The notes below the pieces were generated by a model. The model did no database searches and had not been told where the DNA came from. It saw only the letters and a program-made list of their open reading frames with translations. A program made the translations under genes and the position numbers. From IMG/VR virus record IMGVR_UViG_3300013132_000021: a stretch of DNA of 64,000 nucleotides; one strand, given 5' to 3'. The stretch is from a virus. The stretch's first letter is position 1, and each line of letters begins with the position of its first letter. Of this stretch, positions 1-64,000 are shown one piece after another.

Positions 1-33
1 GATTTTCTAAAGATTCCTTCCCATGATGCATCA

Positions 34-831
34 TCAATTTCCATTTAACAACTTCTCCATTGCTTTGCCGTTGCGCAATTCGCTGTTGTGGAATTGACCG
101 TAGGCCAAATGGCAGGCCCATTGATAAATTTCATCACTGTCCGGATAACGAGGAGTTTCTATCAGTGAAAGGTCCTGCAGTCCCATTGGTTCAGCTGCAT
201 TAGTCGGTGCTAGTGTAAACACAGGAATGCCGTGGAACACAGATTCCACAGCGGCCACACTGTTAAAAGTCACGAGTGCGAACACATCGTCATCTAATGC
301 TTCTTGCAGTGTATTGTGCTGTATTCTATCTATGCGTTTAGCAGCACGATCTCTTATCTCTATAGGCCTATCGGTGTGCTTGCGGATGGCATCAACGGTA
401 TTCTGCAGCCATAGATCCATGTCATAATCATAGAATCTCATCGGTTTGTCGTCTGGCTTTGCGATTAATATTTTAGATCCTGTCTTTTTCCAAAGAGAAA
501 TCTTTTTTTTGAAAATTTTAAATCTATCATCAGATCTTGGCACGACATATTTGTGTTGTAGATCATTCTTTACAATCCTATGCCAATACTTCCAACCATT
601 GGGATTACTAGCAGTTATCTCATTGCCAAAGTATCCTGTGTCTACGTAGTAAAATGTTCTACCATCGGCTAAACAACGATGTATGATTTTTTTCTTGAGA
701 ATGCCTCTAAGCACAATAGGTTCGGAACTAGCGTCATAGTCAAAGTCGTTGGTATCAGTGACTTTTTTGCCACAGCCCTGTGCCAGCATGTTGATATATG
801 GGTCTTGACCGTCTTTGCTGAGGAAGATCAT
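34..831 (-). CDS. putative glycosyltransferase-like protein (capsule polysaccharide biosynthesis/GT-B-like)
   Basis: 265 aa ORF with YYVDTGYFG and C-terminal VTFNSVAAVESVFHGIPVF motifs typical of capsule-biosynthesis-like GT proteins; lies in a sugar-enzyme operon. Confidence 0.55.
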   Translation of the reverse strand: MIFLSKDGQDPYINMLAQGCGKKVTDTNDFDYDASSEPIVLRGILKKKIIHRCLADGRTFYYVDTGYFGNEITASNPNGWKYWHRIVKNDLQHKYVVPRSDDRFKIFKKKISLWKKTGSKILIAKPDDKPMRFYDYDMDLWLQNTVDAIRKHTDRPIEIRDRAAKRIDRIQHNTLQEALDDDVFALVTFNSVAAVESVFHGIPVFTLAPTNAAEPMGLQDLSLIETPRYPDSDEIYQWACHLAYGQFHNSELRNGKAMEKLLNGN

Positions 832-1466
832 TTTTTAATTCTAATTGAACATTGCATGTGTCTACTTCGCAGCAAGGGTACGAATTCTCGATCGTATTCA
901 ATTACCCATTCTTTTAATGCTTTAAATTCACCGAGTTGCCATTCTAGATACAGTTCGTGGCCGCCCCAAGGATATAATTCGTCGAAAAGTATAATTGTGC
1001 CTGGTACGATAATCGGATTTAACAGAGTTAAAATATCTCTAGCACTTGAATAAAGATCGCTGTCGATATGAATGAATTTTATTTCAGATTGATTATTCTG
1101 TATCCATTGAGGCAATGTATCTTTAAAAAATCCTTTTACTAATTTAACATTCTTAGCAAATTTAGGCAGCTCGTCAATACGGAAATGGCCTTTTGGATGG
1201 GATGGTTCTGTTTTAGAAATCGTAAACCAATCTTCAGGTAATCCCTCGAAGCTATCAAATCCCCACACAACTTCAGAAGGAAAATGATTCGATATTATTC
1301 TAAGGCTTCTTCCTTTCCATACACCAAATTCTAAAATTGATCCATTTATCATTGGCAGATCTAAAACTTGATATAGGTGATTTTGTCGTTCCGCTCCCAG
1401 AGGATGTACCGCAATTTCAAACTTATCTAGAAAATTTTCTGAAAAATTAAATTTATTTGTAATCAT
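828..1466 (-). CDS. TylF/MycF-family class I SAM-dependent O-methyltransferase
   Basis: Motifs LEFGVWKG, GFDSFEGLPE, VKGFFKDTLP, IHIDSDLYSS, GTIILFDE. Confidence 0.85.
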   Translation of the reverse strand: MITNKFNFSENFLDKFEIAVHPLGAERQNHLYQVLDLPMINGSILEFGVWKGRSLRIISNHFPSEVVWGFDSFEGLPEDWFTISKTEPSHPKGHFRIDELPKFAKNVKLVKGFFKDTLPQWIQNNQSEIKFIHIDSDLYSSARDILTLLNPIIVPGTIILFDELYPWGGHELYLEWQLGEFKALKEWVIEYDREFVPLLRSRHMQCSIRIKK

Positions 1467-2140
1467 AGTCCGTGCTGTAAACAGTAGTCAGTGTAGATGC
1501 GTTCTCGGTGCCATTCGTCGCCCATCGGAGTAGTAGCAAAATCATGGAAGCTAGGAGTTCCTAGAGTGTAATGTAGTAATTTTGCTCCAGGGTTGGCACC
1601 GTACTCGTCGGGTAGCCAATTCCATTCGATGGGTAATTGCCCCACTAGATTAGCATCCAACCACGTGAATCTGTGCAAGATAGCACCGGTAGCAGACTGT
1701 ATAAAATCGGTAGTTACAGATCGGTTAGCAGGATGTCCGCAATTCCAAAGTATCACACTACTCCAATTTTTACAAGGATAATTTTCATTTTTAGAACCGA
1801 GATATTTTTCAGTCATTTTAGTTTTATAATCATGTTTGACAACCATAACTGCTTTTGACTCGTCTCGTAGTGCCCATAGTTTTTCAATGTCATCACGCAA
1901 CAGCATGTCTCCATCCATAAATATTGCCCAGCCCTTGTATTCCATGAGATGAGGAACAAGGAAACGACTATAGATAAAATGATTGCTGCCATCTGTGTGC
2001 TGTTCTTTATAATCTTTTAATATGTTTAGAGCTAATGGTGATATCGATACAGGCTGACTTGAATGTCTAATGATACTATTCGTGCATACATGGTATGCTA
2101 TGGCTTCCCGAGGATCGTATCCGATAAAAATTGGTATCAT
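1463..2140 (-). CDS. glycosyltransferase (GT8-like, GT-A fold)
   Basis: IFIGYDPRE, FxYSRFLVP, DGD (DxD) motif, KNWSSV, WNWL, LHYTLGTP; start placed at the ATGA overlap with the upstream gene. Confidence 0.8.
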   Translation of the reverse strand: MIPIFIGYDPREAIAYHVCTNSIIRHSSQPVSISPLALNILKDYKEQHTDGSNHFIYSRFLVPHLMEYKGWAIFMDGDMLLRDDIEKLWALRDESKAVMVVKHDYKTKMTEKYLGSKNENYPCKNWSSVILWNCGHPANRSVTTDFIQSATGAILHRFTWLDANLVGQLPIEWNWLPDEYGANPGAKLLHYTLGTPSFHDFATTPMGDEWHRERIYTDYCLQHGL

Positions 2141-2901
2141 TTTCTTTCTATATCCTCTTCGATGCATCTATCACCGTATTGTATTTCTATAACTTTCAGA
2201 GGCTGGTCGGTTTCATTGCATAACTTATGCCATTGATGTTGGTTAATATGTATGTGTTGGAATCGAGTAAACTCGCCTAGCAGGTCCATATCTGTAGATT
2301 TGTCGACGGTATAGACAGTAGCCGTGCCTTCAGATACAAACCAATGTTCTGCTCGATCTTGATGGCGTTGCATACTGAGACAGGTCTTAGGTAGTACTGT
2401 AAGTTCTTTGACCTTAACTTCTTGATCTTGTTCATGCAATACTCGATAGTAGCCCCAACCTCTGCCGGTCTTAGGAGCCTTCCATTCTTCTAATATCCAC
2501 GAACTAGAATTGGCCTTGTTAAATCCGCCAACACCAAATGCAAATTCAAGATGGTTATCTTCAAATTCCATCTCTGGTATATTAGCATCTGTGCGATCGC
2601 CGCCGTTGGCAAATATAATTTTATAATCCGGCCATGTCTGCCTGGCTAACTTTATAGCCTGTTTGGCGCTGCCATCATCGTCATTAAATTCTAAAACAAA
2701 ATCTACATCTTTGATATTTTTGACGATATTCATGCGTTCATCCCAGGGCATAAATGCTCGGCCTTTTTTACGAACCAACCACGCATCAGAATTAACACCA
2801 ACAACCAGAGTGTCTCCTAATTGCTTTGCTGCACGAAAGTAGGCGATGTGCCCAGAGTGTAGAGGATCGAATCCTCCTGTGACAAGTACTAAGTTTTTCA
2901 T
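2137..2901 (-). CDS. cytidylyltransferase fused to mannose-6-phosphate isomerase type II cupin domain
   Basis: N-terminal TGGFDPLHSGH (HxGH) and FANGGDR; C-terminal WGYYRVL, SMQRH..RAEHW, IEIQYG..CIEEDIER. Confidence 0.85.
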   Translation of the reverse strand: MKNLVLVTGGFDPLHSGHIAYFRAAKQLGDTLVVGVNSDAWLVRKKGRAFMPWDERMNIVKNIKDVDFVLEFNDDDGSAKQAIKLARQTWPDYKIIFANGGDRTDANIPEMEFEDNHLEFAFGVGGFNKANSSSWILEEWKAPKTGRGWGYYRVLHEQDQEVKVKELTVLPKTCLSMQRHQDRAEHWFVSEGTATVYTVDKSTDMDLLGEFTRFQHIHINQHQWHKLCNETDQPLKVIEIQYGDRCIEEDIERK

Positions 2902-2933
2902 GCAGATATTTATCTGCACATATTATCTCAGAT

Positions 2934-3389
2934 TTAAAGAGTGGCGTCTTCTAGTCCTGCAGTTCTAAGTTTGACGATATTACTCAACTGCCATTGCTTG
3001 ATATCTAAGGCTTTGATAATGCCTAGCCATTTGTTGCGTAGCAGAGCAAAGTCATTGATGATCTTTTCAAAATCTACAACATCAGCTTCACCTTCCACAA
3101 ACTTTTCACAGTCTCTGGAACTGAGCTGACGTTGATAGTTTTCGAGATATTTACGAAAGTGTTGACTACGCAGTCTTCGAAGTTCGATATTGAGATATTC
3201 TAGGATACCTTCAATCTCTTGGAGTTGATTGAACCGAGTTTCTACGATGCCAGGCATCTGCGCAGAGGCTTTCTCGATGTTTCCCGTTACACGGACATCT
3301 TGTTTTGCCGAAATTAATTCAGCTTCATAATAGGCCACAGCATCGGGGATATTTGATATATCTTTGGAAACTCGATCATACCAATTCAT
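2934..3389 (-). CDS. uvsY: UvsY-like recombination mediator
   Basis: 151 aa helical protein two genes downstream of uvsX; C-terminal KWLGIIKALDIKQWQLSNIVKLRTAG resembles the UvsY C-terminus. Confidence 0.75.
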   Translation of the reverse strand: MNWYDRVSKDISNIPDAVAYYEAELISAKQDVRVTGNIEKASAQMPGIVETRFNQLQEIEGILEYLNIELRRLRSQHFRKYLENYQRQLSSRDCEKFVEGEADVVDFEKIINDFALLRNKWLGIIKALDIKQWQLSNIVKLRTAGLEDATL

Positions 3390-3617
3390 TTATTCCTCGT
3401 CGTCTTCGTATTCTTCTTCGATTTCCTCACCATCGATAGCATACTCGATGGCATCGTCTAGATAGGGATCTACTCCTTGCAGTGACTCTAACACAGAGTC
3501 TTTGATACCGTGGTCTAATAGTGTGTTAACAAAATCAGCGGCAACATCAGCTCGTTGTTTTTCTGGAATATGACCAATCACTACATTCCATATATCGGCG
3601 ATTAAATCTTCTTTCAT
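3390..3617 (-). CDS. hypothetical protein with acidic C-terminus
   Basis: 75 aa ORF tightly coupled between uvsX and uvsY. Confidence 0.7.
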   Translation of the reverse strand: MKEDLIADIWNVVIGHIPEKQRADVAADFVNTLLDHGIKDSVLESLQGVDPYLDDAIEYAIDGEEIEEEYEDDEE

Positions 3618-4693
3618 TCGGCTTCCTCCAAGTCTGGTTCAACTGTAGTAGTTATCTCAGAAATGGATTTTTCACCGTGTTTTGATACATCTGCCATGGC
3701 CTTGTCAAGACCGAGATTGTCATTGCGTTCCCAAGCCTTGCGGAATTGTTTAATGATCTCGCCATCGGCAGTGACGTAGACTAGGCTGTTTCCTTCTTTC
3801 TTGAGCATGCCTTTGGCTTCGAACAGGTCGACCAGTCCACTATATGGATTCATACCTGTTTCATAAGGAATCTTCACCTGCACTGATTCAAAAGGTTTGG
3901 CATATCGTGTTTTCATAACCTTGCAGGCAGCACGGATACCTTTGACCTCTGAAATCTTGTTACCGTCTTCGTCTTCTTTGAGTTTCAGCTTACGCATGGC
4001 CACTACGATTGAACTGGCGTAGATAAAACCCTGACCACCGCTGATCTTGTCATCTGGATCAAACATGTCTTGGCTGGCGTAGGTGTGATTGGTACACACC
4101 AACCCAATATTAAGACTACCAAACATGTTCACACAGTTGCGAACCAATGCTGTAAGTGCTTTGGGCTTACGGCCCATGTCGCCTTTGAGATCCCCGGCTT
4201 CGAACTGGTTGACGTCCGTGGGAGTCAGTAACATTCCAAGACTATCTATCACGAACAAGATCTTAGGACGTGTGGCTTCGTCCATGGATTTGTATTCTGC
4301 TACAAACTCCACGATGGTCTTGGCCACATCATCGATCATGGCCATGTTCAACTTCATTAATTTATCTTCTGAAGTGTCTACGCCCAGGGCTTCCAACCAA
4401 TCTTTATCCAAGGCGTTTTCTGTGTCAATCAATATAGGAAATATGCCCGATGCCTGTGCGTTCTTGACCAAGTTACCGGCACAGATAAAACTCTTGCCTG
4501 CACCAGACTCACCAGCAAACACAGTGACCTTGCCTAGGGGAATACCTTTGTAAAAATCTCCACTGATCAAATAGTTCAGTGCAAAATTGTTGGTTGAGAT
4601 CCAATCTACTGGATCATTGAAGCCAATGCTAAGACCTTCGATGCTCTTAGTAATTGACTTTCTAAATTTAGAAATATCAAATGCTTTTGCCAT
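3614..4693 (-). CDS. uvsX: UvsX RecA-like recombinase
   Basis: Walker A GESGAGKS, IDTENA, VIDSLG, NHTY, SGG.GFIYASS motifs. Confidence 0.95.
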   Translation of the reverse strand: MAKAFDISKFRKSITKSIEGLSIGFNDPVDWISTNNFALNYLISGDFYKGIPLGKVTVFAGESGAGKSFICAGNLVKNAQASGIFPILIDTENALDKDWLEALGVDTSEDKLMKLNMAMIDDVAKTIVEFVAEYKSMDEATRPKILFVIDSLGMLLTPTDVNQFEAGDLKGDMGRKPKALTALVRNCVNMFGSLNIGLVCTNHTYASQDMFDPDDKISGGQGFIYASSIVVAMRKLKLKEDEDGNKISEVKGIRAACKVMKTRYAKPFESVQVKIPYETGMNPYSGLVDLFEAKGMLKKEGNSLVYVTADGEIIKQFRKAWERNDNLGLDKAMADVSKHGEKSISEITTTVEPDLEEAE

Positions 4694-4717
4694 ATTATTA
4701 TCCTGTGATGAGAAGAA

Positions 4718-4751
4718 CTCGGGCGTAAGAACTACGTCTTAGAGGCCCGAG
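4718..4751 (-). terminator. bulged stem-loop between gp32 and uvsX (terminator/processing element)
   Basis: Minus strand CTCGGGC-CTC-TAAGA-CGTAGT-TCTTA-C-GCCCGAG followed by TTCTTCTC. Confidence 0.5.
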
Positions 4752-4760
4752 CCGTGTTAA

Positions 4761-5744
4761 TTACTGCTTTTGACGATTGCGAATCATTGCAAGGATATCT
4801 TGCGCACGACTAGCACCCTCAGCGGCTGCTGCCGGGGCCTGTGCCGCTGGAGCACTCACCGGAGCTGCCACGGCCACAGGAGCGTCATCTGCATCCTCAT
4901 CAACTGGGGCTGCACGAGCAGCGACCTTGTTAGGATCACCGGTGGCCTGGCCCATACCTGCTGGTTTGAAATACTGTCCCCAGCGATCCATGTCATATGC
5001 TTCGCCATCCACTGACGCTTCAAACATTTCTTTCATCACTTTAAGTTCAACATCTGTGGGCTTCTTAGGAAGGAAGCCACTGAGATCAAACAATCCGTGG
5101 GTGTCAATGGCTGCTTTTTCAACATCGCTCAAAGCACGTTCTCGTCTGCTCCACTTAGATGTAGAGTAGTCAGCGAATCCGCCTTTGCTTGTTTTAGCGA
5201 TACGGAAGTCTAGACCTTTCAAGAAGTCTGTTGGCAGTTCATCTAGTTCTGGATCCATCAATGCCGAACGGATGATGTTATAGATCTGAGGACCAATGAT
5301 AAATCTACGGATAGGATTTTCTGGAATCTTATCTTCCTTGATAGGGTCTTCAACTACGAAGCCTTGGAAAATATATGAACGCTTCTTCCAATACTTGCGA
5401 CCCATTTCTTCAAGGTTCTTGTCTTTGAACCATCCCCGTACTTCTGCGAGGATCGGGCAAGCTGTGCCATCATTGTACATTTCCACACAGGGAACCTGTA
5501 CCTGCACTGGACGCGAATCAGTTTCGCCTTTGATACCAGCAAACGGTAGTTTGATCATCGCACGTTCTACCCAAAAGAATGTGTTATTTGCGTTGCCATC
5601 AGGAAGTAAACGGATAACCGCTTCTTTGCCTTCTTGCATGTTCCAGTGGGGGTAAATCGCGTTGTCTCCACCGCCGGTGGATTGTCCTGTGGACTTGGAT
5701 TGTGCTTCTTGAAGTTTCGCACGGATTTCTGCTAGTGTTGCCAT
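4761..5744 (-). CDS. 32: gp32-like single-stranded DNA-binding protein
   Basis: MATLAEIRAKL N-terminus, IRLLPD, CPI, YWKKRSY, ADYSTSKW, Ala/Asp-rich tail; adjacent to uvsX/uvsY. Confidence 0.9.
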   Translation of the reverse strand: MATLAEIRAKLQEAQSKSTGQSTGGGDNAIYPHWNMQEGKEAVIRLLPDGNANNTFFWVERAMIKLPFAGIKGETDSRPVQVQVPCVEMYNDGTACPILAEVRGWFKDKNLEEMGRKYWKKRSYIFQGFVVEDPIKEDKIPENPIRRFIIGPQIYNIIRSALMDPELDELPTDFLKGLDFRIAKTSKGGFADYSTSKWSRRERALSDVEKAAIDTHGLFDLSGFLPKKPTDVELKVMKEMFEASVDGEAYDMDRWGQYFKPAGMGQATGDPNKVAARAAPVDEDADDAPVAVAAPVSAPAAQAPAAAAEGASRAQDILAMIRNRQKQ

Positions 5745-5801
5745 TTTAAATGCCTCCTTGTGTTATGCCTAAAATGTTTATATGCCTTATGCACATGTTT
5801 T

Positions 5802-5830
5802 ATTATGCGCTTTTTATTTATCAAGGTCAA
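5802..5830 (-). promoter_or_regulatory. sigma70-type promoter with nested late-promoter motif upstream of gp32
   Basis: Minus strand TTGACC (5830-5825), 17 nt spacer, CATAAT (5807-5802); TAAATA at 5820-5815 within the spacer. Confidence 0.6.
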
Positions 5831-5867
5831 TAATTATCTGATAGTTTTTTGATTTTGTTTTGCCAAA

Positions 5868-5894
5868 AGAAAAGTGGGCTAACCCCACTTTTCT
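5868..5894 (-). terminator. rho-independent terminator
   Basis: Inverted repeat AGAAAAGTGGG/CCCACTTTTCT with a T-rich tail on the minus strand. Confidence 0.7.
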
Positions 5895-6074
5895 CTTGCT
5901 GCCATTAATGCCAACTGCCTTGATAAAAACAATCTCCATTTGATGTGTTCTGGAAGATCGTCTCCGTCATTTAATAGTTCTAATCTTGGTCTACTGTAAC
6001 CTCTATGTACTGCATCTTCAAACACATACTCGATTTCACAATCATCAACAATTAGAACAACTGAGCGAGTTGTA

Positions 6075-6245
6075 TTACTTCTTAGCAGGTTCTGCTTTTT
6101 TGTCGCTTTTGGCAGGCTCAGCCTTTTTGTCAGCAGGCTTGGCTGCTGCTGGCTTGGCTTCTTCCTTCTTGGCTGGTGCTGCTGGTGCTTGTGCAAAAGC
6201 GGATACTGCAAATAGTGATGCTACTAGAGCGATTACTGATTTCAT
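6075..6245 (-). CDS. small secreted Ala/Lys/Pro-rich protein (56 aa) with signal peptide
   Basis: Manually translated: MKSVIALVASLFAVSAFAQAPAAPAKKEEAKPAAAKPADKKAEPAKSDKKAEPAKK; AAGGAG RBS upstream; absent from the ORF track (<60 aa). Confidence 0.8.
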   Translation of the reverse strand: MKSVIALVASLFAVSAFAQAPAAPAKKEEAKPAAAKPADKKAEPAKSDKKAEPAKK

Positions 6246-6336
6246 ATGAAATCTCCTTTTTGATTAACGACAGCGATATTGCTGTGCGTATATATATAAC
6301 GCTTGTAAGATCGATTAGTTGACATCGTGGGCAAGA

Positions 6337-6360
6337 AAAAAGGCAATAAAGTGCCTTTTT
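6337..6360 (-). terminator. rho-independent terminator
   Basis: AAAAAGGCA/TGCCTTTTT inverted repeat after the 6379 gene. Confidence 0.6.
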
Positions 6361-6378
6361 CCGTTGATTTTGGTAAGA

Positions 6379-8247
6379 TTAGTATCTAACCAGTTCTTTG
6401 ATTCTGTCTAGTTCTGTGCTTTGCTCAGTGGTCTGTTGAGGAGCCATGCGCTCTACAAACTTTCGAGCAACCTGTTCAGCCTGTTCTCCAAACTTCTTGC
6501 CTACCATAATCACTACGCCTTCTGGGCCTTTGGGGAATGTATTTGAATCTCTGTCATAGAATGATTGAATAAATTCTGCCAGTTCTTCTACTTTGATGCC
6601 TGCACGTTCTTTACGATCACGTTCTGATTTTTCATCTTTGTCTTTGACGTCTCTCATTGTCAATGGTGTTTGACCGGATTTCTTTCTATCAATCGCAGGT
6701 CTCTCGTAATCTCTGGGATTGTCAGGATCGATAGCTTCCTGCGGAACTGGTTGTTGAACAGGAACTTCGGCTGCGGCTGGATCAACTGCCACTGGTTCTT
6801 CTTCCGGGGCAGTTTGGTCACCTCCTTGGGCTGCTTCCGGCTCATCGACCATATCACCAAAATCTAATTGCTCTAGAGTTTCAGGAGCATTTAATTCTAA
6901 CCATGCTTTGACCAATGGTCTTACGCATGAGTCTGCGTCTTCGGCGGCCTGTGCTTTGATGCGTTTGTATAGTTCTGGATCTTCTATGATGCCTTTGAGG
7001 CTTTCTATGGCATTCGTGCCATCTACGCCTGCGGGGAAATGCTGTCCTACTAGTTCTTGTAGGCTCTGGACGGCAGTGGCCTGTGCTTCTGGATCTTCTG
7101 AGGTGATAGCGGATTCTTCACCCAGTGCCATCACCCATGATTCAAATTGATCAAATGGATCATAGGTGTCTTCACTGACTTCTAGATCTTCGTTGGCTAT
7201 TTCTTCTTGTGTCAATGCGACTATGTCGTCGTAGCCTATGGTGTTTCCTTCTTTCATCAGTCTGTACAACACAGGAAACACTGATGCGATATCTTCTTTG
7301 AATGATTTTACAGTGAATTTTTCTTTGAAGTCTTCTACCACGTCCTGTGGAATTTCTTCTTTGCTATAGGCCTGGAAGTTTTCTTTATATGCTTCATAAT
7401 GACTCTGCTTGCTCAGTGCCTTGATCTGCTCACGCAGTTGGTTTAGATATGTGGTTGATCTTTCAACGACTGAATTAGTGTCCGAGTTCATTAGATCGTT
7501 GCGTACCACATAGTTGCCGAAACTCTTTAACTGTGCGATTTCTTCGCTCATGCCTATGATGCTTTTGCCTAGATCATCATAGGGAACGCCACCGTTGGCC
7601 ACATGTCTCTGCATGGCTCTAGCACCTGCTAGATGGATGAAAGGATATTTGAATCTTTCACCGTCTTGGTTTTCCACGAACAAAGCACCTATGTGGCGTG
7701 TTCTTGCACCTGGCTGATTCTCATCCATGACCGCTTGGTTGTGTTTGATAATCAATCTAGTGTCCATTAGTTTTTGGTAGCTCATGGTTCTGCTGCCATA
7801 CATGTTGCTTTCTGCCATCATACTTTCTCCGACTGGTTTTTGTATAGTGTCCTGCTTGGTCTGCTTGGGCTGTGAGTTCTGCACCAGGAATTCGTAGTCC
7901 CTGCGATCCAGATTATCTTTGGCGATGTCTCTGGTATCGAAACTCAGCAGTCTACGTTTAGCGAACTGGCGCAGCTCTTTGAGAAAGCCGTACCAATTGA
8001 CCTTTTGTTTTTCATCCATGCCTTCAGAAATACCGTGGCTGAAATACACCTTCATCGAGTTGGGCTCTGCAAGACTGATACTGACATGTCCTATGGGGGT
8101 CTTTCCTTCCATGTAGTCAAAATCAAAAAATCGAGCTTCTTCAGGATTAATGGTAATTTCCCCGGTTTCCGCGCCTAGTTTAAGGCCAGAAAAGCGGCTG
8201 CGTACCTTGTAGAATAAATCTGTTGCTATGTTGTTGCTTGCGTCCAT
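6379..8247 (-). CDS. conserved-looking hypothetical phage protein, possibly head/core associated
   Basis: Long ORF downstream of terminase with acidic low-complexity C-terminal part; start MDASNN placed after a TAAATA motif. Confidence 0.65.
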   Translation of the reverse strand: MDASNNIATDLFYKVRSRFSGLKLGAETGEITINPEEARFFDFDYMEGKTPIGHVSISLAEPNSMKVYFSHGISEGMDEKQKVNWYGFLKELRQFAKRRLLSFDTRDIAKDNLDRRDYEFLVQNSQPKQTKQDTIQKPVGESMMAESNMYGSRTMSYQKLMDTRLIIKHNQAVMDENQPGARTRHIGALFVENQDGERFKYPFIHLAGARAMQRHVANGGVPYDDLGKSIIGMSEEIAQLKSFGNYVVRNDLMNSDTNSVVERSTTYLNQLREQIKALSKQSHYEAYKENFQAYSKEEIPQDVVEDFKEKFTVKSFKEDIASVFPVLYRLMKEGNTIGYDDIVALTQEEIANEDLEVSEDTYDPFDQFESWVMALGEESAITSEDPEAQATAVQSLQELVGQHFPAGVDGTNAIESLKGIIEDPELYKRIKAQAAEDADSCVRPLVKAWLELNAPETLEQLDFGDMVDEPEAAQGGDQTAPEEEPVAVDPAAAEVPVQQPVPQEAIDPDNPRDYERPAIDRKKSGQTPLTMRDVKDKDEKSERDRKERAGIKVEELAEFIQSFYDRDSNTFPKGPEGVVIMVGKKFGEQAEQVARKFVERMAPQQTTEQSTELDRIKELVRY

Positions 8248-8258
8248 AAATATATTTA

Positions 8259-9845
8259 TCAAAGGCCCATGCTAACAAAGATTGGCATAGGCATGCTTTC
8301 TTCGGAGACTTTTTCAGTCATTTTATCGTAGATCTGTGGATCCCAATCAGCTAACACATCGGCCATGCGTATGATTAACAGTGTGCTGGATACGAGATCG
8401 TCGTGTTCACCGCTTTTGGCCTTAAAACCCAACCCTGTGGCCACAAAGTTCTTGAGTTCTGAAATCAAGGGCTTTGATTTCAAACTCATTTTATTAGTTT
8501 CGATGAGATTTTTTAATTGACTGCAGGCAGTGATCTTTGAACGGTGCGTGGTGTTGAATCCTTTACGGAACTTGCGTATGTGTCCTTTGCGTATGGGTTC
8601 ACTGAGAAACAGTCCGTGGAAGTTTTCTTCGCCTATGTCGTTGATCACTATCAACGCAGCTTCACCGAGGCTGTTGTTTTCCACTGAATAATAGATCTGT
8701 GGTATACCGCCCTGTTCCTCTCCACGGTCGTGTATGTATCTCAGTATTTCTCGCATGTGTTTGACCTGCTGTTGGACTGGGGTTTGATTGTGATGCCATT
8801 CTGCTACTTGGGTCATTGTAGGCATTTCATAGACCTGTATAGCAGCATAATCTCCACCAGTGCCTAGGCTGGGATCTAGAGCCACTAGATAAGTGGCCTT
8901 GTAGTCTACGTCCTTGTACCAGCGTGTCTGTCCCATGGTCATCACAGGATCTGAGCCGGCGAGCTCAACCAGTTTCACAGAGTTGATTAGGGTTTCATCA
9001 AAGATCAAGAATTCGCATTCAAACTCACGGCGGAAACGTTCTTCACCAATTTTAGATCTTTCTTGGTTGGCCCAGGCATCATCTCGATCTGGATGCTCCG
9101 ACCAATGAGCTGTATATGAAGCAAATCCGTTTTGTCCCACATCAGCTTCGTTACCAAACTCATCAAAACGTTTGTTGGCCTCGGCCCATATAATCGCAAA
9201 CTGATCTTCGTCTGAGTTTGGAGTTGATGTGATTATACACTTACCGCCAGTGGCCAATGTGGGACTCAACGCAGTCCAGAACTCTTTGGCCTTTTCAGGT
9301 GGCTGCACAAATGCAAACTCATCACAGTATATTAGAGAAAGAGATTTCCCACGACCTGTGTTTTCAGTAGTCGTAGTGGCCTGTATCCTTGCACCGTTGT
9401 CATACTCGATGGTGTTTCTATTGTAGGAATAAACGCCTGCACGTACGAAGTCTGGTAGATTTTCGTAGCCAAATCGATATCTATCCATGATGTCTTTGGC
9501 ACCTTCATATTTGTGTGCAGCTATCAATACCTGACAGTCTGGTATGAACATTGTGTACCATAATAGATAACCAGTGGCACAGGTGGTCTTGCCCATCTGG
9601 CGAGGCAGCATGGCTACACACTGTCTATTGGTGTGTATGCTTTTTATCAATCTTTCTTGATATTCGTAGGGTTCGAAATTAATAGCGCCACGAGTTGGAT
9701 GCTGTATCTTTAAAAAATTGGTGCAGAAATACAAAGGTCCTGTAACAGGATCCAAGCAGGCTTCAAGATGCTTGACCTCATCCATTGTGTATTTGGTCTG
9801 AGCGTGAGCCTTTTTAATCAGTACGCCGTCGAGTGATTTTCCCAT
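8259..9845 (-). CDS. 17: terminase large subunit (gp17)
   Basis: Walker A PRQMGKT, Walker B LIYCDEFAF, ITSTPN, nuclease ALDPSLGTGGDY and HDDLV. Confidence 0.95.
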   Translation of the reverse strand: MGKSLDGVLIKKAHAQTKYTMDEVKHLEACLDPVTGPLYFCTNFLKIQHPTRGAINFEPYEYQERLIKSIHTNRQCVAMLPRQMGKTTCATGYLLWYTMFIPDCQVLIAAHKYEGAKDIMDRYRFGYENLPDFVRAGVYSYNRNTIEYDNGARIQATTTTENTGRGKSLSLIYCDEFAFVQPPEKAKEFWTALSPTLATGGKCIITSTPNSDEDQFAIIWAEANKRFDEFGNEADVGQNGFASYTAHWSEHPDRDDAWANQERSKIGEERFRREFECEFLIFDETLINSVKLVELAGSDPVMTMGQTRWYKDVDYKATYLVALDPSLGTGGDYAAIQVYEMPTMTQVAEWHHNQTPVQQQVKHMREILRYIHDRGEEQGGIPQIYYSVENNSLGEAALIVINDIGEENFHGLFLSEPIRKGHIRKFRKGFNTTHRSKITACSQLKNLIETNKMSLKSKPLISELKNFVATGLGFKAKSGEHDDLVSSTLLIIRMADVLADWDPQIYDKMTEKVSEESMPMPIFVSMGL

Positions 9846-9863
9846 ATGTTTATTTACTGAAAA

Positions 9864-9887
9864 AAATAGGCTCCTAAGAGCCTATTT
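9864..9887 (-). terminator. rho-independent terminator followed by late promoter motif
   Basis: AAATAGGCTC/GAGCCTATTT hairpin with T-run on the minus strand; TAAATA at 9856-9851. Confidence 0.75.
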
Positions 9888-9903
9888 GATTGTGTTGAAT
9901 TTA

Positions 9904-10548
9904 TTAACTGTCTATGGTTTCTGCTGCATCAACTAGTGTTACAGCTACATCATCATAAATATCTGCAATGGAGTCTGGTAAAGTTACAGTTAATGATTCT
10001 TGGATCTCAGCACCCTGTGTACCATCAAACACCCGCATGCTCTTAACGTGGTTGGTTCTGCCAATCGCCTGACCAATTTGATAGCGTAGTGCTTTGGCAG
10101 TGGTATCTACAGTTACAGCACCACCTGTGGTAGGAGTGAATTGATATGGAGATCCAATCTCTGATCGTGTGCCACCTAACACACCTTCTGTGGTTGAAGC
10201 TGCTGCGGCACCTGCTCGATCATATCTCACTGTGAATGTCACGGTTTGCGGTTGATTATCCGCCACAGTAGCACCCGCACTAGTGAACTGCACATCTTGT
10301 ATCTGTGCATCTGCATATTTTTGTAAATTTTCGATGATGGCTAAAAATCTTTGTTGTCCTCTAGCCACACGACGACCAATTGCTAGCGTAGTTGGTTTGG
10401 TTGCAAATGCACTATGATCTTGTGGATAAACTGCACCGTTGGTGTTGCCGTCGGCTGTAGGATACGTTCCTGTGCCCCCACTTAATGTCAATACAACCTG
10501 ATAAAACTCTGGACGTAATGACTCAGTTGAAATTTTAAATCCTGACAT
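9904..10548 (-). CDS. hypothetical protein, probably virion structural
   Basis: 214 aa Thr/Ala/Gly-rich ORF in the late operon. Confidence 0.6.
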   Translation of the reverse strand: MSGFKISTESLRPEFYQVVLTLSGGTGTYPTADGNTNGAVYPQDHSAFATKPTTLAIGRRVARGQQRFLAIIENLQKYADAQIQDVQFTSAGATVADNQPQTVTFTVRYDRAGAAAASTTEGVLGGTRSEIGSPYQFTPTTGGAVTVDTTAKALRYQIGQAIGRTNHVKSMRVFDGTQGAEIQESLTVTLPDSIADIYDDVAVTLVDAAETIDS

Positions 10549-11294
10549 TATTTCGCTCCTTTAGCTTCTGCCAAACGTTGCATGAGTTCTGCACGTATAC
10601 CGGCTCGTAGTTGTTCTTTGCTTTCATATGCTCCGGCTGCCATAGGATTGTCGCCGCGATATGGTTTGCCGCTGAAGCTTTTCTTTGGTCTGTTTAGATC
10701 GTCGCCCTTGTTCATGATGTCATCGATGGTTTTATAGGTCGGCTCAGAATCTGCCACGCTGTTACCAAATGCTTCTTCTTTATCGCCTTTTTTGATATCT
10801 CCGGTACCTTTGCCGTTGATTTTAATTTCTTCGCCAGGAGGAGTATTTTGTACAGCCATGCCGTATGCATTGCCTTCTTCTTTATCTTTCTTTTCCATGT
10901 CATGATCATCCATGTCATGATCACCATCTTTATCTTGATCAAGACCTTTGATCTCTGGACCTTCTTCGCTGTCGAGATCTGATAACATTTTTAATGTGGG
11001 CATGCTAGGCTTGATGCTCATGATGCTGGGTTCGGCGCCCATGCTGGGCAATGGTGGAAGATTAGGTTTGTCCATGTCAGGATTAACCTTAGTTACCAGC
11101 TTCATCAATGATTCGATGTTGTCCATGCCCTGGGCATTTAGATTGATGCTCATTGAAGGTGGTGGTGTGTCTGGTTTGGGCATGCTCATCGGCGAAGACA
11201 TTGGCGGTGCCATTGGCGCATCCATGCCGCAACCTCCTTCATTTGTAGGTTGATCTAGTTCACGCATGCGTGCCATTAATTGATTGAAATCCAT
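10548..11294 (-). CDS. hypothetical low-complexity Met/Pro/Asp-rich protein (possible head core/internal protein)
   Basis: 248 aa ORF with DQDKDGDHDMDD segment; coupled to neighbours. Confidence 0.6.
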   Translation of the reverse strand: MDFNQLMARMRELDQPTNEGGCGMDAPMAPPMSSPMSMPKPDTPPPSMSINLNAQGMDNIESLMKLVTKVNPDMDKPNLPPLPSMGAEPSIMSIKPSMPTLKMLSDLDSEEGPEIKGLDQDKDGDHDMDDHDMEKKDKEEGNAYGMAVQNTPPGEEIKINGKGTGDIKKGDKEEAFGNSVADSEPTYKTIDDIMNKGDDLNRPKKSFSGKPYRGDNPMAAGAYESKEQLRAGIRAELMQRLAEAKGAK

Positions 11295-11297
11295 GTA

Positions 11298-11864
11298 TTA
11301 ACTCCCTAAGGCGCTTCGAGCACCTGCTTTGTCTTGTTTGCCCTTGGGCAGTTTGTATTCTACGTTGATACCATCCTTCTTGCGATCTTTGGCAGCTTTG
11401 TTCAAATCTTTTAAGAAACTCTTGTTGAAATCATCACCAAAATAGTCTTTGTGTTTGATTTTTCCTGTGCCCTTTTCCATGTCCTGTTCATCTAACAGTG
11501 CATCTCCTGTAGGCTCATTGTCCATTAGCAGCTGATCCATTTCTGTTGGCTCGCTGCTGCCACGCACACGGAAACAGTCTTCGGTGATGCCGGAATTCTT
11601 GATCATCTCTGCGATTTCTGGAGGTGTTATGGGATATTCGGTGACCACTTCAAACACTGTAACTTCCATGTTGCTTTTGTTTGGGAAATCCAACGGAAGT
11701 TTTTGTATAGGCGTTGTGCTCATCTTTTCAAAGGTTATGACCTTGCAGCGTTCTAGCTTGGTTTTGAGACTTTCCTGGAAATTTTCAGGAACCTCACCAG
11801 CAACTTTTACCTTGAAGCTGTAGGCTTTTTTGTTTTCAGTGAGATATTCTTTAAAAGTTTTCAT
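11298..11864 (-). CDS. putative internal head protein with capsid-targeting-like N-terminus
   Basis: Begins MKTFKEYLTE, resembling the T4 internal-protein targeting sequence MKTYQEFIAE; preceded by TAAATA. Confidence 0.6.
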   Translation of the reverse strand: MKTFKEYLTENKKAYSFKVKVAGEVPENFQESLKTKLERCKVITFEKMSTTPIQKLPLDFPNKSNMEVTVFEVVTEYPITPPEIAEMIKNSGITEDCFRVRGSSEPTEMDQLLMDNEPTGDALLDEQDMEKGTGKIKHKDYFGDDFNKSFLKDLNKAAKDRKKDGINVEYKLPKGKQDKAGARSALGS

Positions 11865-11872
11865 ATGAGTAT

Positions 11873-12349
11873 TTATGCTTTTCCGCTTAATTTTTTCAGC
11901 AGCTCATTGCGGTCTGTGATCACATATGCTGCACCGTTGATCACTCCGTCCTGTTCATTGCCTGCGTCATTGTCTATTTTCAGCTTCTTCAGTTGTAGAT
12001 CTACGCTTTTGAGTTTTTTATCTATTTTGTTGGTTTTAGCAGTAATCGCATTGCCCATCATGCTTGCAGCTACTTCGAAGATACGACCAGCATAACGAAC
12101 TTCTACGTTCATGCCCAGATCCATGAGATCATCATAGGCAGCTTCTGCTTTTTTGGCCAACTCGTCCAGTTCTCGATCATCTAACTCATCTAATTCTTTG
12201 ATCTGTGGCAGTCCTCTAGTGATTTCTGCTACTCTACGATAACTATCATCTAGGCTCTGCACCTGTTCGTGTGTGGGCGGTTCTACTGGCGCTTCTGCTA
12301 GAGATTCGGTGGTTTCGAGATTCAATAATTCTTCAAGTCTTTTGGTCAT
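11873..12349 (-). CDS. probable terminase small subunit (gp16-like)
   Basis: Helical protein with RIFEVAASMM and C-terminal YVITDRNELLKKL, reminiscent of gp16 of marine T4-like phages; near gp17 and gp4. Confidence 0.55.
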   Translation of the reverse strand: MTKRLEELLNLETTESLAEAPVEPPTHEQVQSLDDSYRRVAEITRGLPQIKELDELDDRELDELAKKAEAAYDDLMDLGMNVEVRYAGRIFEVAASMMGNAITAKTNKIDKKLKSVDLQLKKLKIDNDAGNEQDGVINGAAYVITDRNELLKKLSGKA

Positions 12350-12356
12350 ATCGTAC

Positions 12357-12797
12357 TTATCTTCGTTTTGTGCCCTGATGGAAAATGTCTGTTTCGTTAA
12401 TCACACGGAACTTGATGTTCTGTTGCTTGCACCAAGCATTAGCAGCTTCCCATTTGGCCATGTTTTTCACATACTGCTGTTGATTGTATTGACTCTTACC
12501 CACAGCTTCTCTAAAGGCGTGATTAGAAGGTTTTACCTCCACGACTTCTGCATGCTTTGCTCCTTTTTTATCTTGATATACGATAAAAAAATCTGGCACA
12601 TATATGGTGCTGCGACCAGTTAGGGGATCTCTATAGGGTATCTTGATGCTTTCTGATGCCCAATTCTGTACACCTGGATGTTCATCCAACATCCGCATGA
12701 ACACAAACTCCCACGAGCTGCGAGCCAATGGAGTTTTTAACCCCACGTACTTGGCAGGATTTTTCATTTCAAATCTACCCTGTGCAAATTTGCCCAT
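12357..12797 (-). CDS. 4: head completion nuclease gp4-like (TnsA-like PD-(D/E)xK)
   Basis: KNPAKYVG, RSSWE, WASE..KIPY, YVPDF, EVKP, KWEAA..WC, F.VINE motifs. Confidence 0.9.
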   Translation of the reverse strand: MGKFAQGRFEMKNPAKYVGLKTPLARSSWEFVFMRMLDEHPGVQNWASESIKIPYRDPLTGRSTIYVPDFFIVYQDKKGAKHAEVVEVKPSNHAFREAVGKSQYNQQQYVKNMAKWEAANAWCKQQNIKFRVINETDIFHQGTKRR

Positions 12798-13162
12798 TAT
12801 GCAGCTATGTTTCTAGTCTGATTAGGTTTAATATCTGACGTTCTAAAACCTAAAAGGCTGGTAGGTACTCGATTGTTGTTTAGTATCTCTCCAACTAATT
12901 GGCTGAGGTTGTTTTTGTTCATTCCTGTAAGTGTGTCTAAGATCTGTGAGATAGGAGTAGCATCGATTTTGGCCTGTCGTAACAGAGTCATAGCCACGGT
13001 ACCTGCTGCGTCCGAATCAAAGCCTGCACCGGTAAAAAAACTCACAGCAGCAGTAACGTCGTTGGCTGCGAACTCCAGTGCAGCTTCACCGTAGGTATCA
13101 AAATACAGCTTGGTGCCTGCGGCACTGTCTTGGATTTCAAATGCGGGTAAATTAGTGGCCAT
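12797..13162 (-). CDS. hypothetical protein
   Basis: 121 aa ORF coupled to neighbours. Confidence 0.7.
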   Translation of the reverse strand: MATNLPAFEIQDSAAGTKLYFDTYGEAALEFAANDVTAAVSFFTGAGFDSDAAGTVAMTLLRQAKIDATPISQILDTLTGMNKNNLSQLVGEILNNNRVPTSLLGFRTSDIKPNQTRNIAA

Positions 13163-13163
13163 G

Positions 13164-14267
13164 TTATGCTTGATTTCCTGGACCTGAAGGGAAGTCTCCT
13201 ACCAAGGGTCTTTGGGTTGCTGAGGTAGAAGGTGAACGATTAGCACTTTTAGGAAACACAGCGCCTACTACTCCACCTACGGTGCTGATAGCTGAGGAAA
13301 TATTACCCGGATTGCTGAGTATATTAATAGCTTCAGATTTTAATTGTGCCGATGACAATGACTTGATATTTTTATAGGTGTTGATTGACGCTATTGCTGT
13401 GCTGAGAAATCCGCCCGGACTGTTGAAGGCTGCACCTGATCCTAGATTACCAAATATCTGTTCAAGGCCATCTAATACCCCACCTTCTCCGGTAAGTGTA
13501 GCAACGCCGCCGCCTGCTACTGATATAGGACTTGGTACTGAATCATAGTGCAGTGTTGCAAATCCTTTAGGACTATTATAGGCTACCTGACCTGCTGAAT
13601 ATTTCACTGATTCATACTCTAAAGTCATTGTGCTTTCTGCGAATTCGCTAGCAGAGTAATCCATGTTGCCATGGCTCCAAGTTTTAATTTTTGGATTAAT
13701 CAATGTATAGCCCAGAAATCTTCTACGAGCCATAGTATAGATACTAACAGATTTAAAAAAACCAGCGGTAACGTTGTTGTCCATACCATATCGAAAATTA
13801 TCTTTTGGTGTATCAGCTGCACGATATTTGGTTTCAGAGTAAGCTGATTCTGGAAGTTGTCTATCGGCAATATAATATCCATAGTACACAGCCCACATGG
13901 CACTGATAACTCCGGTAGCATCATCATGCATGGTGATGTTTACTGGTTCGTAATTGAAATTTTTATAGATTATTTTTTTTCTATTGTACTGGTTTTTTAC
14001 CACACTATCAAAATTATATTTGGGCAGTTCTGCAGTTTTTACAAGTAATCCAACTTCATCGTGATGTTTATTAGAAAATGCTGGAACTCGCATCACACTT
14101 TTATCAATCTCAAATCTCACATAGTAGTTGAACTTGGTGCGAGGAGCCAGCCGCATGTTGCCATCTATGAACAGCTTGGTAGCGTGACGCCAGTTTGCGC
14201 TCTGTCCTTTGGGAGTCAATAAGCCTTCGCCGACACCAGTGAGAAATCGTGTGAAATAGTTTGCCAT
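13164..14267 (-). CDS. tail tube-like protein / baseplate-tube initiator (gp54/gp48-like)
   Basis: LVKTAELPKYNF..NQYNRK..YEPVNITMHDD tube-fold pattern; follows the tail tube gene. Confidence 0.65.
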   Translation of the reverse strand: MANYFTRFLTGVGEGLLTPKGQSANWRHATKLFIDGNMRLAPRTKFNYYVRFEIDKSVMRVPAFSNKHHDEVGLLVKTAELPKYNFDSVVKNQYNRKKIIYKNFNYEPVNITMHDDATGVISAMWAVYYGYYIADRQLPESAYSETKYRAADTPKDNFRYGMDNNVTAGFFKSVSIYTMARRRFLGYTLINPKIKTWSHGNMDYSASEFAESTMTLEYESVKYSAGQVAYNSPKGFATLHYDSVPSPISVAGGGVATLTGEGGVLDGLEQIFGNLGSGAAFNSPGGFLSTAIASINTYKNIKSLSSAQLKSEAINILSNPGNISSAISTVGGVVGAVFPKSANRSPSTSATQRPLVGDFPSGPGNQA

Positions 14268-14283
14268 ACAAATATTTATGTCA

Positions 14284-14316
14284 CAAAAAAAGCTCGAAAT
14301 AATCGAGCTTTTTTTG
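14284..14316 (-). terminator. rho-independent terminator (bidirectional-type)
   Basis: AAAAAAAGCTCGA/TCGAGCTTTTTTT perfect inverted repeat after the tail tube gene. Confidence 0.8.
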
Positions 14317-14328
14317 ATACAGGGTTAA

Positions 14329-14979
14329 TTATCCCTGTGCGGTTGAAGCGCCTGTTACGGCTGCACCTAAAGTACGTCCTACTGCTGCACCGATACCACC
14401 AATTGCACTTGTAGCTGCTGCACCTGCTGCAAACTGTGATAGATTGTCGTAGGCGATAATCAGTGCCACTGTCATGTGTTCATTGGTTGAATAGTTGGCT
14501 TCGCCGTAGTCTGCGTTCTGCACAAAACATCCATAGAGTTCAAATGTTTCTAGAGTTTCTGGAACTAGTGTGCCGTTACCACCGTCTAAGACTTCTATGC
14601 GTGTGGTAAATTTGTAGTCGATACCTGAACGAGCGGACGCCTGTTCCATGAAATCGTATTGTTTCTGGATCTGTTGTCCCACAAGTTTTTGTACTTGACC
14701 ACTGGCGTCATCACGCAAGGTCAATGTGATGTTTTCTAGTGTGTATCTGCCAGCCAACTTGACCTTGGAGTTATAGACATCCAGCGTCATTTCTTCAAAT
14801 GACACTTTGGGTCTGGTCACGTCCTGTACCTGCTTGGTAAGTTCTGTGGCAGCGGCAACTCCAAAACCCAACAGTGTTACTCTAAAGCGATATTTTAATT
14901 TAGGCATCAACAACACCTGGGTGCTGCCAGCTGCGTTTGTGGTTGGGATACCTAAATTATTCAGTGATGTAATTGCCAT
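14329..14979 (-). CDS. 19: tail tube protein (gp19-like)
   Basis: PKLKYRFRV, VTRPKVSFEE, KLAGR....ITLTLRDD, ETFELYGCF; immediately downstream of the sheath. Confidence 0.85.
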   Translation of the reverse strand: MAITSLNNLGIPTTNAAGSTQVLLMPKLKYRFRVTLLGFGVAAATELTKQVQDVTRPKVSFEEMTLDVYNSKVKLAGRYTLENITLTLRDDASGQVQKLVGQQIQKQYDFMEQASARSGIDYKFTTRIEVLDGGNGTLVPETLETFELYGCFVQNADYGEANYSTNEHMTVALIIAYDNLSQFAAGAAATSAIGGIGAAVGRTLGAAVTGASTAQG

Positions 14980-14981
14980 TT

Positions 14982-17900
14982 TTAAATTTCTCCTGTGTTC
15001 TTGACACGTAACGGAATGTAAATGAACTCTATAGCCTTCACAGGTTCAATTGCGATATCAACATACAGTTCGTTGCGATCTATCCTTGACGGTGTGTTGT
15101 TACTTTCGTCACAGACAACCGCAAAGTCGTAGAGTGCTCTTAGTCCTACTAGTTCTAACAACAGACTTTCTACAGCTTGTTTGATTTCATCACGTGTGAT
15201 TTTGTCATTGGGTTCAAAGATATACGGACGAGCCAACTTGTTCAATTGACTACGTAGGTATACCACTAGACGTGCTACGTTGATGCGATCCAACGCTGAA
15301 GCATTTCTTGCGCGAGTCTTTTGACCATGTGCTACCAGTCCTATTCCGTTGAAGAATGGAATAGGATTAACTTTTAGATCGTACAGTGTATCACGCTGTC
15401 CTTCATTTAGCGCAACTGTTTGAAACTCGCCTGTGGCAGCGTCAATATAACCAACTGCTGTGGCATTAGTGATTCCACCTCGACGTGTTCCTGCCGGAGC
15501 AAACCATGGGAAGCTGACATTGTCGCTGAGTGTGATAGTCTTCAACATCATATGGCTGGCTGGAACTACTGCAGGTGCCCCAGCGAGGTCAGTGGTAAAT
15601 CCGTTTGGATAATAAACTGCCAAATACTCATCATAGGTAACAATACCGTCATCACCGTTGTCTGTGACTAGATTAGCATTGGTACCCCATGTGGTCAATG
15701 ATGTAGCATCTGAAGCCAAACGCAACGGAGTGTCGCCTACCACAAACGCAGTAACACCGCGATCTATATTTAGGTTCACTAGATTGCTCAACAGTTCTGG
15801 ATAACCAGGAGCAGCTATAATATTGAAGTTACGACGTTCTTCGTCACGTATCTCTTGGCTGGTGTCAACCACACTCTTCAAGGCCTGTGTTACTACCTTG
15901 CGCTGTGCTTTGCGACCAAACGAGCCTGAACCATCTTCATTGTTACCTGAAGCTGTGGTCCAACGGTCTGTAGCATAAGTTTCCATGCTTTGTCCGCTGC
16001 CGCTGACGAATGCTGAACCCGACAGCGTAGCTGCGCTGGTTCTTGGATTGTCAGCAGTGGTATCAATGTAGTTGTTTTGATACTGTTTGACATTGCCTCC
16101 ACTGCGTCGTAGATTCCATAACAATATGCCTTTGGGATATAGTGCAGGATCCGGAGCATCTGGATCTAAGAAGTTGTTGGTAATTAGATCTTCTATGGTG
16201 CTGGCCTCTGTTGAAGTACCTGCGGTATTCCAACGTGCATCTGCAAACAACACACCTTCTTCTGTGGTCTGATCTGCTTTGTCTACCAGTTCCCAACGCT
16301 GTGAAAGATCAGCTATGTCACTTAGATTAGTGTTGTATCTGTAAATGGTTGGATAATTTTCAAGGTCTGCTGTGCTGATCCATATATCACCATTGGCTGT
16401 GACGCCGCTCTTGTACGGATTTGAAGCTGCGACTATAGGCAGGTATCCTGCTCTTAGTGTTGCTGTAGCTGCCTCATAGTAAGGTGCTGTGGAATGACGA
16501 TATCCTACCCAGGTGTTGCCGTTGTGTACCATTAGATCTACTTCTGAGAAATTAGGATTGTACCATAACTGTCCGTCTTGTGGTTCGTTTAATGGTTCAT
16601 CACCAGAAGCAGCGAATCTCGGATCTGTGGCTGCCAGTGGTTTCCAACCAGATGCTAAGTATCCGCCTACTGCAGATTGTGCTTCGTAGAAGTTTTCTGT
16701 ACCTGCCAAGGTATCTATGTTGTAGGCAGTGAACATACTAGCAACTGCTGTGCCAGAACTATCTGCTAGCCTAAAATCACCACCCAGTGTATGACTGATA
16801 ACAACTCTATTTGACGTGGCACTAACTTCTGTTACTGAAGCCACAATGTTTGTGAATCCTGCTGCGTTGATAGCTGCCGCTATAAGATCTGCATCTGCGC
16901 TGGTACCTACAGCGGTAAATGAAATGTTTTTAGCTGTGTCTAGTGCCAACGTGGTCTTTAATGATTCGCTGATAGTAAATGTTTTAGCACCTGCTGAAAT
17001 CGTGCCGGCTTTGATAATGTTACTAGTGATGCTGGTAGCTGCACCAACACCAATGTTTCTACGCCACAGTCTAAATGTCACTGTGGTAGGAGTCGTATCA
17101 AATCCTGATGTTTCTTTGGCATTGGCCTGTGTGAACAATGAATTTTCTGCAATGCCTGCGCCACCGCCGCTGCGATCTAGATAAAATAAGGCTGCTGCGG
17201 TGTCGTCATATATTGGTGCTTCGTAGCTGACCCACGATAGTGTAGCTGAACTCCAACGCTTGGCTCTCCAACGAGCACCATTGTTAGGTTCTGTGGTTTT
17301 GATCCATACACTGCCTGTTGCTGCGCCGCCAACTGTATCTGTGTTTTCACTACGTTTGTAGCTAGGTATAGATGTATGAGGCTGCTGTGCTAGCCGTGGG
17401 CTTAGATATACGCCTGCTGTGATACCTAGTGCGCTGAGAGCCGTGGTTCCGTCCTCAAGTAGAACACGACCGTCTGGGCCTGATGAATCACCAGGGGTGC
17501 CATCAGCTGCTGAACGACCATCGGAATAGATATACAATCTGCCACTAATAGCCTGTGCATTTACACCTTGGATATTCGCTGCATTAATAGCTGTGGCTAT
17601 AGCTGCAGTAGTTCCTGAACCGCTGATTAGACTGTTGTTGACATAAAAATTGTAAGTGACTGACCCACTGACTGCTGTACCGTTAACCACTGGCCAGCTG
17701 GCCGACCATTCGTTAGAACCTACTAGTACCCATTCGCCTGCATCGACACCAGTTCCGCCGCCACCAATTCCACCGTTACCTGCTGATTTATAATAGATCC
17801 TTGCATATTCTTCTTCTGCACCAAATGAAGTGTCACCTTCTACTGTGCGGAAAACCACAGCATAGTCACCTATCTGACCTACCGCTGCTTTCGGCGCATT

Positions 17901-18443
17901 GCCATCGATCTTCGATGGAAAATCTGCGTCTGTTAATACTAGTGGAACTTTGTATGTGAATTTTTGTCCGCCTGCTACTGTAGCAGCAGCACCGTTCCAT
18001 TCTTGAATACCCCAGGTTGTGGCCTGTGTATCAATCCACCACTGGCCGTTCGTGGGATTCGCTCCCGGGGCGTCAGTCTGTGCTTCTAGTTCATCTAGAT
18101 CAATATCTGCTCTTACAATAAAAGCAGCGTTGCTTACACCTAATAAACTGTAGGCTGTAAGCAGTCCGTATTCGTTGCGCTCTGAACCATGTACAGGAGT
18201 AGCACTGGCTGTTTTCTCAAAGAATGGAACACCAAATGTTTCTGTTAGTTCTCGCTGGCTGGTTATCTTAAAGGCCTTGCCAGCATTGGCCGCTGTGGTA
18301 CCTAATGCAGTGCCTGTGCCTGCACCATTGGTTTTATCTTGCGCTGTTGCTACTACGATAAGAGGTGTGGTACCAGGTTCTGCTGGTGTATAAAAACTCT
18401 CGTCGATTACCGTAACTTCTACGCCTGGTGATTGTAGTGCCAT
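14982..18443 (-). CDS. 18: tail sheath protein (gp18-like) with large internal insertion
   Basis: MALQSPGVEVTVIDES start, FPWFAPAGTRRG, GQKT, ALDRINVARL, FEPND, VVCDESNNTP..IDRNEL..IEPVKAIEFI. Confidence 0.95.
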   Translation of the reverse strand: MALQSPGVEVTVIDESFYTPAEPGTTPLIVVATAQDKTNGAGTGTALGTTAANAGKAFKITSQRELTETFGVPFFEKTASATPVHGSERNEYGLLTAYSLLGVSNAAFIVRADIDLDELEAQTDAPGANPTNGQWWIDTQATTWGIQEWNGAAATVAGGQKFTYKVPLVLTDADFPSKIDGNAPKAAVGQIGDYAVVFRTVEGDTSFGAEEEYARIYYKSAGNGGIGGGGTGVDAGEWVLVGSNEWSASWPVVNGTAVSGSVTYNFYVNNSLISGSGTTAAIATAINAANIQGVNAQAISGRLYIYSDGRSAADGTPGDSSGPDGRVLLEDGTTALSALGITAGVYLSPRLAQQPHTSIPSYKRSENTDTVGGAATGSVWIKTTEPNNGARWRAKRWSSATLSWVSYEAPIYDDTAAALFYLDRSGGGAGIAENSLFTQANAKETSGFDTTPTTVTFRLWRRNIGVGAATSITSNIIKAGTISAGAKTFTISESLKTTLALDTAKNISFTAVGTSADADLIAAAINAAGFTNIVASVTEVSATSNRVVISHTLGGDFRLADSSGTAVASMFTAYNIDTLAGTENFYEAQSAVGGYLASGWKPLAATDPRFAASGDEPLNEPQDGQLWYNPNFSEVDLMVHNGNTWVGYRHSTAPYYEAATATLRAGYLPIVAASNPYKSGVTANGDIWISTADLENYPTIYRYNTNLSDIADLSQRWELVDKADQTTEEGVLFADARWNTAGTSTEASTIEDLITNNFLDPDAPDPALYPKGILLWNLRRSGGNVKQYQNNYIDTTADNPRTSAATLSGSAFVSGSGQSMETYATDRWTTASGNNEDGSGSFGRKAQRKVVTQALKSVVDTSQEIRDEERRNFNIIAAPGYPELLSNLVNLNIDRGVTAFVVGDTPLRLASDATSLTTWGTNANLVTDNGDDGIVTYDEYLAVYYPNGFTTDLAGAPAVVPASHMMLKTITLSDNVSFPWFAPAGTRRGGITNATAVGYIDAATGEFQTVALNEGQRDTLYDLKVNPIPFFNGIGLVAHGQKTRARNASALDRINVARLVVYLRSQLNKLARPYIFEPNDKITRDEIKQAVESLLLELVGLRALYDFAVVCDESNNTPSRIDRNELYVDIAIEPVKAIEFIYIPLRVKNTGEI

Positions 18444-18556
18444 CCCATTTTCTCCTGGTAATAGTTGCTCATAATATTTAGCCGCCAAGTGTAAAAATGG
18501 ATGGTTAATATCAGGATAAAAGGGGTGGAAAAGGTATAGATACGTTAAATATCTTT

Positions 18557-18892
18557 ATGAGACCAATGTGTAAGTGTGGTGTAAGGCCATGTGCTGTGAA
18601 CTACAAGAAAAATTCCAAGACCTACTACAGAAGTCTTTGTGAAATATGCATGGCACACGGTGTATACACAGGAGTACCTAGATGGTTACGCAGCGGCTAC
18701 AAGATGAAATCGCAGTGTGAGAAATGCGGCTTTAGGTCACCGCACGTAGAAGTATTCAGAGTATTTCACATAGACAGTAATCTAGACAACTGCCGTCCTG
18801 CGAATCTCAAAACCATATGCCTAAACTGTGCTGGCGTTCTGAGCAAAGAGGGAATTGCTTGGAGACAGGGAGATCTCGTTGCTGATTATTGA
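18557..18892 (+). CDS. Zn-finger/HNH-like small protein
   Basis: Multiple CxxC pairs and VFHIDSNLDNC..NLKTICLNC; preceded by TAAATA on the plus strand. Confidence 0.7.
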   Translation: MRPMCKCGVRPCAVNYKKNSKTYYRSLCEICMAHGVYTGVPRWLRSGYKMKSQCEKCGFRSPHVEVFRVFHIDSNLDNCRPANLKTICLNCAGVLSKEGIAWRQGDLVADY

Positions 18893-19492
18893 TCTCACCG
18901 TGTCGTAGAGCTCGTCTATGCTGTGATCGTTAATCAAAACATGATCAAATTCTGTGCCTACCCAAGCAGTTTCCGAAGCATGTATCTTACGCATTTTGAG
19001 ATCCTGATGTGCCCAATTGTAGCCTTGATTAGCTGCCACAGCGGTATCATACCACTCAGGTAACTTACCACGTTTTACCCAGATGATTCTGCCACCTGCA
19101 TTGCGTATGCTGGCAATTTCATTAGGGAAACGACAGTCACTGATTACCACATGATCCTGTGAATTGCGCAGTTTGTTTTCCAAGCTGGCGATCCATATGT
19201 CGTCATGAAATGCTTTGCGACAGACTTCTGTACCCCAGTATTGCAGCACCCACCGCGGAGTCAGTGTAGGCATGTCTAGTCTTTCTGCCCACCATGGATC
19301 TACCTGTTCGCGCCATTCACGTGCCTGTGCTGTGCGACCTTCTAACAGTGTCCGGTCCCATCCAAACACTGCGCTGACAGCATCTTTTAGAGTGCTGGCG
19401 AAAGACTCGCGTCTAAATTCGTGGAAGTTAACTAGATAGTCAGCGACTGTGTCTTTGCCGCTGCCAATGAATCCGCAAATACCTATAATCAT
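18821..19492 (-). CDS. 1: deoxynucleoside monophosphate kinase (gp1-like)
   Basis: GFIGSGKDT P-loop, SFA..LKD, TPRWVLQYWGTE, ISDCRFPNE, HASE. Confidence 0.92.
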   Translation of the reverse strand: MIIGICGFIGSGKDTVADYLVNFHEFRRESFASTLKDAVSAVFGWDRTLLEGRTAQAREWREQVDPWWAERLDMPTLTPRWVLQYWGTEVCRKAFHDDIWIASLENKLRNSQDHVVISDCRFPNEIASIRNAGGRIIWVKRGKLPEWYDTAVAANQGYNWAHQDLKMRKIHASETAWVGTEFDHVLINDHSIDELYDTVRSIISNEISLSPSNSLFAQNASTV

Positions 19493-19512
19493 AATATCCT
19501 CCGATTAAGGAT

Positions 19513-19542
19513 ATTATAGCATAAGAGATTTTATAAGGTCAA
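19513..19542 (-). promoter_or_regulatory. sigma70-type early promoter for dNMP kinase
   Basis: Minus strand TTGACC, 18 nt, TATAAT with extended TGn. Confidence 0.7.
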
Positions 19543-20297
19543 CCGGTGATCCAGGTATAGCCAGAACCGCCCGGAACCAATTTCATCAAATCGTCTGTGA
19601 GTTTTTCCATTTCGGCCTGAGCTTCAGTTTTCATAGCAGCACCGTTAAGACTGGATCCGCCCTGGGGTCCTGCGATCTGCGCGAATTTTTCACGAGCTTG
19701 TCCTAGCATCATTTTACAATTAGCTAGACTGTAATCTTTAATCCACTGCCCAGAATAAACATCATCGACGATCGCGAAATCGGGTTTGGTATTGTATACC
19801 TGTAACATCACCGACTCTTCACCTCTAGGACGTTGATGAATGACTAACTTATGAGATTGAGGATGATAAGTGAAATTAATAAAACTACCAAACATTTTAC
19901 CCACTAGTTCTTGATACTGCGCAAAAAGTTCATAGGTCAATAAACCGCCCATGTTAGTCGAGCTTAACAGATAGGTATTGGAATAGGCTAAATTGAATGG
20001 TTCAAACACCGTTCCACCTGTGCCATTGCCCGTTCTAGATCCCACTGAACGACGGAATATCTGTCTGACCTGTTGTATTTCTTTGGGTAGGATGTATTCG
20101 TTGTTGCTTTCAGTTAGTGTGAGAAAACAATAACTTTCCTCTACAGCGTTATCACTGCGCTGCCTAAACACAGCGAGGCTGCGATTCAGTGCAGTTTCGT
20201 AATGTATAGGATCTAGTTCTATGTCGATCATGCCGTCGCCCAGCATGGCCTTGCAGTAGTCAAAAACCTGTTGTTTTGCTTGATCAGTTGTGCTCAT
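19539..20297 (-). CDS. 13: neck protein gp13-like
   Basis: LGDGMIDIELD, WIKDYSLA..K..LG..R.KF..I.GP.G...LNG motifs; divergent from gp14. Confidence 0.85.
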   Translation of the reverse strand: MSTTDQAKQQVFDYCKAMLGDGMIDIELDPIHYETALNRSLAVFRQRSDNAVEESYCFLTLTESNNEYILPKEIQQVRQIFRRSVGSRTGNGTGGTVFEPFNLAYSNTYLLSSTNMGGLLTYELFAQYQELVGKMFGSFINFTYHPQSHKLVIHQRPRGEESVMLQVYNTKPDFAIVDDVYSGQWIKDYSLANCKMMLGQAREKFAQIAGPQGGSSLNGAAMKTEAQAEMEKLTDDLMKLVPGGSGYTWITG

Positions 20298-20331
20298 GAT
20301 AGTATTTATCGGTAGCGGTAAATATATGACC

Positions 20332-21723
20332 ATGCCAAGACTAAGTTTATACAGGCCCCAAAAGGGCAATGATTACCGATTTATAGATAAAACCATCTGG
20401 GAAATGTTCCAGGTTGGCGGCACGGATGTGCTGGTGCACAAATATCTTGGGCCCGATACCGCTGTGCAGGGCAATACTCCCTCGACGCCCACATACAACA
20501 CAGACGACCCTTTCAACATACAGGATCTATTGTTCTTAGAAAATCGTGATCGCAAATATGATCCAGACATTTACCTGCTCAGGGGTGTATATAATCTTTC
20601 AGACATAGATTTTAATCTCAGCCAATTTGGACTGTTTCTACAGAATGACACTATTTTCATCACCTTCCATATCACAGACACTGTGGAAAAAATTGGTCGT
20701 AAAATCATAGCAGGGGATGTGATAGAACTGCCGCATCTCACTGACGAGTATGCTCTGAATGATCTGCAGTATGCATTGAAAAGATTCTATGTCATTGAAG
20801 AAGTTTCTAGAGCTGCCGAAGGATTTTCTGTCACCTGGTATCCACATCTGTATCGAGCCAAATGCAAACCATTGGTAGACAGCCAAGAATACAAACAGAT
20901 CTTAGATGGTATCGCCAACACAGATGCAGACAAGGGAACCTATAATGCAAATATCACATACTATCCCGGTGATATTGTTACTGGTGCCGATGGTAAGAAG
21001 TATGAAGTCGTTCAAGAAGTCACCGGAACTGCACCACCTAATGTAACCTACTATGCAATAGCAGACACGCTGAAAGATATCATCTCGACCTACAACAAAG
21101 AAATGCAGATCACTTCGGCTGTGTTAAATCAAGCAGAAGCAGACGCTCCTAAGAGTGGTTATGATACCAGCAAGTTCTATACCTTACAGAGAACAGACGA
21201 CGGTACTGCCGAAATAGCATCAACAGATGCCTCTGCTGTGACCGTAGATGCTGAGACACAGGCCACTGACATAGATGGCACACCGTTGTTTGATGCAGAC
21301 GGCAATCCTGTTTACGTAGGACAAACTGCTAGTTCTGTATTGATGCCCGCAGACGGCGACGGATATAATGGATACCTCACTCGTGATGGTGTGCCTCCCA
21401 ACGGTGCTCCGTTTACCGCAGGCATTGCATTTCCTATTAACCCCACTGTGGGACAGTTTGCACTCAGAACAGATTACTTGCCTAATAGACTATTCAGATT
21501 CGACGGATCTAGATGGCGCAAATTTGAGGACAATGTACGTATGACTATGAACAATCTCGGTGCTAGTGATGTGGGTGCAGGTGACACTTATGCTGGCAAA
21601 GATATTCGCCAGACACAAAAGGCCACATTCGTAAACAACACCACAGTAACTACCATAGATGGTCATGTGACTGAAGAAAAACAAAGCCTTACCAAGGCAC
21701 TTAGACCACAGGCGGACGAATAA
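20332..21723 (+). CDS. 14: neck protein gp14-like
   Basis: MPRLSLY, DLLFLENRDRKYD, LSQFGLFL, GDVIELPHL; precedes gp15. Confidence 0.75.
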   Translation: MPRLSLYRPQKGNDYRFIDKTIWEMFQVGGTDVLVHKYLGPDTAVQGNTPSTPTYNTDDPFNIQDLLFLENRDRKYDPDIYLLRGVYNLSDIDFNLSQFGLFLQNDTIFITFHITDTVEKIGRKIIAGDVIELPHLTDEYALNDLQYALKRFYVIEEVSRAAEGFSVTWYPHLYRAKCKPLVDSQEYKQILDGIANTDADKGTYNANITYYPGDIVTGADGKKYEVVQEVTGTAPPNVTYYAIADTLKDIISTYNKEMQITSAVLNQAEADAPKSGYDTSKFYTLQRTDDGTAEIASTDASAVTVDAETQATDIDGTPLFDADGNPVYVGQTASSVLMPADGDGYNGYLTRDGVPPNGAPFTAGIAFPINPTVGQFALRTDYLPNRLFRFDGSRWRKFEDNVRMTMNNLGASDVGAGDTYAGKDIRQTQKATFVNNTTVTTIDGHVTEEKQSLTKALRPQADE

Positions 21724-23276
21724 TGGATTTTTTCTATGATGGGCAAATAAGGCGCTATGTCACGCAGTTCATGCGTGTGTTCATAGGTTTCAAATACAAA
21801 GCAGGCAATGGTGATGAGATCAGTGTGCCTGTGAGCTATGGTGACATGACTCGCCAGGTAGCTGCTATCATAAAAGAAAATTCAGAAAATAAAATGCCGT
21901 CTGTGCCCAAGATCAGCTGTTATATCAGTGCCTTGGAAATGGATACTTCTAGGCTCAGTGATCCTACGTTTGTTTCTAAGGTGCATGTGAGAGAACGCAG
22001 ATTCACAGATGCCGGCGGAACCAGAGAGTATCAGAATGTGCAGGGCGGCAATTACACAGTAGAAAGACTTGCGCCAACACCTTTCAAGATGACCATGAAA
22101 GCGGACATATGGACTTCAAATACCGATCAAAAACTGCAACTGCTGGAACAGATCTTGGTGCTGTTTAACCCCAGTTTGGAACTGCAGACCACGGACAATT
22201 ATCTAGATTGGACCAGTCTCAGTTCACTGTATCTTACCAGCACTAATTTTACCTCAAGAACTATTCCAGCTGGCGCAGAAAGTGAAATAGATATCTGTAC
22301 CTTAGACTTTGAAATTCCAATATACATCACTGCTCCTGCAAAAGTTAAAAAATTAGGTATTGTTCAAAGTGTAATTTCAAATGTGTTTATGGAAAGCGGT
22401 GACATAGTAGATCTAGAGAGTTTGGTATACAATCGTGCCAGAGGTGCATTTACTACAACCACTAATAGATACCGTGTGCTGCTGTTCAAATCCAACACAG
22501 GTAATCTCACAGATAATCAATATGACCTAACTCTAGTAAATCCTGACTCGGCGGTGCTGTCATTGGGACTTGATCAACAGGAATATAAAAATGGCGAGCC
22601 CTTAGAATGGGATCGAATCCTAGAAGTGCAGGGCGGATACGTTCCGGGTAGCGATGTGTTTTTCCTCAAAGAGGATGACAGTGAAATCGTTGGCACGTTT
22701 GTGATCAATCCTCTAGACAGAACTGTGTTGGCTGTGACTCTAGATCCGGATACATATCCTGCTAACACAGACATAGCAAGTGCTATAGAAACTAGAGGCA
22801 CAGTAGATGCTATCATCGATCCCTACAAGTACAATCCTCTAGAAGTTTATGGTAATCATGCTGGTATTCCTGTAGGTTTGAGATTTCTAATGTTAGATGA
22901 TGTTAACAACAGTGCGAATCGTGGGGGATTCATCGAATACCCTAGTAATCCTGCAGATAGTACCAATGTGCCTTATCGCGGACCGCAGGCTTGGAGAGAC
23001 CCTAGCAACGACGATTCGTCATGGGATAACCAGGACGGCACAGATCCTATTATAAAAGCAAATTCGATTATTGAATGGACTGGAGCTACCTGGTCTACAA
23101 TATGGGATCCCGATGATAATACTTTACAAGATGCTGCTGTTGCCGGCCAAGATTTCACAGCGACCTATATCCAAAACATCCGCACAGGTATCAAATACAA
23201 ATGGGACGGCTCGCAATGGCTCAAGGCCTTTGAAGGCGAGTATGCGCCAGGACGTTGGAACTTCAGGATGGTCTGA
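21723..23276 (+). CDS. 15: tail sheath stabiliser/terminator gp15-like with C-terminal extension
   Basis: FFYDGQIRRY..QF, VPVSYG, P.P..MT...DIWT..TDQKLQLLEQIL..FNP. Confidence 0.85.
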   Translation: MDFFYDGQIRRYVTQFMRVFIGFKYKAGNGDEISVPVSYGDMTRQVAAIIKENSENKMPSVPKISCYISALEMDTSRLSDPTFVSKVHVRERRFTDAGGTREYQNVQGGNYTVERLAPTPFKMTMKADIWTSNTDQKLQLLEQILVLFNPSLELQTTDNYLDWTSLSSLYLTSTNFTSRTIPAGAESEIDICTLDFEIPIYITAPAKVKKLGIVQSVISNVFMESGDIVDLESLVYNRARGAFTTTTNRYRVLLFKSNTGNLTDNQYDLTLVNPDSAVLSLGLDQQEYKNGEPLEWDRILEVQGGYVPGSDVFFLKEDDSEIVGTFVINPLDRTVLAVTLDPDTYPANTDIASAIETRGTVDAIIDPYKYNPLEVYGNHAGIPVGLRFLMLDDVNNSANRGGFIEYPSNPADSTNVPYRGPQAWRDPSNDDSSWDNQDGTDPIIKANSIIEWTGATWSTIWDPDDNTLQDAAVAGQDFTATYIQNIRTGIKYKWDGSQWLKAFEGEYAPGRWNFRMV

Positions 23277-23289
23277 CGCTAAGTATCAC

Positions 23290-23685
23290 ATGCAACAGCG
23301 TGCCGGACTGCTATTTTTAGCCAAAACCACAGGTAGAATACTGTTGATCCTTGAGGATCAACGATGGACCGTGCCCACTTTCGTGAGGTCGGGACCATTG
23401 TTGGAAGACAGTGCTCCTCTGCTCAAAGATTATGCCTCAGGTAGGATACTGCCTATTGAACTGTACCTGTCAGAGGATCGAGGATTTGAATACGGCACCT
23501 ATGTGTGTGTGGTGGATCAAGAGTTTTTGAACTCTGCTGCGCGAACTGTGTGCTGGGCCGATCTAGATGATCTTCCTAAACAACTACACCTGGGTTTGAA
23601 AACCACGCTGAACAATCAAGTTATAAGAATCAAAATTGAAACTATTATGGAGTTAGAAAATGTCAAGCCTACTACAGAAATCTAG
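23290..23685 (+). CDS. Nudix-fold-like protein with degenerate Nudix box
   Basis: AGLLFLAKTTGRILL N-terminus and F.Y.TYVC.V..EF..LP..LH.GL C-terminus resemble phage Nudix proteins, but no GX5EX7REUXEE motif. Confidence 0.5.
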   Translation: MQQRAGLLFLAKTTGRILLILEDQRWTVPTFVRSGPLLEDSAPLLKDYASGRILPIELYLSEDRGFEYGTYVCVVDQEFLNSAARTVCWADLDDLPKQLHLGLKTTLNNQVIRIKIETIMELENVKPTTEI

Positions 23686-23923
23686 TAGATTTCAACAAGA
23701 TCACGAACGGTATCTGGCCAAGATCGAACAGATTCCAGAAGGTGAGTTCAAACGAGAAGTCAAAGAGCTGCTGAACAAATTGGTCGCTGAGGTTAGAAAA
23801 CTAGATACCATGCACATGGAAATGATCTACACCAAACAGATGCCGTCGATGGGCGCGGACATGAAGCAGGACATCTTGACTCTTAGAAAAAAACTAGACA
23901 GCAAGCTGAAAAGCATAGAGTAG
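23660..23923 (+). CDS. hypothetical helical protein
   Basis: 87 aa ORF with GGAG RBS. Confidence 0.7.
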   Translation: MSSLLQKSSRFQQDHERYLAKIEQIPEGEFKREVKELLNKLVAEVRKLDTMHMEMIYTKQMPSMGADMKQDILTLRKKLDSKLKSIE

Positions 23924-23931
23924 TTCTCTGA

Positions 23932-25968
23932 TTAGATGCTGCCAAAGTTTTTGATAGTTATCGTTCCCACCATAGCAACATGTGCAGAACATTGATATCT
24001 GTAATTACCTGATATAGAATCAGGAATCTTCCAATACAATGTGCCTGAGGTCTTGCCCTGTGCAGAAGCTCCCGTGGTCACTGTTCCGCCAGTGGTCACA
24101 TGCACTAGACCCGTGTTATAATTATTTCCCGTGTTGTCCTGGATCAAGAAAGGATGACCTCCGACATTGAGATTGAAAGCGATGGTAGCACCGTTAAGAG
24201 CATATATGGTAGGATCGTCTGTGGTACCATACTGATCGAATCTATAGGCCGAGGCTCCGTTATTTGTCACGTTCAACATCGTGATAGCGGGCAGATAAAA
24301 TTGATCTACGGTTAAACCAGCGGCATCACTGAGCCCCGTGAACGCGGTAGCACCTGCAGCGACCGTATTGGTAATTGTAACCGTGTCTGTACCGGCATCC
24401 GTAGTTATAGAAATACCCGAACCTGCTGCCAGTGTCAGGGTGTCCGTAGCGGAATCTGCTACGACGTTGCTCTGACCGGTCACGGCTATGGTAGTGAAAC
24501 TATCAGACGCACTGCCGCTGTTGGTGATAGTTATCGTATCCGTGCCCGCATTGGTGGTGATGGTAATACCTGTGCCTGCTACCAAGGTCAATGTATCTGT
24601 GCTGGAATCTGCCACCACGCTTGATTGGCCGGCTACAGCAATAGTACTAAAACTATCAGAGGCTCCACCGCCTCCTGCGACCACCGCCCAGGTATTGTCG
24701 CCTCTTAAGAATGTGGTAGCATCTCTAGTGCCAGACGCCCCTAGTCTAAGCACAGGTACTGTGCCGCTGGTAAGTTCAGTGGCGTTCAATGCAGTGAGAT
24801 TCGCACCGCTGGCGGCTGGCAGCGTTGCAGGTAATGCTGTGAGATTCGCTCCGCTTACTGCAGGTAGTGTGGCTGGGAAACGTGCATCAGGTATGGTGCC
24901 TGAAGTTAATTGGGTGGCATTTAAGGCAGTGAGTGCTGCACCTCCACCGCTAAAATTAGTAGCTGTCAATAATCCAGCGTCTGATATAGTGGCAGAACTA
25001 TTTTGAATGATGGTGCCTGTAGTGCCATCGTAGCGTACGATAGCGTTATCAACGTATCCGCCGCCCGAACTAACTACATCTCCGGTACCTGCTCCTGTGG
25101 CGCCTGCAGGACCCTGAGGTCCTTGTGGTCCGGGAACTCCTACGGCTGTGGTCGATTGCCTTGTACCGTCTGCGAACACAATTTCATTACCTACCACAAC
25201 ATCTGAATCAAAAGCCACTGTAGGTGTAAATGTAATAGTGGAACTGTCTGCGGAATCTATTGTGGTTCCTACAAACGTGATGCTACCTGTGCTGGTTGTT
25301 GAATTAATAGTTATGGTATCTGTGCCAGCATTGGTGGTAATAGTAATATTAGAGCCGGCGGCTAGTGTTAGTGTATCTGTAGTTGAATCAGCTATCACAG
25401 AGCTCTGTCCTGCAACAACCACAGTGCTAAATGAATTAGGCAAACTAGATTCGCTGGCCACAGGTACCCAAGCACCTGCATGAGCATAATACAATTTTCC
25501 CGTATCGTGTACATGTGCTACCATGCCGTGATAATCTACAGGCGAAACTTCGTCGTTGAGATCTGCTAGCGTATCCCAGTGGAATCTTATACGATTTTTT
25601 TGGCCTGTGATATCTATCACACCCGATAACACCAAAGTATTTGTGCTGTCATCTAGCCATGTCAAAGCAGTTAAGTCGTTGACCTGCGAACCATTTGAAG
25701 GATAGTAGGCTATTTTGCCAGCCACTCCTGTTTGAACTCCGCCGCTGAATCCTGCTGAATTAGCTTTGGCAAGAAATGCAGCGTTAGAAACATTGGTGAG
25801 ATCGCCTTTTGCCAGCGAAATGCCACCTTGGGATTGTCCATTGTATAAGCGGAGAGTATTAGTATCTTTATCATAGAATATTTCTCCTCTAGCTCCAACC
25901 TTTCTATTAAGAAATTCGGATTCTTTAGGAATTATTCTAATGTTATCGAGAACAGGTATTTTAGCCAT
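23932..25968 (-). CDS. tail fibre-like virion protein with internal repeats, short collagen-like segment and C-terminal cupredoxin-like domain
   Basis: Three ~45 aa repeats SF(S/T)TxxVxGQSxVxADSxTDTLTL, LPATLPAxSGANLTAL repeats, GPQGPQGPAGATG, C-terminal GHPF...YQCSAHVAM. Confidence 0.75.
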   Translation of the reverse strand: MAKIPVLDNIRIIPKESEFLNRKVGARGEIFYDKDTNTLRLYNGQSQGGISLAKGDLTNVSNAAFLAKANSAGFSGGVQTGVAGKIAYYPSNGSQVNDLTALTWLDDSTNTLVLSGVIDITGQKNRIRFHWDTLADLNDEVSPVDYHGMVAHVHDTGKLYYAHAGAWVPVASESSLPNSFSTVVVAGQSSVIADSTTDTLTLAAGSNITITTNAGTDTITINSTTSTGSITFVGTTIDSADSSTITFTPTVAFDSDVVVGNEIVFADGTRQSTTAVGVPGPQGPQGPAGATGAGTGDVVSSGGGYVDNAIVRYDGTTGTIIQNSSATISDAGLLTATNFSGGGAALTALNATQLTSGTIPDARFPATLPAVSGANLTALPATLPAASGANLTALNATELTSGTVPVLRLGASGTRDATTFLRGDNTWAVVAGGGGASDSFSTIAVAGQSSVVADSSTDTLTLVAGTGITITTNAGTDTITITNSGSASDSFTTIAVTGQSNVVADSATDTLTLAAGSGISITTDAGTDTVTITNTVAAGATAFTGLSDAAGLTVDQFYLPAITMLNVTNNGASAYRFDQYGTTDDPTIYALNGATIAFNLNVGGHPFLIQDNTGNNYNTGLVHVTTGGTVTTGASAQGKTSGTLYWKIPDSISGNYRYQCSAHVAMVGTITIKNFGSI

Positions 25969-26046
25969 TGTGATTCCAAGTTTGTTAAACGTTATTTATC
26001 CAAATATTATTTGCATAAATTTAGTAAGTTTTAACCGTGGTGTAGA

Positions 26047-26664
26047 TTATTTTTGAATACTTCCAAAGGTAAAGTGCTGAGTATGTGTAAAGTTCACAAA
26101 ATTTGCAGATAAAATTATTCTATCTTCAGTACTGGTACTTTTTTCGGATTTATGCATCAACCATCCCGGAAAAAACAAAACATCTCCTTGTTGTGCCGGA
26201 ACTGAATAGTATTCTTGGAGATTAGAAACTTCATGTAAATTTTTAAAATTATAGTGGGGGTCTTGAAATTGTGTAAAGCCTGATGCATGCGGCAGTGAAA
26301 TATAAGCTACACAACTTAACACACTGAATCCGTGATTATGTGGTATTGTTTCTCCAGTTTTACCGTGACGATTAATCCAACTATTGCCAACATAAAACTG
26401 ATTGTTAGTGTCGTGTTTCCATTCGCAAATTATAAGTTTGCTTTTTTCTTCTAACCATAAAAAAAAATCTAAAAAATCCTTATGTTTATGTGGAGCGTTA
26501 TTTTGATTTGATACTGTGCTTTGAGCATCACCTATCTCTAAGTTAGTGACAGAGTTGTTGGCAGTCTGCAGAATTTCGTAAGCGGCTGCAAGATGCCTGT
26601 CTGTAAAATCAAAATGATCTCGAAAAATTACTGGCGGAAAGGAAGATATTGATTTAAGACTCAT
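26047..26664 (-). CDS. putative 2OG-Fe(II) oxygenase (TIGR02466-like)
   Basis: SWIN, HNH, LFFPGWLMH, RIILSAN. Confidence 0.85.
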   Translation of the reverse strand: MSLKSISSFPPVIFRDHFDFTDRHLAAAYEILQTANNSVTNLEIGDAQSTVSNQNNAPHKHKDFLDFFLWLEEKSKLIICEWKHDTNNQFYVGNSWINRHGKTGETIPHNHGFSVLSCVAYISLPHASGFTQFQDPHYNFKNLHEVSNLQEYYSVPAQQGDVLFFPGWLMHKSEKSTSTEDRIILSANFVNFTHTQHFTFGSIQK

Positions 26665-27251
26665 ATGTGTAATTGTGTCAATGGCAGACTGTTAATTTTT
26701 CCTTTAACGAAAGTATTGAAGCTTAGAGTAATTCTAGGTTCACTTCCGTAATAGGGTTCTACTAAATGTTCTATATTAGAAGGAAAAATTATAATGTTGC
26801 CAGCAGTTGATTGAAAAGTCCAACTTTTTGCATTATATATTGATGCATCAATTACCTGAAATTCTAAAGTATCATACTGGCTGGTTATTAACTTTAAATG
26901 TCCTGAACTGGCATCACCGGATAATGTTACTACTCCTGATAATATTGAATTTGGGTGCCAGTGCCTATGATGGCTTTGACCTGTTTCAGTTTTGTTTAGC
27001 CATGATTCTGTAATGTAAATTTCAGTGTCTGTAGATACTTGCATAACACCGTAAAAATAATCAGCAATTTTATTTCTTATCTCGTCTAGCATATTGTTGA
27101 AAGGCGCTGTGCTCAAAATATTTTGGCTTTCACTAATCCAGTTTTGATAGTTTCTTGCCCACTTTACATATGACAAGTCGACGTCTACACTTGTTATTTT
27201 AGATGTCAATATAGGTTTTGAAAAGAGTGGTATTAGTTCGTCATGATTCAT
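26661..27251 (-). CDS. putative 2OG-Fe(II) oxygenase (TIGR02466-like)
   Basis: ESWLN, HWHPNS.LSGV, IIFPSNIEHLV, RITLSFN. Confidence 0.85.
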   Translation of the reverse strand: MNHDELIPLFSKPILTSKITSVDVDLSYVKWARNYQNWISESQNILSTAPFNNMLDEIRNKIADYFYGVMQVSTDTEIYITESWLNKTETGQSHHRHWHPNSILSGVVTLSGDASSGHLKLITSQYDTLEFQVIDASIYNAKSWTFQSTAGNIIIFPSNIEHLVEPYYGSEPRITLSFNTFVKGKINSLPLTQLHI

Positions 27252-27307
27252 TTTAAGGCACCAAGTAATATGATATATAGTATTATCGAACAACGTAAGT
27301 GGAATTT

Positions 27308-27877
27308 ATGAAAATACAAAAAGACATTGCAACTTGGGATAATTTAGTAGATGCAGCCACCTGTAATGACATTATAGCAAGATATCATGCTTTAGAAACA
27401 TTGCAATTATCGTTTCCTCGATTCGAATCGCCTGGACACATTAAACAAGATAGAGCTGTATTTGTACTATCAGACGATTCCATGCGCTTGACTCCGGACC
27501 TTACAGTATTACATCCGTTTTTAAAAAAGTTTTGGGTCTGTTGGGAGTCATATCTTAGACATTATAGTGTATTAGCCGAAACTGGAAAACATCATGTGCG
27601 TTCTATGAAAATACAAAAAACATTGCCCGGCGAAGGATATCACATCTGGCATTTCGAATCGGATGGCTTAGAAAGATGTTCTCGAGTGGCGGCCTGGTCT
27701 TTGTACCTAAACGCAGTAGACGAGGGAGGAGAAACTGAATTCTTGTATCAAAGCATACGGATTCCTGCTACGATTGGTACATTAGCCATATGGCCGGCCA
27801 CCTACACTCATGTTCATAGGGGAAATCCTCCACTGTCAGGCGAAAAATATCTATTAACAGGATGGATTGAATGGTAA
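27308..27877 (+). CDS. 2OG-Fe(II) oxygenase, prolyl-4-hydroxylase-like
   Basis: GYHIWHFE, LYLNAVDEGGETEF, IWPA.YTH.HRGNPP..G.KY..TGW. Confidence 0.88.
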   Translation: MKIQKDIATWDNLVDAATCNDIIARYHALETLQLSFPRFESPGHIKQDRAVFVLSDDSMRLTPDLTVLHPFLKKFWVCWESYLRHYSVLAETGKHHVRSMKIQKTLPGEGYHIWHFESDGLERCSRVAAWSLYLNAVDEGGETEFLYQSIRIPATIGTLAIWPATYTHVHRGNPPLSGEKYLLTGWIEW

Positions 27878-28480
27878 ATGGAAGTCATTAAACTATTTCC
27901 CGTTGAATTTTTTAGGTTTACCACGCAGCAATTTCAACATTCAGAAATTGTTGACCACATTCAGTCGTTAAACATTTCTCCAAAGGTCAGCAGCAATCTC
28001 AGTTTTCAAATTTCATTGCATCGAGATGAAAAACTTTCAGAACTATTCAATTGGTTTCATGTATGCTTGGAACAACTAAGAGTTTCACAAAAATACGATT
28101 GCGATAGATTTACTATCAGCTCCAGTTGGTATAATCAAAGTTTGAAAAATCAAGGCATGCATCAAACATATCATAAACACACCAACAGTTTTTTCAGTGG
28201 AATCTATTACATGTCTGCAGGGGCTCCTACCATATTCGAAGATCCTGTAATACCAAGAAGTATGACACAGCTAGAAGTTTTAAGAAAAGATTATTTACCT
28301 GTCGAAAAAACCATGGCAGTTCCAGGCAGTTTAATTATTTTTCCCAGTTATGTATTTCATTATTCTCCGCCCCATGTGGACGATTTTGATAGGCATGTTA
28401 TTAGTTTTAATGTGTTGCCTACAGGTAAAATCAATACCGGTGCAGGCTCAGACGCAGCTATAATTTTAGGACTAACATGA
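27878..28480 (+). CDS. putative 2OG-Fe(II) oxygenase (TIGR02466-like)
   Basis: SSWYN, HKHTNSFFSGIYY, IIFPSYVFH, RHVISFN. Confidence 0.85.
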   Translation: MEVIKLFPVEFFRFTTQQFQHSEIVDHIQSLNISPKVSSNLSFQISLHRDEKLSELFNWFHVCLEQLRVSQKYDCDRFTISSSWYNQSLKNQGMHQTYHKHTNSFFSGIYYMSAGAPTIFEDPVIPRSMTQLEVLRKDYLPVEKTMAVPGSLIIFPSYVFHYSPPHVDDFDRHVISFNVLPTGKINTGAGSDAAIILGLT

Positions 28481-29943
28481 TACGATCGCTTGGAATATTG
28501 GGAGCAGGAAATGCAGGACTAATATCAGCGTTAATGCTTAGAGCATGTTTCACTGAATTACCAATTACTGTGATTAAATCTAATAAGATTGGTGCAATTG
28601 GTGTGGGCGAAGGGTCAAACGAACACTGGGACGATTTGTCAAAAATCACAAACATATCAGTTAATGATATAATTGTGAATGCAGGAGCAACATTCAAGCA
28701 CGGTATAAAGTTTGTGAATTGGAAAAATGGTAATGATATATTTTATCATAGCCTTCCTGAACATTTTGTTTCTCAAGATTCTTATACTGGCTTACCGTTC
28801 ACATTAATGAATTTTGTAGCAAATAATGTAGACCCAGAAAAAATTGTTTTTGATCTTGCTATCCAAGGTAAGATCGCCGGGCCGTTGGGAGCAGGGGTAG
28901 GCCAATTTCATTTTGATACGTTTAAGCTAAATTCTTTTTTAGAAAAATTATGTATAGACCGCAACATAAAAATTGTATTAGATACAGTTGTTGAAGTTAA
29001 ATTATCTGAGCAAGGGTTTGTTCAAACATTGATAGGTGAAAATCAGAATCATCAATTTGAATTTTATATTGACACAACAGGATTTGAAAGAGTCATTCAT
29101 AAATCTTTAGGAAGCAAGTGGGAATCTTATCAAAAATATCTTCCTACAAATTCAGCAATAGCATTTCCTTCTCCTCTAGATAACAAAATAAGCACATTTA
29201 CAACTGCTACCGCTAGGCAGCACGGGTGGAGTTGGCAGGCACCGGTACAGGGAAGATACGGAAACGGCTATGTGTTTAATAAAAATTTTGCTGATATTAA
29301 CATGGTTATTGCTGAGCTTCAAGTCGAATACAAAGATGAAATTAAAATAGCGAAGGTGATCGATTTCACTCCTGGAAAAATAGATAAATTTTGGATAAAA
29401 AATTGTGTAGCAGTCGGGCTGTCTGGAAGTTTTATCGAACCGCTAGAAGCCAGCAGTATAGGTGCTACTATAGAACAAATAAAATGTCTAGCTAGTTCAC
29501 TTATTTGTTGGTCTGATCAAGATAACTTTATAGAAAAAAAATATAATAAAACTTTTGATCGTGTTTATCAAAATATCCTAGACTTTGTGCAGCTACATTA
29601 TCTTGGGCAACGAACAGACACAGAATTTTGGCGTTGGTGCAAAAACCACATGATCCTTACAGACTTTAACAGAGAGACCGTTGATTATTTCAAGGATAAC
29701 TTTGTAAGCTGGAATTTTTTTCATGAAAATAATTACGAATTGTTCGATGAGTTAGACTGGATACAGGTCATGCACGGGTTAGGATTATTTAATATTACAA
29801 AGATTAAAGAAAAATACTTGTCCGATTTTCGAGTCTGGCAAGCAGTCACTGAAAACGAACTAAGTAGAGTACCATCAGAGAAAAATTGGGAATTTCTCTC
29901 TCATGAAAAAACTATAGAACTTATCAAAGAACAATATAAATGA
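28477..29943 (+). CDS. flavin-dependent halogenase (tryptophan halogenase family) 1
   Basis: GAGNAG, GVGEG, ATFKHGIKF (catalytic Lys), WSWQAP, FIEPLEASS. Confidence 0.9.
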   Translation: MIRSLGILGAGNAGLISALMLRACFTELPITVIKSNKIGAIGVGEGSNEHWDDLSKITNISVNDIIVNAGATFKHGIKFVNWKNGNDIFYHSLPEHFVSQDSYTGLPFTLMNFVANNVDPEKIVFDLAIQGKIAGPLGAGVGQFHFDTFKLNSFLEKLCIDRNIKIVLDTVVEVKLSEQGFVQTLIGENQNHQFEFYIDTTGFERVIHKSLGSKWESYQKYLPTNSAIAFPSPLDNKISTFTTATARQHGWSWQAPVQGRYGNGYVFNKNFADINMVIAELQVEYKDEIKIAKVIDFTPGKIDKFWIKNCVAVGLSGSFIEPLEASSIGATIEQIKCLASSLICWSDQDNFIEKKYNKTFDRVYQNILDFVQLHYLGQRTDTEFWRWCKNHMILTDFNRETVDYFKDNFVSWNFFHENNYELFDELDWIQVMHGLGLFNITKIKEKYLSDFRVWQAVTENELSRVPSEKNWEFLSHEKTIELIKEQYK

Positions 29944-31436
29944 TTAACTCATTGGGCATTTTAGGAGGCGGAACTAGCGGATTAATTGCAGCTTTGATGT
30001 TTCGTGCAGCATATCCTAAATTAAAAATTACATTGATCGAATCCTCGCAGATTGGAATTATCGGTGTTGGCGAAGGCACTACAGAACATTGGAGGTTTTT
30101 TGTAGAATATTGTGATATTCCTCTTCATGAATTGTTTGAACACACAGGTGCTACATTTAAAATTGGAATAAAATTTACTAATTGGCACGGCGATGACACA
30201 CATTATTTTCACAGTCTTTTACAAGACTTTGGTGGTATAGATCCGAAAAATGACATTCCGTACACATGGTTCAGGATGATAGGAGAAAACTGGGATCCTT
30301 TACATACACTAGGGGATGGCAGTCAAAAATCAAGACACTATGAGCCGTTACATGATAATATTAATCAGTTTCATTTTGATACTATGAAATTGAATAATTT
30401 TCTGCATCGCAAGTGTATTGAGAGAAATATCACAATAGTTGATAATATAATCAAGGAAGTAAAAGTAGATCAACAAGGTTATGTAAGCGAGATTATCGAC
30501 GAAAATAATCAAAGCTACGTTTATGATTTTTACATCGATTGCTCTGGTTTTAAAAGAGTCATAGGTCATCACTTAGGAATGAAATGGGTTGATAAAAGCG
30601 AATTTCTTCCTATGAATAGTGCCATAGCATTTCAAACTGCATACCAAGAAAATATTCCGTCGTATACAGAAGCAACAGCATTGAGTAGCGGTTGGAGTTG
30701 GAGAATACCTACACAGGATCGTTTCGGTAATGGATATGTTTATTGTGACGGTTTCATCAAAGACGACGAAGCTGTGTCAGAAATTAAAGCACATTACAAA
30801 ACACAGTTATCAATCGACGATATCACGGTAGGAAAAAAATTTAAATTTGCAGCAGGTCATGTTGATAAATTCTGGACTAAAAATTGCGCAGTCATTGGTT
30901 TGAGTAGTATATTTGTTGAACCATTAGAGGCTAGCAGTATTGGTACCACTATACAACAATGTGCGAATCTTGTATCTGCAATGACACACTTTGCAAAGGG
31001 CGAAGAAAGCACCGCTAGACAATATAATAAACTTATAACAAAAGTTGCAGAAAATATTGTCGACTTTATACAATTACATTATTTTACTCAACGATCCGAT
31101 ACTGATTTTTGGAGTTGGTGCAAAAATTCACTTAAGATCACTGATTTCAATCAAGAAAATTTAGAATACTTTAAAAAAAATAATGTTGATAATAATTTTT
31201 TTAGAGAACCTCTGTTATTGTTTAAGACCTTAAACTTCATGCAGGTAATGCATGGTCTTAGGCTAATTGATCAAAAACATTCTTTAAAAGTCTACAACGA
31301 TCACCTAAGAGAAAATTATGATGAAAAAATTGAAAAGATGCTGATTCTTAATGCAGATTTAACAGAATCTATTCCGCATCGTCAGTGTCTTGAAATACTT
31401 AAAAACAGAGTTCCTTTGATTAAATATAAATTTTAA
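29940..31436 (+). CDS. flavin-dependent halogenase (tryptophan halogenase family) 2
   Basis: GGGTSG, GVGEGT, ATFKIGIKF, WSWRIP, FVEPLEASS. Confidence 0.92.
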   Translation: MINSLGILGGGTSGLIAALMFRAAYPKLKITLIESSQIGIIGVGEGTTEHWRFFVEYCDIPLHELFEHTGATFKIGIKFTNWHGDDTHYFHSLLQDFGGIDPKNDIPYTWFRMIGENWDPLHTLGDGSQKSRHYEPLHDNINQFHFDTMKLNNFLHRKCIERNITIVDNIIKEVKVDQQGYVSEIIDENNQSYVYDFYIDCSGFKRVIGHHLGMKWVDKSEFLPMNSAIAFQTAYQENIPSYTEATALSSGWSWRIPTQDRFGNGYVYCDGFIKDDEAVSEIKAHYKTQLSIDDITVGKKFKFAAGHVDKFWTKNCAVIGLSSIFVEPLEASSIGTTIQQCANLVSAMTHFAKGEESTARQYNKLITKVAENIVDFIQLHYFTQRSDTDFWSWCKNSLKITDFNQENLEYFKKNNVDNNFFREPLLLFKTLNFMQVMHGLRLIDQKHSLKVYNDHLRENYDEKIEKMLILNADLTESIPHRQCLEILKNRVPLIKYKF

Positions 31437-31445
31437 TAAACAAAT

Positions 31446-32999
31446 ATGAAAAAAATAGTCATATTAGGCGGCGGAACGGCCGGCTGGGTCACAGCACTAT
31501 ATATTAAAAGATACTGGCCTGATCTCGCTATAACTGTAATCGAGGATCCCAATCGTCCACCAATTATAGCAGGAGAAAGTGGGAATACATTGTTCACTGA
31601 TTTTTTAAATAGAATAAATGTAAACAAAGATGATTTTATCAAAGCAACTAATGCAACTCCCAAGCTCGGTGGAAGATTTGTAGATTGGAACGGGGTCGGT
31701 ACAGAATTCCTTCACGTTATGCAGACAGATCACTCACCATGGCTAGACAACTGGGATAGATTTTTAGATAACGCTCCAACTCTCGACATCGCATTAAATA
31801 GAGTTTTTTCTGAAAAAATTCGCAGTATATATCTAAAGACAGTATTAGCAAACGATGTTCCATTGCATCACATGTTTCATTCTGGAGAACTTATAAGACA
31901 AAACAAAGTTCCGGTTGGACGGTATAGTCCTTTGCCTTGTAATCCTATGTGGCATTTCGATAGTCGAGCTGCGGCATTATGGTTCAAGGATCTCGGTCTA
32001 GAACGTGATTTAGAAGTTGTATTAGGTGAATACATAGATGCAGAATGCGGTATAGACGGCGATGTAACTCAAATTATTTTAAAAGATGGCCGACGTATCC
32101 AAGGAGATTGGTTTTTTGATTGCTCTGGATTTTCTAGATTGCTTATTAATAAACTTTTAAAAGTTGAACAAATCGATCTCAGCGAAACTTTTCCGGCAAA
32201 CAGTGTTGTAGCATGGTGGTCTGATTCTTCTCCTTCGTTGACCACTAACGCATTCGCTATGCCGCATGGTTGGTCATGGAATATTAATCTAAAACATCGA
32301 TCGGGTAATGGATATATTTTTGATCCAGATTGTATCACATTAGATCGAGCCATAGACGAAGCGTCTGTAAGATTTAATAAAAAAATAGAGCCGGTCGCTA
32401 ATTTCACGTATACCCCCGGTATATCTAAATTACATTGGAAAAACAATGTGATAGCAGTTGGGCTAAGTTCGGGATTTCTTGAACCATTAGAAGCTAATGG
32501 TGTAGCAGTAATAATAGAAGCAATGTATTCCTTATTAGACTACTGGGATCCGGATAAATCAGTAAAAGCGCAACATAATAAAACTGAAAAATTTAATGAT
32601 AGAATGTTTACTTTGTATAATGATATCAAAGATTTTCTAGCGTTGCATTATCGAGGAAAACGAAACGACAGCGAATATTGGAAAAAATTAAAAAATCCTC
32701 AAACTATTCCAGATTCTTTGAAAGAGAAACTTCAGCGATGGGAAGATTTTTATTATCGAGACGGAGTAGAGCCACAAAGTCTAGGATATTCCGAAGCTGC
32801 ATGGTTAATGGTGTTACAAGGGCTTGATTATTTTGATGTAAAAATACTGCAACAACGGCCGTTCGTAAAAATACATGAAACTTCGGGATTAGAAATTATA
32901 AATAAGAGTAGAGAATATTATAAACAATTGGTTGATCCATTTTGTACCTTAGACGAATGGATGCTTACTCCCAGTTGCACTACAAACAAGGAGAACTAA
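31446..32999 (+). CDS. flavin-dependent halogenase (tryptophan halogenase family) 3
   Basis: GGGTAG, AGES, ATPKLGGRF, WSWNIN, FLEPLEANG. Confidence 0.9.
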   Translation: MKKIVILGGGTAGWVTALYIKRYWPDLAITVIEDPNRPPIIAGESGNTLFTDFLNRINVNKDDFIKATNATPKLGGRFVDWNGVGTEFLHVMQTDHSPWLDNWDRFLDNAPTLDIALNRVFSEKIRSIYLKTVLANDVPLHHMFHSGELIRQNKVPVGRYSPLPCNPMWHFDSRAAALWFKDLGLERDLEVVLGEYIDAECGIDGDVTQIILKDGRRIQGDWFFDCSGFSRLLINKLLKVEQIDLSETFPANSVVAWWSDSSPSLTTNAFAMPHGWSWNINLKHRSGNGYIFDPDCITLDRAIDEASVRFNKKIEPVANFTYTPGISKLHWKNNVIAVGLSSGFLEPLEANGVAVIIEAMYSLLDYWDPDKSVKAQHNKTEKFNDRMFTLYNDIKDFLALHYRGKRNDSEYWKKLKNPQTIPDSLKEKLQRWEDFYYRDGVEPQSLGYSEAAWLMVLQGLDYFDVKILQQRPFVKIHETSGLEIINKSREYYKQLVDPFCTLDEWMLTPSCTTNKEN

Positions 33000-33000
33000 A

Positions 33001-33177
33001 ATGGCAGAAAATTTGAAAACATATGAGATTTTTTTAAGAGAGTCTACTACTTCCTTAAGAATTGTGAGAGAAACGTGTCAAGCTGTTGGTATAAAAGAAG
33101 CACAAAGGTATTTTGAACAAACTTTTGGTGTTGGACGCACAGTTGCAGGACCAAGTTTAGTTAAAAACCCTAACTAA
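33001..33177 (+). CDS. small hypothetical protein (58 aa)
   Basis: Manually translated MAENLKTYEIFLRESTTSLRIVRETCQAVGIKEAQRYFEQTFGVGRTVAGPSLVKNPN; AAGGAG RBS; TATAAATA at 32897-32904. Confidence 0.75.
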   Translation: MAENLKTYEIFLRESTTSLRIVRETCQAVGIKEAQRYFEQTFGVGRTVAGPSLVKNPN

Positions 33178-33806
33178 ATTTTTCCAGAAAGTTTGTGTTC
33201 AGCCATAACTTTCGCAACTTCTTGCTTTACTTCGGGGCCGGTGTAATCGTAGGGCAACCCCAGACTAGGCCTTGTATCCCATTTTAACCATGCAAGATTT
33301 CCGTTAGCTCGTACATACTGTAAAAAACATTGTATTTGTTTTTTACCTGTAAATTCATCTCTCCAGTGCTCTTGTGCATTTCCGTTATAGATTACAAGGT
33401 CTCCTTGATTTAGATGGATTTCGTGAGTAACACCTTGATCTGATTTAATAAACAACGGCCAATCTTGATCATCTTTTCCAATACATACGCTGACACTTAT
33501 TTCACTACTGGATCTATCAAAGTGAGGATCTAATCTACTACCGGTGCGATAAATTCTTGCATAAGAGTATACAGGAAATAATTCTTCGCCGACAGTCTTT
33601 TCTATTACAGGCAAAAGATATACAGATAGTGCTTCAAAACACAAAGGAGCATATCTAGCAAATGAATTAGGTGACATGTCAGCCATAGACACAGTGGGAT
33701 AGATTATTGCACAGCAAGATTCTTGCATTTCATATTGTATGGCGCAGAGTTTGCATATCTCGGTAGGCACTGCGTTTGTCAACAGTTTATAATCAGGCTG
33801 TATCAT
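33174..33806 (-). CDS. 2OG-Fe(II) oxygenase (PKHD/P4H-like)
   Basis: YSYARIY..G..L.PHFDR.S.EIS, GD.VIY.G...EHWR, Q.FLQYV. Confidence 0.85.
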   Translation of the reverse strand: MIQPDYKLLTNAVPTEICKLCAIQYEMQESCCAIIYPTVSMADMSPNSFARYAPLCFEALSVYLLPVIEKTVGEELFPVYSYARIYRTGSRLDPHFDRSSSEISVSVCIGKDDQDWPLFIKSDQGVTHEIHLNQGDLVIYNGNAQEHWRDEFTGKKQIQCFLQYVRANGNLAWLKWDTRPSLGLPYDYTGPEVKQEVAKVMAEHKLSGKI

Positions 33807-34360
33807 AGAGGAATGAAAGATAAGTTGTCCCATGGCAGCTGAGTATGTTGAACAACTTTGGTATTGTTGGTTACTAAAATGTCAAATCCTAGAGTAATTC
33901 TCATTCCGTCGTAGGGTCGCTCTGCGACAACTTTATGTTTTCTATAGCCCGGCCCAAAATAAATTTGACCAGGTTTATTATCTATCACATAATTTTCAAA
34001 ATCAGTAAACGTGTTTTTCGGATCAATGGATATGTATCCATGATAATCAAATGCATGGTTATGCCAATCTAATCGATCTAATTCTTGATAAGACATATAA
34101 TTCATCCAAGACTGCAACCATATTTCATTGTCTGCCCCTAACTGTAATTTTATAAATTGCTGTAGTTCTTTAAATATTCCATAGAATACACTTGAAGGAC
34201 CAGCCAAACTAAAAATGTTATATCGATCATATGTCCATGTGGTATCAGCATCGGGATACATTTTTTTAAAAGAATGATAGGCTAGCTGCGTGTGCAATAT
34301 AATATCCTTAATATTTTTTTCAATATATTCAGATTGATATAATGTATAATCTTTCATCAT
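33803..34360 (-). CDS. putative 2OG-Fe(II) oxygenase
   Basis: QSWMN, WHNH, HGYISI, HKV, RITLGFD. Confidence 0.75.
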   Translation of the reverse strand: MMKDYTLYQSEYIEKNIKDIILHTQLAYHSFKKMYPDADTTWTYDRYNIFSLAGPSSVFYGIFKELQQFIKLQLGADNEIWLQSWMNYMSYQELDRLDWHNHAFDYHGYISIDPKNTFTDFENYVIDNKPGQIYFGPGYRKHKVVAERPYDGMRITLGFDILVTNNTKVVQHTQLPWDNLSFIPL

Positions 34361-34971
34361 CAGGGGATCACTATATTTTCTAAATTCATGTTTATCACGC
34401 TTCTACATTTATTTTCAATTGGCCAGGACGACGTGTGATAATATTTTCCTTCGAATATTACCACTTTACCCTTTTTTGGTTTGATTTTTTTCTTGATTGT
34501 AAAATTTCCGGCTAGGGTTCTATCAATATCTAATTGTCCGCTGTTATAAGTATCGTTGGTCTCGTTAAAAATCACAGTTTCACCGTCGCTGTCATTAACG
34601 TAATAAATTGCCACCCAGTGTGGTCGCCATGTATCTATATGTGGAAGATGATGTTGCAGAGAAGACCCGGCTGCATTTAATGTTAAGTTGGCTCGCATAC
34701 GTATGAGATTATTTGCAGATATGCACGGCTGGCTAGTAATACTAAGAGCCAATGGATACACCAGTTCGAAGTATGCTGATGGCTTACCTTCTTCTAAAAA
34801 AAGATGATTAAATCCTTGATGATTGTCATTTCGTTTCAAAAAGGGCTGATCCGGGCTAACTAGATTAGGATTATAATACCACGGGAAATTTGATCCTAAC
34901 ATAATTTTTTCTATGTGATTTTGATAATCAATGGGAATTATGTTTTCAATTTCAAATATATTATCATTCAT
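34360..34971 (-). CDS. 2OG-Fe(II) oxygenase
   Basis: FPWYY, RMRANL, PHID, IYYVNDSDGET, FEG.YYHTSS.P, RSVIN. Confidence 0.85.
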   Translation of the reverse strand: MNDNIFEIENIIPIDYQNHIEKIMLGSNFPWYYNPNLVSPDQPFLKRNDNHQGFNHLFLEEGKPSAYFELVYPLALSITSQPCISANNLIRMRANLTLNAAGSSLQHHLPHIDTWRPHWVAIYYVNDSDGETVIFNETNDTYNSGQLDIDRTLAGNFTIKKKIKPKKGKVVIFEGKYYHTSSWPIENKCRSVINMNLENIVIP

Positions 34972-35486
34972 GTTGCTATTCCAAAAAACGTAACGGTAAG
35001 TCTGCCTGTTTCAAGATCATTGCCGAACGTATTCGCAGGAGAATGCCACAAAGTTGGATTAAAAATAATCATTCTATTAAAGACATTTTCTACAGTTAGG
35101 GTTTTTATTAACTCGCCGTTAGGATTCTTATTATAAAATAAAGTTCCGGTACCTATAGGAGGATTTTCATTTAGATAAATTATTCCCGCTACGTTATAAA
35201 ATAACTCGTCTTGATGTATATTTTGTAAAAATTTAGACTCCTCTGTATATGCAAATTGTATTTTCAATCTTTGAAAATTATTTTTTCCACTGACATGTTT
35301 AACAATTTTTTCTGCTAACGAATGGAAAATATTCTCGTGTATTTCGTCCAATGGTTTGCTTTTTTTACCAGGATATCCCGATTGATCTTTTGTGTATTCC
35401 TGTTTTAGTGCAAACGATCTCCATAAACCAGGCAATTCTAAAAAATTATCAACAATTTTAAAATGTTGTGCAATATTAGTTAACAT
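34968..35486 (-). CDS. 2OG-Fe(II) oxygenase (DUF6445-like)
   Basis: IVDNF, YPG, IHQD, AGIIYLN, GT.FY, N.FNRMIIF...WHS, RLTVTFF. Confidence 0.8.
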   Translation of the reverse strand: MLTNIAQHFKIVDNFLELPGLWRSFALKQEYTKDQSGYPGKKSKPLDEIHENIFHSLAEKIVKHVSGKNNFQRLKIQFAYTEESKFLQNIHQDELFYNVAGIIYLNENPPIGTGTLFYNKNPNGELIKTLTVENVFNRMIIFNPTLWHSPANTFGNDLETGRLTVTFFGIAT

Positions 35487-36187
35487 TATCTTACCTTGAA
35501 AAAGAATACATTAGTTAATCTAGTATCTTCTTTACCTTTGCCAAAAAAATTGTCTGCACTATGCCAATTTCTGGTATCAAAAATAATACATCTGTTGTAT
35601 ACATTTCCGATCTGTATTGTGGGAGTAAAGTGCGATCTTTGTTCTTGTCTATATTTTGCAAATTTACTTCTTTCTTCTTCTGTAGAATACACATCTTCCA
35701 TAAAAATTTTAGTATATTTTTCTCCATCAAAATCTATATTATCTGCATATAAGGTAGTGCCTGATTCTATTGGAGCAGTTGGGGAAAGGTAAATTAATCC
35801 AGCCACATGTAGTTTAGGATCGTCATCGTGTACCCATCCAGTACCCCAACTTTCGTCAATCAGTTGAAATCCGGTTTGCATATCGTATATTTCCTGGACT
35901 CCGTAATCTTTTATTATCTGAAAAATTTTTCGAATCAAATAATTATATAATTCTATATTTGATTCATGCAATAGCTCGGTACGCACACCTGGCCAAGTTC
36001 CTCTTTCTCCTTTAAAGAACTCTTGTTGTAAGGCCCAGTGTCTTACTAGATCCGGAGATTCGAAAAAGTTATCTATAATGATAGTGGGAAAGTATGGGTG
36101 TAAATGTCTATTCTTTAGATCAAGTCTGCTGATCATAACTCTACTATTATATTCTTCTCTAAGAAATTTTTCTAAAAACTGTTTCAT
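35486..36187 (-). CDS. 2OG-Fe(II) oxygenase (DUF6445-like)
   Basis: IIDNFF, WPGVRT, GWVHDD, AGLIYL, SGT, YNRCIIFD...WHSA, RLT.VFF. Confidence 0.82.
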   Translation of the reverse strand: MKQFLEKFLREEYNSRVMISRLDLKNRHLHPYFPTIIIDNFFESPDLVRHWALQQEFFKGERGTWPGVRTELLHESNIELYNYLIRKIFQIIKDYGVQEIYDMQTGFQLIDESWGTGWVHDDDPKLHVAGLIYLSPTAPIESGTTLYADNIDFDGEKYTKIFMEDVYSTEEERSKFAKYRQEQRSHFTPTIQIGNVYNRCIIFDTRNWHSADNFFGKGKEDTRLTNVFFFKVR

Positions 36188-36759
36188 TTTATATCAGCGG
36201 AAAAATTTATAGTGCAAACTATTCTTTTATTAAAAACTTTTGGGCAGGTACTGGCATGATAATGCATACCGTCAAATACAACTACTTTTCCCTTCTTTGG
36301 TTCTGACTTGTGTAGAGGATAATACTTTTCAGCGATTTCGGTTTCTCTAAAAATTACTGTGCTTCCATCGCAATCGTTTAGATAATAAACAGCAGTCCAA
36401 TGAGGAGTTTCCATGTCTCTGTGTACAGTATTATATTGATATGGGCTGCCTGCGTATGCGTATTTTGTGTTGAGTAAAAACCCCAGACGGATTCTGTGAA
36501 CTATTTTTAATTCCATATTGGCTTGTTCTGTAATAGCGTTAACTAATGGAGTAAAGAATTCAGCGTGAGGATTTTGAGATTGACTTGGATGATATACCAC
36601 ATGACCAAAGGCTGGAGTAGATGATGTTTTATCAGTGGCTTTTTCGTAGGTTGTATCTTCCATAAAATGCCACGGGAAGTTTATATCAGTTACTAGATTA
36701 TAGATCTCATTTTGATAGGTTTTATCGACGACATCGAATAACTCCAATGGCTTAAACAC
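36184..36759 (-). CDS. 2OG-Fe(II) oxygenase
   Basis: FPWHF, VHRD, VYYLNDCDGST, FDG.HYHASTCP, R.V.TINF; GTG start with AGGAG RBS. Confidence 0.85.
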   Translation of the reverse strand: MFKPLELFDVVDKTYQNEIYNLVTDINFPWHFMEDTTYEKATDKTSSTPAFGHVVYHPSQSQNPHAEFFTPLVNAITEQANMELKIVHRIRLGFLLNTKYAYAGSPYQYNTVHRDMETPHWTAVYYLNDCDGSTVIFRETEIAEKYYPLHKSEPKKGKVVVFDGMHYHASTCPKVFNKRIVCTINFSADIK

Positions 36760-36768
36760 GATTTTCTC

Positions 36769-37425
36769 CTATAAAATAACAATCTTCGATCTAAAAACAG
36801 GTGTACGGCCAGTACTTATATCTTTTACAAAAAAAACTAAGGTGAGACGATCTTCTCCGTCCTGTCCAATAAAGTCTTCGGCAGTGTGTATTAGATTCGA
36901 ATCAAAGGCTATCAATCTATTATATTTAGATGAAATTTTTATGCTGTCTGCAAAACACGAATTATTTCTTATTCTCAGTTCATCGGCTTGTTCTTTAGAA
37001 ATTTTACCTTGGTAAAATTTTATTTTTTCGTCCTGCCTATATTCCATTCCACTATTAGAATCTAATTGTTTTTTTTCTAAAATTGTGGTACCGCTTTTTT
37101 CACAAAAATCTCTATCTAGATAGAGTATACCTGTAATGATAGGTCCCGGATCTGTATGCGCCCACCCCGATCCGTATCGACTGTTTATTTTTTGGAATTT
37201 CGCTTCTACTTTCCATCCTATTTCCCCAATGTCGAAAAATATAGAAAAAAACTTTTTGGTAAAATTTTCAAATATTCCAGGATCTAGTTCATGTAATCCT
37301 TTGCTTCGGATACCCGGCCATCTTCCTTGATCATCAGGATAAAATTCTTGACTTAATGCAAACTTTCGCATCATATCTGGATTTTCTAAAAAATTGTCTA
37401 ATATAATCACTGGTATAGTATGCAT
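36769..37425 (-). CDS. 2OG-Fe(II) oxygenase (DUF6445-like)
   Basis: ILDNF, WPGIRS, GWAHTD, GILYL, SGT, YNRLIAFD..LIHTA, RLTLVFF. Confidence 0.82.
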   Translation of the reverse strand: MHTIPVIILDNFLENPDMMRKFALSQEFYPDDQGRWPGIRSKGLHELDPGIFENFTKKFFSIFFDIGEIGWKVEAKFQKINSRYGSGWAHTDPGPIITGILYLDRDFCEKSGTTILEKKQLDSNSGMEYRQDEKIKFYQGKISKEQADELRIRNNSCFADSIKISSKYNRLIAFDSNLIHTAEDFIGQDGEDRLTLVFFVKDISTGRTPVFRSKIVIL

Positions 37426-37428
37426 GAT

Positions 37429-38163
37429 CTAATTTTTTCTCAATTGATACCAATTTCTATCTGAGCTCTTACTTGGTGGATCGCTAGGATATTTTATCCA
37501 ACAAGGCACGCTAAGACTTATTCTTTTAGCAGTCGGATAGGCTACATGGTAACATCTCGAGGGAATATACAATGCATCGTTGGGCTCTAATTCAACATCT
37601 AGAGCAACTTCTAAATCGTTTTCATCTATGTGTTTGTCATACCGTTGATTATTTAATGTACCGATCTGATACAGGTTAGATATTCTATTATGAAATACTT
37701 TCCATCGTGTTTTTCCTTCTACCTGTATAATAAAATTTACAGGATAGTCGTCGTGTATAGGAAAAGATTTGGCGCCTTCTAACCCGCAATACACATGTAA
37801 TGCAGCATTTATATCAAATATTTTTTCAAAAGTCTGCACTAATTTATTAGTTGTTTCGCTGTAAGATGCATAGTTCATTATCACTAATCCGTGTCCGTGA
37901 TTAACTTTATCAAACAAAAAATTTTTATCTTGAACCTGTCTATCCCATACCCATGTCTTATTTGCCTGTGGGATATCTATTTTCATATTTGAATCTTTAT
38001 CGATTAATTCAAAATTAAAAATCTCAGGACGATTTAAACAACTTTCTATGTCTGCCCACGTTGCTAGAGAACTTGCGTTTGACATAAAATTTTTAAAGAA
38101 ATGAGGAGTATCATTCTTTAATAAATCAGTTTCACTTAGAATTTTTTGCCCAATAAAGTCCAT
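37429..38163 (-). CDS. JmjC/cupin-4 oxygenase (YcfD/ROXA-like)
   Basis: HVY, SFPIHDD, FIIQVEGKTRW, LEP.DALYIP...YHVA, RISLS. Confidence 0.82.
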   Translation of the reverse strand: MDFIGQKILSETDLLKNDTPHFFKNFMSNASSLATWADIESCLNRPEIFNFELIDKDSNMKIDIPQANKTWVWDRQVQDKNFLFDKVNHGHGLVIMNYASYSETTNKLVQTFEKIFDINAALHVYCGLEGAKSFPIHDDYPVNFIIQVEGKTRWKVFHNRISNLYQIGTLNNQRYDKHIDENDLEVALDVELEPNDALYIPSRCYHVAYPTAKRISLSVPCWIKYPSDPPSKSSDRNWYQLRKN

Positions 38164-38761
38164 CTATTTTCCTCATAAGTTTTACATTAAATGAAATAGA
38201 AATCCTATCGCTAGTGGTTCCGTTTCGTTCAACTCCGTGCGGTAGATACCCGGGAAACATAATTAATTTTCCCACGGCTGGTTGGAATGACATTGCCGAT
38301 GCACTAATTGGTGTGTAGTGTTTTACTCGAGCCTGCGATGCCACAATATAATCTTGGGAATAGCACTTGTAGAAATTAACTGGACCTTGTCCAGGTTCGG
38401 CTTTCACATAAAATACTCCAGACACAAACGCATTATCGTGTATGTGAACTGAATTTGTGTGATTTTCTCCATTTATGTTTACCCACATATTTGGAATACA
38501 CAACACGCATTCATCTTCGTCGTATCCATAATCACGAACACAATTTTCTGCTTGATTTAATATTTTTTTATAAAGACCTGCTAGTTCCGGATAAATCTCT
38601 GGTTCAAAATCTTGTGATTGCCACCCTCCTTGATTACTAAAATTTCTTCCAACAGGGTCACTTTCATGTAACCTATAACATAATTTTAATATAGGTTCTA
38701 TTTCAATATCGTCAGTATCCTCCCACCAGATAGGAGTGGGGAAATATAATTCATATCTCAT
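38132..38761 (-). CDS. putative 2OG-Fe(II) oxygenase (TIGR02466-like)
   Basis: SNQGGWQS, MWVNIN, HIH, VSGVFY, MFPGYLPHGV, RISISFN. Confidence 0.88.
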   Translation of the reverse strand: MRYELYFPTPIWWEDTDDIEIEPILKLCYRLHESDPVGRNFSNQGGWQSQDFEPEIYPELAGLYKKILNQAENCVRDYGYDEDECVLCIPNMWVNINGENHTNSVHIHDNAFVSGVFYVKAEPGQGPVNFYKCYSQDYIVASQARVKHYTPISASAMSFQPAVGKLIMFPGYLPHGVERNGTTSDRISISFNVKLMRKIDGLYWAKNSK

Positions 38762-39561
38762 ATTTTGATGAAATCTCGTAAGTTTAAATTGTTGCTTGTT
38801 AGATGCGAAAAAGCAAACGTATGGCTCCACCTAAAATCAACATTTTCCGAAATATACGGAGTATGACACACGTTGGCTTGATACATCGATAATGTTTTTT
38901 CTTTTGTTGGCACACTGCCTAAATATTCGAATCCCCATCTTGCTAAGTCGTCATCGTTGGTGTTGAACCACCCTGAACTTTTTTTAGGTATCTCAGCCAG
39001 CGATCGCCATTCTTCGTGCATTTTATGTTTTGTGTCTATTTGAAAATCGTATATTAAATCGTGCACTTCACCATGGTACTTATAAATTTTTGTACAGCTA
39101 TCCTGAAGGTCATGATCAGTGAACCATAAATTAGCTACCATTCCGTGATCATAATCCATGTGCGGTATTCTCCAGCAGCTGATAGGTTTTATCGATGATT
39201 TATAATATATGTTTCCCCATTCGTGCACCTGTGGATCGAATACCGGAAGTTTAACATTCTCAAGATAAAAATCTCTAATCAATAGGCAAATATCTTTGTG
39301 AACCCATTCTGGCACATGTATGGTATCAAATGGGTTTGGTTGGATAGAGCTAGATAAACTATTGCTTTTCTGGATAGGAAAACAACTTATCACATTTTTA
39401 AATAATTCAAACCCGTCGTCAAAAAACGGATTTTCAACGATCCAATATCCTATGCCGTAATCTAATTCTACAAATTCAAATTTCCAATCTTGAAAAGATT
39501 TAAATTTTATAATCTTATCAAAATTATTTGCATCAGGATAGCATCTTTTAAAATTCATCAT
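38758..39561 (-). CDS. putative 2OG-Fe(II) oxygenase (DUF6445-like, divergent)
   Basis: IPHMD, VANLW, distal H in CHTPY, FRWS; island context. Confidence 0.6.
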   Translation of the reverse strand: MMNFKRCYPDANNFDKIIKFKSFQDWKFEFVELDYGIGYWIVENPFFDDGFELFKNVISCFPIQKSNSLSSSIQPNPFDTIHVPEWVHKDICLLIRDFYLENVKLPVFDPQVHEWGNIYYKSSIKPISCWRIPHMDYDHGMVANLWFTDHDLQDSCTKIYKYHGEVHDLIYDFQIDTKHKMHEEWRSLAEIPKKSSGWFNTNDDDLARWGFEYLGSVPTKEKTLSMYQANVCHTPYISENVDFRWSHTFAFSHLTSNNLNLRDFIKI

Positions 39562-40157
39562 TGTATATTAAATGTCATTACATATCTAGATTCTGAACTC
39601 AAATTGGGTTGTACATAATGTTTGAGATATCCAGGAAAAATTAAAACATCATTAGTGGCAACTGAAATTTCTTGATACAGATGTTCTTCAGGAAAAATAG
39701 GCCAAGAAGATTTATGATATTCTAAAGGATCTTTAAAAACTATGTTTCCTGAATTTGGTGGGCAATTTAAATATGCTGATACCACAAAGGTAGTGTTGTT
39801 ATGATTATGTTCTATAGTTTCTCCTGAGAAGTCGTGGCGATTGACCCATGAGTTAGTGATCTTATAATCAGCAGATTGAAAATTTAAATCTTTTGCTAGT
39901 CCGAGTGTGATTATATCTATCCAATCAATAAAATGTTGTAACTCAGACCAGTGGTGTGGTTGTAGATCAGAATCGCAGCTAACAGTTGACCATGCAGATT
40001 TTTTCTCTAATAGACTATTAGTCTTGCTATGTAGAAACAGATCATCTATTTTTGGTTTTAGGGAGTCCCAATTAAAAGAATATTGATACTTCCATATAGT
40101 CGGCCGAAATAACTGTATTTCTCCGTATTGATCTTGATTAGGCAGATGATTCATCAC
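39558..40157 (-). CDS. putative 2OG-Fe(II) oxygenase (TIGR02466-like)
   Basis: NSWVN, EHNH, SAYL, SGNIVF.DP, IFPGYLKHYV, RYVMTFN. Confidence 0.85.
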   Translation of the reverse strand: MMNHLPNQDQYGEIQLFRPTIWKYQYSFNWDSLKPKIDDLFLHSKTNSLLEKKSAWSTVSCDSDLQPHHWSELQHFIDWIDIITLGLAKDLNFQSADYKITNSWVNRHDFSGETIEHNHNNTTFVVSAYLNCPPNSGNIVFKDPLEYHKSSWPIFPEEHLYQEISVATNDVLIFPGYLKHYVQPNLSSESRYVMTFNIQ

Positions 40158-40377
40158 AGATTTCTACAGCTAGTTTCAAACCCATTAGACATCCCTCCAT
40201 TTTTAATGAATCACTACTTAATTCTTGTCTCTTAGCAAAATCAATAGACGTAATGCCGTATGGGTTTAATTTAACGTTGGCGAAATCAGATTCTAATTGT
40301 TGCAACTCTTTTTGAATTTTTTCCCTTTCTATCTCAAGTGCAACCATTTTATCTAATAGAGTTTGTTTTACTGACAT
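40138..40377 (-). CDS. hypothetical coiled-coil protein
   Basis: 79 aa heptad-rich ORF in operon. Confidence 0.65.
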   Translation of the reverse strand: MSVKQTLLDKMVALEIEREKIQKELQQLESDFANVKLNPYGITSIDFAKRQELSSDSLKMEGCLMGLKLAVEICDESSA

Positions 40378-40380
40378 AAT

Positions 40381-41181
40381 TTATTTCCTTTTGGTGTAAT
40401 TTTTTAAGATCTTAGTTAATCTATTTAATCTTGAAGATAACGAATCAGTCTTCAGAATGGCACAATTAGAGGCATAAACCCAAGCTCTTTCGCGAGTCCA
40501 GTCTGCAGAATCGGCTTCATCAATAGTAACGTCATAGCTTCCCACAGACAGATATTCCCTCTTCATAGGAATAATATGGCATAGAGGTGTTCCGGCTTTT
40601 ACCAAAGTTTCTCCGTGTTTTTTTTTCCAAAACAATTGAATGTTTAAGTTGTATCCATATCTACTATCTAAAATTCCAGTAGCTGAAAAAAATCTATCTT
40701 CGTTGTTATAATGCACCGGCATCATTACAAATACAATATCATCTGATGCCTCAACCCTCCAAGGAGTTTCTATTTTTACGATAGAACTTAATATTTCTGA
40801 AGGATCGTCTAACAAGCACATAGTTTGATTCGGTCCGTGTACCGCCGATACATACCGTGCCACATCGAGCGGATATTCTGGTCCGATTTTGAATCTCCAG
40901 GGTTCCCGCCAGTCATAAGATATACCAGATTCGTGTACTTTGATTATAAAATCAGCAGGAGCCGGTACTATCCACCCAGCCGAGGTGAGTTTAAGAATCC
41001 CCGGACAGTTTTTGGTTGACATCACATTCTGATCTTCTGGCCAAGATCTATATTTTCGACTCAGCTGTTTAGATGGATATATGGGATATAGAGTTGTGAC
41101 TCCTGGCTCCATCGAGTAAAATCGTACCCAGGGTTTTTTCTTCCAAATTTTACCAAATAGTTTTTTACACAGAATGCTCAT
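40381..41181 (-). CDS. hypothetical protein, possibly dUTPase-like beta-clip fold
   Basis: TKNCPGI, GWIVPAPADF, KIETPW, GILD, VKAGTPLCHIIP; start at MSILC after GGAG. Confidence 0.55.
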   Translation of the reverse strand: MSILCKKLFGKIWKKKPWVRFYSMEPGVTTLYPIYPSKQLSRKYRSWPEDQNVMSTKNCPGILKLTSAGWIVPAPADFIIKVHESGISYDWREPWRFKIGPEYPLDVARYVSAVHGPNQTMCLLDDPSEILSSIVKIETPWRVEASDDIVFVMMPVHYNNEDRFFSATGILDSRYGYNLNIQLFWKKKHGETLVKAGTPLCHIIPMKREYLSVGSYDVTIDEADSADWTRERAWVYASNCAILKTDSLSSRLNRLTKILKNYTKRK

Positions 41182-42772
41182 CGACTCCGCCATATATATT
41201 TTGTTTTAGAAATTCATAATGGGAAGGGCAACTTTTTACATAATCAATTACATAATCTTTATATTGTTCGTGATTACGTCTTGTAACATTTAATTCTTCG
41301 GTTTTTAAACCAGTCCAATCTTTATAGTACACAAGAGGTTTAAGAGATTCTGGTCGAATACCTTGACCGGCTGCTATGTACATGGCTCCTTGCATATCGG
41401 GAGGGTATACTTGATTAGCTGTTACGTTGCCTATAAGGTTAGCAAATCCACCATGTGTGGCTATAAAATCGTTCATCATATCTGGAGCATATTCGTTAAT
41501 CTGAGTGCACCAACGCCAATATGGGGTATCTGTTCGCATACTAAATGCATAATGCATGGCTACAAAATCTTTGAAGGTTGTTACTTCTCTGTCAACTGCT
41601 AAATTAAATCCGTCTTTTTCGATTCTAGAAACATACCCGTTTCTTCTGTTTAAAATTTCTATCAGCTTTATGATATTTTCGTGTGTGGTGAGTAGTCCAG
41701 TAGATTCTAAAGGTTCGACAAAACCATAACTGAGTCCTATACCTACGACATTTTCTACCCAAGCTCTACGACGTTTGCCGTGTGAGATCTTCACTTGAAA
41801 CATTTCTGCTTGTTCTGCGATTTCTGGACTGTGCTTTACAGCTAAGTGAGTACGAAATTCTTTTTGTGCATCTTCTGGAGTAACAAATCTTGTTGAAAAA
41901 ACATACCCAGTACCAATTCTATTCCATAGTGGGATATTCCAAACCCAACCGTTATCTAGTGCATGACAATCTGTAACGTTGTGCATTTCACGTTCTCTAT
42001 CGATGTATGGAATTCTACATGCCCATGCCATATCATTAGCAAGGCTGTCTTTAAATGAAACAAATTGTGAGCCCATCCAATTTTCTAATAGAATAGATTT
42101 AAATCCTGTACAATCAATCCACAGATCTGATTTAAGAATCTGCCCAGTCTCTGTAAATATCTCTGTGATGTTACCAGATCTGTCTTTTTTATAACTATGA
42201 ATATCGCCCTGTAGATGTTTGACACCATTCGGGATAGCTATGTTATCTCGTAGATAATTTCCAAAAAGTCCTGCATCCATGTGATATGCAGTATCATATT
42301 TGAAATTAAAATTTCGCAAGACGCCTTGTTCATTTTTTGACTGTTTATTGTATTTGGCCAACATGGTATTTCCTGTACAGAAAAATTCTGCAAATGATTC
42401 AGGACCAAATTCTTTAGGAAACATTGCTGCTAGCTCTACCCAAGACTGAATACCGTTGGGCTTGTCTGTGAGATCAAATCCGGGAGCAAACGGATATTCA
42501 AATGATTCTCCTTGTCCCTGTCTAAAATTGGTAAATCTTATTGAATTTTTATAAGTAGCATTACACGCTGCCATCCAGTCTTCGTCTTTCAAATCTAAAA
42601 TATGTAAAAATTTATTGATATGGCCTAGTGTGCTTTCGCCCACCCCAACCGTGCCTATCTTTTGAGATTCGATTAGAGTAATTTCTAAAAAGGGGCATAG
42701 TTTTGATAAGGCAGCAGCGGTCATCCATCCTGAAGATCCTCCGCCGATTATGGTAATTTTTTTTATATGCAT
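41165..42772 (-). CDS. flavin-dependent halogenase (tryptophan halogenase family) 4
   Basis: GGGSSG, GVGEST, ATYKNSIRF, WVWNIP, FVEPLESTG. Confidence 0.93.
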   Translation of the reverse strand: MHIKKITIIGGGSSGWMTAAALSKLCPFLEITLIESQKIGTVGVGESTLGHINKFLHILDLKDEDWMAACNATYKNSIRFTNFRQGQGESFEYPFAPGFDLTDKPNGIQSWVELAAMFPKEFGPESFAEFFCTGNTMLAKYNKQSKNEQGVLRNFNFKYDTAYHMDAGLFGNYLRDNIAIPNGVKHLQGDIHSYKKDRSGNITEIFTETGQILKSDLWIDCTGFKSILLENWMGSQFVSFKDSLANDMAWACRIPYIDREREMHNVTDCHALDNGWVWNIPLWNRIGTGYVFSTRFVTPEDAQKEFRTHLAVKHSPEIAEQAEMFQVKISHGKRRRAWVENVVGIGLSYGFVEPLESTGLLTTHENIIKLIEILNRRNGYVSRIEKDGFNLAVDREVTTFKDFVAMHYAFSMRTDTPYWRWCTQINEYAPDMMNDFIATHGGFANLIGNVTANQVYPPDMQGAMYIAAGQGIRPESLKPLVYYKDWTGLKTEELNVTRRNHEQYKDYVIDYVKSCPSHYEFLKQNIYGGVDEHSV

Positions 42773-42917
42773 ACATTTTTCCTTTGGTGATTTATTTATT
42801 GATATTAAATCATAGAAATATTATTTTGATATATCGTATATCTGTATCGTTTTTGGATTTCTATACTGCTCGTAGGGATATTTTCCGTTCCATTTACTAC
42901 ATCTCGAAGAGATTATA

Positions 42918-43511
42918 TTATAATTTTTCATTTAGATTAAATGCCAAGCTAATTCTAGGTTCAGTGTTATTATGGGGATATACTCCGTGTCTTAGATTGC
43001 TCCTAAATACAACAAGTTGACCTTCTAAAGGTTGATAGATAGCGGCCGTACAATTTAAATCTGTGTCCTTGTCTACTCGGATAGGTCTCATTTCAAATAT
43101 TGAATTGGGATTTTCAAAAACCAGTCGACCGCTTTTTTCAGGTACAGAAACATAATATATCGCGCTGAAATCAAATCCTGGATGTATGTGCGGTTCTTGG
43201 AAATCTCCCTTTTCATAATAATTCATCCAGCACTGCTGTATCTGATAGTTTTTGATGCTTCCGTAGCTCCTTGAAAAATCATCGACTTCCAGTTCCACCC
43301 AATTAGAAAAATCACACAGTATTGGGGAATCTTTAAGAAGAGGATTCTGGAATCCCTTCTGTATCGATTTGGTCCAAAATGGCCAACCTTCGATCTCGCC
43401 GGACGACGAGTAGTCCTTTTTTGGATATAATTTTAACAATTCTTTTTTTAAAGAATCATGATACGGATAAAAAGAATGGTAGATTCCTATAGGAAACCAA
43501 TAAGTTATCAT
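42918..43511 (-). CDS. putative 2OG-Fe(II) oxygenase (TIGR02466-like)
   Basis: CWMN, QEPHIH, FSAIYY, VFRSNLRHGV, RISLAFN. Confidence 0.87.
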   Translation of the reverse strand: MITYWFPIGIYHSFYPYHDSLKKELLKLYPKKDYSSSGEIEGWPFWTKSIQKGFQNPLLKDSPILCDFSNWVELEVDDFSRSYGSIKNYQIQQCWMNYYEKGDFQEPHIHPGFDFSAIYYVSVPEKSGRLVFENPNSIFEMRPIRVDKDTDLNCTAAIYQPLEGQLVVFRSNLRHGVYPHNNTEPRISLAFNLNEKL

Positions 43512-43531
43512 CCTGTATTTAATTAGATAAA

Positions 43532-43559
43532 AAAATGCCCTAAATTTTTAGGGCATTTT
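43532..43559 (-). terminator. rho-independent terminator
   Basis: AAAATGCCCTAAA/TTTAGGGCATTTT inverted repeat, followed on the minus strand by TAAATA before the oxygenase gene. Confidence 0.75.
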
Positions 43560-43583
43560 CCTTACAACCTCGATTCGTTGAAT

Positions 43584-44084
43584 CTAAGCGATGTATCCCT
43601 TCCATCCTGGATATCTTGTCCACGACGGAATTTCAACCGTAGATGGTCTGCATGGTTTATCCTCTGAAGGTTCAGAACTAAGAGCCTGTGCCTGCAAATA
43701 TTCTTCTGTTAACGTAGCCGGGTCTGGATCTGCCGGCGGACGTTCAATCATGGTTTTAACCGTAGCTATGTGATTGAACCACTCTCCGTTGGTGTCTAAA
43801 CTTCCATTTTGTCGAATGTCGTGATAGATTAAATCTAATTGTTCTTCAATCCGTCCATAAGCAACTTTTCTAGCAACTTTTTTATCGGTATAAGGAGCGT
43901 CTCTTTCCACCCATATCATTTGTTGTCGACTGGGACTCCATTCCAATGTCCATTCTCTTTGAATATTATCTGGTGCATCTACCCAAGCGATAGTAGCACC
44001 TGCGCCTTCATAAATTAAAAAATCTTCGCCGGGATCTACAATATCTTGTACATATCCTTGATAGGTCACTATTACTTTTTTCAT
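43584..44084 (-). CDS. hypothetical protein, possible tail fibre assembly chaperone
   Basis: Directly follows the fibre paralogs; R..AY..IEEQLD.IYHD pattern resembles phage fibre-associated small proteins. Confidence 0.55.
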   Translation of the reverse strand: MKKVIVTYQGYVQDIVDPGEDFLIYEGAGATIAWVDAPDNIQREWTLEWSPSRQQMIWVERDAPYTDKKVARKVAYGRIEEQLDLIYHDIRQNGSLDTNGEWFNHIATVKTMIERPPADPDPATLTEEYLQAQALSSEPSEDKPCRPSTVEIPSWTRYPGWKGYIA

Positions 44085-44099
44085 ATGTTATCCTCAAAT

Positions 44100-44954
44100 T
44101 TATCTAAATTCTTCAACCACCACAATTCCTGGACGTCCATCTGATCCTCGATGTCCACTGAAATATCCACCAGTGCCTCCGGTTCCCGGAGCTGCGTGTC
44201 CTTGATGATTGTGTGTGAAATTTCCACCGTTTGGGTGTCCCGACGGAGCAGCCCCTCCAAAATGTGTAGCGCCGCCCATACCAAAACTATGGTGATGATC
44301 GCCACCCGATCCTTGGTGAAGATTTAGATTACCACCTGATCCCGTTCCACTCACACCGCCGCAGTGTTGTGCTTGTCTATTGGCACCATGTCCACCACCT
44401 GCGCTCATGAATGGACCAAAACTGGTGGTCCCCCCGTCGCCGCCAGCACTTGAGTAATATGTTCCACCACCACCACCACCGATGGTTACGCTAACACTGC
44501 TGGTTCCTGTGACATCGATAATTCTTTCTGAATAGCCACCAGCGCCACCACTTTCACCGTGACCACCTCCACCACCACCACCTGCTACTAATTTAACTCT
44601 GATAAATCTAACTCCGCTGGGTCTATTCCAGGTTGAGCTGCCAGTAAAAACCTGCATGCCGCTGAATCCGATTGATCTATATTCTAAGGCATTATTAGCT
44701 GAATTGGTTATTAGTACAGTATTTGCTGCACCGATTGTGGTTAGGCCGGTGCCGCCTTGAGGTACACCAACAGAACCTGTGGTAATTGCAGATGTTAGAT
44801 TAACTGAACCTGTGGTCAACTTTGCAGATGTTACAGCATCATTGGCTATATCTGAAGTTGGAAGTGTTCTACTAGCAATATTGCTATTTGTTAGTGCATT
44901 GTTAACAATAGAATTCTGTGTTAAATTTTTCAAAGTTTGATAATTAAACGGCAT
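44100..44954 (-). CDS. Gly/His-rich tail fibre/adhesin-like protein, paralog A
   Basis: MPFNYQ start, pentapeptide-like shaft, FTGSSTW.RPSGV..I.V..V.GGGGG glycine-rich domain with numerous His. Confidence 0.75.
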   Translation of the reverse strand: MPFNYQTLKNLTQNSIVNNALTNSNIASRTLPTSDIANDAVTSAKLTTGSVNLTSAITTGSVGVPQGGTGLTTIGAANTVLITNSANNALEYRSIGFSGMQVFTGSSTWNRPSGVRFIRVKLVAGGGGGGGHGESGGAGGYSERIIDVTGTSSVSVTIGGGGGGTYYSSAGGDGGTTSFGPFMSAGGGHGANRQAQHCGGVSGTGSGGNLNLHQGSGGDHHHSFGMGGATHFGGAAPSGHPNGGNFTHNHQGHAAPGTGGTGGYFSGHRGSDGRPGIVVVEEFR

Positions 44955-44970
44955 CTTGTTATCCTATTTG

Positions 44971-45828
44971 TTAATAATATTCATAGACTACTACTATACC
45001 CGGTCTACCATCAGCACCTCTATGTCCACTGAAATAACCGCTGGTACCACCTGTACCTGGAGCAGAATGTCCTTGATGATTATGTGCGAAATTACCACCG
45101 TTTGGGTGTCCTGCTGGACCTGCTCCGCCAAAATATGTTGATCCTCCCATACCGGTGGATCGCTGTTCGTGACCACCACCTGATCCTTGGTGAAGATTTA
45201 TATCACCGCCTGAGCCTCCTCCACTTAGGCCACCGTTGTGTTGGTTGTGTCTATTGGCACCATGTCCGCCACCTGCGCTCAGGAATGGACCAAAACTGGT
45301 AGCCCCCCCGTTGCCGCCAGCACTTGAGTAATATGTTCCACCACCACCACCACCGACGGTTATGCTAACACTGCTGGTTCCTGTGACATCGATAATTCTT
45401 TCTGAGTAGCCTCCGGCCGCACCACTTTCCCCGTGTCCGCTGCCACCTCCACCACCTGCTACTAATATAACATGTATGAATCTTACTCCTGATGGGCGAC
45501 TCCAGGTTGAGCTGCCGGTAAAAACCTGCATACTCCTGATACCGCATTCTCTGAATGTATAGGCATTGTTTGCGTCATTAACACCTAGGATTCGATTTGC
45601 ACCTGCAAAGCCTGTTAGACCGGTTCCTCCAGACCCAGCTGGAATTGAGCCTGTTACCTTTGCACCTGTTAAATTTACTGATGCATTGGCTAGTTCGCTA
45701 GCTGTAATTGTAGAGTTAGCTAAATTTGTACTGGTAACTGCATCGTTAGCAAAATCTGCACCCGTAAGAGTGTTTGCTACAAAAGAACTAGAATTTAAAT
45801 TCCTTAAAGATTGATAGTTAAAAGGCAT
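44971..45828 (-). CDS. Gly/His-rich tail fibre/adhesin-like protein, paralog B
   Basis: Same architecture as paralog A. Confidence 0.75.
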   Translation of the reverse strand: MPFNYQSLRNLNSSSFVANTLTGADFANDAVTSTNLANSTITASELANASVNLTGAKVTGSIPAGSGGTGLTGFAGANRILGVNDANNAYTFRECGIRSMQVFTGSSTWSRPSGVRFIHVILVAGGGGGSGHGESGAAGGYSERIIDVTGTSSVSITVGGGGGGTYYSSAGGNGGATSFGPFLSAGGGHGANRHNQHNGGLSGGGSGGDINLHQGSGGGHEQRSTGMGGSTYFGGAGPAGHPNGGNFAHNHQGHSAPGTGGTSGYFSGHRGADGRPGIVVVYEYY

Positions 45829-45837
45829 CGATTTCTC

Positions 45838-46689
45838 TTAATAAAAGTTAGTTACAATAATTATGCCAGGTCGCCCGTCAGTTCCTCTATAACTGTGGAA
45901 ATGAGCTCCGCCGCCACCTGCTCCAAGAGCAGAATGTCCGTTATGATTGTGACCAAATTGTCCACCGTTGGGATAATTGCTAGCAGTTCCGCCACCAAAG
46001 AAACTTTCCGCCACAGACGATGAATCTCTGGCATGATGACTGTAGCCACCGCCTGTATGAATATTAAGATTACCACCCGATCCCGCTCCACTCACACCGC
46101 CGCAGTGTTGTGCTTGTCTATTGGCACCATGTCCACCGCCGGCACTTATGTATGGACCGAAACTAGAAGAGTTTCCGTTACCTGCTGCTCCAGAATAATA
46201 TGTTCCACCACCACCACCACCGATGGTTACGCCCACACTTGAAATTCCTGTAACATCTAAAAATCTTTCAGCATAGCCACCTGCTGCTCCGCCCTCTCCG
46301 TGTCCGCTGCCACCACCACCTGCGCCATTTACCTGAACTTTTATATATTTTACTCCGGCTGGGCGAGTCCAGGTTGAGCTGCCGGTATACACATTTATAC
46401 TGGCTATTCCGTGAGGTTGTTGACTTAAATTTGTTCCGTCACTTTGAAGAGCTCTTCCTGCTCCAGAAAAACCAGCTACTCCTAGGCCGCCACGCGATGC
46501 AGGTAATGTTCCTGTTACTGTTGCGCTACTTAAATTTACAGCACCTGTGCCTAATTTAGCTTCAGTTACACTGGCTAATACTAGTCTATCACCGGCAACG
46601 GTGGTGTTTTGTAATTTACCTGCCGTAATAGTACCATCAGTAACTGATTGTGAAGTATATTGTTTTAGTGTTTGATAGTTGAATGGCAT
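45838..46689 (-). CDS. Gly/His-rich tail fibre/adhesin-like protein, paralog C
   Basis: Same architecture as paralogs A and B. Confidence 0.75.
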   Translation of the reverse strand: MPFNYQTLKQYTSQSVTDGTITAGKLQNTTVAGDRLVLASVTEAKLGTGAVNLSSATVTGTLPASRGGLGVAGFSGAGRALQSDGTNLSQQPHGIASINVYTGSSTWTRPAGVKYIKVQVNGAGGGGSGHGEGGAAGGYAERFLDVTGISSVGVTIGGGGGGTYYSGAAGNGNSSSFGPYISAGGGHGANRQAQHCGGVSGAGSGGNLNIHTGGGYSHHARDSSSVAESFFGGGTASNYPNGGQFGHNHNGHSALGAGGGGAHFHSYRGTDGRPGIIIVTNFY

Positions 46690-46695
46690 AATATT

Positions 46696-47166
46696 TTATA
46701 TAGAATCTAACAACCAGCCTCTAGTAGCATCATAATATGTCATAGACAGTGCTGCACCTTGTGTGCTGATAGTCATAGTATCATTGGTTCGCATAATAGG
46801 GGCACCGTTGGGTACCACTGAACAATTATTGGTTTGAAATGTACCGTGGGTGTCATAGATTTTAATGACATCTCCTTGTCTTGGACTAGCCGGTAGAGTT
46901 AAATTTACTGCTGCTGACGTGGTGTTGACCCAGTAGGCATGATTTGATCCCATGGTTTGGCTACTAGCTACTGCTAGATTTGGCAATGCCCCTACCACAA
47001 ACCAATAACTGCCGTTCCAAATTTCTAGTTGATTAACGTCAGTGTTGAAATATTGAAAACCTTTTTGGTCTCCAGCCAGTGTTGGTCGTTGAGCTGTGCT
47101 ACCGGTACCTACTAAAATAAACTCTTCGGTTATAGGTTGGATTCCGACTCTTGTGTGACGTCCCAT
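46696..47166 (-). CDS. small virion structural protein
   Basis: GSTAQRP..G..YFNTD...LEIWNG.W motif plus YWVNTT....LTLPASP..GD.I domain common in phage tail proteins. Confidence 0.65.
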   Translation of the reverse strand: MGRHTRVGIQPITEEFILVGTGSTAQRPTLAGDQKGFQYFNTDVNQLEIWNGSYWFVVGALPNLAVASSQTMGSNHAYWVNTTSAAVNLTLPASPRQGDVIKIYDTHGTFQTNNCSVVPNGAPIMRTNDTMTISTQGAALSMTYYDATRGWLLDSI

Positions 47167-47178
47167 AATATTTTCCTT

Positions 47179-47499
47179 TTACGCAGTAGTGGTTTCGATA
47201 CCATAGACCATAGCAGTTACGTTAGCAGCACTAGAACGTGCCACTATTAGTTTTCCTGTATCTAATACTAGTCCGGTTCTTTCTAAAACACCACTTGGTC
47301 CTATCTGAACATCATATTCTACGAATTCCGCATTGCCCGGAGTAGCTGTTGTAGCTACTGCTAATCTTGCTGTCACGTTGACCGCATTTCTATTGCAGAT
47401 GCTTACTGTGACTACTGCAAATGTACTAGCAGGCACTGTGTAAAGCGTGGTATTGGTGGCAGCAGATAAATCCGCTGCTCCTAGTCTTCCTGTTGCCAT
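47179..47499 (-). CDS. small virion structural protein
   Basis: LYTVPAST...V.V.ICN beta-sandwich pattern; similar to 61157-61489. Confidence 0.6.
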   Translation of the reverse strand: MATGRLGAADLSAATNTTLYTVPASTFAVVTVSICNRNAVNVTARLAVATTATPGNAEFVEYDVQIGPSGVLERTGLVLDTGKLIVARSSAANVTAMVYGIETTTA

Positions 47500-47521
47500 A
47501 ATTTATTCTCCATGTTTATAT

Positions 47522-50500
47522 TTATGTTAAAAAGTAATTGAATGCTAAAGGAAGGCCAATAACCCCGCCTCTAAAATCAAAAGTAGCATTCATCTTGATC
47601 GCACCGCCTGTGGTTGTCGTGATTATGTTTGAGCTGATAAACACCGATCCTGCAGTCACTGAGTTTACGTTCAAGCTAGCGCCACCACCACCAATTTGGC
47701 TAGCAATATAGGCTTTGATAGCTCTCTGTGTAGGTACGATATTATCCGAATCCGCAGTAAAGAATGGATCTGTTGAGAATTCAGTAATTGTTGCTGATCC
47801 GCCACCTAGTGTTACGTTGCCTAGATTAAGTTCTTGCAGCCCTGAAATGTTAAACGCATCAGCATTTAATGTTGCTATACCAGTTGACTGTTCGATGTTG
47901 AACAGATCACCAACTCTAAAGTTACCGTCTTGGTCTGTGGCTGTGAAGAACACACGACCGCCATTTTCTTCAAAGGTTTCATTAGCCGGAATAGGATCTG
48001 ATAATGGGGCATTTGGATAATTTGTTTCTACAAAATTACCGGTACCGATATCTAAGAAATCATGACCAGTTAAACGACATTGACTGTAACGCAGTCTTGT
48101 GGTAACTGTGACTGCATCATCTGGTGCTTCACCTATGGTTAATGTAGGACTGATTTGTAAAAATGCTGTGTAAGCACCATCGTTCACTCCTAGGAATGTA
48201 ATCACATTTACTAATTTGAATGTTCTGTCTGGTAAATGTCCAAACACCACATTTGATCCCGGAGTAGGTTGTTCAGATAGCTGTCTTACAGCCACAAATG
48301 ATCCTGGTTGATAAGTGTCGGCGTAACCGTCGCCGATATCTACTTCACCGTTACTAGTTACATACTGTGATCCTCGATTAGTAAACGACGGATTTGCTAG
48401 CACACCTGATCCCGTTCTTACAGTCACTGGAGCTTCAAACGTGTTGTTCGGATCTGTGAATGTAACTGTAGGAACTGTGTCATATCCTGATCCTGGTTCT
48501 TCAATATTGACCTGGAATAACTTATTGGCTGCTACTAGTGCGCGGGCTCTAGTAGTTGCTCCTGTTCTGATGTATGTCGCTACAGTACCTGAGCTACCGC
48601 CAACGCCAACAAACAAGCCATAACGATCTCTGTTACCAAACGTGATAGATGAGAATCCGTTAGCTGCTGTGCTAGTAGCTCTCACAGTCCATGTCACACC
48701 GTCTGGAGAAGTTGCTGCTGCTGTGGTTGTACTCACAGCAAGGAACACTCCTTGACCGTATGTGACTTTGGTCCACGATGCTGTTGCAGGTAGTGTGCTG
48801 GCTGTCCATGTAATACCGTCTAAACTATAAGCTGCAATCGTACCGCTGGTGTTTGATACAGCAACAAATCTATTGTTACCGTAGGCAATGCTGTTCCAGT
48901 TTGATGAGCTAGGCAATGCACCTGCAGTCCATGTGCCCGTGACTCCCGATGTAGTAGCATAATTTGTCACTGCGGTGCCGCTCTTAATAGCCACAAATCT
49001 GTTTTTACCGTATGCAATAGCTGTGAAGCCGGTGGTAGTTAACGTACCTGTTTGATCCCAGTTTTCACCATCATTGCTGATCCTCACTGTGGTGACATCG
49101 CTGCTGATAGCTACGAATTTCTGTGCGTTAAATCCACCAAATGCTACATCCACCCATGTAGCAGATGTGACCATGTTGGCTGCTGTCCATGTTATACCAT
49201 CTTCGCTGTACGCTCCTGTGGTGTTAGCTGTGGTTCCAGCAACTGCTACGAATTTACTGACTTTGCCCACTGTGGATCCGTCATCGAACAAGCCAGCGGT
49301 CATAGCTGACCAGTTTGCAGCACTGGGCATCAAGCTGGGTCTTGTAGTCCATGAAACGCCATCTTCAGATGTTGCTCCCACTGTAGATCCGCTACGCAGA
49401 GCCACATATCTACCACCTATGCCGTAGCCTGCATGATCAAAGTTTAAGATAGCTCCGGTGGCGGCATTGACCGCTGTGATAGTTATCACTAGGTTGTTGG
49501 TTGTGCTTAATCCACCGAGGCTGGTTCCTAGTATGGTTATGGTCTGTAATCTCACATATCCTGTGCCAGCTGTCTGTAAGGAAGGTGTGTATTTCCATCC
49601 GTTACGTATCACGGTAAAGTTTGCTCCAACACCAGCACCGCTGTAGGTACCCGTTACTGATGTGTATACTGCTGCGGTCTCACCATATTTTACTGCTGAC
49701 CAGGTGCCCGAAGTTGGCAGTGCCGCTGCTGTGGATGTGTAACCTGGTGCAGAGAATGTTACTCTTGGTTCGATAATATATGTACTTGATGCATCAGGTG
49801 CAATAATAGCAGTGCCTGCAACTAAATGATTAAAGCCTGCTGTACCGTCCGATTCTTTGACCACACCAGCGACTTTTGTACCTGAATTGTATGTGGTAAT
49901 AATACCAAACTGTCCGACGCCTGCACCACCAGTAAGCACAATCTTCATACCAATATAAGCAGTGCTGGACTCACTGTCTGTGGCAGCAATAGTTACAGAA
50001 GTTGATGAACCACCTTGGCAGGTGTTTGAATTAGTGATATATCCAAATCCACCAAAATTGCCTTCAGCTTCTTCGGCGTTGGTGCTGTCTTCGACTAGGT
50101 CTAGCATTCTTACTTCGTATACAGCATCGTCACGGAATTCATCCGGCTGCACCGATCCTCCAGTGCCTCCACCTGTAATCGTATATGTTACTTCAGTGTA
50201 ATCTATACCGGCATTGGTAAACTCATATTGTAACAGTCCTGATCCGTCAGTGATAATACGATCGATCACTGCTTCGAATTGCAATCTGTTATCTACAACC
50301 GCTGTGCCAGGTGTTTCGTTGGAGTCAAAGCCTTCTGCAACCGCACCAAAATCTCCGTAGGAGCAGTTACCATTGGTACCACGGATTCTACCGCCGTTTT
50401 CTGCTAGATAACCAATGTGTGCGTAGTAAGAGAACACAGACACTAATTCAGCACGACCATTATTAGTAATCCAAGCACCTATACCGTCTGAGATAACCTG

Positions 50501-53500
50501 TGTAAAATCGTTGGAAACAATAGAATCATTGCCACCATTGTGTAATGAACCATCGATCTTTTGACCCACGGCTGCTGTGCCCAGTGTGGTCACACCCTGT
50601 ACATATGGAGAACGATTAATGATCCATGCGCGATAGTCTTCTGGACCCCAACCTGGATCCAATGAACAATATGCCCCGGCTGAAACTCTTGAAGTACCAA
50701 ATTCATTTGGTGCTAACAAGTCGCCAGTAAGTCCTTGTAGAGTTTGATCTCTAACACCAGTACCATCACGTAGATAGTACATGTCCTCTTCTAGGCTTCC
50801 TATCACGCTGTTAGCATAATATCTAGCAGCGTATCTTGATTTGTAGTTGCCTGGATATTTCAAATCATATTTTAGTGCGTCAATATATGTACCAACATCT
50901 CGTAGACACAGTGCGCTGTTATAGAATAAGCTCACTGTCATAGATCCTGAAGCATTAATTGGAAAATCTATTGCTGTATTTGAATTTCTAGTGGTAGCAA
51001 TCTTAAAAGTAGTTGCGCTTACAACGTTCTGTATGTAATATGTGGTGGTAGTATTAATACTGTATCCAAAAACTGTACCTGAAAATCTAATTGCTGCATT
51101 GCGCTGCATCCAAGCAGTGCTAGAACATGTAAGTACATCAGTGGCTGCTGTTACATTAGTCACTGTGGTTGTATATGTTGAGTCTATATAGGCATCGATC
51201 TCTGCAACAATATAATCTCTATTTCTTTCTAGTTGCAACACTGCGTAATCGACCATTCTATTACCTGAGGCACAACGACTACCTTCATTGGTAGCGCCAT
51301 AAAGAATATCATCTAACAGAGTCATCAGTGTTTCAATACGAGCCTGCGCAGTAGCATTACCGCCTACGTTGGCTTTAGCTAGTCCTTTGACGTAAGTAAA
51401 TGCTGCTCGAGTGGCTGCTTTCTGTCCTAGACTATACACATCCGATGAGCTGGCTCTTAGATAGGCCAATGCAGCGTTTCTAGTTTGACCGTTGGCGTTG
51501 AACATGAAGTCATAGCCCACTGCGTCTAGAATAATTTTAGCATCGCGCTCGCATTTAGCAGAGTTATAGACCAATGTGGGGAAATTAGCAGCTATATAGG
51601 CGGTCATTGCTGTGACGATAGTACCGACCTGCGCACTCAGTGTAGTAAATGCAGTAATCAGTGCTGTGGTAGAAGTCACTGCGTTGGTGGCAATCGGACG
51701 ATCCTCATAGCTCATCACCAAGGTCAATCCAGCGCCGTTGGTAAATCCTGTAGCTGCTGCACCTGCATAACTTGTCGACACTCTGAAATTCGTACCGGTT
51801 AGACCTGAAGCGATCACATAATAGCGTGTGCCTACAGTTAAACCATTTTGAGTTTCGATAGGAACCACTAAATCGCCAGCCTCAAGCGTGTGTCCAGCAG
51901 TGACAAAGGTGTCTGTGCCAGTTATCGAAGTCACTGTGACTATAGGAGGAGTTGCTGCGGTAGAGTCACCTGCCAACAGGTTAGTGATGTTGTCAATGTT
52001 AGCGCCGATGAATGCGCTGGCTGCAGCACCACCTGTGAGATTAGTTGCGTCAGTGAATTGTGTGGCAGCATTACCTGTAGATTTGGTCACTGTGGTGTTG
52101 GCAGCAATTTCTTGCATCACAGCTTTTAATCTACCATAAGCGGCCACAGTAGCGGTGACTTCTGATGCGTCGATTTCCAGTCCAGTAGCGCCGTCAAAAT
52201 AGGCCAATCCTGCATTCAGTGTCTGGGTAAATCCGCCATAGGTCAAGTCATAGACCATTGCATCGACGATGAATCCAGTGTCTCTTTTGCATATGGTTTT
52301 AGAATATTTCACGGAAGGATAGTTTACAGTAATAAATGCAATGATTTCAGCTTTGATAAATTCTTTGTTTTCTTTTATCAGTGTTCTTGCGGAACCGTAG
52401 CCTGTGAGATATGCACTGTTGTATCCTGTAGGATCTGTGTTGGCAACCATGTGAGTGGTGCTGATTCGGTAATCGATCTGATGCTGTATGACTCTGACCA
52501 GCTGTGTTATGTCTGCCTGTTCATCTGTGCTGGCATACGGAAATGCTAAACTCTGTGTAGCAGTGTTTCCTGAGCTTTCTGTGACGTTAGAGCCAGCGAT
52601 AATTTCACTGACCACCGTTTCTAGTCTTGACAGCGCACCCATAGAATAGTATGAATCTGATAGGTTGGTTATACTGCCTGCTGGTCCGGCATTTGTAGAT
52701 CTTAATTCGTCTCCTATCACGCAGGTCTGTTCTGGAACGATAATTGGCAGAGTTTCTCTGTACTGTCCAGTGGCGATACTGATAAGATTGTTAGGACTTC
52801 TACGAGCAGGCACACTGGCTACTGCTGCTGCTATCTGTGCAGTAGTTGTAGCTGCTGCACGAGCAGCGATAGCATCTGTAATCACTTCAACTAATTCAGC
52901 TGCCGTGGTATAAGCTCCTGATTCTGCCGTAAGTTCTGCATTGAAGTACTGCGCTACTGTAGCAGTTGAATTATCACCGTTCAGAGTCTGATAGTTCACT
53001 GCTGGGGCTGTCTGTGCTAGTACATCCTCGACCACAGTGACCATATAGTTATAGGCCGCTATGGATTCGTCTGATTCTGCAGCTAGACCAGGATATGCTT
53101 CTGTTTCTTCTTCGCTGAGTCCGCCTATGAGAGAATTCGCCGCTCCTCTGATTTTGACGTTGCCGCCATGTCTAAGATCATAGATCAATGCGTCAACTAC
53201 AAATCCCACATCTCTTTCGCACTTGAAATCGTCGTAGACAAATGCCGATGTAAACGGTGCGATGTTGTTGGTGATCTGATTCTGTATGAACTCTGTGGTT
53301 TCACGTTGTATAAACACACGATTCAGTTCAAGTAGATATGTGGCATCGGGATTTCTTGGACCGCGTTCTACCTGTTCACAGGCATATCTAATAGTCTTCC
53401 ATGGCTTATCCCAGGTTCTACCATGTACGGGTGCAGGAAGATCTGTACCGTGTGGTGCTACAAAATAACTGTGTTCGACTTCGCCTAGTGTGGCCCATTC

Positions 53501-55060
53501 TGGATCTACGCCGTTTGAACGTAGGATCTGGCCTTCACGTCCAATAGGTAATCTTGCGGGGCCTGATCCGCTGTAGTAAACTAAGTCTCCTCTAACTGAT
53601 AAAATATCAGTTTCTGAACCAACGTTTAATAGACTCCAATAGGTACCTGTGGAGTCTTGATCAGGGCGGCTGTTGGCCTGACCGCCGCCTGCTGCGCCTA
53701 CTGTAGATCCATCGTCACCTTCTGATCTATGTGCCAGCAAACAGATGTAAGCGTTTGCTCCAAATCTAACTGCATCGCCCTGTAGATAATCCACATCATC
53801 TGTCCAGGCGCCTTGCCAACTAATACCAGAACTTAATCTAGTCCAGTATGAACCATTTGGTGGTTCTGCTGACACTGTTGCAGTCATCGAACCCGCAGCA
53901 TCAGCTGTAATATTAAATGTTGAGCCACCAGATGTAGTTGAAATTGTTATGTTACCTGCGGCCACAGTCCTAACAAAATATCTAGCAGTGGTAAACACGT
54001 TGCCAAATGTTGTGCCGGTGAATCTCACTGTCATACCTACTGCGATACCTGTTGTAGAAGCTATAGTGAAGGTGTCTGTGCTAGCGGTAACTGCTGTAAC
54101 TGTGACAGCTGTGGATGGTGAGTCAGCTGTGGCAAGATAGGTATATCCGCCTAGTCTAACAACTTCACCAATCTTATATGATGTTGCGTTCGTCCAGTCT
54201 GATTGAAATTTTAATCCTTCGGTGAATAAATCCCAATCTGCTGTTGTGATTGAGGGATTCGCTGCTGCAGATGCAGCGGTATGCACAGTTTTGGCTATGT
54301 ATTGATTACCACCGTAGCCAACTATATCTCCGGGTTGATACAGTGTGGCAGAATTCCATGTGCTTTCAAATTCTGCACCTTCTGCGAACTGTGCCCAACG
54401 CCCTGCGGTACTGTCTGTCAAGAACGCAGCATCAGCAGTGTGCTGTGTGACGCAGATCCAAAGGCCTGCACCATATTTCACAACATCATTGAGTTTGTAT
54501 CTAGTGGCAGTGGTCCATGTGCTTTTGTATTCTATTCCCTGATTGAAACTGTCCCATTTGGCTTGATCAGCTTCTAGTCCCGATGTGGCTGTGGCTGCAG
54601 ATGTATGATATGTATTACATACATAGGTGTAACCACCATAACTAACTAGATCATTTACCTTGTATCTTGTGCTGACTGACCAAGAATTTTTCCAATCAAA
54701 TCCTTCAGCATACAAGGTCCATTTTGCTTGATCGGCTTCCAGTCCTGATGCAACTGTGGCCGCAGATGTGTGACTGTCATTACAGATGTATAACAATCCA
54801 CCATATTTAACCACGTCGTTGAGCTTATAGAATGTAGAAATTGCCCAGTCTCCCTTCCAATCCTGTCCGTCGCTCATCTGGTTCCATTTGGTAGGACTGT
54901 ATTCTAGATCTGTGTTGAAATCTGCTGCAGAGGTATGCCCTACAGCACAGATATATGTGCGGCCACCATATCTTATTACATCATCTATATAATAAGTAGT
55001 CGAGGCTGCCCATGCGCTTTTCCATACAAATCTAATTCTACCTAGTTTAAATTCTGCCAT
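47522..55060 (-). CDS. giant virion/tail protein (2512 aa) with CBM5/12-like repeats, beta-helix-like region and propeller-like repeats
   Basis: Repeats W...T.Y..NDVV.YGG..Y.C...HTS; RSPYVQGVTT/SNDFTQV; repeated W..IAYG..RFVA/DGITWT. Confidence 0.8.
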   Translation of the reverse strand: MAEFKLGRIRFVWKSAWAASTTYYIDDVIRYGGRTYICAVGHTSAADFNTDLEYSPTKWNQMSDGQDWKGDWAISTFYKLNDVVKYGGLLYICNDSHTSAATVASGLEADQAKWTLYAEGFDWKNSWSVSTRYKVNDLVSYGGYTYVCNTYHTSAATATSGLEADQAKWDSFNQGIEYKSTWTTATRYKLNDVVKYGAGLWICVTQHTADAAFLTDSTAGRWAQFAEGAEFESTWNSATLYQPGDIVGYGGNQYIAKTVHTAASAAANPSITTADWDLFTEGLKFQSDWTNATSYKIGEVVRLGGYTYLATADSPSTAVTVTAVTASTDTFTIASTTGIAVGMTVRFTGTTFGNVFTTARYFVRTVAAGNITISTTSGGSTFNITADAAGSMTATVSAEPPNGSYWTRLSSGISWQGAWTDDVDYLQGDAVRFGANAYICLLAHRSEGDDGSTVGAAGGGQANSRPDQDSTGTYWSLLNVGSETDILSVRGDLVYYSGSGPARLPIGREGQILRSNGVDPEWATLGEVEHSYFVAPHGTDLPAPVHGRTWDKPWKTIRYACEQVERGPRNPDATYLLELNRVFIQRETTEFIQNQITNNIAPFTSAFVYDDFKCERDVGFVVDALIYDLRHGGNVKIRGAANSLIGGLSEEETEAYPGLAAESDESIAAYNYMVTVVEDVLAQTAPAVNYQTLNGDNSTATVAQYFNAELTAESGAYTTAAELVEVITDAIAARAAATTTAQIAAAVASVPARRSPNNLISIATGQYRETLPIIVPEQTCVIGDELRSTNAGPAGSITNLSDSYYSMGALSRLETVVSEIIAGSNVTESSGNTATQSLAFPYASTDEQADITQLVRVIQHQIDYRISTTHMVANTDPTGYNSAYLTGYGSARTLIKENKEFIKAEIIAFITVNYPSVKYSKTICKRDTGFIVDAMVYDLTYGGFTQTLNAGLAYFDGATGLEIDASEVTATVAAYGRLKAVMQEIAANTTVTKSTGNAATQFTDATNLTGGAAASAFIGANIDNITNLLAGDSTAATPPIVTVTSITGTDTFVTAGHTLEAGDLVVPIETQNGLTVGTRYYVIASGLTGTNFRVSTSYAGAAATGFTNGAGLTLVMSYEDRPIATNAVTSTTALITAFTTLSAQVGTIVTAMTAYIAANFPTLVYNSAKCERDAKIILDAVGYDFMFNANGQTRNAALAYLRASSSDVYSLGQKAATRAAFTYVKGLAKANVGGNATAQARIETLMTLLDDILYGATNEGSRCASGNRMVDYAVLQLERNRDYIVAEIDAYIDSTYTTTVTNVTAATDVLTCSSTAWMQRNAAIRFSGTVFGYSINTTTTYYIQNVVSATTFKIATTRNSNTAIDFPINASGSMTVSLFYNSALCLRDVGTYIDALKYDLKYPGNYKSRYAARYYANSVIGSLEEDMYYLRDGTGVRDQTLQGLTGDLLAPNEFGTSRVSAGAYCSLDPGWGPEDYRAWIINRSPYVQGVTTLGTAAVGQKIDGSLHNGGNDSIVSNDFTQVISDGIGAWITNNGRAELVSVFSYYAHIGYLAENGGRIRGTNGNCSYGDFGAVAEGFDSNETPGTAVVDNRLQFEAVIDRIITDGSGLLQYEFTNAGIDYTEVTYTITGGGTGGSVQPDEFRDDAVYEVRMLDLVEDSTNAEEAEGNFGGFGYITNSNTCQGGSSTSVTIAATDSESSTAYIGMKIVLTGGAGVGQFGIITTYNSGTKVAGVVKESDGTAGFNHLVAGTAIIAPDASSTYIIEPRVTFSAPGYTSTAAALPTSGTWSAVKYGETAAVYTSVTGTYSGAGVGANFTVIRNGWKYTPSLQTAGTGYVRLQTITILGTSLGGLSTTNNLVITITAVNAATGAILNFDHAGYGIGGRYVALRSGSTVGATSEDGVSWTTRPSLMPSAANWSAMTAGLFDDGSTVGKVSKFVAVAGTTANTTGAYSEDGITWTAANMVTSATWVDVAFGGFNAQKFVAISSDVTTVRISNDGENWDQTGTLTTTGFTAIAYGKNRFVAIKSGTAVTNYATTSGVTGTWTAGALPSSSNWNSIAYGNNRFVAVSNTSGTIAAYSLDGITWTASTLPATASWTKVTYGQGVFLAVSTTTAAATSPDGVTWTVRATSTAANGFSSITFGNRDRYGLFVGVGGSSGTVATYIRTGATTRARALVAANKLFQVNIEEPGSGYDTVPTVTFTDPNNTFEAPVTVRTGSGVLANPSFTNRGSQYVTSNGEVDIGDGYADTYQPGSFVAVRQLSEQPTPGSNVVFGHLPDRTFKLVNVITFLGVNDGAYTAFLQISPTLTIGEAPDDAVTVTTRLRYSQCRLTGHDFLDIGTGNFVETNYPNAPLSDPIPANETFEENGGRVFFTATDQDGNFRVGDLFNIEQSTGIATLNADAFNISGLQELNLGNVTLGGGSATITEFSTDPFFTADSDNIVPTQRAIKAYIASQIGGGGASLNVNSVTAGSVFISSNIITTTTGGAIKMNATFDFRGGVIGLPLAFNYFLT

Positions 55061-55102
55061 TTTCTACTCCGTATCCTTTATTTATTAATATAAAATTAAT
55101 TG

Positions 55103-58100
55103 TTAAAACGATCTATAAAACATAGTCTGTGCCAACATACTACCGCTAATACCGCTATTTGGTCTATCAAATTCTGCTCTTATAGGCACTATGATTCTAA
55201 GTCCAGCGGTGTTATTAAATCTATCAGGGCCCACTAGGATAGTACCAGCTATGAAACTGCCAACTGCGATCTCAGATCCACCGATACTCAGTCTGCTGGC
55301 CAAATAGCTTTTTATGGCTCGTTGCGTTGGTACGATATTATTGGAATCTGCGATGAATAGTGGGTCAGTTGAAAATTCACGAACCACGGCCCCAGTGCCG
55401 CCTACTCTAATACCGCCTAATCTTAGTTCTGACAATCCGCCAAGATCAAAAAAGTCTGCTGAAATCGTCACAATACCTGTGGCCTGCTCTACAGCAAATA
55501 ATTCACCTGCACGGAAGTTACCACTTTGATCTGTGGATGTGTAAAACACTCTACCACGATTTAATTCAACAATTTCGTTTTCCGGAGCGGGAGTATAGAA
55601 TCCGCTATACAATTCTGGATAATTGGTTTCTTCAAAGTTACCTGTGCCTATGTCTAAAAAATCATGCCCAGTGATGCGACATTGGCTGAACTCCGTCCTT
55701 ATAGTGATAGGTGTAAGATGCTGTAAGTTATCTCTGACCTTGATTTCGGGGCTTACTCGTATTCTAGCAGCTAATCCTCTATCAGTAGCGCCTAGTGGCT
55801 CAATGGTTACTAAAGTATAAAAATCTGGCAAACTACCAATAGTTAAACTAGCTCCCGGTCCGGGATAAGCATCTAAATCATTCATAACAAAGAATTTTCC
55901 TGAGGGAGTAACATCTGCATATCCGTTACCGTCAATAGTAACTGTGGTACTGGTTGTTCTATAACCTAGACCTCTATTCAACCAACTAGGCTGTGCTATA
56001 ACACCGTCACCTGTTCTAGATTCTATCACAGCATCTGAACTGTTGTTAGGATCAACCAGTGTGCAGGTAGGACCTTCTGTATAACCAGAACCCGGATCCC
56101 ACATCTTGATGCTTCTGATAATACCACTGCTCAAAGTTACACGACCTAATGCTCTTGCTCCTGTTTGTATTTTGTTGAATATGTCAGTGTTGTCTATGGC
56201 TATCCACATAGGAGTTCTTTTACCTGTGGTAGAGTCTCTGGCATCTACATAAGGATTTCCAAATGCCACTGATACCCATTCTTTAGAAGATGCTAGTGTG
56301 CGCGATGTCCATACAATACCGTCGAATGATGTGGCTGCGTAGTTGGTTGGTACAGCTGCTGGATCACCTCCAACATCTCTACCACCGGTATCACCTACAG
56401 CAAAGAACACACCTTGTGCATATCGAATCTTTTTCCAATTATGCGCGGTGGATCCATCCTGTGAAGGCATTGTGGCTGGCAACCAAGAAATGCCATCAAA
56501 GCTGTATCCTACGTCACCTGTGCTGGATATCGCTACGAATCTATCGTTACCGTAGGCAATGCTGACCCAGTCTTTGGCAGAAGAATCTGCAATCACGTCT
56601 AATATGTGTCCGCTCCAGGTCCATGTGTTCAAGGTAGAATTATATTCGCCTACCATTACACTATTTCCACTGTTTGCCAAAACCACGTAGGTATTTTTTC
56701 CGTAGGCAACATCCACCCATTCGTTCAGTGTGGAATCACCAAACCCCGGTAATACAGTTGTGATCCAGCTAGTTCCATTTAAGCTGTAGGCCGCCGAATT
56801 TGAATCTGTAGCTATTGCAAAGAACAGGCCGCCACCATAGATGCATGAATTCCAAGATCTTGATGCTGGCATTGCTCTTGTGGTCCATGTGATTCCATCA
56901 AAAGAACTTGCCGCTACTGAACTGCCTGTGCGTATGGCCACAAATATATGATTTCCCACTGTGGGATATGTTACTCTGCCTGCTGCTAGACATTTCCAGT
57001 CGCCTGCAGTTGGCATGTTAAAATCAGTCCAGGTAGTTCCATCCTCACTGTACAGCGCAGCAGAACCACCGGTTGATACAACAACAAATCTACCACTGGC
57101 TGCTTCGTTGTCTTCACCTGTGCCGTAGGTTTTTTGTTCTGCTGCAAGTATAGAGTTGGTACTGTCGTCGCTGACATCTGTTACTAATATTATTAGATCG
57201 TTAATTGGTGTTGCTCCGCCAAGTTGATCGCCGTCTATAGTTAATAATTGGCCTGCTTCGTATCCAGCCCCACCGTTATTGATAGTAAGAGTGTAGTCTC
57301 TGCCTTGTTTTACAACATTGAATGTAGCTAATGCCGCTGGAACATCTATAGTTGTACCGGTACCTGCTTCGTTGACTGGTACGTTAGTATATGTTTCTGT
57401 GGTTTCGCCATAAACTATTTCTGACCAAGTGGTGTTCACTGGTAAAATAACCTGTGTAGCAGAATATGCCGGTGCAGAAAAAATCACTCTAGGTTCTATT
57501 CTGTATGTGGTATTGGTCAACAAAGGCACTGTTGGTAATTTTCCAGGTACAACATGATCCCATCCTGGTTGATCGTCAGATTCTCTAGTCACAGATACTA
57601 CTTTTGTAATATTATCGTAGGCAGTGATATAGCCATACTGTCCTGTGCCAGCACCGCTAGTGATCACTATTCTCATACCAAGATATTGTGCGATCGAGTT
57701 AGCGTCATTGCTGGCTATGGTTATAGTGGTAGCTGTTCCTGATTGTGCATTGTTCTGCACTAACACAAATCCACCGCCACCGATGGCCTGTGCTATTTGT
57801 GCAGTACCAGCATTAGCATCTAATATTCTAGCTTCGAATACAGCATCGTCACGAAAATCTTCAAATACCACTGCGGCATCGATACCGGCACCTGCAAATA
57901 TTGCAGTAGCTGAACTGTAGTCATTACCACAGTTGCCCCATTCTAAGATTTGTATCTCATCAACAAAGTCTCCAGCAAATGCTGCTACTACGTTGGCTTC
58001 TTGTGCCCTGGTGTAGACTGCGGCCGTAGCTGGTGTTTCTGTCGCATCGACCCCATCAGAGATAGCACCATAGGTGCCGTAAGAGCAGTTGCCGTTAGTA

Positions 58101-60769
58101 GCACGTATGATTCCGCCATCTTCCGCCAGATAACCAATATGGCAGTAGTAGGTAAACACAGACACAAGTTCTGCTCGACCGTTGTTCAATACCCAAGCCC
58201 CTATACCATCGCTGAGAACCTGCGTGAAATCGTTTGAGACTATAGATTTGTTGCCACCGTTATGCAGAGCACCGTCTATCTTCTGTCCTATACATCCCGT
58301 GCCTATAGTAGTCACACCTTGTATGTACGGTGAACGTGTGGTGATCCATGTACGATTATCAGCTGGTCCCCATCCTGGATCTAGAGATACATACGCACCT
58401 CCTACAGGTTTTTGATACAAATCAAAAGCCGCAGGCGGATTCAGAGTCGATTCAAGACCTTTCAGAGTGCAATTTCTAATACCTGTGGCGTCTCGAACAT
58501 AAAACATGTCTTCGTCTTCGGTACATCCAAGCACAGCATTTCTATAATATCTTGCCGCAAATAATGATTTATAATTACCAACATATACTATGTCGTATTT
58601 CCATGCATCTATATATCTATCAACATCTCTTCTGCACAAATCGCTGTCAAAATCATATGCAGGATATGTTAGTTGCATGAATGCCACAGCTTCTTCTTTT
58701 AAGAAGTCTCTATTTTGCTCTAATGCTGTGGCTACGTTAACAACAGATGCTGTGGTTGTAGCGGTGTTTGTTCCCACCAGTGTTGGATTTGATCCAGTAC
58801 TGTTTATATAGAAATTTATGTATGATACTATGTTAGTTATTAATAATTGTGTTCGTGTTATAGTATCAGCATCTACTGTGAGAGGAGTAATCACAGTGTT
58901 GAAACTAGCAAATATTTCATCTCCGGGTACAAATTGCTCATTACCGTCTATATCAAATAACGGCGGATTTTGAGATATCTGTTCAAATTGTGGGGTAGGA
59001 AATGAAACTCCTACCTGTGTTGATAAAAACGGTGCTACTGGATCTTCTGGATTTCCTGACGTTTTAGTAAATGTTGTTCCATTAATCAACGCTGGAAGAA
59101 TACTAGAAATTCTGTTTAATACTGCGATAGTATATGTGCTATCTAGTGCCAGTGATGGTATTGGTCCGCTAGCTTTGATAGTTGTGGTTCTTAGTTCTGC
59201 TCCGAGTACTACTGTTCGTGCCGGAACAATAATAGGTATAATTTCTTCATATTCGCCAGCAGCAACTCTGATAGTGGTAGTTCCTGTAAACCCGTCGTCC
59301 ATTTGCTCGCAGGCATATCTAACTGTTCTCCAAGGAAGGAACTGACTGGTTCCACGTTCTGGGTCTGTGACGTCGTCTACACCATCTAAGCTGACATATC
59401 GTACTCTGACAATATCTCCCCAATAAGCATAATCGACGCTGCCTTCACTGTTTATAGTAAGTAATTGGTCTGATTCGCCTACTGGTACACGAGTTGGTCC
59501 AAATGTACTACCGTCATTTTGCAGTGTTCGACTAAGATCATAAGTTAATAGGTCACCTCTAGCACTCATACCAACGTCTTGACCTGCCTGCAAAACTAAA
59601 TCCCAGTAGAAAAATCCTTCGCCGTTGTCTCCAGGAAAATTCTGATCTGTGGCAAGGTGTTCAAAATTACAGGTATACAAGTTGCCACGATAAATGACGA
59701 GATCGTTTACACTGTAGGTGAAATCTTGCGTCCAGGATCCCCGCAAATTTTGTGCTACCGACACCAGTTCCCAATTGCCTGCATCTAGATAATCGATGCT
59801 GCTACCGTCATTGGTAGTATTTGCAGTGGCAATATATAAATTTCCCCCTCGGCGAACAAGGTCTCCAATTTTATAATTAGCAGAAGCTGACCATGTACCT
59901 GCAAAGTTTATAGCTTTGCTCAATATATTCCATTGTGTGGTATCATCTGCGGCAGGATTACGTTGATAATTATTTGTATTTGCAGTATATAGATATCCAC
60001 CATGACGAACTACGTCACCGATGGCATAATATACTGAATTGCTCCACTCTTGATGGAAGTTTAATCCTAGAAATTCTGTAACAAAATTATTGTTGTCAAT
60101 GTTACCGCTAGCCACATGTCCCACGGTGCACCGTAGTATGCTGCCACCATATTTGACTAAATCGTTGATTCTGTATCTTGTAGCTGCGGCCCAGGCACCG
60201 ACATACTGTATTCCTTCATAGACTTCTTGCCATAATTCTCCGGTACTATCATCTTGTGTATCGTTATTTCCAATTTCTAAACCCAATGCAGTACTAGATG
60301 ATGTATGTCCCACGATACAACGATATACAGTGCCGTTGTATCTTACAACATCACCTATACCGTATCTGGTATTTGGCAACCAGGCTGTACGCCAATTGTC
60401 TGCGCTGAGATACACAGTCCAATTTGAAATGCTTGCATCAAAAGTTGGTTGTGATGTGTGACTAGTTACACATAGATAAATTACTCCGCCATACAAGGCG
60501 ATATCGCCTGGATTATATAAAGTAGACTGTGCCCATCCGCTTCTCCAAGCATAGCCATCGGTCATCTTTAACCACGCTGGTGTTGGTTGAGAATCCCCCT
60601 CATTTGCAAAAAATGCTTGATCGGCAGCAAATGAAGAAGCTGTGTGTTGTCGTTGGCAGATCCATGTGCTGCCACCATATCTAATTACATCGTCACGATT
60701 GTACGCCGTGTTGGTAGACCACGCATTGTGCCATGTGTATCTAATCCTGCTTATCTTAAATTCTGCCAT
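55103..60769 (-). CDS. giant virion/tail protein (1888 aa), paralog of 47522-55060
   Basis: Shared MAEFK..RIR start, CBM-like repeats, RSPYIQGVTT, TGHDFLDIGTGNF, EFSTDP..ADS.NIVPTQRAIK. Confidence 0.8.
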   Translation of the reverse strand: MAEFKISRIRYTWHNAWSTNTAYNRDDVIRYGGSTWICQRQHTASSFAADQAFFANEGDSQPTPAWLKMTDGYAWRSGWAQSTLYNPGDIALYGGVIYLCVTSHTSQPTFDASISNWTVYLSADNWRTAWLPNTRYGIGDVVRYNGTVYRCIVGHTSSSTALGLEIGNNDTQDDSTGELWQEVYEGIQYVGAWAAATRYRINDLVKYGGSILRCTVGHVASGNIDNNNFVTEFLGLNFHQEWSNSVYYAIGDVVRHGGYLYTANTNNYQRNPAADDTTQWNILSKAINFAGTWSASANYKIGDLVRRGGNLYIATANTTNDGSSIDYLDAGNWELVSVAQNLRGSWTQDFTYSVNDLVIYRGNLYTCNFEHLATDQNFPGDNGEGFFYWDLVLQAGQDVGMSARGDLLTYDLSRTLQNDGSTFGPTRVPVGESDQLLTINSEGSVDYAYWGDIVRVRYVSLDGVDDVTDPERGTSQFLPWRTVRYACEQMDDGFTGTTTIRVAAGEYEEIIPIIVPARTVVLGAELRTTTIKASGPIPSLALDSTYTIAVLNRISSILPALINGTTFTKTSGNPEDPVAPFLSTQVGVSFPTPQFEQISQNPPLFDIDGNEQFVPGDEIFASFNTVITPLTVDADTITRTQLLITNIVSYINFYINSTGSNPTLVGTNTATTTASVVNVATALEQNRDFLKEEAVAFMQLTYPAYDFDSDLCRRDVDRYIDAWKYDIVYVGNYKSLFAARYYRNAVLGCTEDEDMFYVRDATGIRNCTLKGLESTLNPPAAFDLYQKPVGGAYVSLDPGWGPADNRTWITTRSPYIQGVTTIGTGCIGQKIDGALHNGGNKSIVSNDFTQVLSDGIGAWVLNNGRAELVSVFTYYCHIGYLAEDGGIIRATNGNCSYGTYGAISDGVDATETPATAAVYTRAQEANVVAAFAGDFVDEIQILEWGNCGNDYSSATAIFAGAGIDAAVVFEDFRDDAVFEARILDANAGTAQIAQAIGGGGFVLVQNNAQSGTATTITIASNDANSIAQYLGMRIVITSGAGTGQYGYITAYDNITKVVSVTRESDDQPGWDHVVPGKLPTVPLLTNTTYRIEPRVIFSAPAYSATQVILPVNTTWSEIVYGETTETYTNVPVNEAGTGTTIDVPAALATFNVVKQGRDYTLTINNGGAGYEAGQLLTIDGDQLGGATPINDLIILVTDVSDDSTNSILAAEQKTYGTGEDNEAASGRFVVVSTGGSAALYSEDGTTWTDFNMPTAGDWKCLAAGRVTYPTVGNHIFVAIRTGSSVAASSFDGITWTTRAMPASRSWNSCIYGGGLFFAIATDSNSAAYSLNGTSWITTVLPGFGDSTLNEWVDVAYGKNTYVVLANSGNSVMVGEYNSTLNTWTWSGHILDVIADSSAKDWVSIAYGNDRFVAISSTGDVGYSFDGISWLPATMPSQDGSTAHNWKKIRYAQGVFFAVGDTGGRDVGGDPAAVPTNYAATSFDGIVWTSRTLASSKEWVSVAFGNPYVDARDSTTGKRTPMWIAIDNTDIFNKIQTGARALGRVTLSSGIIRSIKMWDPGSGYTEGPTCTLVDPNNSSDAVIESRTGDGVIAQPSWLNRGLGYRTTSTTVTIDGNGYADVTPSGKFFVMNDLDAYPGPGASLTIGSLPDFYTLVTIEPLGATDRGLAARIRVSPEIKVRDNLQHLTPITIRTEFSQCRITGHDFLDIGTGNFEETNYPELYSGFYTPAPENEIVELNRGRVFYTSTDQSGNFRAGELFAVEQATGIVTISADFFDLGGLSELRLGGIRVGGTGAVVREFSTDPLFIADSNNIVPTQRAIKSYLASRLSIGGSEIAVGSFIAGTILVGPDRFNNTAGLRIIVPIRAEFDRPNSGISGSMLAQTMFYRSF

Positions 60770-60781
60770 AATTTATTCCGT

Positions 60782-61147
60782 TTAACTTGAATGTCCTGTG
60801 GGATATGTATAACCTTGATTTATACGTTGTGTTAATCTACCTTCACTGTCTATGTAGTAAAGCATGTTTCGATTATCCCAACGATACTGCGTCCATACTA
60901 GATTATCATATTCTACTTCATGATCCGCTGCTATGCCTTCGAAATAATCAACTCCGGGTTCAAAATCTTCAAAGGTTTCTGCAGGATCGCCAGGGAGATT
61001 TAGTTCGATAGAGTCTTTGTCCTTGAGCTGATCGCTGCGTAGCAAAAATAATTCACCGTCTTGATTCCTACGCAGAGCATACCAATATCGAGGTGAATCT
61101 CCTAGTGCTTCATCTGGACTTGTACCGAAATAATATGTGCTTGGCAT
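60782..61147 (-). CDS. hypothetical protein (tail module)
   Basis: 121 aa ORF with RBS in late operon. Confidence 0.7.
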   Translation of the reverse strand: MPSTYYFGTSPDEALGDSPRYWYALRRNQDGELFLLRSDQLKDKDSIELNLPGDPAETFEDFEPGVDYFEGIAADHEVEYDNLVWTQYRWDNRNMLYYIDSEGRLTQRINQGYTYPTGHSS

Positions 61148-61156
61148 GATCGATCC

Positions 61157-61489
61157 TTATGATATCTCAACGTAACTTACTGTAGCGTCAACACTGTCTG
61201 CAGTGTCACTGACCATCCGCAGTTCTGTTTCTGCAGGCAGTATTAATTTTTCACCTTGTGTGATCACTTTCACTGATGTGTTTGGAGGAATAGAAAGACC
61301 TTTTACATAGTAGGTCGCTGTGGTATCTACACCCACTACCTGTATGTCTACCACCACAGTGTCGTATTCTGTGACATTGGCTAGGTTACAGCCTATAACT
61401 GTGGCTCGAACTCCTGCACCAATCTCTACCACATCTATGGGACTAGTGCCTATTTGTGTTACCAGAGCGTGTTTGAATACTGTTGGCAT
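61157..61489 (-). CDS. small virion structural protein
   Basis: ATVIGCNLAN..IPPNTS...GEKLIL..D.TVSYVEI pattern; similar to 47179-47499. Confidence 0.65.
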   Translation of the reverse strand: MPTVFKHALVTQIGTSPIDVVEIGAGVRATVIGCNLANVTEYDTVVVDIQVVGVDTTATYYVKGLSIPPNTSVKVITQGEKLILPAETELRMVSDTADSVDATVSYVEIS

Positions 61490-61493
61490 ATGT

Positions 61494-62546
61494 TTATCCT
61501 AGTGTCAATGCTAATTGTGCTGCAATGTCGTTGGCTTCTGCGATAGAAACGGCTCCCGATGCACCTGCGGGACTTGCCCAGTCTGCGCCGTCCCATATCT
61601 CTAAGGCAGCAGAATCTGAATTAAATCTTGTCATACCTAACACAGCGTAAGCAGTTGGTCTATTAGCATCTACACCTACCGGAGGCACAAATCCGTTAGT
61701 GCCCTGTATTTTAAAATAACCAATGCCTGTCTGTGCTATCTGAGACACAGCTCCGGAGACTATGTTGGTGATCACATTGTCTACTATACGGAAATTTCCT
61801 AATCTCACACCACCTGTGCCGTTGCCGTCGATGTATAGATCTTGTCCTGTGTTAGTGGTAATTTCGTTATCGCGGAACATTAAATTGCCCACGTCTAATG
61901 CAGGCACGTTGATGGCATCTGTGTAGAGATTATAGGCGTAGACAGCTCTCCAACGATACGTGGCAGAACCTAGATCATAGGTATTGTCAGTTTCAGGTAC
62001 TAGATCACTTTTTATACTGGCATTAATTACTATCTGATCAGTTAGTGCATCACCAATCTGTATGTTACCGCCAATGACCACATTTCCTGTGGCGTTGATG
62101 TCACCTGTAACAGCTAGATTACCTGTAATGTTAGTGTTGGCAATAATGTTTACTGTGCCTGCCCCGTTGGGATCCAGTTCTATAGAGCTGTTGCTCACAG
62201 TGGTTGATATGGTGTTGCCCTGTAATTGCAGATCATCTATCTGCAGTCTTGCGTGATAAACAGTGGCTTCACCTGCGGCCGCTGCAAAGTTTATAGTTGA
62301 TGAATCACTGGTTATGGTATTACCAGTAAAGTGTAGATCGCCTACATTTAATTGTGTGTCTACTGTGAGGTTAGTTGAGCGAATATGACCGTTGACATCG
62401 AGGTCTGTAGTTGGCGCTGCTGTTTTTATCCCGATTCGAGAGTTAACAACATCCAGATAGAGTAAGTCTGTCTCGAAAGCCAAATTCTCGCCTGCACGAA
62501 GCAAGTTGGATTTCAAGAGCTGACCGGAAATACGACCAATAGCCAT
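61494..62546 (-). CDS. virion structural (baseplate/fibre-associated) protein
   Basis: MAIGRISGQLLKSNLLRAG.NLAFETDLLYLDV; LDPNGAGTV repeats; RP....GMTRFNSD...LEIWDG. Confidence 0.7.
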   Translation of the reverse strand: MAIGRISGQLLKSNLLRAGENLAFETDLLYLDVVNSRIGIKTAAPTTDLDVNGHIRSTNLTVDTQLNVGDLHFTGNTITSDSSTINFAAAAGEATVYHARLQIDDLQLQGNTISTTVSNSSIELDPNGAGTVNIIANTNITGNLAVTGDINATGNVVIGGNIQIGDALTDQIVINASIKSDLVPETDNTYDLGSATYRWRAVYAYNLYTDAINVPALDVGNLMFRDNEITTNTGQDLYIDGNGTGGVRLGNFRIVDNVITNIVSGAVSQIAQTGIGYFKIQGTNGFVPPVGVDANRPTAYAVLGMTRFNSDSAALEIWDGADWASPAGASGAVSIAEANDIAAQLALTLG

Positions 62547-62660
62547 TAGCTCTCCAAAATAACCCGGTGTTTCACCGTTAACCAGATTTTCAGCTCACGC
62601 TCTTTGTCGGTTTACCACAGTCGAATCCTGCGATAGTTTGGTCAACTACAGCAATTAAAA
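62547..62660 (-). ncRNA. candidate structured cis-regulatory RNA (5' leader)
   Basis: Four predicted helices incl. an 8-bp closing stem and a GUGA tetraloop, between a TAAATA promoter motif and a GGAG RBS. Confidence 0.5.
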
Positions 62661-62680
62661 GTATTTAGCCGTTTTGGAAA

Positions 62681-63775
62681 TTAACCCAGCATTAGGGTAT
62701 AGACGTGGCCGAGATCTTCCATGATTTCTACCGTAACCTCGATACCGCCACCTGTGCTCACAGCCCATACGGTGCCATCGTAACATTCGAGATATCCCTC
62801 ATCTGTGTTCCAGCGAGTTTCACCTACTTCGGGGCTTGCTCGACGTTGAGAGTTGTCTCCCGCCGGAATCACCATACCGTTGGTGCCTGCGAACCGATAG
62901 TAACCTATGCCTGTGCCTACCACAGTGAGTGCAGTGTTACTGAGGTTAGTGATGTCATTGATCTGCCACTGAATATTTTCGATATCTGTGATACCGGTAT
63001 TCGGACTCAGTAGTATATCTTCATTTGATTGGATAGCGGATATTTTATTGATATTTCCGTCTAGAGTCATTTGATTACTGACTGTCACAGTTTGTGTCAC
63101 CAGTCCGCTTCCTGGCCATGCTCCGGTGGTTATGTATTGCCATTGGGGTGAATGTAATTCGGCCCAACGGCGTGGACTTGAATCTCCTGCATCTGCGCCT
63201 AGAGCGTATGTGACATCATCGCCTGGAATTATGCTCTGTGTAAAATCTGTGTTTACTGTTACTGTGTCTATGGTTTGATCGCCTAGAGTCAGTGTGCCAA
63301 GTCCGATAAGATCGCCCGACATTGTGATATTGCCTGTGACTGCGAGGTTGCCAGTGATGTCTGTGTTAGCTCTCAGCTCTACTGTGCCTGAGCCGTTGGG
63401 GTCTAGAACTATGTTTGAATTTGATATGCTAGATATCTGATTACCATCGAATACTAGATTATTTGTGATAACTCTGTCATGGAATATTTCTCCGCCGCCA
63501 TTGATATAAACATCTATGCCGCCTACGCTGGTAGAAAAAGTGTTGGGAACATTGATACGAAGATTACCCAGTGCAGCCTGAGTAGTCACAGTTAATTCGT
63601 TGGTGCGTGTGTTGCTGTTTACATCTATATCATAGATAGGAGTAGAATCCCTAACACCTATCCTATTATTGGTAACATCTAGATAAAGTAGATCAGTTTC
63701 AAATGCGAGATTGACTCCCGCACGTAACAGGTTGTCTGTGAGTACCTGTCCACCAATGCGCCCCAGTTGACTCAT
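62681..63775 (-). CDS. virion structural protein, paralog of 61494-62546
   Basis: MSQLGRIGGQVLTDNLLRAGVNLAFETDLLYLDV; LDPNGSGTV; GETRWNTD..LECYDG. Confidence 0.7.
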   Translation of the reverse strand: MSQLGRIGGQVLTDNLLRAGVNLAFETDLLYLDVTNNRIGVRDSTPIYDIDVNSNTRTNELTVTTQAALGNLRINVPNTFSTSVGGIDVYINGGGEIFHDRVITNNLVFDGNQISSISNSNIVLDPNGSGTVELRANTDITGNLAVTGNITMSGDLIGLGTLTLGDQTIDTVTVNTDFTQSIIPGDDVTYALGADAGDSSPRRWAELHSPQWQYITTGAWPGSGLVTQTVTVSNQMTLDGNINKISAIQSNEDILLSPNTGITDIENIQWQINDITNLSNTALTVVGTGIGYYRFAGTNGMVIPAGDNSQRRASPEVGETRWNTDEGYLECYDGTVWAVSTGGGIEVTVEIMEDLGHVYTLMLG

Positions 63776-63777
63776 GA

Positions 63778-64000
63778 TTAGTTGGCGTATCCGTAGTATA
63801 CAGTTATGTAAACTGGATTACCGCCTCCTCCTGATGCTGGCACAGCTGATGTGAAAGTGATATAGTATCCCGCTTCTCGTACCTTACCTGTGCCTAGACC
63901 TGTGCCGCCGGATTTGGTAAACACCGTGCCCACAGTGTTGGCAGCCGCGCCAATCAATGTGAAGTCAGTGCTGCCTGCTGCGGTTATTACGTAACTGGTT
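63778..64000 (-). CDS. 3' end of a virion structural gene (truncated by window edge)
   Basis: Open frame ending ...ITFTSAVPASGGGGNPVYITVYYGYAN-stop at 63778, 2 nt before the next start codon. Confidence 0.65.
   Translation of the reverse strand, partial: TSYVITAAGSTDFTLIGAAANTVGTVFTKSGGTGLGTGKVREAGYYITFTSAVPASGGGGNPVYITVYYGYAN

What the first reader, a model, noticed from the sequence alone, without database searches (positions are those of the whole stretch)
26047..46689. Battery of 16 Fe/2OG oxygenases and 4 halogenases embedded in the tail module: candidate virion post-translational tailoring system
Seen: between two tail-fibre loci lies ~17.5 kb of mostly translationally coupled genes. 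They comprise 16 2OG-Fe(II)/JmjC oxygenases from at least five subfamilies and 4 flavin-dependent halogenases. Several sub-operons start at TAAATA late-promoter motifs (e.g. ~31422, ~42792, ~43516). Established: these enzyme families hydroxylate or halogenate Pro, His, Trp, Tyr, Asp/Asn, Lys or Arg residues, or small molecules; scattered homologs are known in cyanophages (e.g. halogenase VirX1) with unknown natural substrates. Inference: probable late expression, the position between structural genes and the absence of any NRPS/PKS or nucleotide-modification enzymes in the island point to a RiPP-like machinery decorating virion proteins. The His/Gly-rich fibres next door are the likeliest targets, possibly to alter receptor binding or stability.
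Basis: partly seen in the sequence, partly recalled or inferred. Interest (0 to 1): 0.9.

Follow-up and report, generated by a model that had tools for sequence, protein, structure and literature searches.

The report
Tail-fibre module carrying halogenases and oxygenases
A large uncultured phage carries four halogenase and sixteen oxygenase genes as one late-promoter unit with three tail-fibre tip proteins, which makes those fibre proteins a concrete candidate for the unknown natural target of these viral enzymes.

Summary
Between fibre genes lie 4 flavin-dependent halogenases and 16 Fe/2OG-type oxygenases: 12 pass Pfam cut-offs, 3 are weak hits, and 1 rests on homology alone.

The kind of cluster is already known. 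Genes 33174-44084 are collinear with Syn9 gp40-gp54, which Iyer et al. 2010 described and assigned to secondary-metabolite synthesis. Halogenase 41165-42772 is an orthologue of VirX1.

New here:
- **Fibre proteins.** The three Gly-rich proteins are virion fibre proteins by fold (cyanophage Pam3 fibre).
- **Constant core.** Gly-rich fibre genes, a chaperone-like gene and a VirX1-type halogenase stay together. 59 of 65 informative viral loci found through the halogenase show this, and about 41 of 43-45 found through the fibre domain. The oxygenase count varies from 0 to 12.
- **Two lineages.** The module occurs in T4-like cyanophages and in this PA5oct-like phage lineage, whose related contigs reach about 370-380 kb.
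- **Late promoter.** A T4 late-promoter motif sits at conserved positions at the head of the enzyme operon.

This supports a fibre-linked, probably late function. It makes modification of fibre proteins the leading reading (about 0.45) but proves no modification. Enzyme number does not co-vary with fibre paralog number, and no RiPP parts were found. I score it as a new variant of a known kind, interest about 0.7.

The parts
44100..46689 (-). Three paralogous fibre proteins of 283-285 aa (44100-44954, 44971-45828, 45838-46689): a fibre-repeat N-terminus plus a C-terminal Gly_rich_2 domain
   Evidence: Pfam PF21722. The C-domain model has pLDDT 93 and its best PDB match is the cyanophage Pam3 fibre 7YPX (TMq 0.72), followed by the Bxb1 tail tip and the ALK/LTK glycine-rich domain. 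The paralogs are 52-69% identical to each other.
43584..44084 (-). Syn9 gp40-like protein (166 aa), probably a tail-fibre assembly chaperone. It is the first gene of the enzyme operon in most relatives.
   Evidence: phrog_1787. hhalign gives 95.6% probability to a Phage_tail_APC-annotated protein that follows another Gly_rich_2 fibre, over the N-terminal 41 columns only. It always sits beside the Gly-rich genes and the halogenase.
42918..43511 (-). PF13759 oxygenase, an extra copy found only in the closest relatives
   Evidence: Pfam E 3e-24, HxH...H...R motif, present in 7 loci.
42793..42800 (-). AATAAATA, a T4-type late-promoter-like motif 28 nt upstream of the VirX1-type halogenase
   Evidence: NATAAATA or TAAATA occurs at -28 to -34 in 22 of 23 distinct orthologous upstream regions.
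41165..42772 (-). VirX1-orthologous flavin-dependent halogenase (535 aa)
   Evidence: Full-length match to PDB 6QGM VirX1 at E 4e-197 with the catalytic-Lys motif ATYKNSIRF identical. It is 62% identical to the S-CREM1 halogenase and 53% to Syn9/Syn10.
40381..41193 (-). Syn9 gp43-like protein (270 aa) of unknown function, overlapping the halogenase stop
   Evidence: phrog_7084. It is 45-48% identical to Syn9 and S-CREM1. The ESM Atlas cluster is named 'Gp43 family', with DUF6065 in 17% of members. Iyer et al. 2010 call it dUTPase-fold.
40138..40377 (-). Syn9 gp44-like small protein (79 aa) of unknown function, which always follows the gp43-like gene
   Evidence: 53-55% identical to Syn9 and S-CREM1. 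The order g20>g19s>g18 is conserved.
33174..40157 (-). Eleven tandem Fe/2OG-type oxygenases:
- PF13759: 39558-40157, 38132-38830
- gp46-like: 38758-39561
- JmjC_2: 37429-38163
- DUF6445: 36769-37425, 35486-36187, 34968-35486
- P4H-like PF13640: 36184-36759, 34360-34971
- gp47-like: 33803-34360
- gp54-like: 33174-33833
   Evidence: Pfam. Collinear with Syn9 gp45-gp54 and S-CREM1 ORF72-80. The JmjC member's nearest solved relatives are NO66, YcfD and MINA53.
33001..33177 (+). Uncalled 58-aa ORF after the third halogenase, with an AAGGAG ribosome-binding site. The window's only exact TATAAATA lies 104 nt upstream.
   Evidence: A 41% identical ORF sits at the same place in relative G001 and shares a conserved C-terminal GVGR-VAGP-LV--PN motif.
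27299..32999 (+). Second enzyme block on the other strand: PF13640 oxygenase 27299-27877, PF13759 oxygenase 27878-28480, and three halogenases (28477-29943, 29940-31436, 31446-32999)
   Evidence: Pfam. The halogenases are only 25-29% identical to the VirX1 type. Relatives carry 2-4 halogenases in this block. No conserved late promoter was found at its head.
26047..27293 (-). Two PF13759 oxygenases, co-directional with the baseplate/fibre connector gene downstream
   Evidence: Pfam E 2e-16 and 7e-19. Absent from relatives G001 and G002.
23932..25968 (-). Left flank: a 678-aa protein matching the PHROG family 'baseplate wedge tail fiber protein connector', with GATAAATA at -32
   Evidence: phrog_677 at E 1.5e-45; motif.
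46696..60769 (-). Right flank: small fibre-like ORFs 46696-47166 and 47179-47499, and giant ORFs 47522-55060 (2512 aa) and 55103-60769 (1888 aa) that I take to be fibre proteins
   Evidence: The two small ORFs hit PHROG tail and tail-fibre families. NATAAATA lies at -26/-27 of 47522-55060 and 47179-47499. This gene order is conserved in 42 loci. The two giant ORFs were not scanned against family libraries, so their fibre assignment rests on size, position and this conserved order.

Best explanation
The island is the enzyme half of a mobile tail-fibre module that is probably transcribed late.

**Constant core (shown).** It has two to four fibre proteins ending in a Gly_rich_2 domain, the fold seen in the solved Pam3 fibre. 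A small gp40-like protein follows, which I infer to be a fibre chaperone. Next to them sits a VirX1-type flavin-dependent halogenase.

**Variable shell (shown).** The shell holds a gp43-like protein, extra halogenases and 0-16 Fe/2OG oxygenases of P4H-like, JmjC/ROX-like, TIGR02466-like and DUF6445 types.

**Mechanism (inferred).** The enzymes act in the infected cell during virion assembly. They use host FADH2, halide, O2, Fe(II) and 2-oxoglutarate. They halogenate aromatic side chains (Trp, Tyr, possibly His). They hydroxylate Pro, His, Arg, Asn or Asp side chains of the co-encoded Gly-rich fibre-tip proteins, and perhaps of other fibre proteins. The modifications would change stability or receptor binding. 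They would be an optional decoration, not a requirement of the fold.

**Status.** Gene content, orthology, fold, linkage, the sharing of the module by two lineages and the promoter motif are shown. The substrate and the chemistry on it are inferred.
For: 1. **Linkage from the halogenase side.** Of 65 IMG/VR loci with at least 3 kb upstream of a VirX1-type halogenase, 59 have a Gly_rich_2 gene and a g23-like gene next to it. That includes 12 of 12 in the 45-50% identity class.
2. **Linkage from the fibre side.** About 41 of 43-45 informative loci, found with a differently built Gly_rich_2 protein family, carry the halogenase.
3. **Linkage survives rearrangement.** Observed orders are GLY-CHAP-HAL, GLY-CHAP-P4H-HAL, GLY-HAL-CHAP, and co-directional or convergent halogenase blocks. 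In one case the Gly_rich_2 domain is fused to a 1258-aa fibre. In the minimal forms the halogenase, with or without a P4H-like gene, is the only enzyme among structural genes.
4. **Module shared by two lineages.**
   - The window's tail sheath matches PA5oct-like jumbo phages over 80% of its length, but cyanophage sheaths only over the last 16-24%.
   - The Gly-rich domain, g23, halogenase, gp43-like and oxygenases are 45-62% identical to Syn9 and S-CREM1 and collinear with them.
   - The neighbouring ORFs g27, g28 and the giant ORFs have no match in those loci.
5. **Late promoter.** A late-promoter motif sits at conserved positions at the operon head, with 0 of 20 to 0 of 37 at internal genes. 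The contig carries a gp55-like sigma factor.
6. **Fibre fold.** The Gly-rich proteins have a virion fibre fold.
7. **Enzyme families.** The JmjC member's nearest solved relatives are the protein hydroxylases NO66, YcfD and MINA53. PF13640 is the prolyl-4-hydroxylase-type family, and the Gly-rich domain has conserved X-Pro-Gly triplets (APG, RPG). VirX1 is a trimer with a large open active site that accepts bulky substrates (PMC8407142).
Against: - No modified residue has been observed in any phage with this module.
- Flavin-dependent halogenases are known on free molecules, carrier-bound substrates and RiPP peptides. To my knowledge none is known to act on a folded structural protein. VirX1 works in vitro on small aromatics.
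- The same fibre fold exists without these enzymes (Pam3 and Bxb1; loci L189 and L195).
- Oxygenase number (0-12) is unrelated to the number of Gly-rich paralogs, which is about 3.
- More distant cyanophage halogenases sit away from fibres: S-B64 in the replication module and S-MbCM6 beside psbA.
- Six of the 65 loci have the halogenase beside other fibre-like genes with no detectable Gly_rich_2 domain.
- PF13759 and DUF6445 have no known substrate. According to Iyer et al. 2010, their bacterial relatives lie in TonB-receptor/SapC/halogenase clusters.
- No flavin reductase was seen.
- Most sampled loci may belong to a few related aquatic myovirus lineages, so the counts are not independent events.
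Confidence: 0.45

Rival explanations
1. The enzymes form a small-molecule or short-peptide pathway, as Iyer et al. 2010 proposed. They successively halogenate and hydroxylate an amino-acid-derived metabolite made in the infected cell. Linkage to the fibre genes is incidental, or the product is used by the fibre as a ligand or cofactor.
For: - Tandem distant dioxygenases plus Trp-halogenase-type enzymes are typical of secondary-metabolite clusters, and bacterial relatives of gp52 and gp54 occur with NRPS, sulfotransferases and TonB receptors (PMC2938197).
- VirX1 halogenates many small aromatics in vitro.
- Two conserved small ORFs (40138-40377 and 33001-33177) could be peptides.
Against: - The island has no NRPS, PKS, ATP-grasp, transporter or recognisable precursor peptide.
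- The minimal forms of the module hold only a halogenase, with or without a P4H-like gene, among structural genes.
- The gp44-like small protein has no Trp and only one Tyr and one Pro.
- This reading gives no reason for a late promoter or for the module moving together with its fibre genes.
Confidence: 0.2
2. The enzymes are host-directed auxiliary genes. They would hydroxylate host proteins such as ribosomal proteins or translation factors, or nucleic acids. Alternatively they would consume 2-oxoglutarate to shift the host's nitrogen-status signalling, as Sullivan et al. 2010 proposed.
For: - The JmjC member belongs to the ribosomal-oxygenase clade.
- Sullivan et al. 2010 link cyanophage 2OG oxygenases to 2OG/NtcA signalling (PMC3037559).
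- 2OG oxygenase genes are scattered through other cyanophage genomes, 24 of them in S-SCSM1 (PMC9602691).
- Some halogenases lie among metabolic genes (S-MbCM6).
Against: - Host take-over functions are expected early or in the middle of infection, but the operon head carries a late-type motif.
- The tight and repeatedly rearranged linkage to fibre genes is not explained.
- The window's phage has no psbA on 130 kb and is PA5oct-like, so cyanobacterial nitrogen signalling may not apply.
- 2OG consumption does not need seven enzyme families or any halogenase.
Confidence: 0.15
3. There is no joint function. The site downstream of the fibre genes tolerates insertions, and unrelated enzyme genes have piled up there and ride on read-through late transcription. 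Adjacency reflects ancestry and the rigid gene order of myovirus structural modules.
For: - Copy number is very variable (0-12 oxygenases in the sampled loci, 16 in the window, and 1-5 halogenases).
- G+C of the enzyme block is 0.33-0.37 against 0.42-0.47 in the flanks.
- Hyperplastic regions are known in cyanomyoviruses (PMC3037559).
- Many sampled loci are relatives.
Against: - The same gene families recur in the same order in lineages whose sheath proteins barely align.
- The halogenase keeps its place through inversions and order swaps, even between the fibre genes and the chaperone-like gene (L135, L140, L155).
- Genes are translationally coupled.
- A random dump would hold other kinds of genes as well.
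Confidence: 0.15

Closest known systems
Syn9 gp41-gp54 dioxygenase/halogenase cluster (Iyer, Abhiman, de Souza Aravind 2010, NAR; PMC2938197)
   Same: The gene families are the same and in nearly the same order: gp40-like, VirX1-type halogenase, gp43-like, gp44-like, then PF13759, gp46-like, JmjC, P4H-like, DUF6445 and gp54-like oxygenases. Identities are 35-53%.
   Different: The window has 16 oxygenases against 10 and 4 halogenases against 2. It also has a second enzyme block on the opposite strand and three DUF6445 copies. It sits in a PA5oct-like phage lineage with contigs up to about 370-380 kb, not a T4-like cyanophage. The published reading was secondary-metabolite synthesis. The link to Gly-rich fibre genes, the chaperone-like gene and the late promoter was not part of that description.
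VirX1, the iodinating flavin-dependent halogenase of cyanophage Syn10 (PDB 6QGM)
   Same: 41165-42772 aligns over its full length at E 4e-197 and 53% identity, with the same GxGxxG, catalytic-Lys and WxWxIP motifs.
   Different: Halide preference and substrate are untested here. The other three halogenases are only 25-29% identical to this type and are closer to PrnA-type or uncharacterised enzymes.
Cyanophage Pam3 fibre and mycobacteriophage Bxb1 tail-tip proteins (PDB 7YPX, 9D93), and the ALK/LTK glycine-rich domain
   Same: The C-terminal 190 residues of the three paralogs are predicted to have the same glycine-rich fold (TMq 0.72 to Pam3, probability 1.0).
   Different: The halogenase search of phage records returned no Pam3 or Bxb1 record among its 65 hits. 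The window's paralogs carry lineage-specific His-rich stretches that are not conserved across the wider family.
Peptide- and protein-modifying systems: RiPP halogenases, collagen and PBCV-1 prolyl-4-hydroxylases, ribosomal oxygenases YcfD/NO66/MINA53
   Same: The enzyme families are the same or related (PF04820, PF13640, JmjC_2). The idea of tailoring a gene-encoded polypeptide is the same.
   Different: No leader/core precursor and no recognition element were found. The JmjC protein (244 aa) lacks the C-terminal domains of the ribosomal oxygenases. The proposed substrate is a folded virion protein, for which I know no precedent among flavin-dependent halogenases.

Membership tests
Flavin-dependent (Trp-type) halogenase, Pfam PF04820 | Full-length match to the family profile above the curated cut-off | tested here: met
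   All four ORFs score 282-368 bits against a cut-off of 21.
Flavin-dependent (Trp-type) halogenase, Pfam PF04820 | N-terminal GxGxxG flavin-binding motif and the catalytic Lys (K79 of PrnA and VirX1) | tested here: met
   GxGxxG lies at residues 8-15 in all four. The Lys column is conserved in the four-way alignment and identical to VirX1 in 41165-42772.
Flavin-dependent (Trp-type) halogenase, Pfam PF04820 | WxWxIP motif | tested here: inconclusive
   The motif is exact in two (WVWNIP, WSWRIP) and variant in two (WSWQAP, WSWNIN).
Flavin-dependent (Trp-type) halogenase, Pfam PF04820 | Halogenating activity with a partner flavin reductase | not testable with these tools
   No flavin reductase was recognised in the island. 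The host enzyme may serve.
Fe(II)/2-oxoglutarate oxygenase superfamily | Profile match to a 2OG-oxygenase, JmjC or cupin family | tested here: met
   Twelve of 16 pass Pfam cut-offs, three are weak (22.2, 23.4 and 14.6 bits) and one (38758-39561) has none.
Fe(II)/2-oxoglutarate oxygenase superfamily | Metal-binding HxD/E...H triad (or a variant) and a basic 2OG-binding residue | tested here: met
   An HxD/E motif lies near residues 90-137 in the PF13640, DUF6445, JmjC, gp46-like and gp54-like members. The distal His and the basic residue were not mapped for these. The six PF13759 members have invariant HxH...H...R. The gp47-like member has HNH...H...R by eye.
Ribosomal-oxygenase (ROX: YcfD/NO66/MINA53) clade of JmjC | JmjC core most similar to ROX enzymes, plus the C-terminal dimerisation and winged-helix domains | tested here: not met
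   The core is most similar to NO66, YcfD and MINA53 (E 7e-5 to 6e-3). The protein is only 244 aa and has no C-terminal domains, so it is ROX-like in its core and not a full member.
RiPP biosynthetic cluster | A precursor peptide with leader and core, and a recognition element or leader peptidase | tested here: not met
   No such gene was recognised. The small ORFs (79 aa and 58 aa) have no family match and no obvious core.
Syn9-type dioxygenase/halogenase cluster (Iyer et al. 2010) | Collinear array of VirX1-type halogenase, gp43-like protein, MINA-like JmjC and several distant 2OG dioxygenases | tested here: met
   tblastn maps 43584-33174 collinearly onto Syn9 gp40-gp54 and S-CREM1 ORF68-80 (annotations).
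T4-type late transcription unit | A TATAAATA-like -10 element upstream of the first gene, and a gp55-type sigma factor in the genome | tested here: met
   The motif lies at -28 of 41165-42772 and is conserved in 22 of 23 relatives. A gp55-like ORF lies on the same contig at E 5e-14. No transcript data exist.
Gly_rich_2 (PF21722) phage fibre domain | Profile match and the glycine-rich fold of a solved virion fibre | tested here: met
   Pfam scores are 41-57 bits against a cut-off of 24.3. The model has pLDDT 93 and matches the Pam3 fibre at TMq 0.72.

The most novel reading that the evidence does not exclude
Phage-encoded flavin-dependent halogenases and Fe/2OG oxygenases covalently halogenate and hydroxylate a folded tail-fibre tip domain during assembly. 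That would be the first enzymatic halogenation of a viral structural protein, carried on a module that moves between unrelated myovirus lineages together with its substrate. It would name the natural substrate of VirX1.
Probability: 0.35. Interest if true: 0.9.

Novelty: new variant of a known kind. Interest (0 to 1): 0.7.

Why it matters
- **An open question becomes testable.** The natural role of the cyanophage halogenase/dioxygenase clusters has been open since 2010, and VirX1 has no reported natural substrate in the papers I could read. This analysis names a concrete candidate substrate. That candidate is the Gly-rich fibre proteins encoded immediately upstream, which exist in cultured phages (Syn9, Syn10, S-CREM1, P-TIM40, S-RIM44). 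Virion mass spectrometry could settle it.
- **If true.** It would add halogenation and multi-site hydroxylation to the known ways phages alter receptor-binding proteins. It would extend flavin-dependent halogenases to protein substrates.
- **If false.** The module is still a well-delimited enzyme set that keeps company with fibre genes across lineages, which then needs another explanation.

Tried and rejected
- **Papers not held.** I could not read the Syn9 transcriptome paper (Doron et al. 2016) or the VirX1 paper (Gkotsi et al. 2019). The expression class of Syn9 gp40-gp54 is therefore unknown to me.
- **Promoter and terminator scan.** The generic sigma-70 and terminator scan gave counts no higher than shuffles and is uninformative.
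- **First fold attempt.** Folding a Gly-rich paralog with a 3-row alignment failed (pLDDT 34). The 73-row alignment worked.
- **Complex prediction.** VirX1-type halogenase with the Gly-rich domain gave no support. This is not evidence either way.
- **The look-up of sequencing runs.** No RNA holder was listed.
- **The search for homologous proteins.** It listed only close relatives of at least 57% identity, so it gave no independent contexts.
- **Short contigs.** Five contig look-ups for distant Gly_rich_2 proteins hit contigs too short to judge.
- **Chaperone-like gene as flavin reductase.** I considered this. It has no family hit, and its N-terminus resembles a fibre-chaperone-annotated protein instead.
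- **Co-variation.** Enzyme number does not co-vary with fibre paralog number.
- **Marine PTM paper.** The marine-phage proteomics/PTM paper PMC12014285 holds nothing on cyanophages or hydroxylation.

Full report
**1. What is there**

The window is part of a 129.8 kb linear IMG/VR contig that CheckV rates 36% complete. ORF listing and Pfam scans confirm the gene content.

- Four ORFs are Trp_halogenase-family proteins (282-368 bits).
- Twelve ORFs pass the cut-offs of 2OG-oxygenase-type families: PF13759 x6, PF13640 x2, DUF6445 x3 and JmjC_2 x1.
- Four more ORFs are oxygenase-like on weaker grounds:
  - 34360-34971 is 32% identical to a passing P4H-like paralog.
  - 33174-33833 is the Syn9 gp54 orthologue, with HxD and a weak 2OG-FeII_Oxy_2 hit.
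  - 33803-34360 is gp47-like, with HxH...H...R and PF13759 at E 0.045.
  - 38758-39561 is the gp46 orthologue, with an HMD motif and no Pfam hit.
- The six PF13759 proteins share invariant HxH...H...R instead of HxD.
- All four halogenases keep GxGxxG and the catalytic Lys column.

The enzyme block runs from 26047 to 43511 (17.5 kb), with most neighbouring genes overlapping or abutting. Its G+C is 0.33-0.37, against 0.42-0.47 in the flanks.

**2. It is a known kind of cluster**

The block 43584 down to 33174 on the minus strand maps gene by gene onto Syn9 gp40-gp54 and S-CREM1 ORF68-80, at 35-62% identity.

Iyer et al. 2010 described exactly this Syn9 array: ten tandem dioxygenases of at least five families including a MINA-like JmjC, two halogenases, and a gp43 with a dUTPase-like fold. 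They proposed secondary-metabolite synthesis. Sullivan et al. 2010 proposed a 2-oxoglutarate/NtcA role for cyanophage 2OG oxygenases. S-SCSM1 is reported to have 24 such genes.

Halogenase 41165-42772 is a full-length orthologue of VirX1 (PDB 6QGM, E 4e-197). VirX1 is a trimeric iodinase with a large open active site.

**3. The fibre side**

The three 283-285 aa paralogs at 44100-46689 carry the Pfam Gly_rich_2 domain. With a 73-row alignment the C-terminal 191 residues fold at pLDDT 93. The best structural match is the solved fibre of cyanophage Pam3 (TMq 0.72), followed by Bxb1 tail-tip proteins and the ALK/LTK glycine-rich domain. They are therefore virion fibre proteins by fold.

The domain family is large, with 1453 representative clusters, and the domain always lies at the C-terminus of proteins of 190-1258 aa.

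The gene after them, 43584-44084 (Syn9 gp40-like), has no family hit. Its N-terminus aligns at 95.6% hhalign probability with a protein annotated Phage_tail_APC that follows another Gly_rich_2 fibre. I read it as a fibre chaperone. This is an inference from 41 aligned columns and from position.

**4. Linkage is the main new result**

*Close relatives.* Forty-two IMG/VR loci found through the Gly-rich paralogs all have the same order: giant ORFs, two small fibre-like ORFs, three Gly-rich genes, chaperone-like gene, halogenase, gp43-like, gp44-like, then the oxygenases. These are close relatives and count as one lineage.

*Wider samples.*
- Contig look-ups for distant Gly_rich_2 proteins gave two long contexts with different fibre architecture.
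  - One has a 1258-aa fibre ending in the domain. The other has three Gly-rich genes next to Laminin_G and Peptidase_S74 genes.
  - Both have a g23-like gene, a conserved 411-424 aa unknown protein and a VirX1-type halogenase (43-47% identity) within 2-5 kb.
- A scan from the halogenase side returned 79 loci, out of at least 597 in the collection. Of the 65 with at least 3 kb upstream, 59 have Gly_rich_2 and g23-like genes beside the halogenase, including 12 of 12 at 45-50% identity. The six exceptions lie beside other fibre-like genes.
- A scan from the fibre side used a differently built family (Laminin_G-type N-terminus). It gave about 41 of 43-45 informative loci with the halogenase.

*Arrangements.* They differ widely: GLY-CHAP-HAL followed directly by a sheath-stabiliser gene, GLY-CHAP-P4H-HAL, GLY-HAL-CHAP, and co-directional or convergent blocks of up to four halogenases. 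The constant core is therefore fibre tip + chaperone-like + VirX1-type halogenase. The oxygenase battery is a variable shell of 0-12 genes in these loci and 16 in the window.

**5. The module occurs in two unrelated lineages**

- The window's 1168-aa tail sheath matches PA5oct-like Pseudomonas jumbo phages over 80% of its length at 40% identity. It matches cyanophage sheaths only over the last 16-24%.
- There is no psbA on the contig.
- Related contigs reach 370-380 kb.
- The Gly-rich domain, chaperone-like gene and enzymes are 45-62% identical to those of T4-like cyanophages and collinear with them. The adjacent ORFs 46696-47499 and the giant ORFs have no match in the Syn9 or S-CREM1 loci.

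The shared unit therefore begins at the Gly-rich genes and ends at the last oxygenase. This fits transfer of fibre tip and enzymes as one piece, which I infer. A formal tree test was not done.

**6. Timing**

TAAATA as a word is not enriched (37 occurrences; my estimate from composition is higher). Position is what counts.

- In 22 of 23 distinct upstream regions of the halogenase orthologue, NATAAATA (often the exact T4 consensus TATAAATA) or TAAATA lies 28-34 nt before the start. The same holds in 18 of 24 upstream regions of the chaperone-like gene.
- The motif also precedes fibre genes.
- It occurs in only 0-1 of 20-37 upstream regions of each of five internal genes.
- The same motif lies 30-35 nt before the gp40-like gene in Syn9, S-CREM1, P-TIM40 and S-RIM44.
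- The contig encodes a gp55-like late sigma factor.

Late transcription of the minus-strand operon is therefore well supported by sequence, but no RNA data were available. For the plus-strand block (27299-32999) I found no conserved promoter.

**7. What the enzymes suggest**

- The JmjC protein's nearest solved relatives are NO66, YcfD and MINA53. All three are protein His/Arg hydroxylases. It lacks their C-terminal domains.
- PF13640 is the prolyl-4-hydroxylase-type family. A P4H-like gene is the commonest companion of the halogenase in minimal modules.
- The Gly-rich domain keeps X-Pro-Gly triplets (APG, RPG), one invariant Trp, and lineage-specific His-rich stretches.
- PF13759 and DUF6445 have no characterised member.

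These points favour protein or peptide substrates but do not identify them.

**8. Weighing the readings**

- **Fibre-protein modification (0.45).** It explains the persistent linkage through rearrangement, the shared module boundary, the late motif and the enzyme families.
- **Points against it.**
  - No modification has been observed.
  - No flavin-dependent halogenase is known to act on a folded protein.
  - The same fold exists without the enzymes (Pam3, Bxb1, L189, L195).
  - Enzyme number does not co-vary with paralog number.
  - More distant cyanophage halogenases sit elsewhere in their genomes.
- **Metabolite pathway of Iyer et al. (0.2).**
- **Host-directed or 2OG role (0.15).**
- **Accumulation without joint function (0.15).**

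A complex prediction of the halogenase with the fibre domain gave no support, which is not evidence either way.

**9. Verdict**

The cluster type is known. The window shows an expanded variant in a new large-genome phage lineage. The comparative analysis adds a testable substrate hypothesis for VirX1-type enzymes in cultured cyanophages.

The scan had already noted this same stretch in overlapping windows of this genome (notes e1-5667377, e1-5667367, e1-5667359). Those are re-readings, not independent evidence.

Noticed in passing
whole window; own contig G000: The phage is not a typical T4-like cyanophage. Its 1168-aa tail sheath (14982-18488) is closest to PA5oct-like Pseudomonas jumbo phages. 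CheckV rates the 129.8 kb contig 36% complete, relatives reach 370-380 kb, and no psbA is on the contig. The host is unknown.
   Followed up: partly
33001-33177 (+): An uncalled 58-aa ORF with an AAGGAG ribosome-binding site lies after the third halogenase. The window's only exact TATAAATA is 104 nt upstream of it. A 41% identical ORF with the same C-terminal motif sits at the same place in relative G001 (L064:14233-14400). Function unknown.
   Followed up: partly
26000-44000: The enzyme block has clearly lower G+C (0.33-0.37) than the structural genes on both sides (0.42-0.47).
   Followed up: no
L068:12095-13369 and L072:12397-13632: A conserved 411-424 aa protein with no family match (47% identical between the two contigs) sits between the chaperone-like gene and the halogenase in two divergent modules. 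It has no counterpart in the window.
   Followed up: no
L001 (Syn9), L007 (P-TIM40), L008 (S-RIM44), L075 (S-WAM1): RefSeq product names for several oxygenases of this cluster look wrong: 'DNA endonuclease V', 'minor coat protein' and 'ferrochelatase' for Syn9 gp51/gp53, gp46/gp52 and gp54 and their orthologues. The Gly-rich fibre proteins are named 'tail fiber assembly'.
   Followed up: partly
47522-60769 (-): Two very large ORFs of 2512 and 1888 aa, which I take to be fibre proteins, lie directly upstream of the small fibre genes. The first has AATAAATA at -26. They were not analysed further.
   Followed up: no
40381-41193 (-): The ESM Atlas holds the gp43-like protein only from residue 58 on, so gene callers disagree on its start. 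The long form overlaps the halogenase stop by 29 nt and matches Syn9 gp43 from residue 16.
   Followed up: partly
L172, L180, L181, L183, L185, L154: Other viral contigs carry four tandem halogenases next to three Gly-rich fibre genes of unequal length (about 310, 500 and 320 aa). This is a further variant of the module.
   Followed up: no
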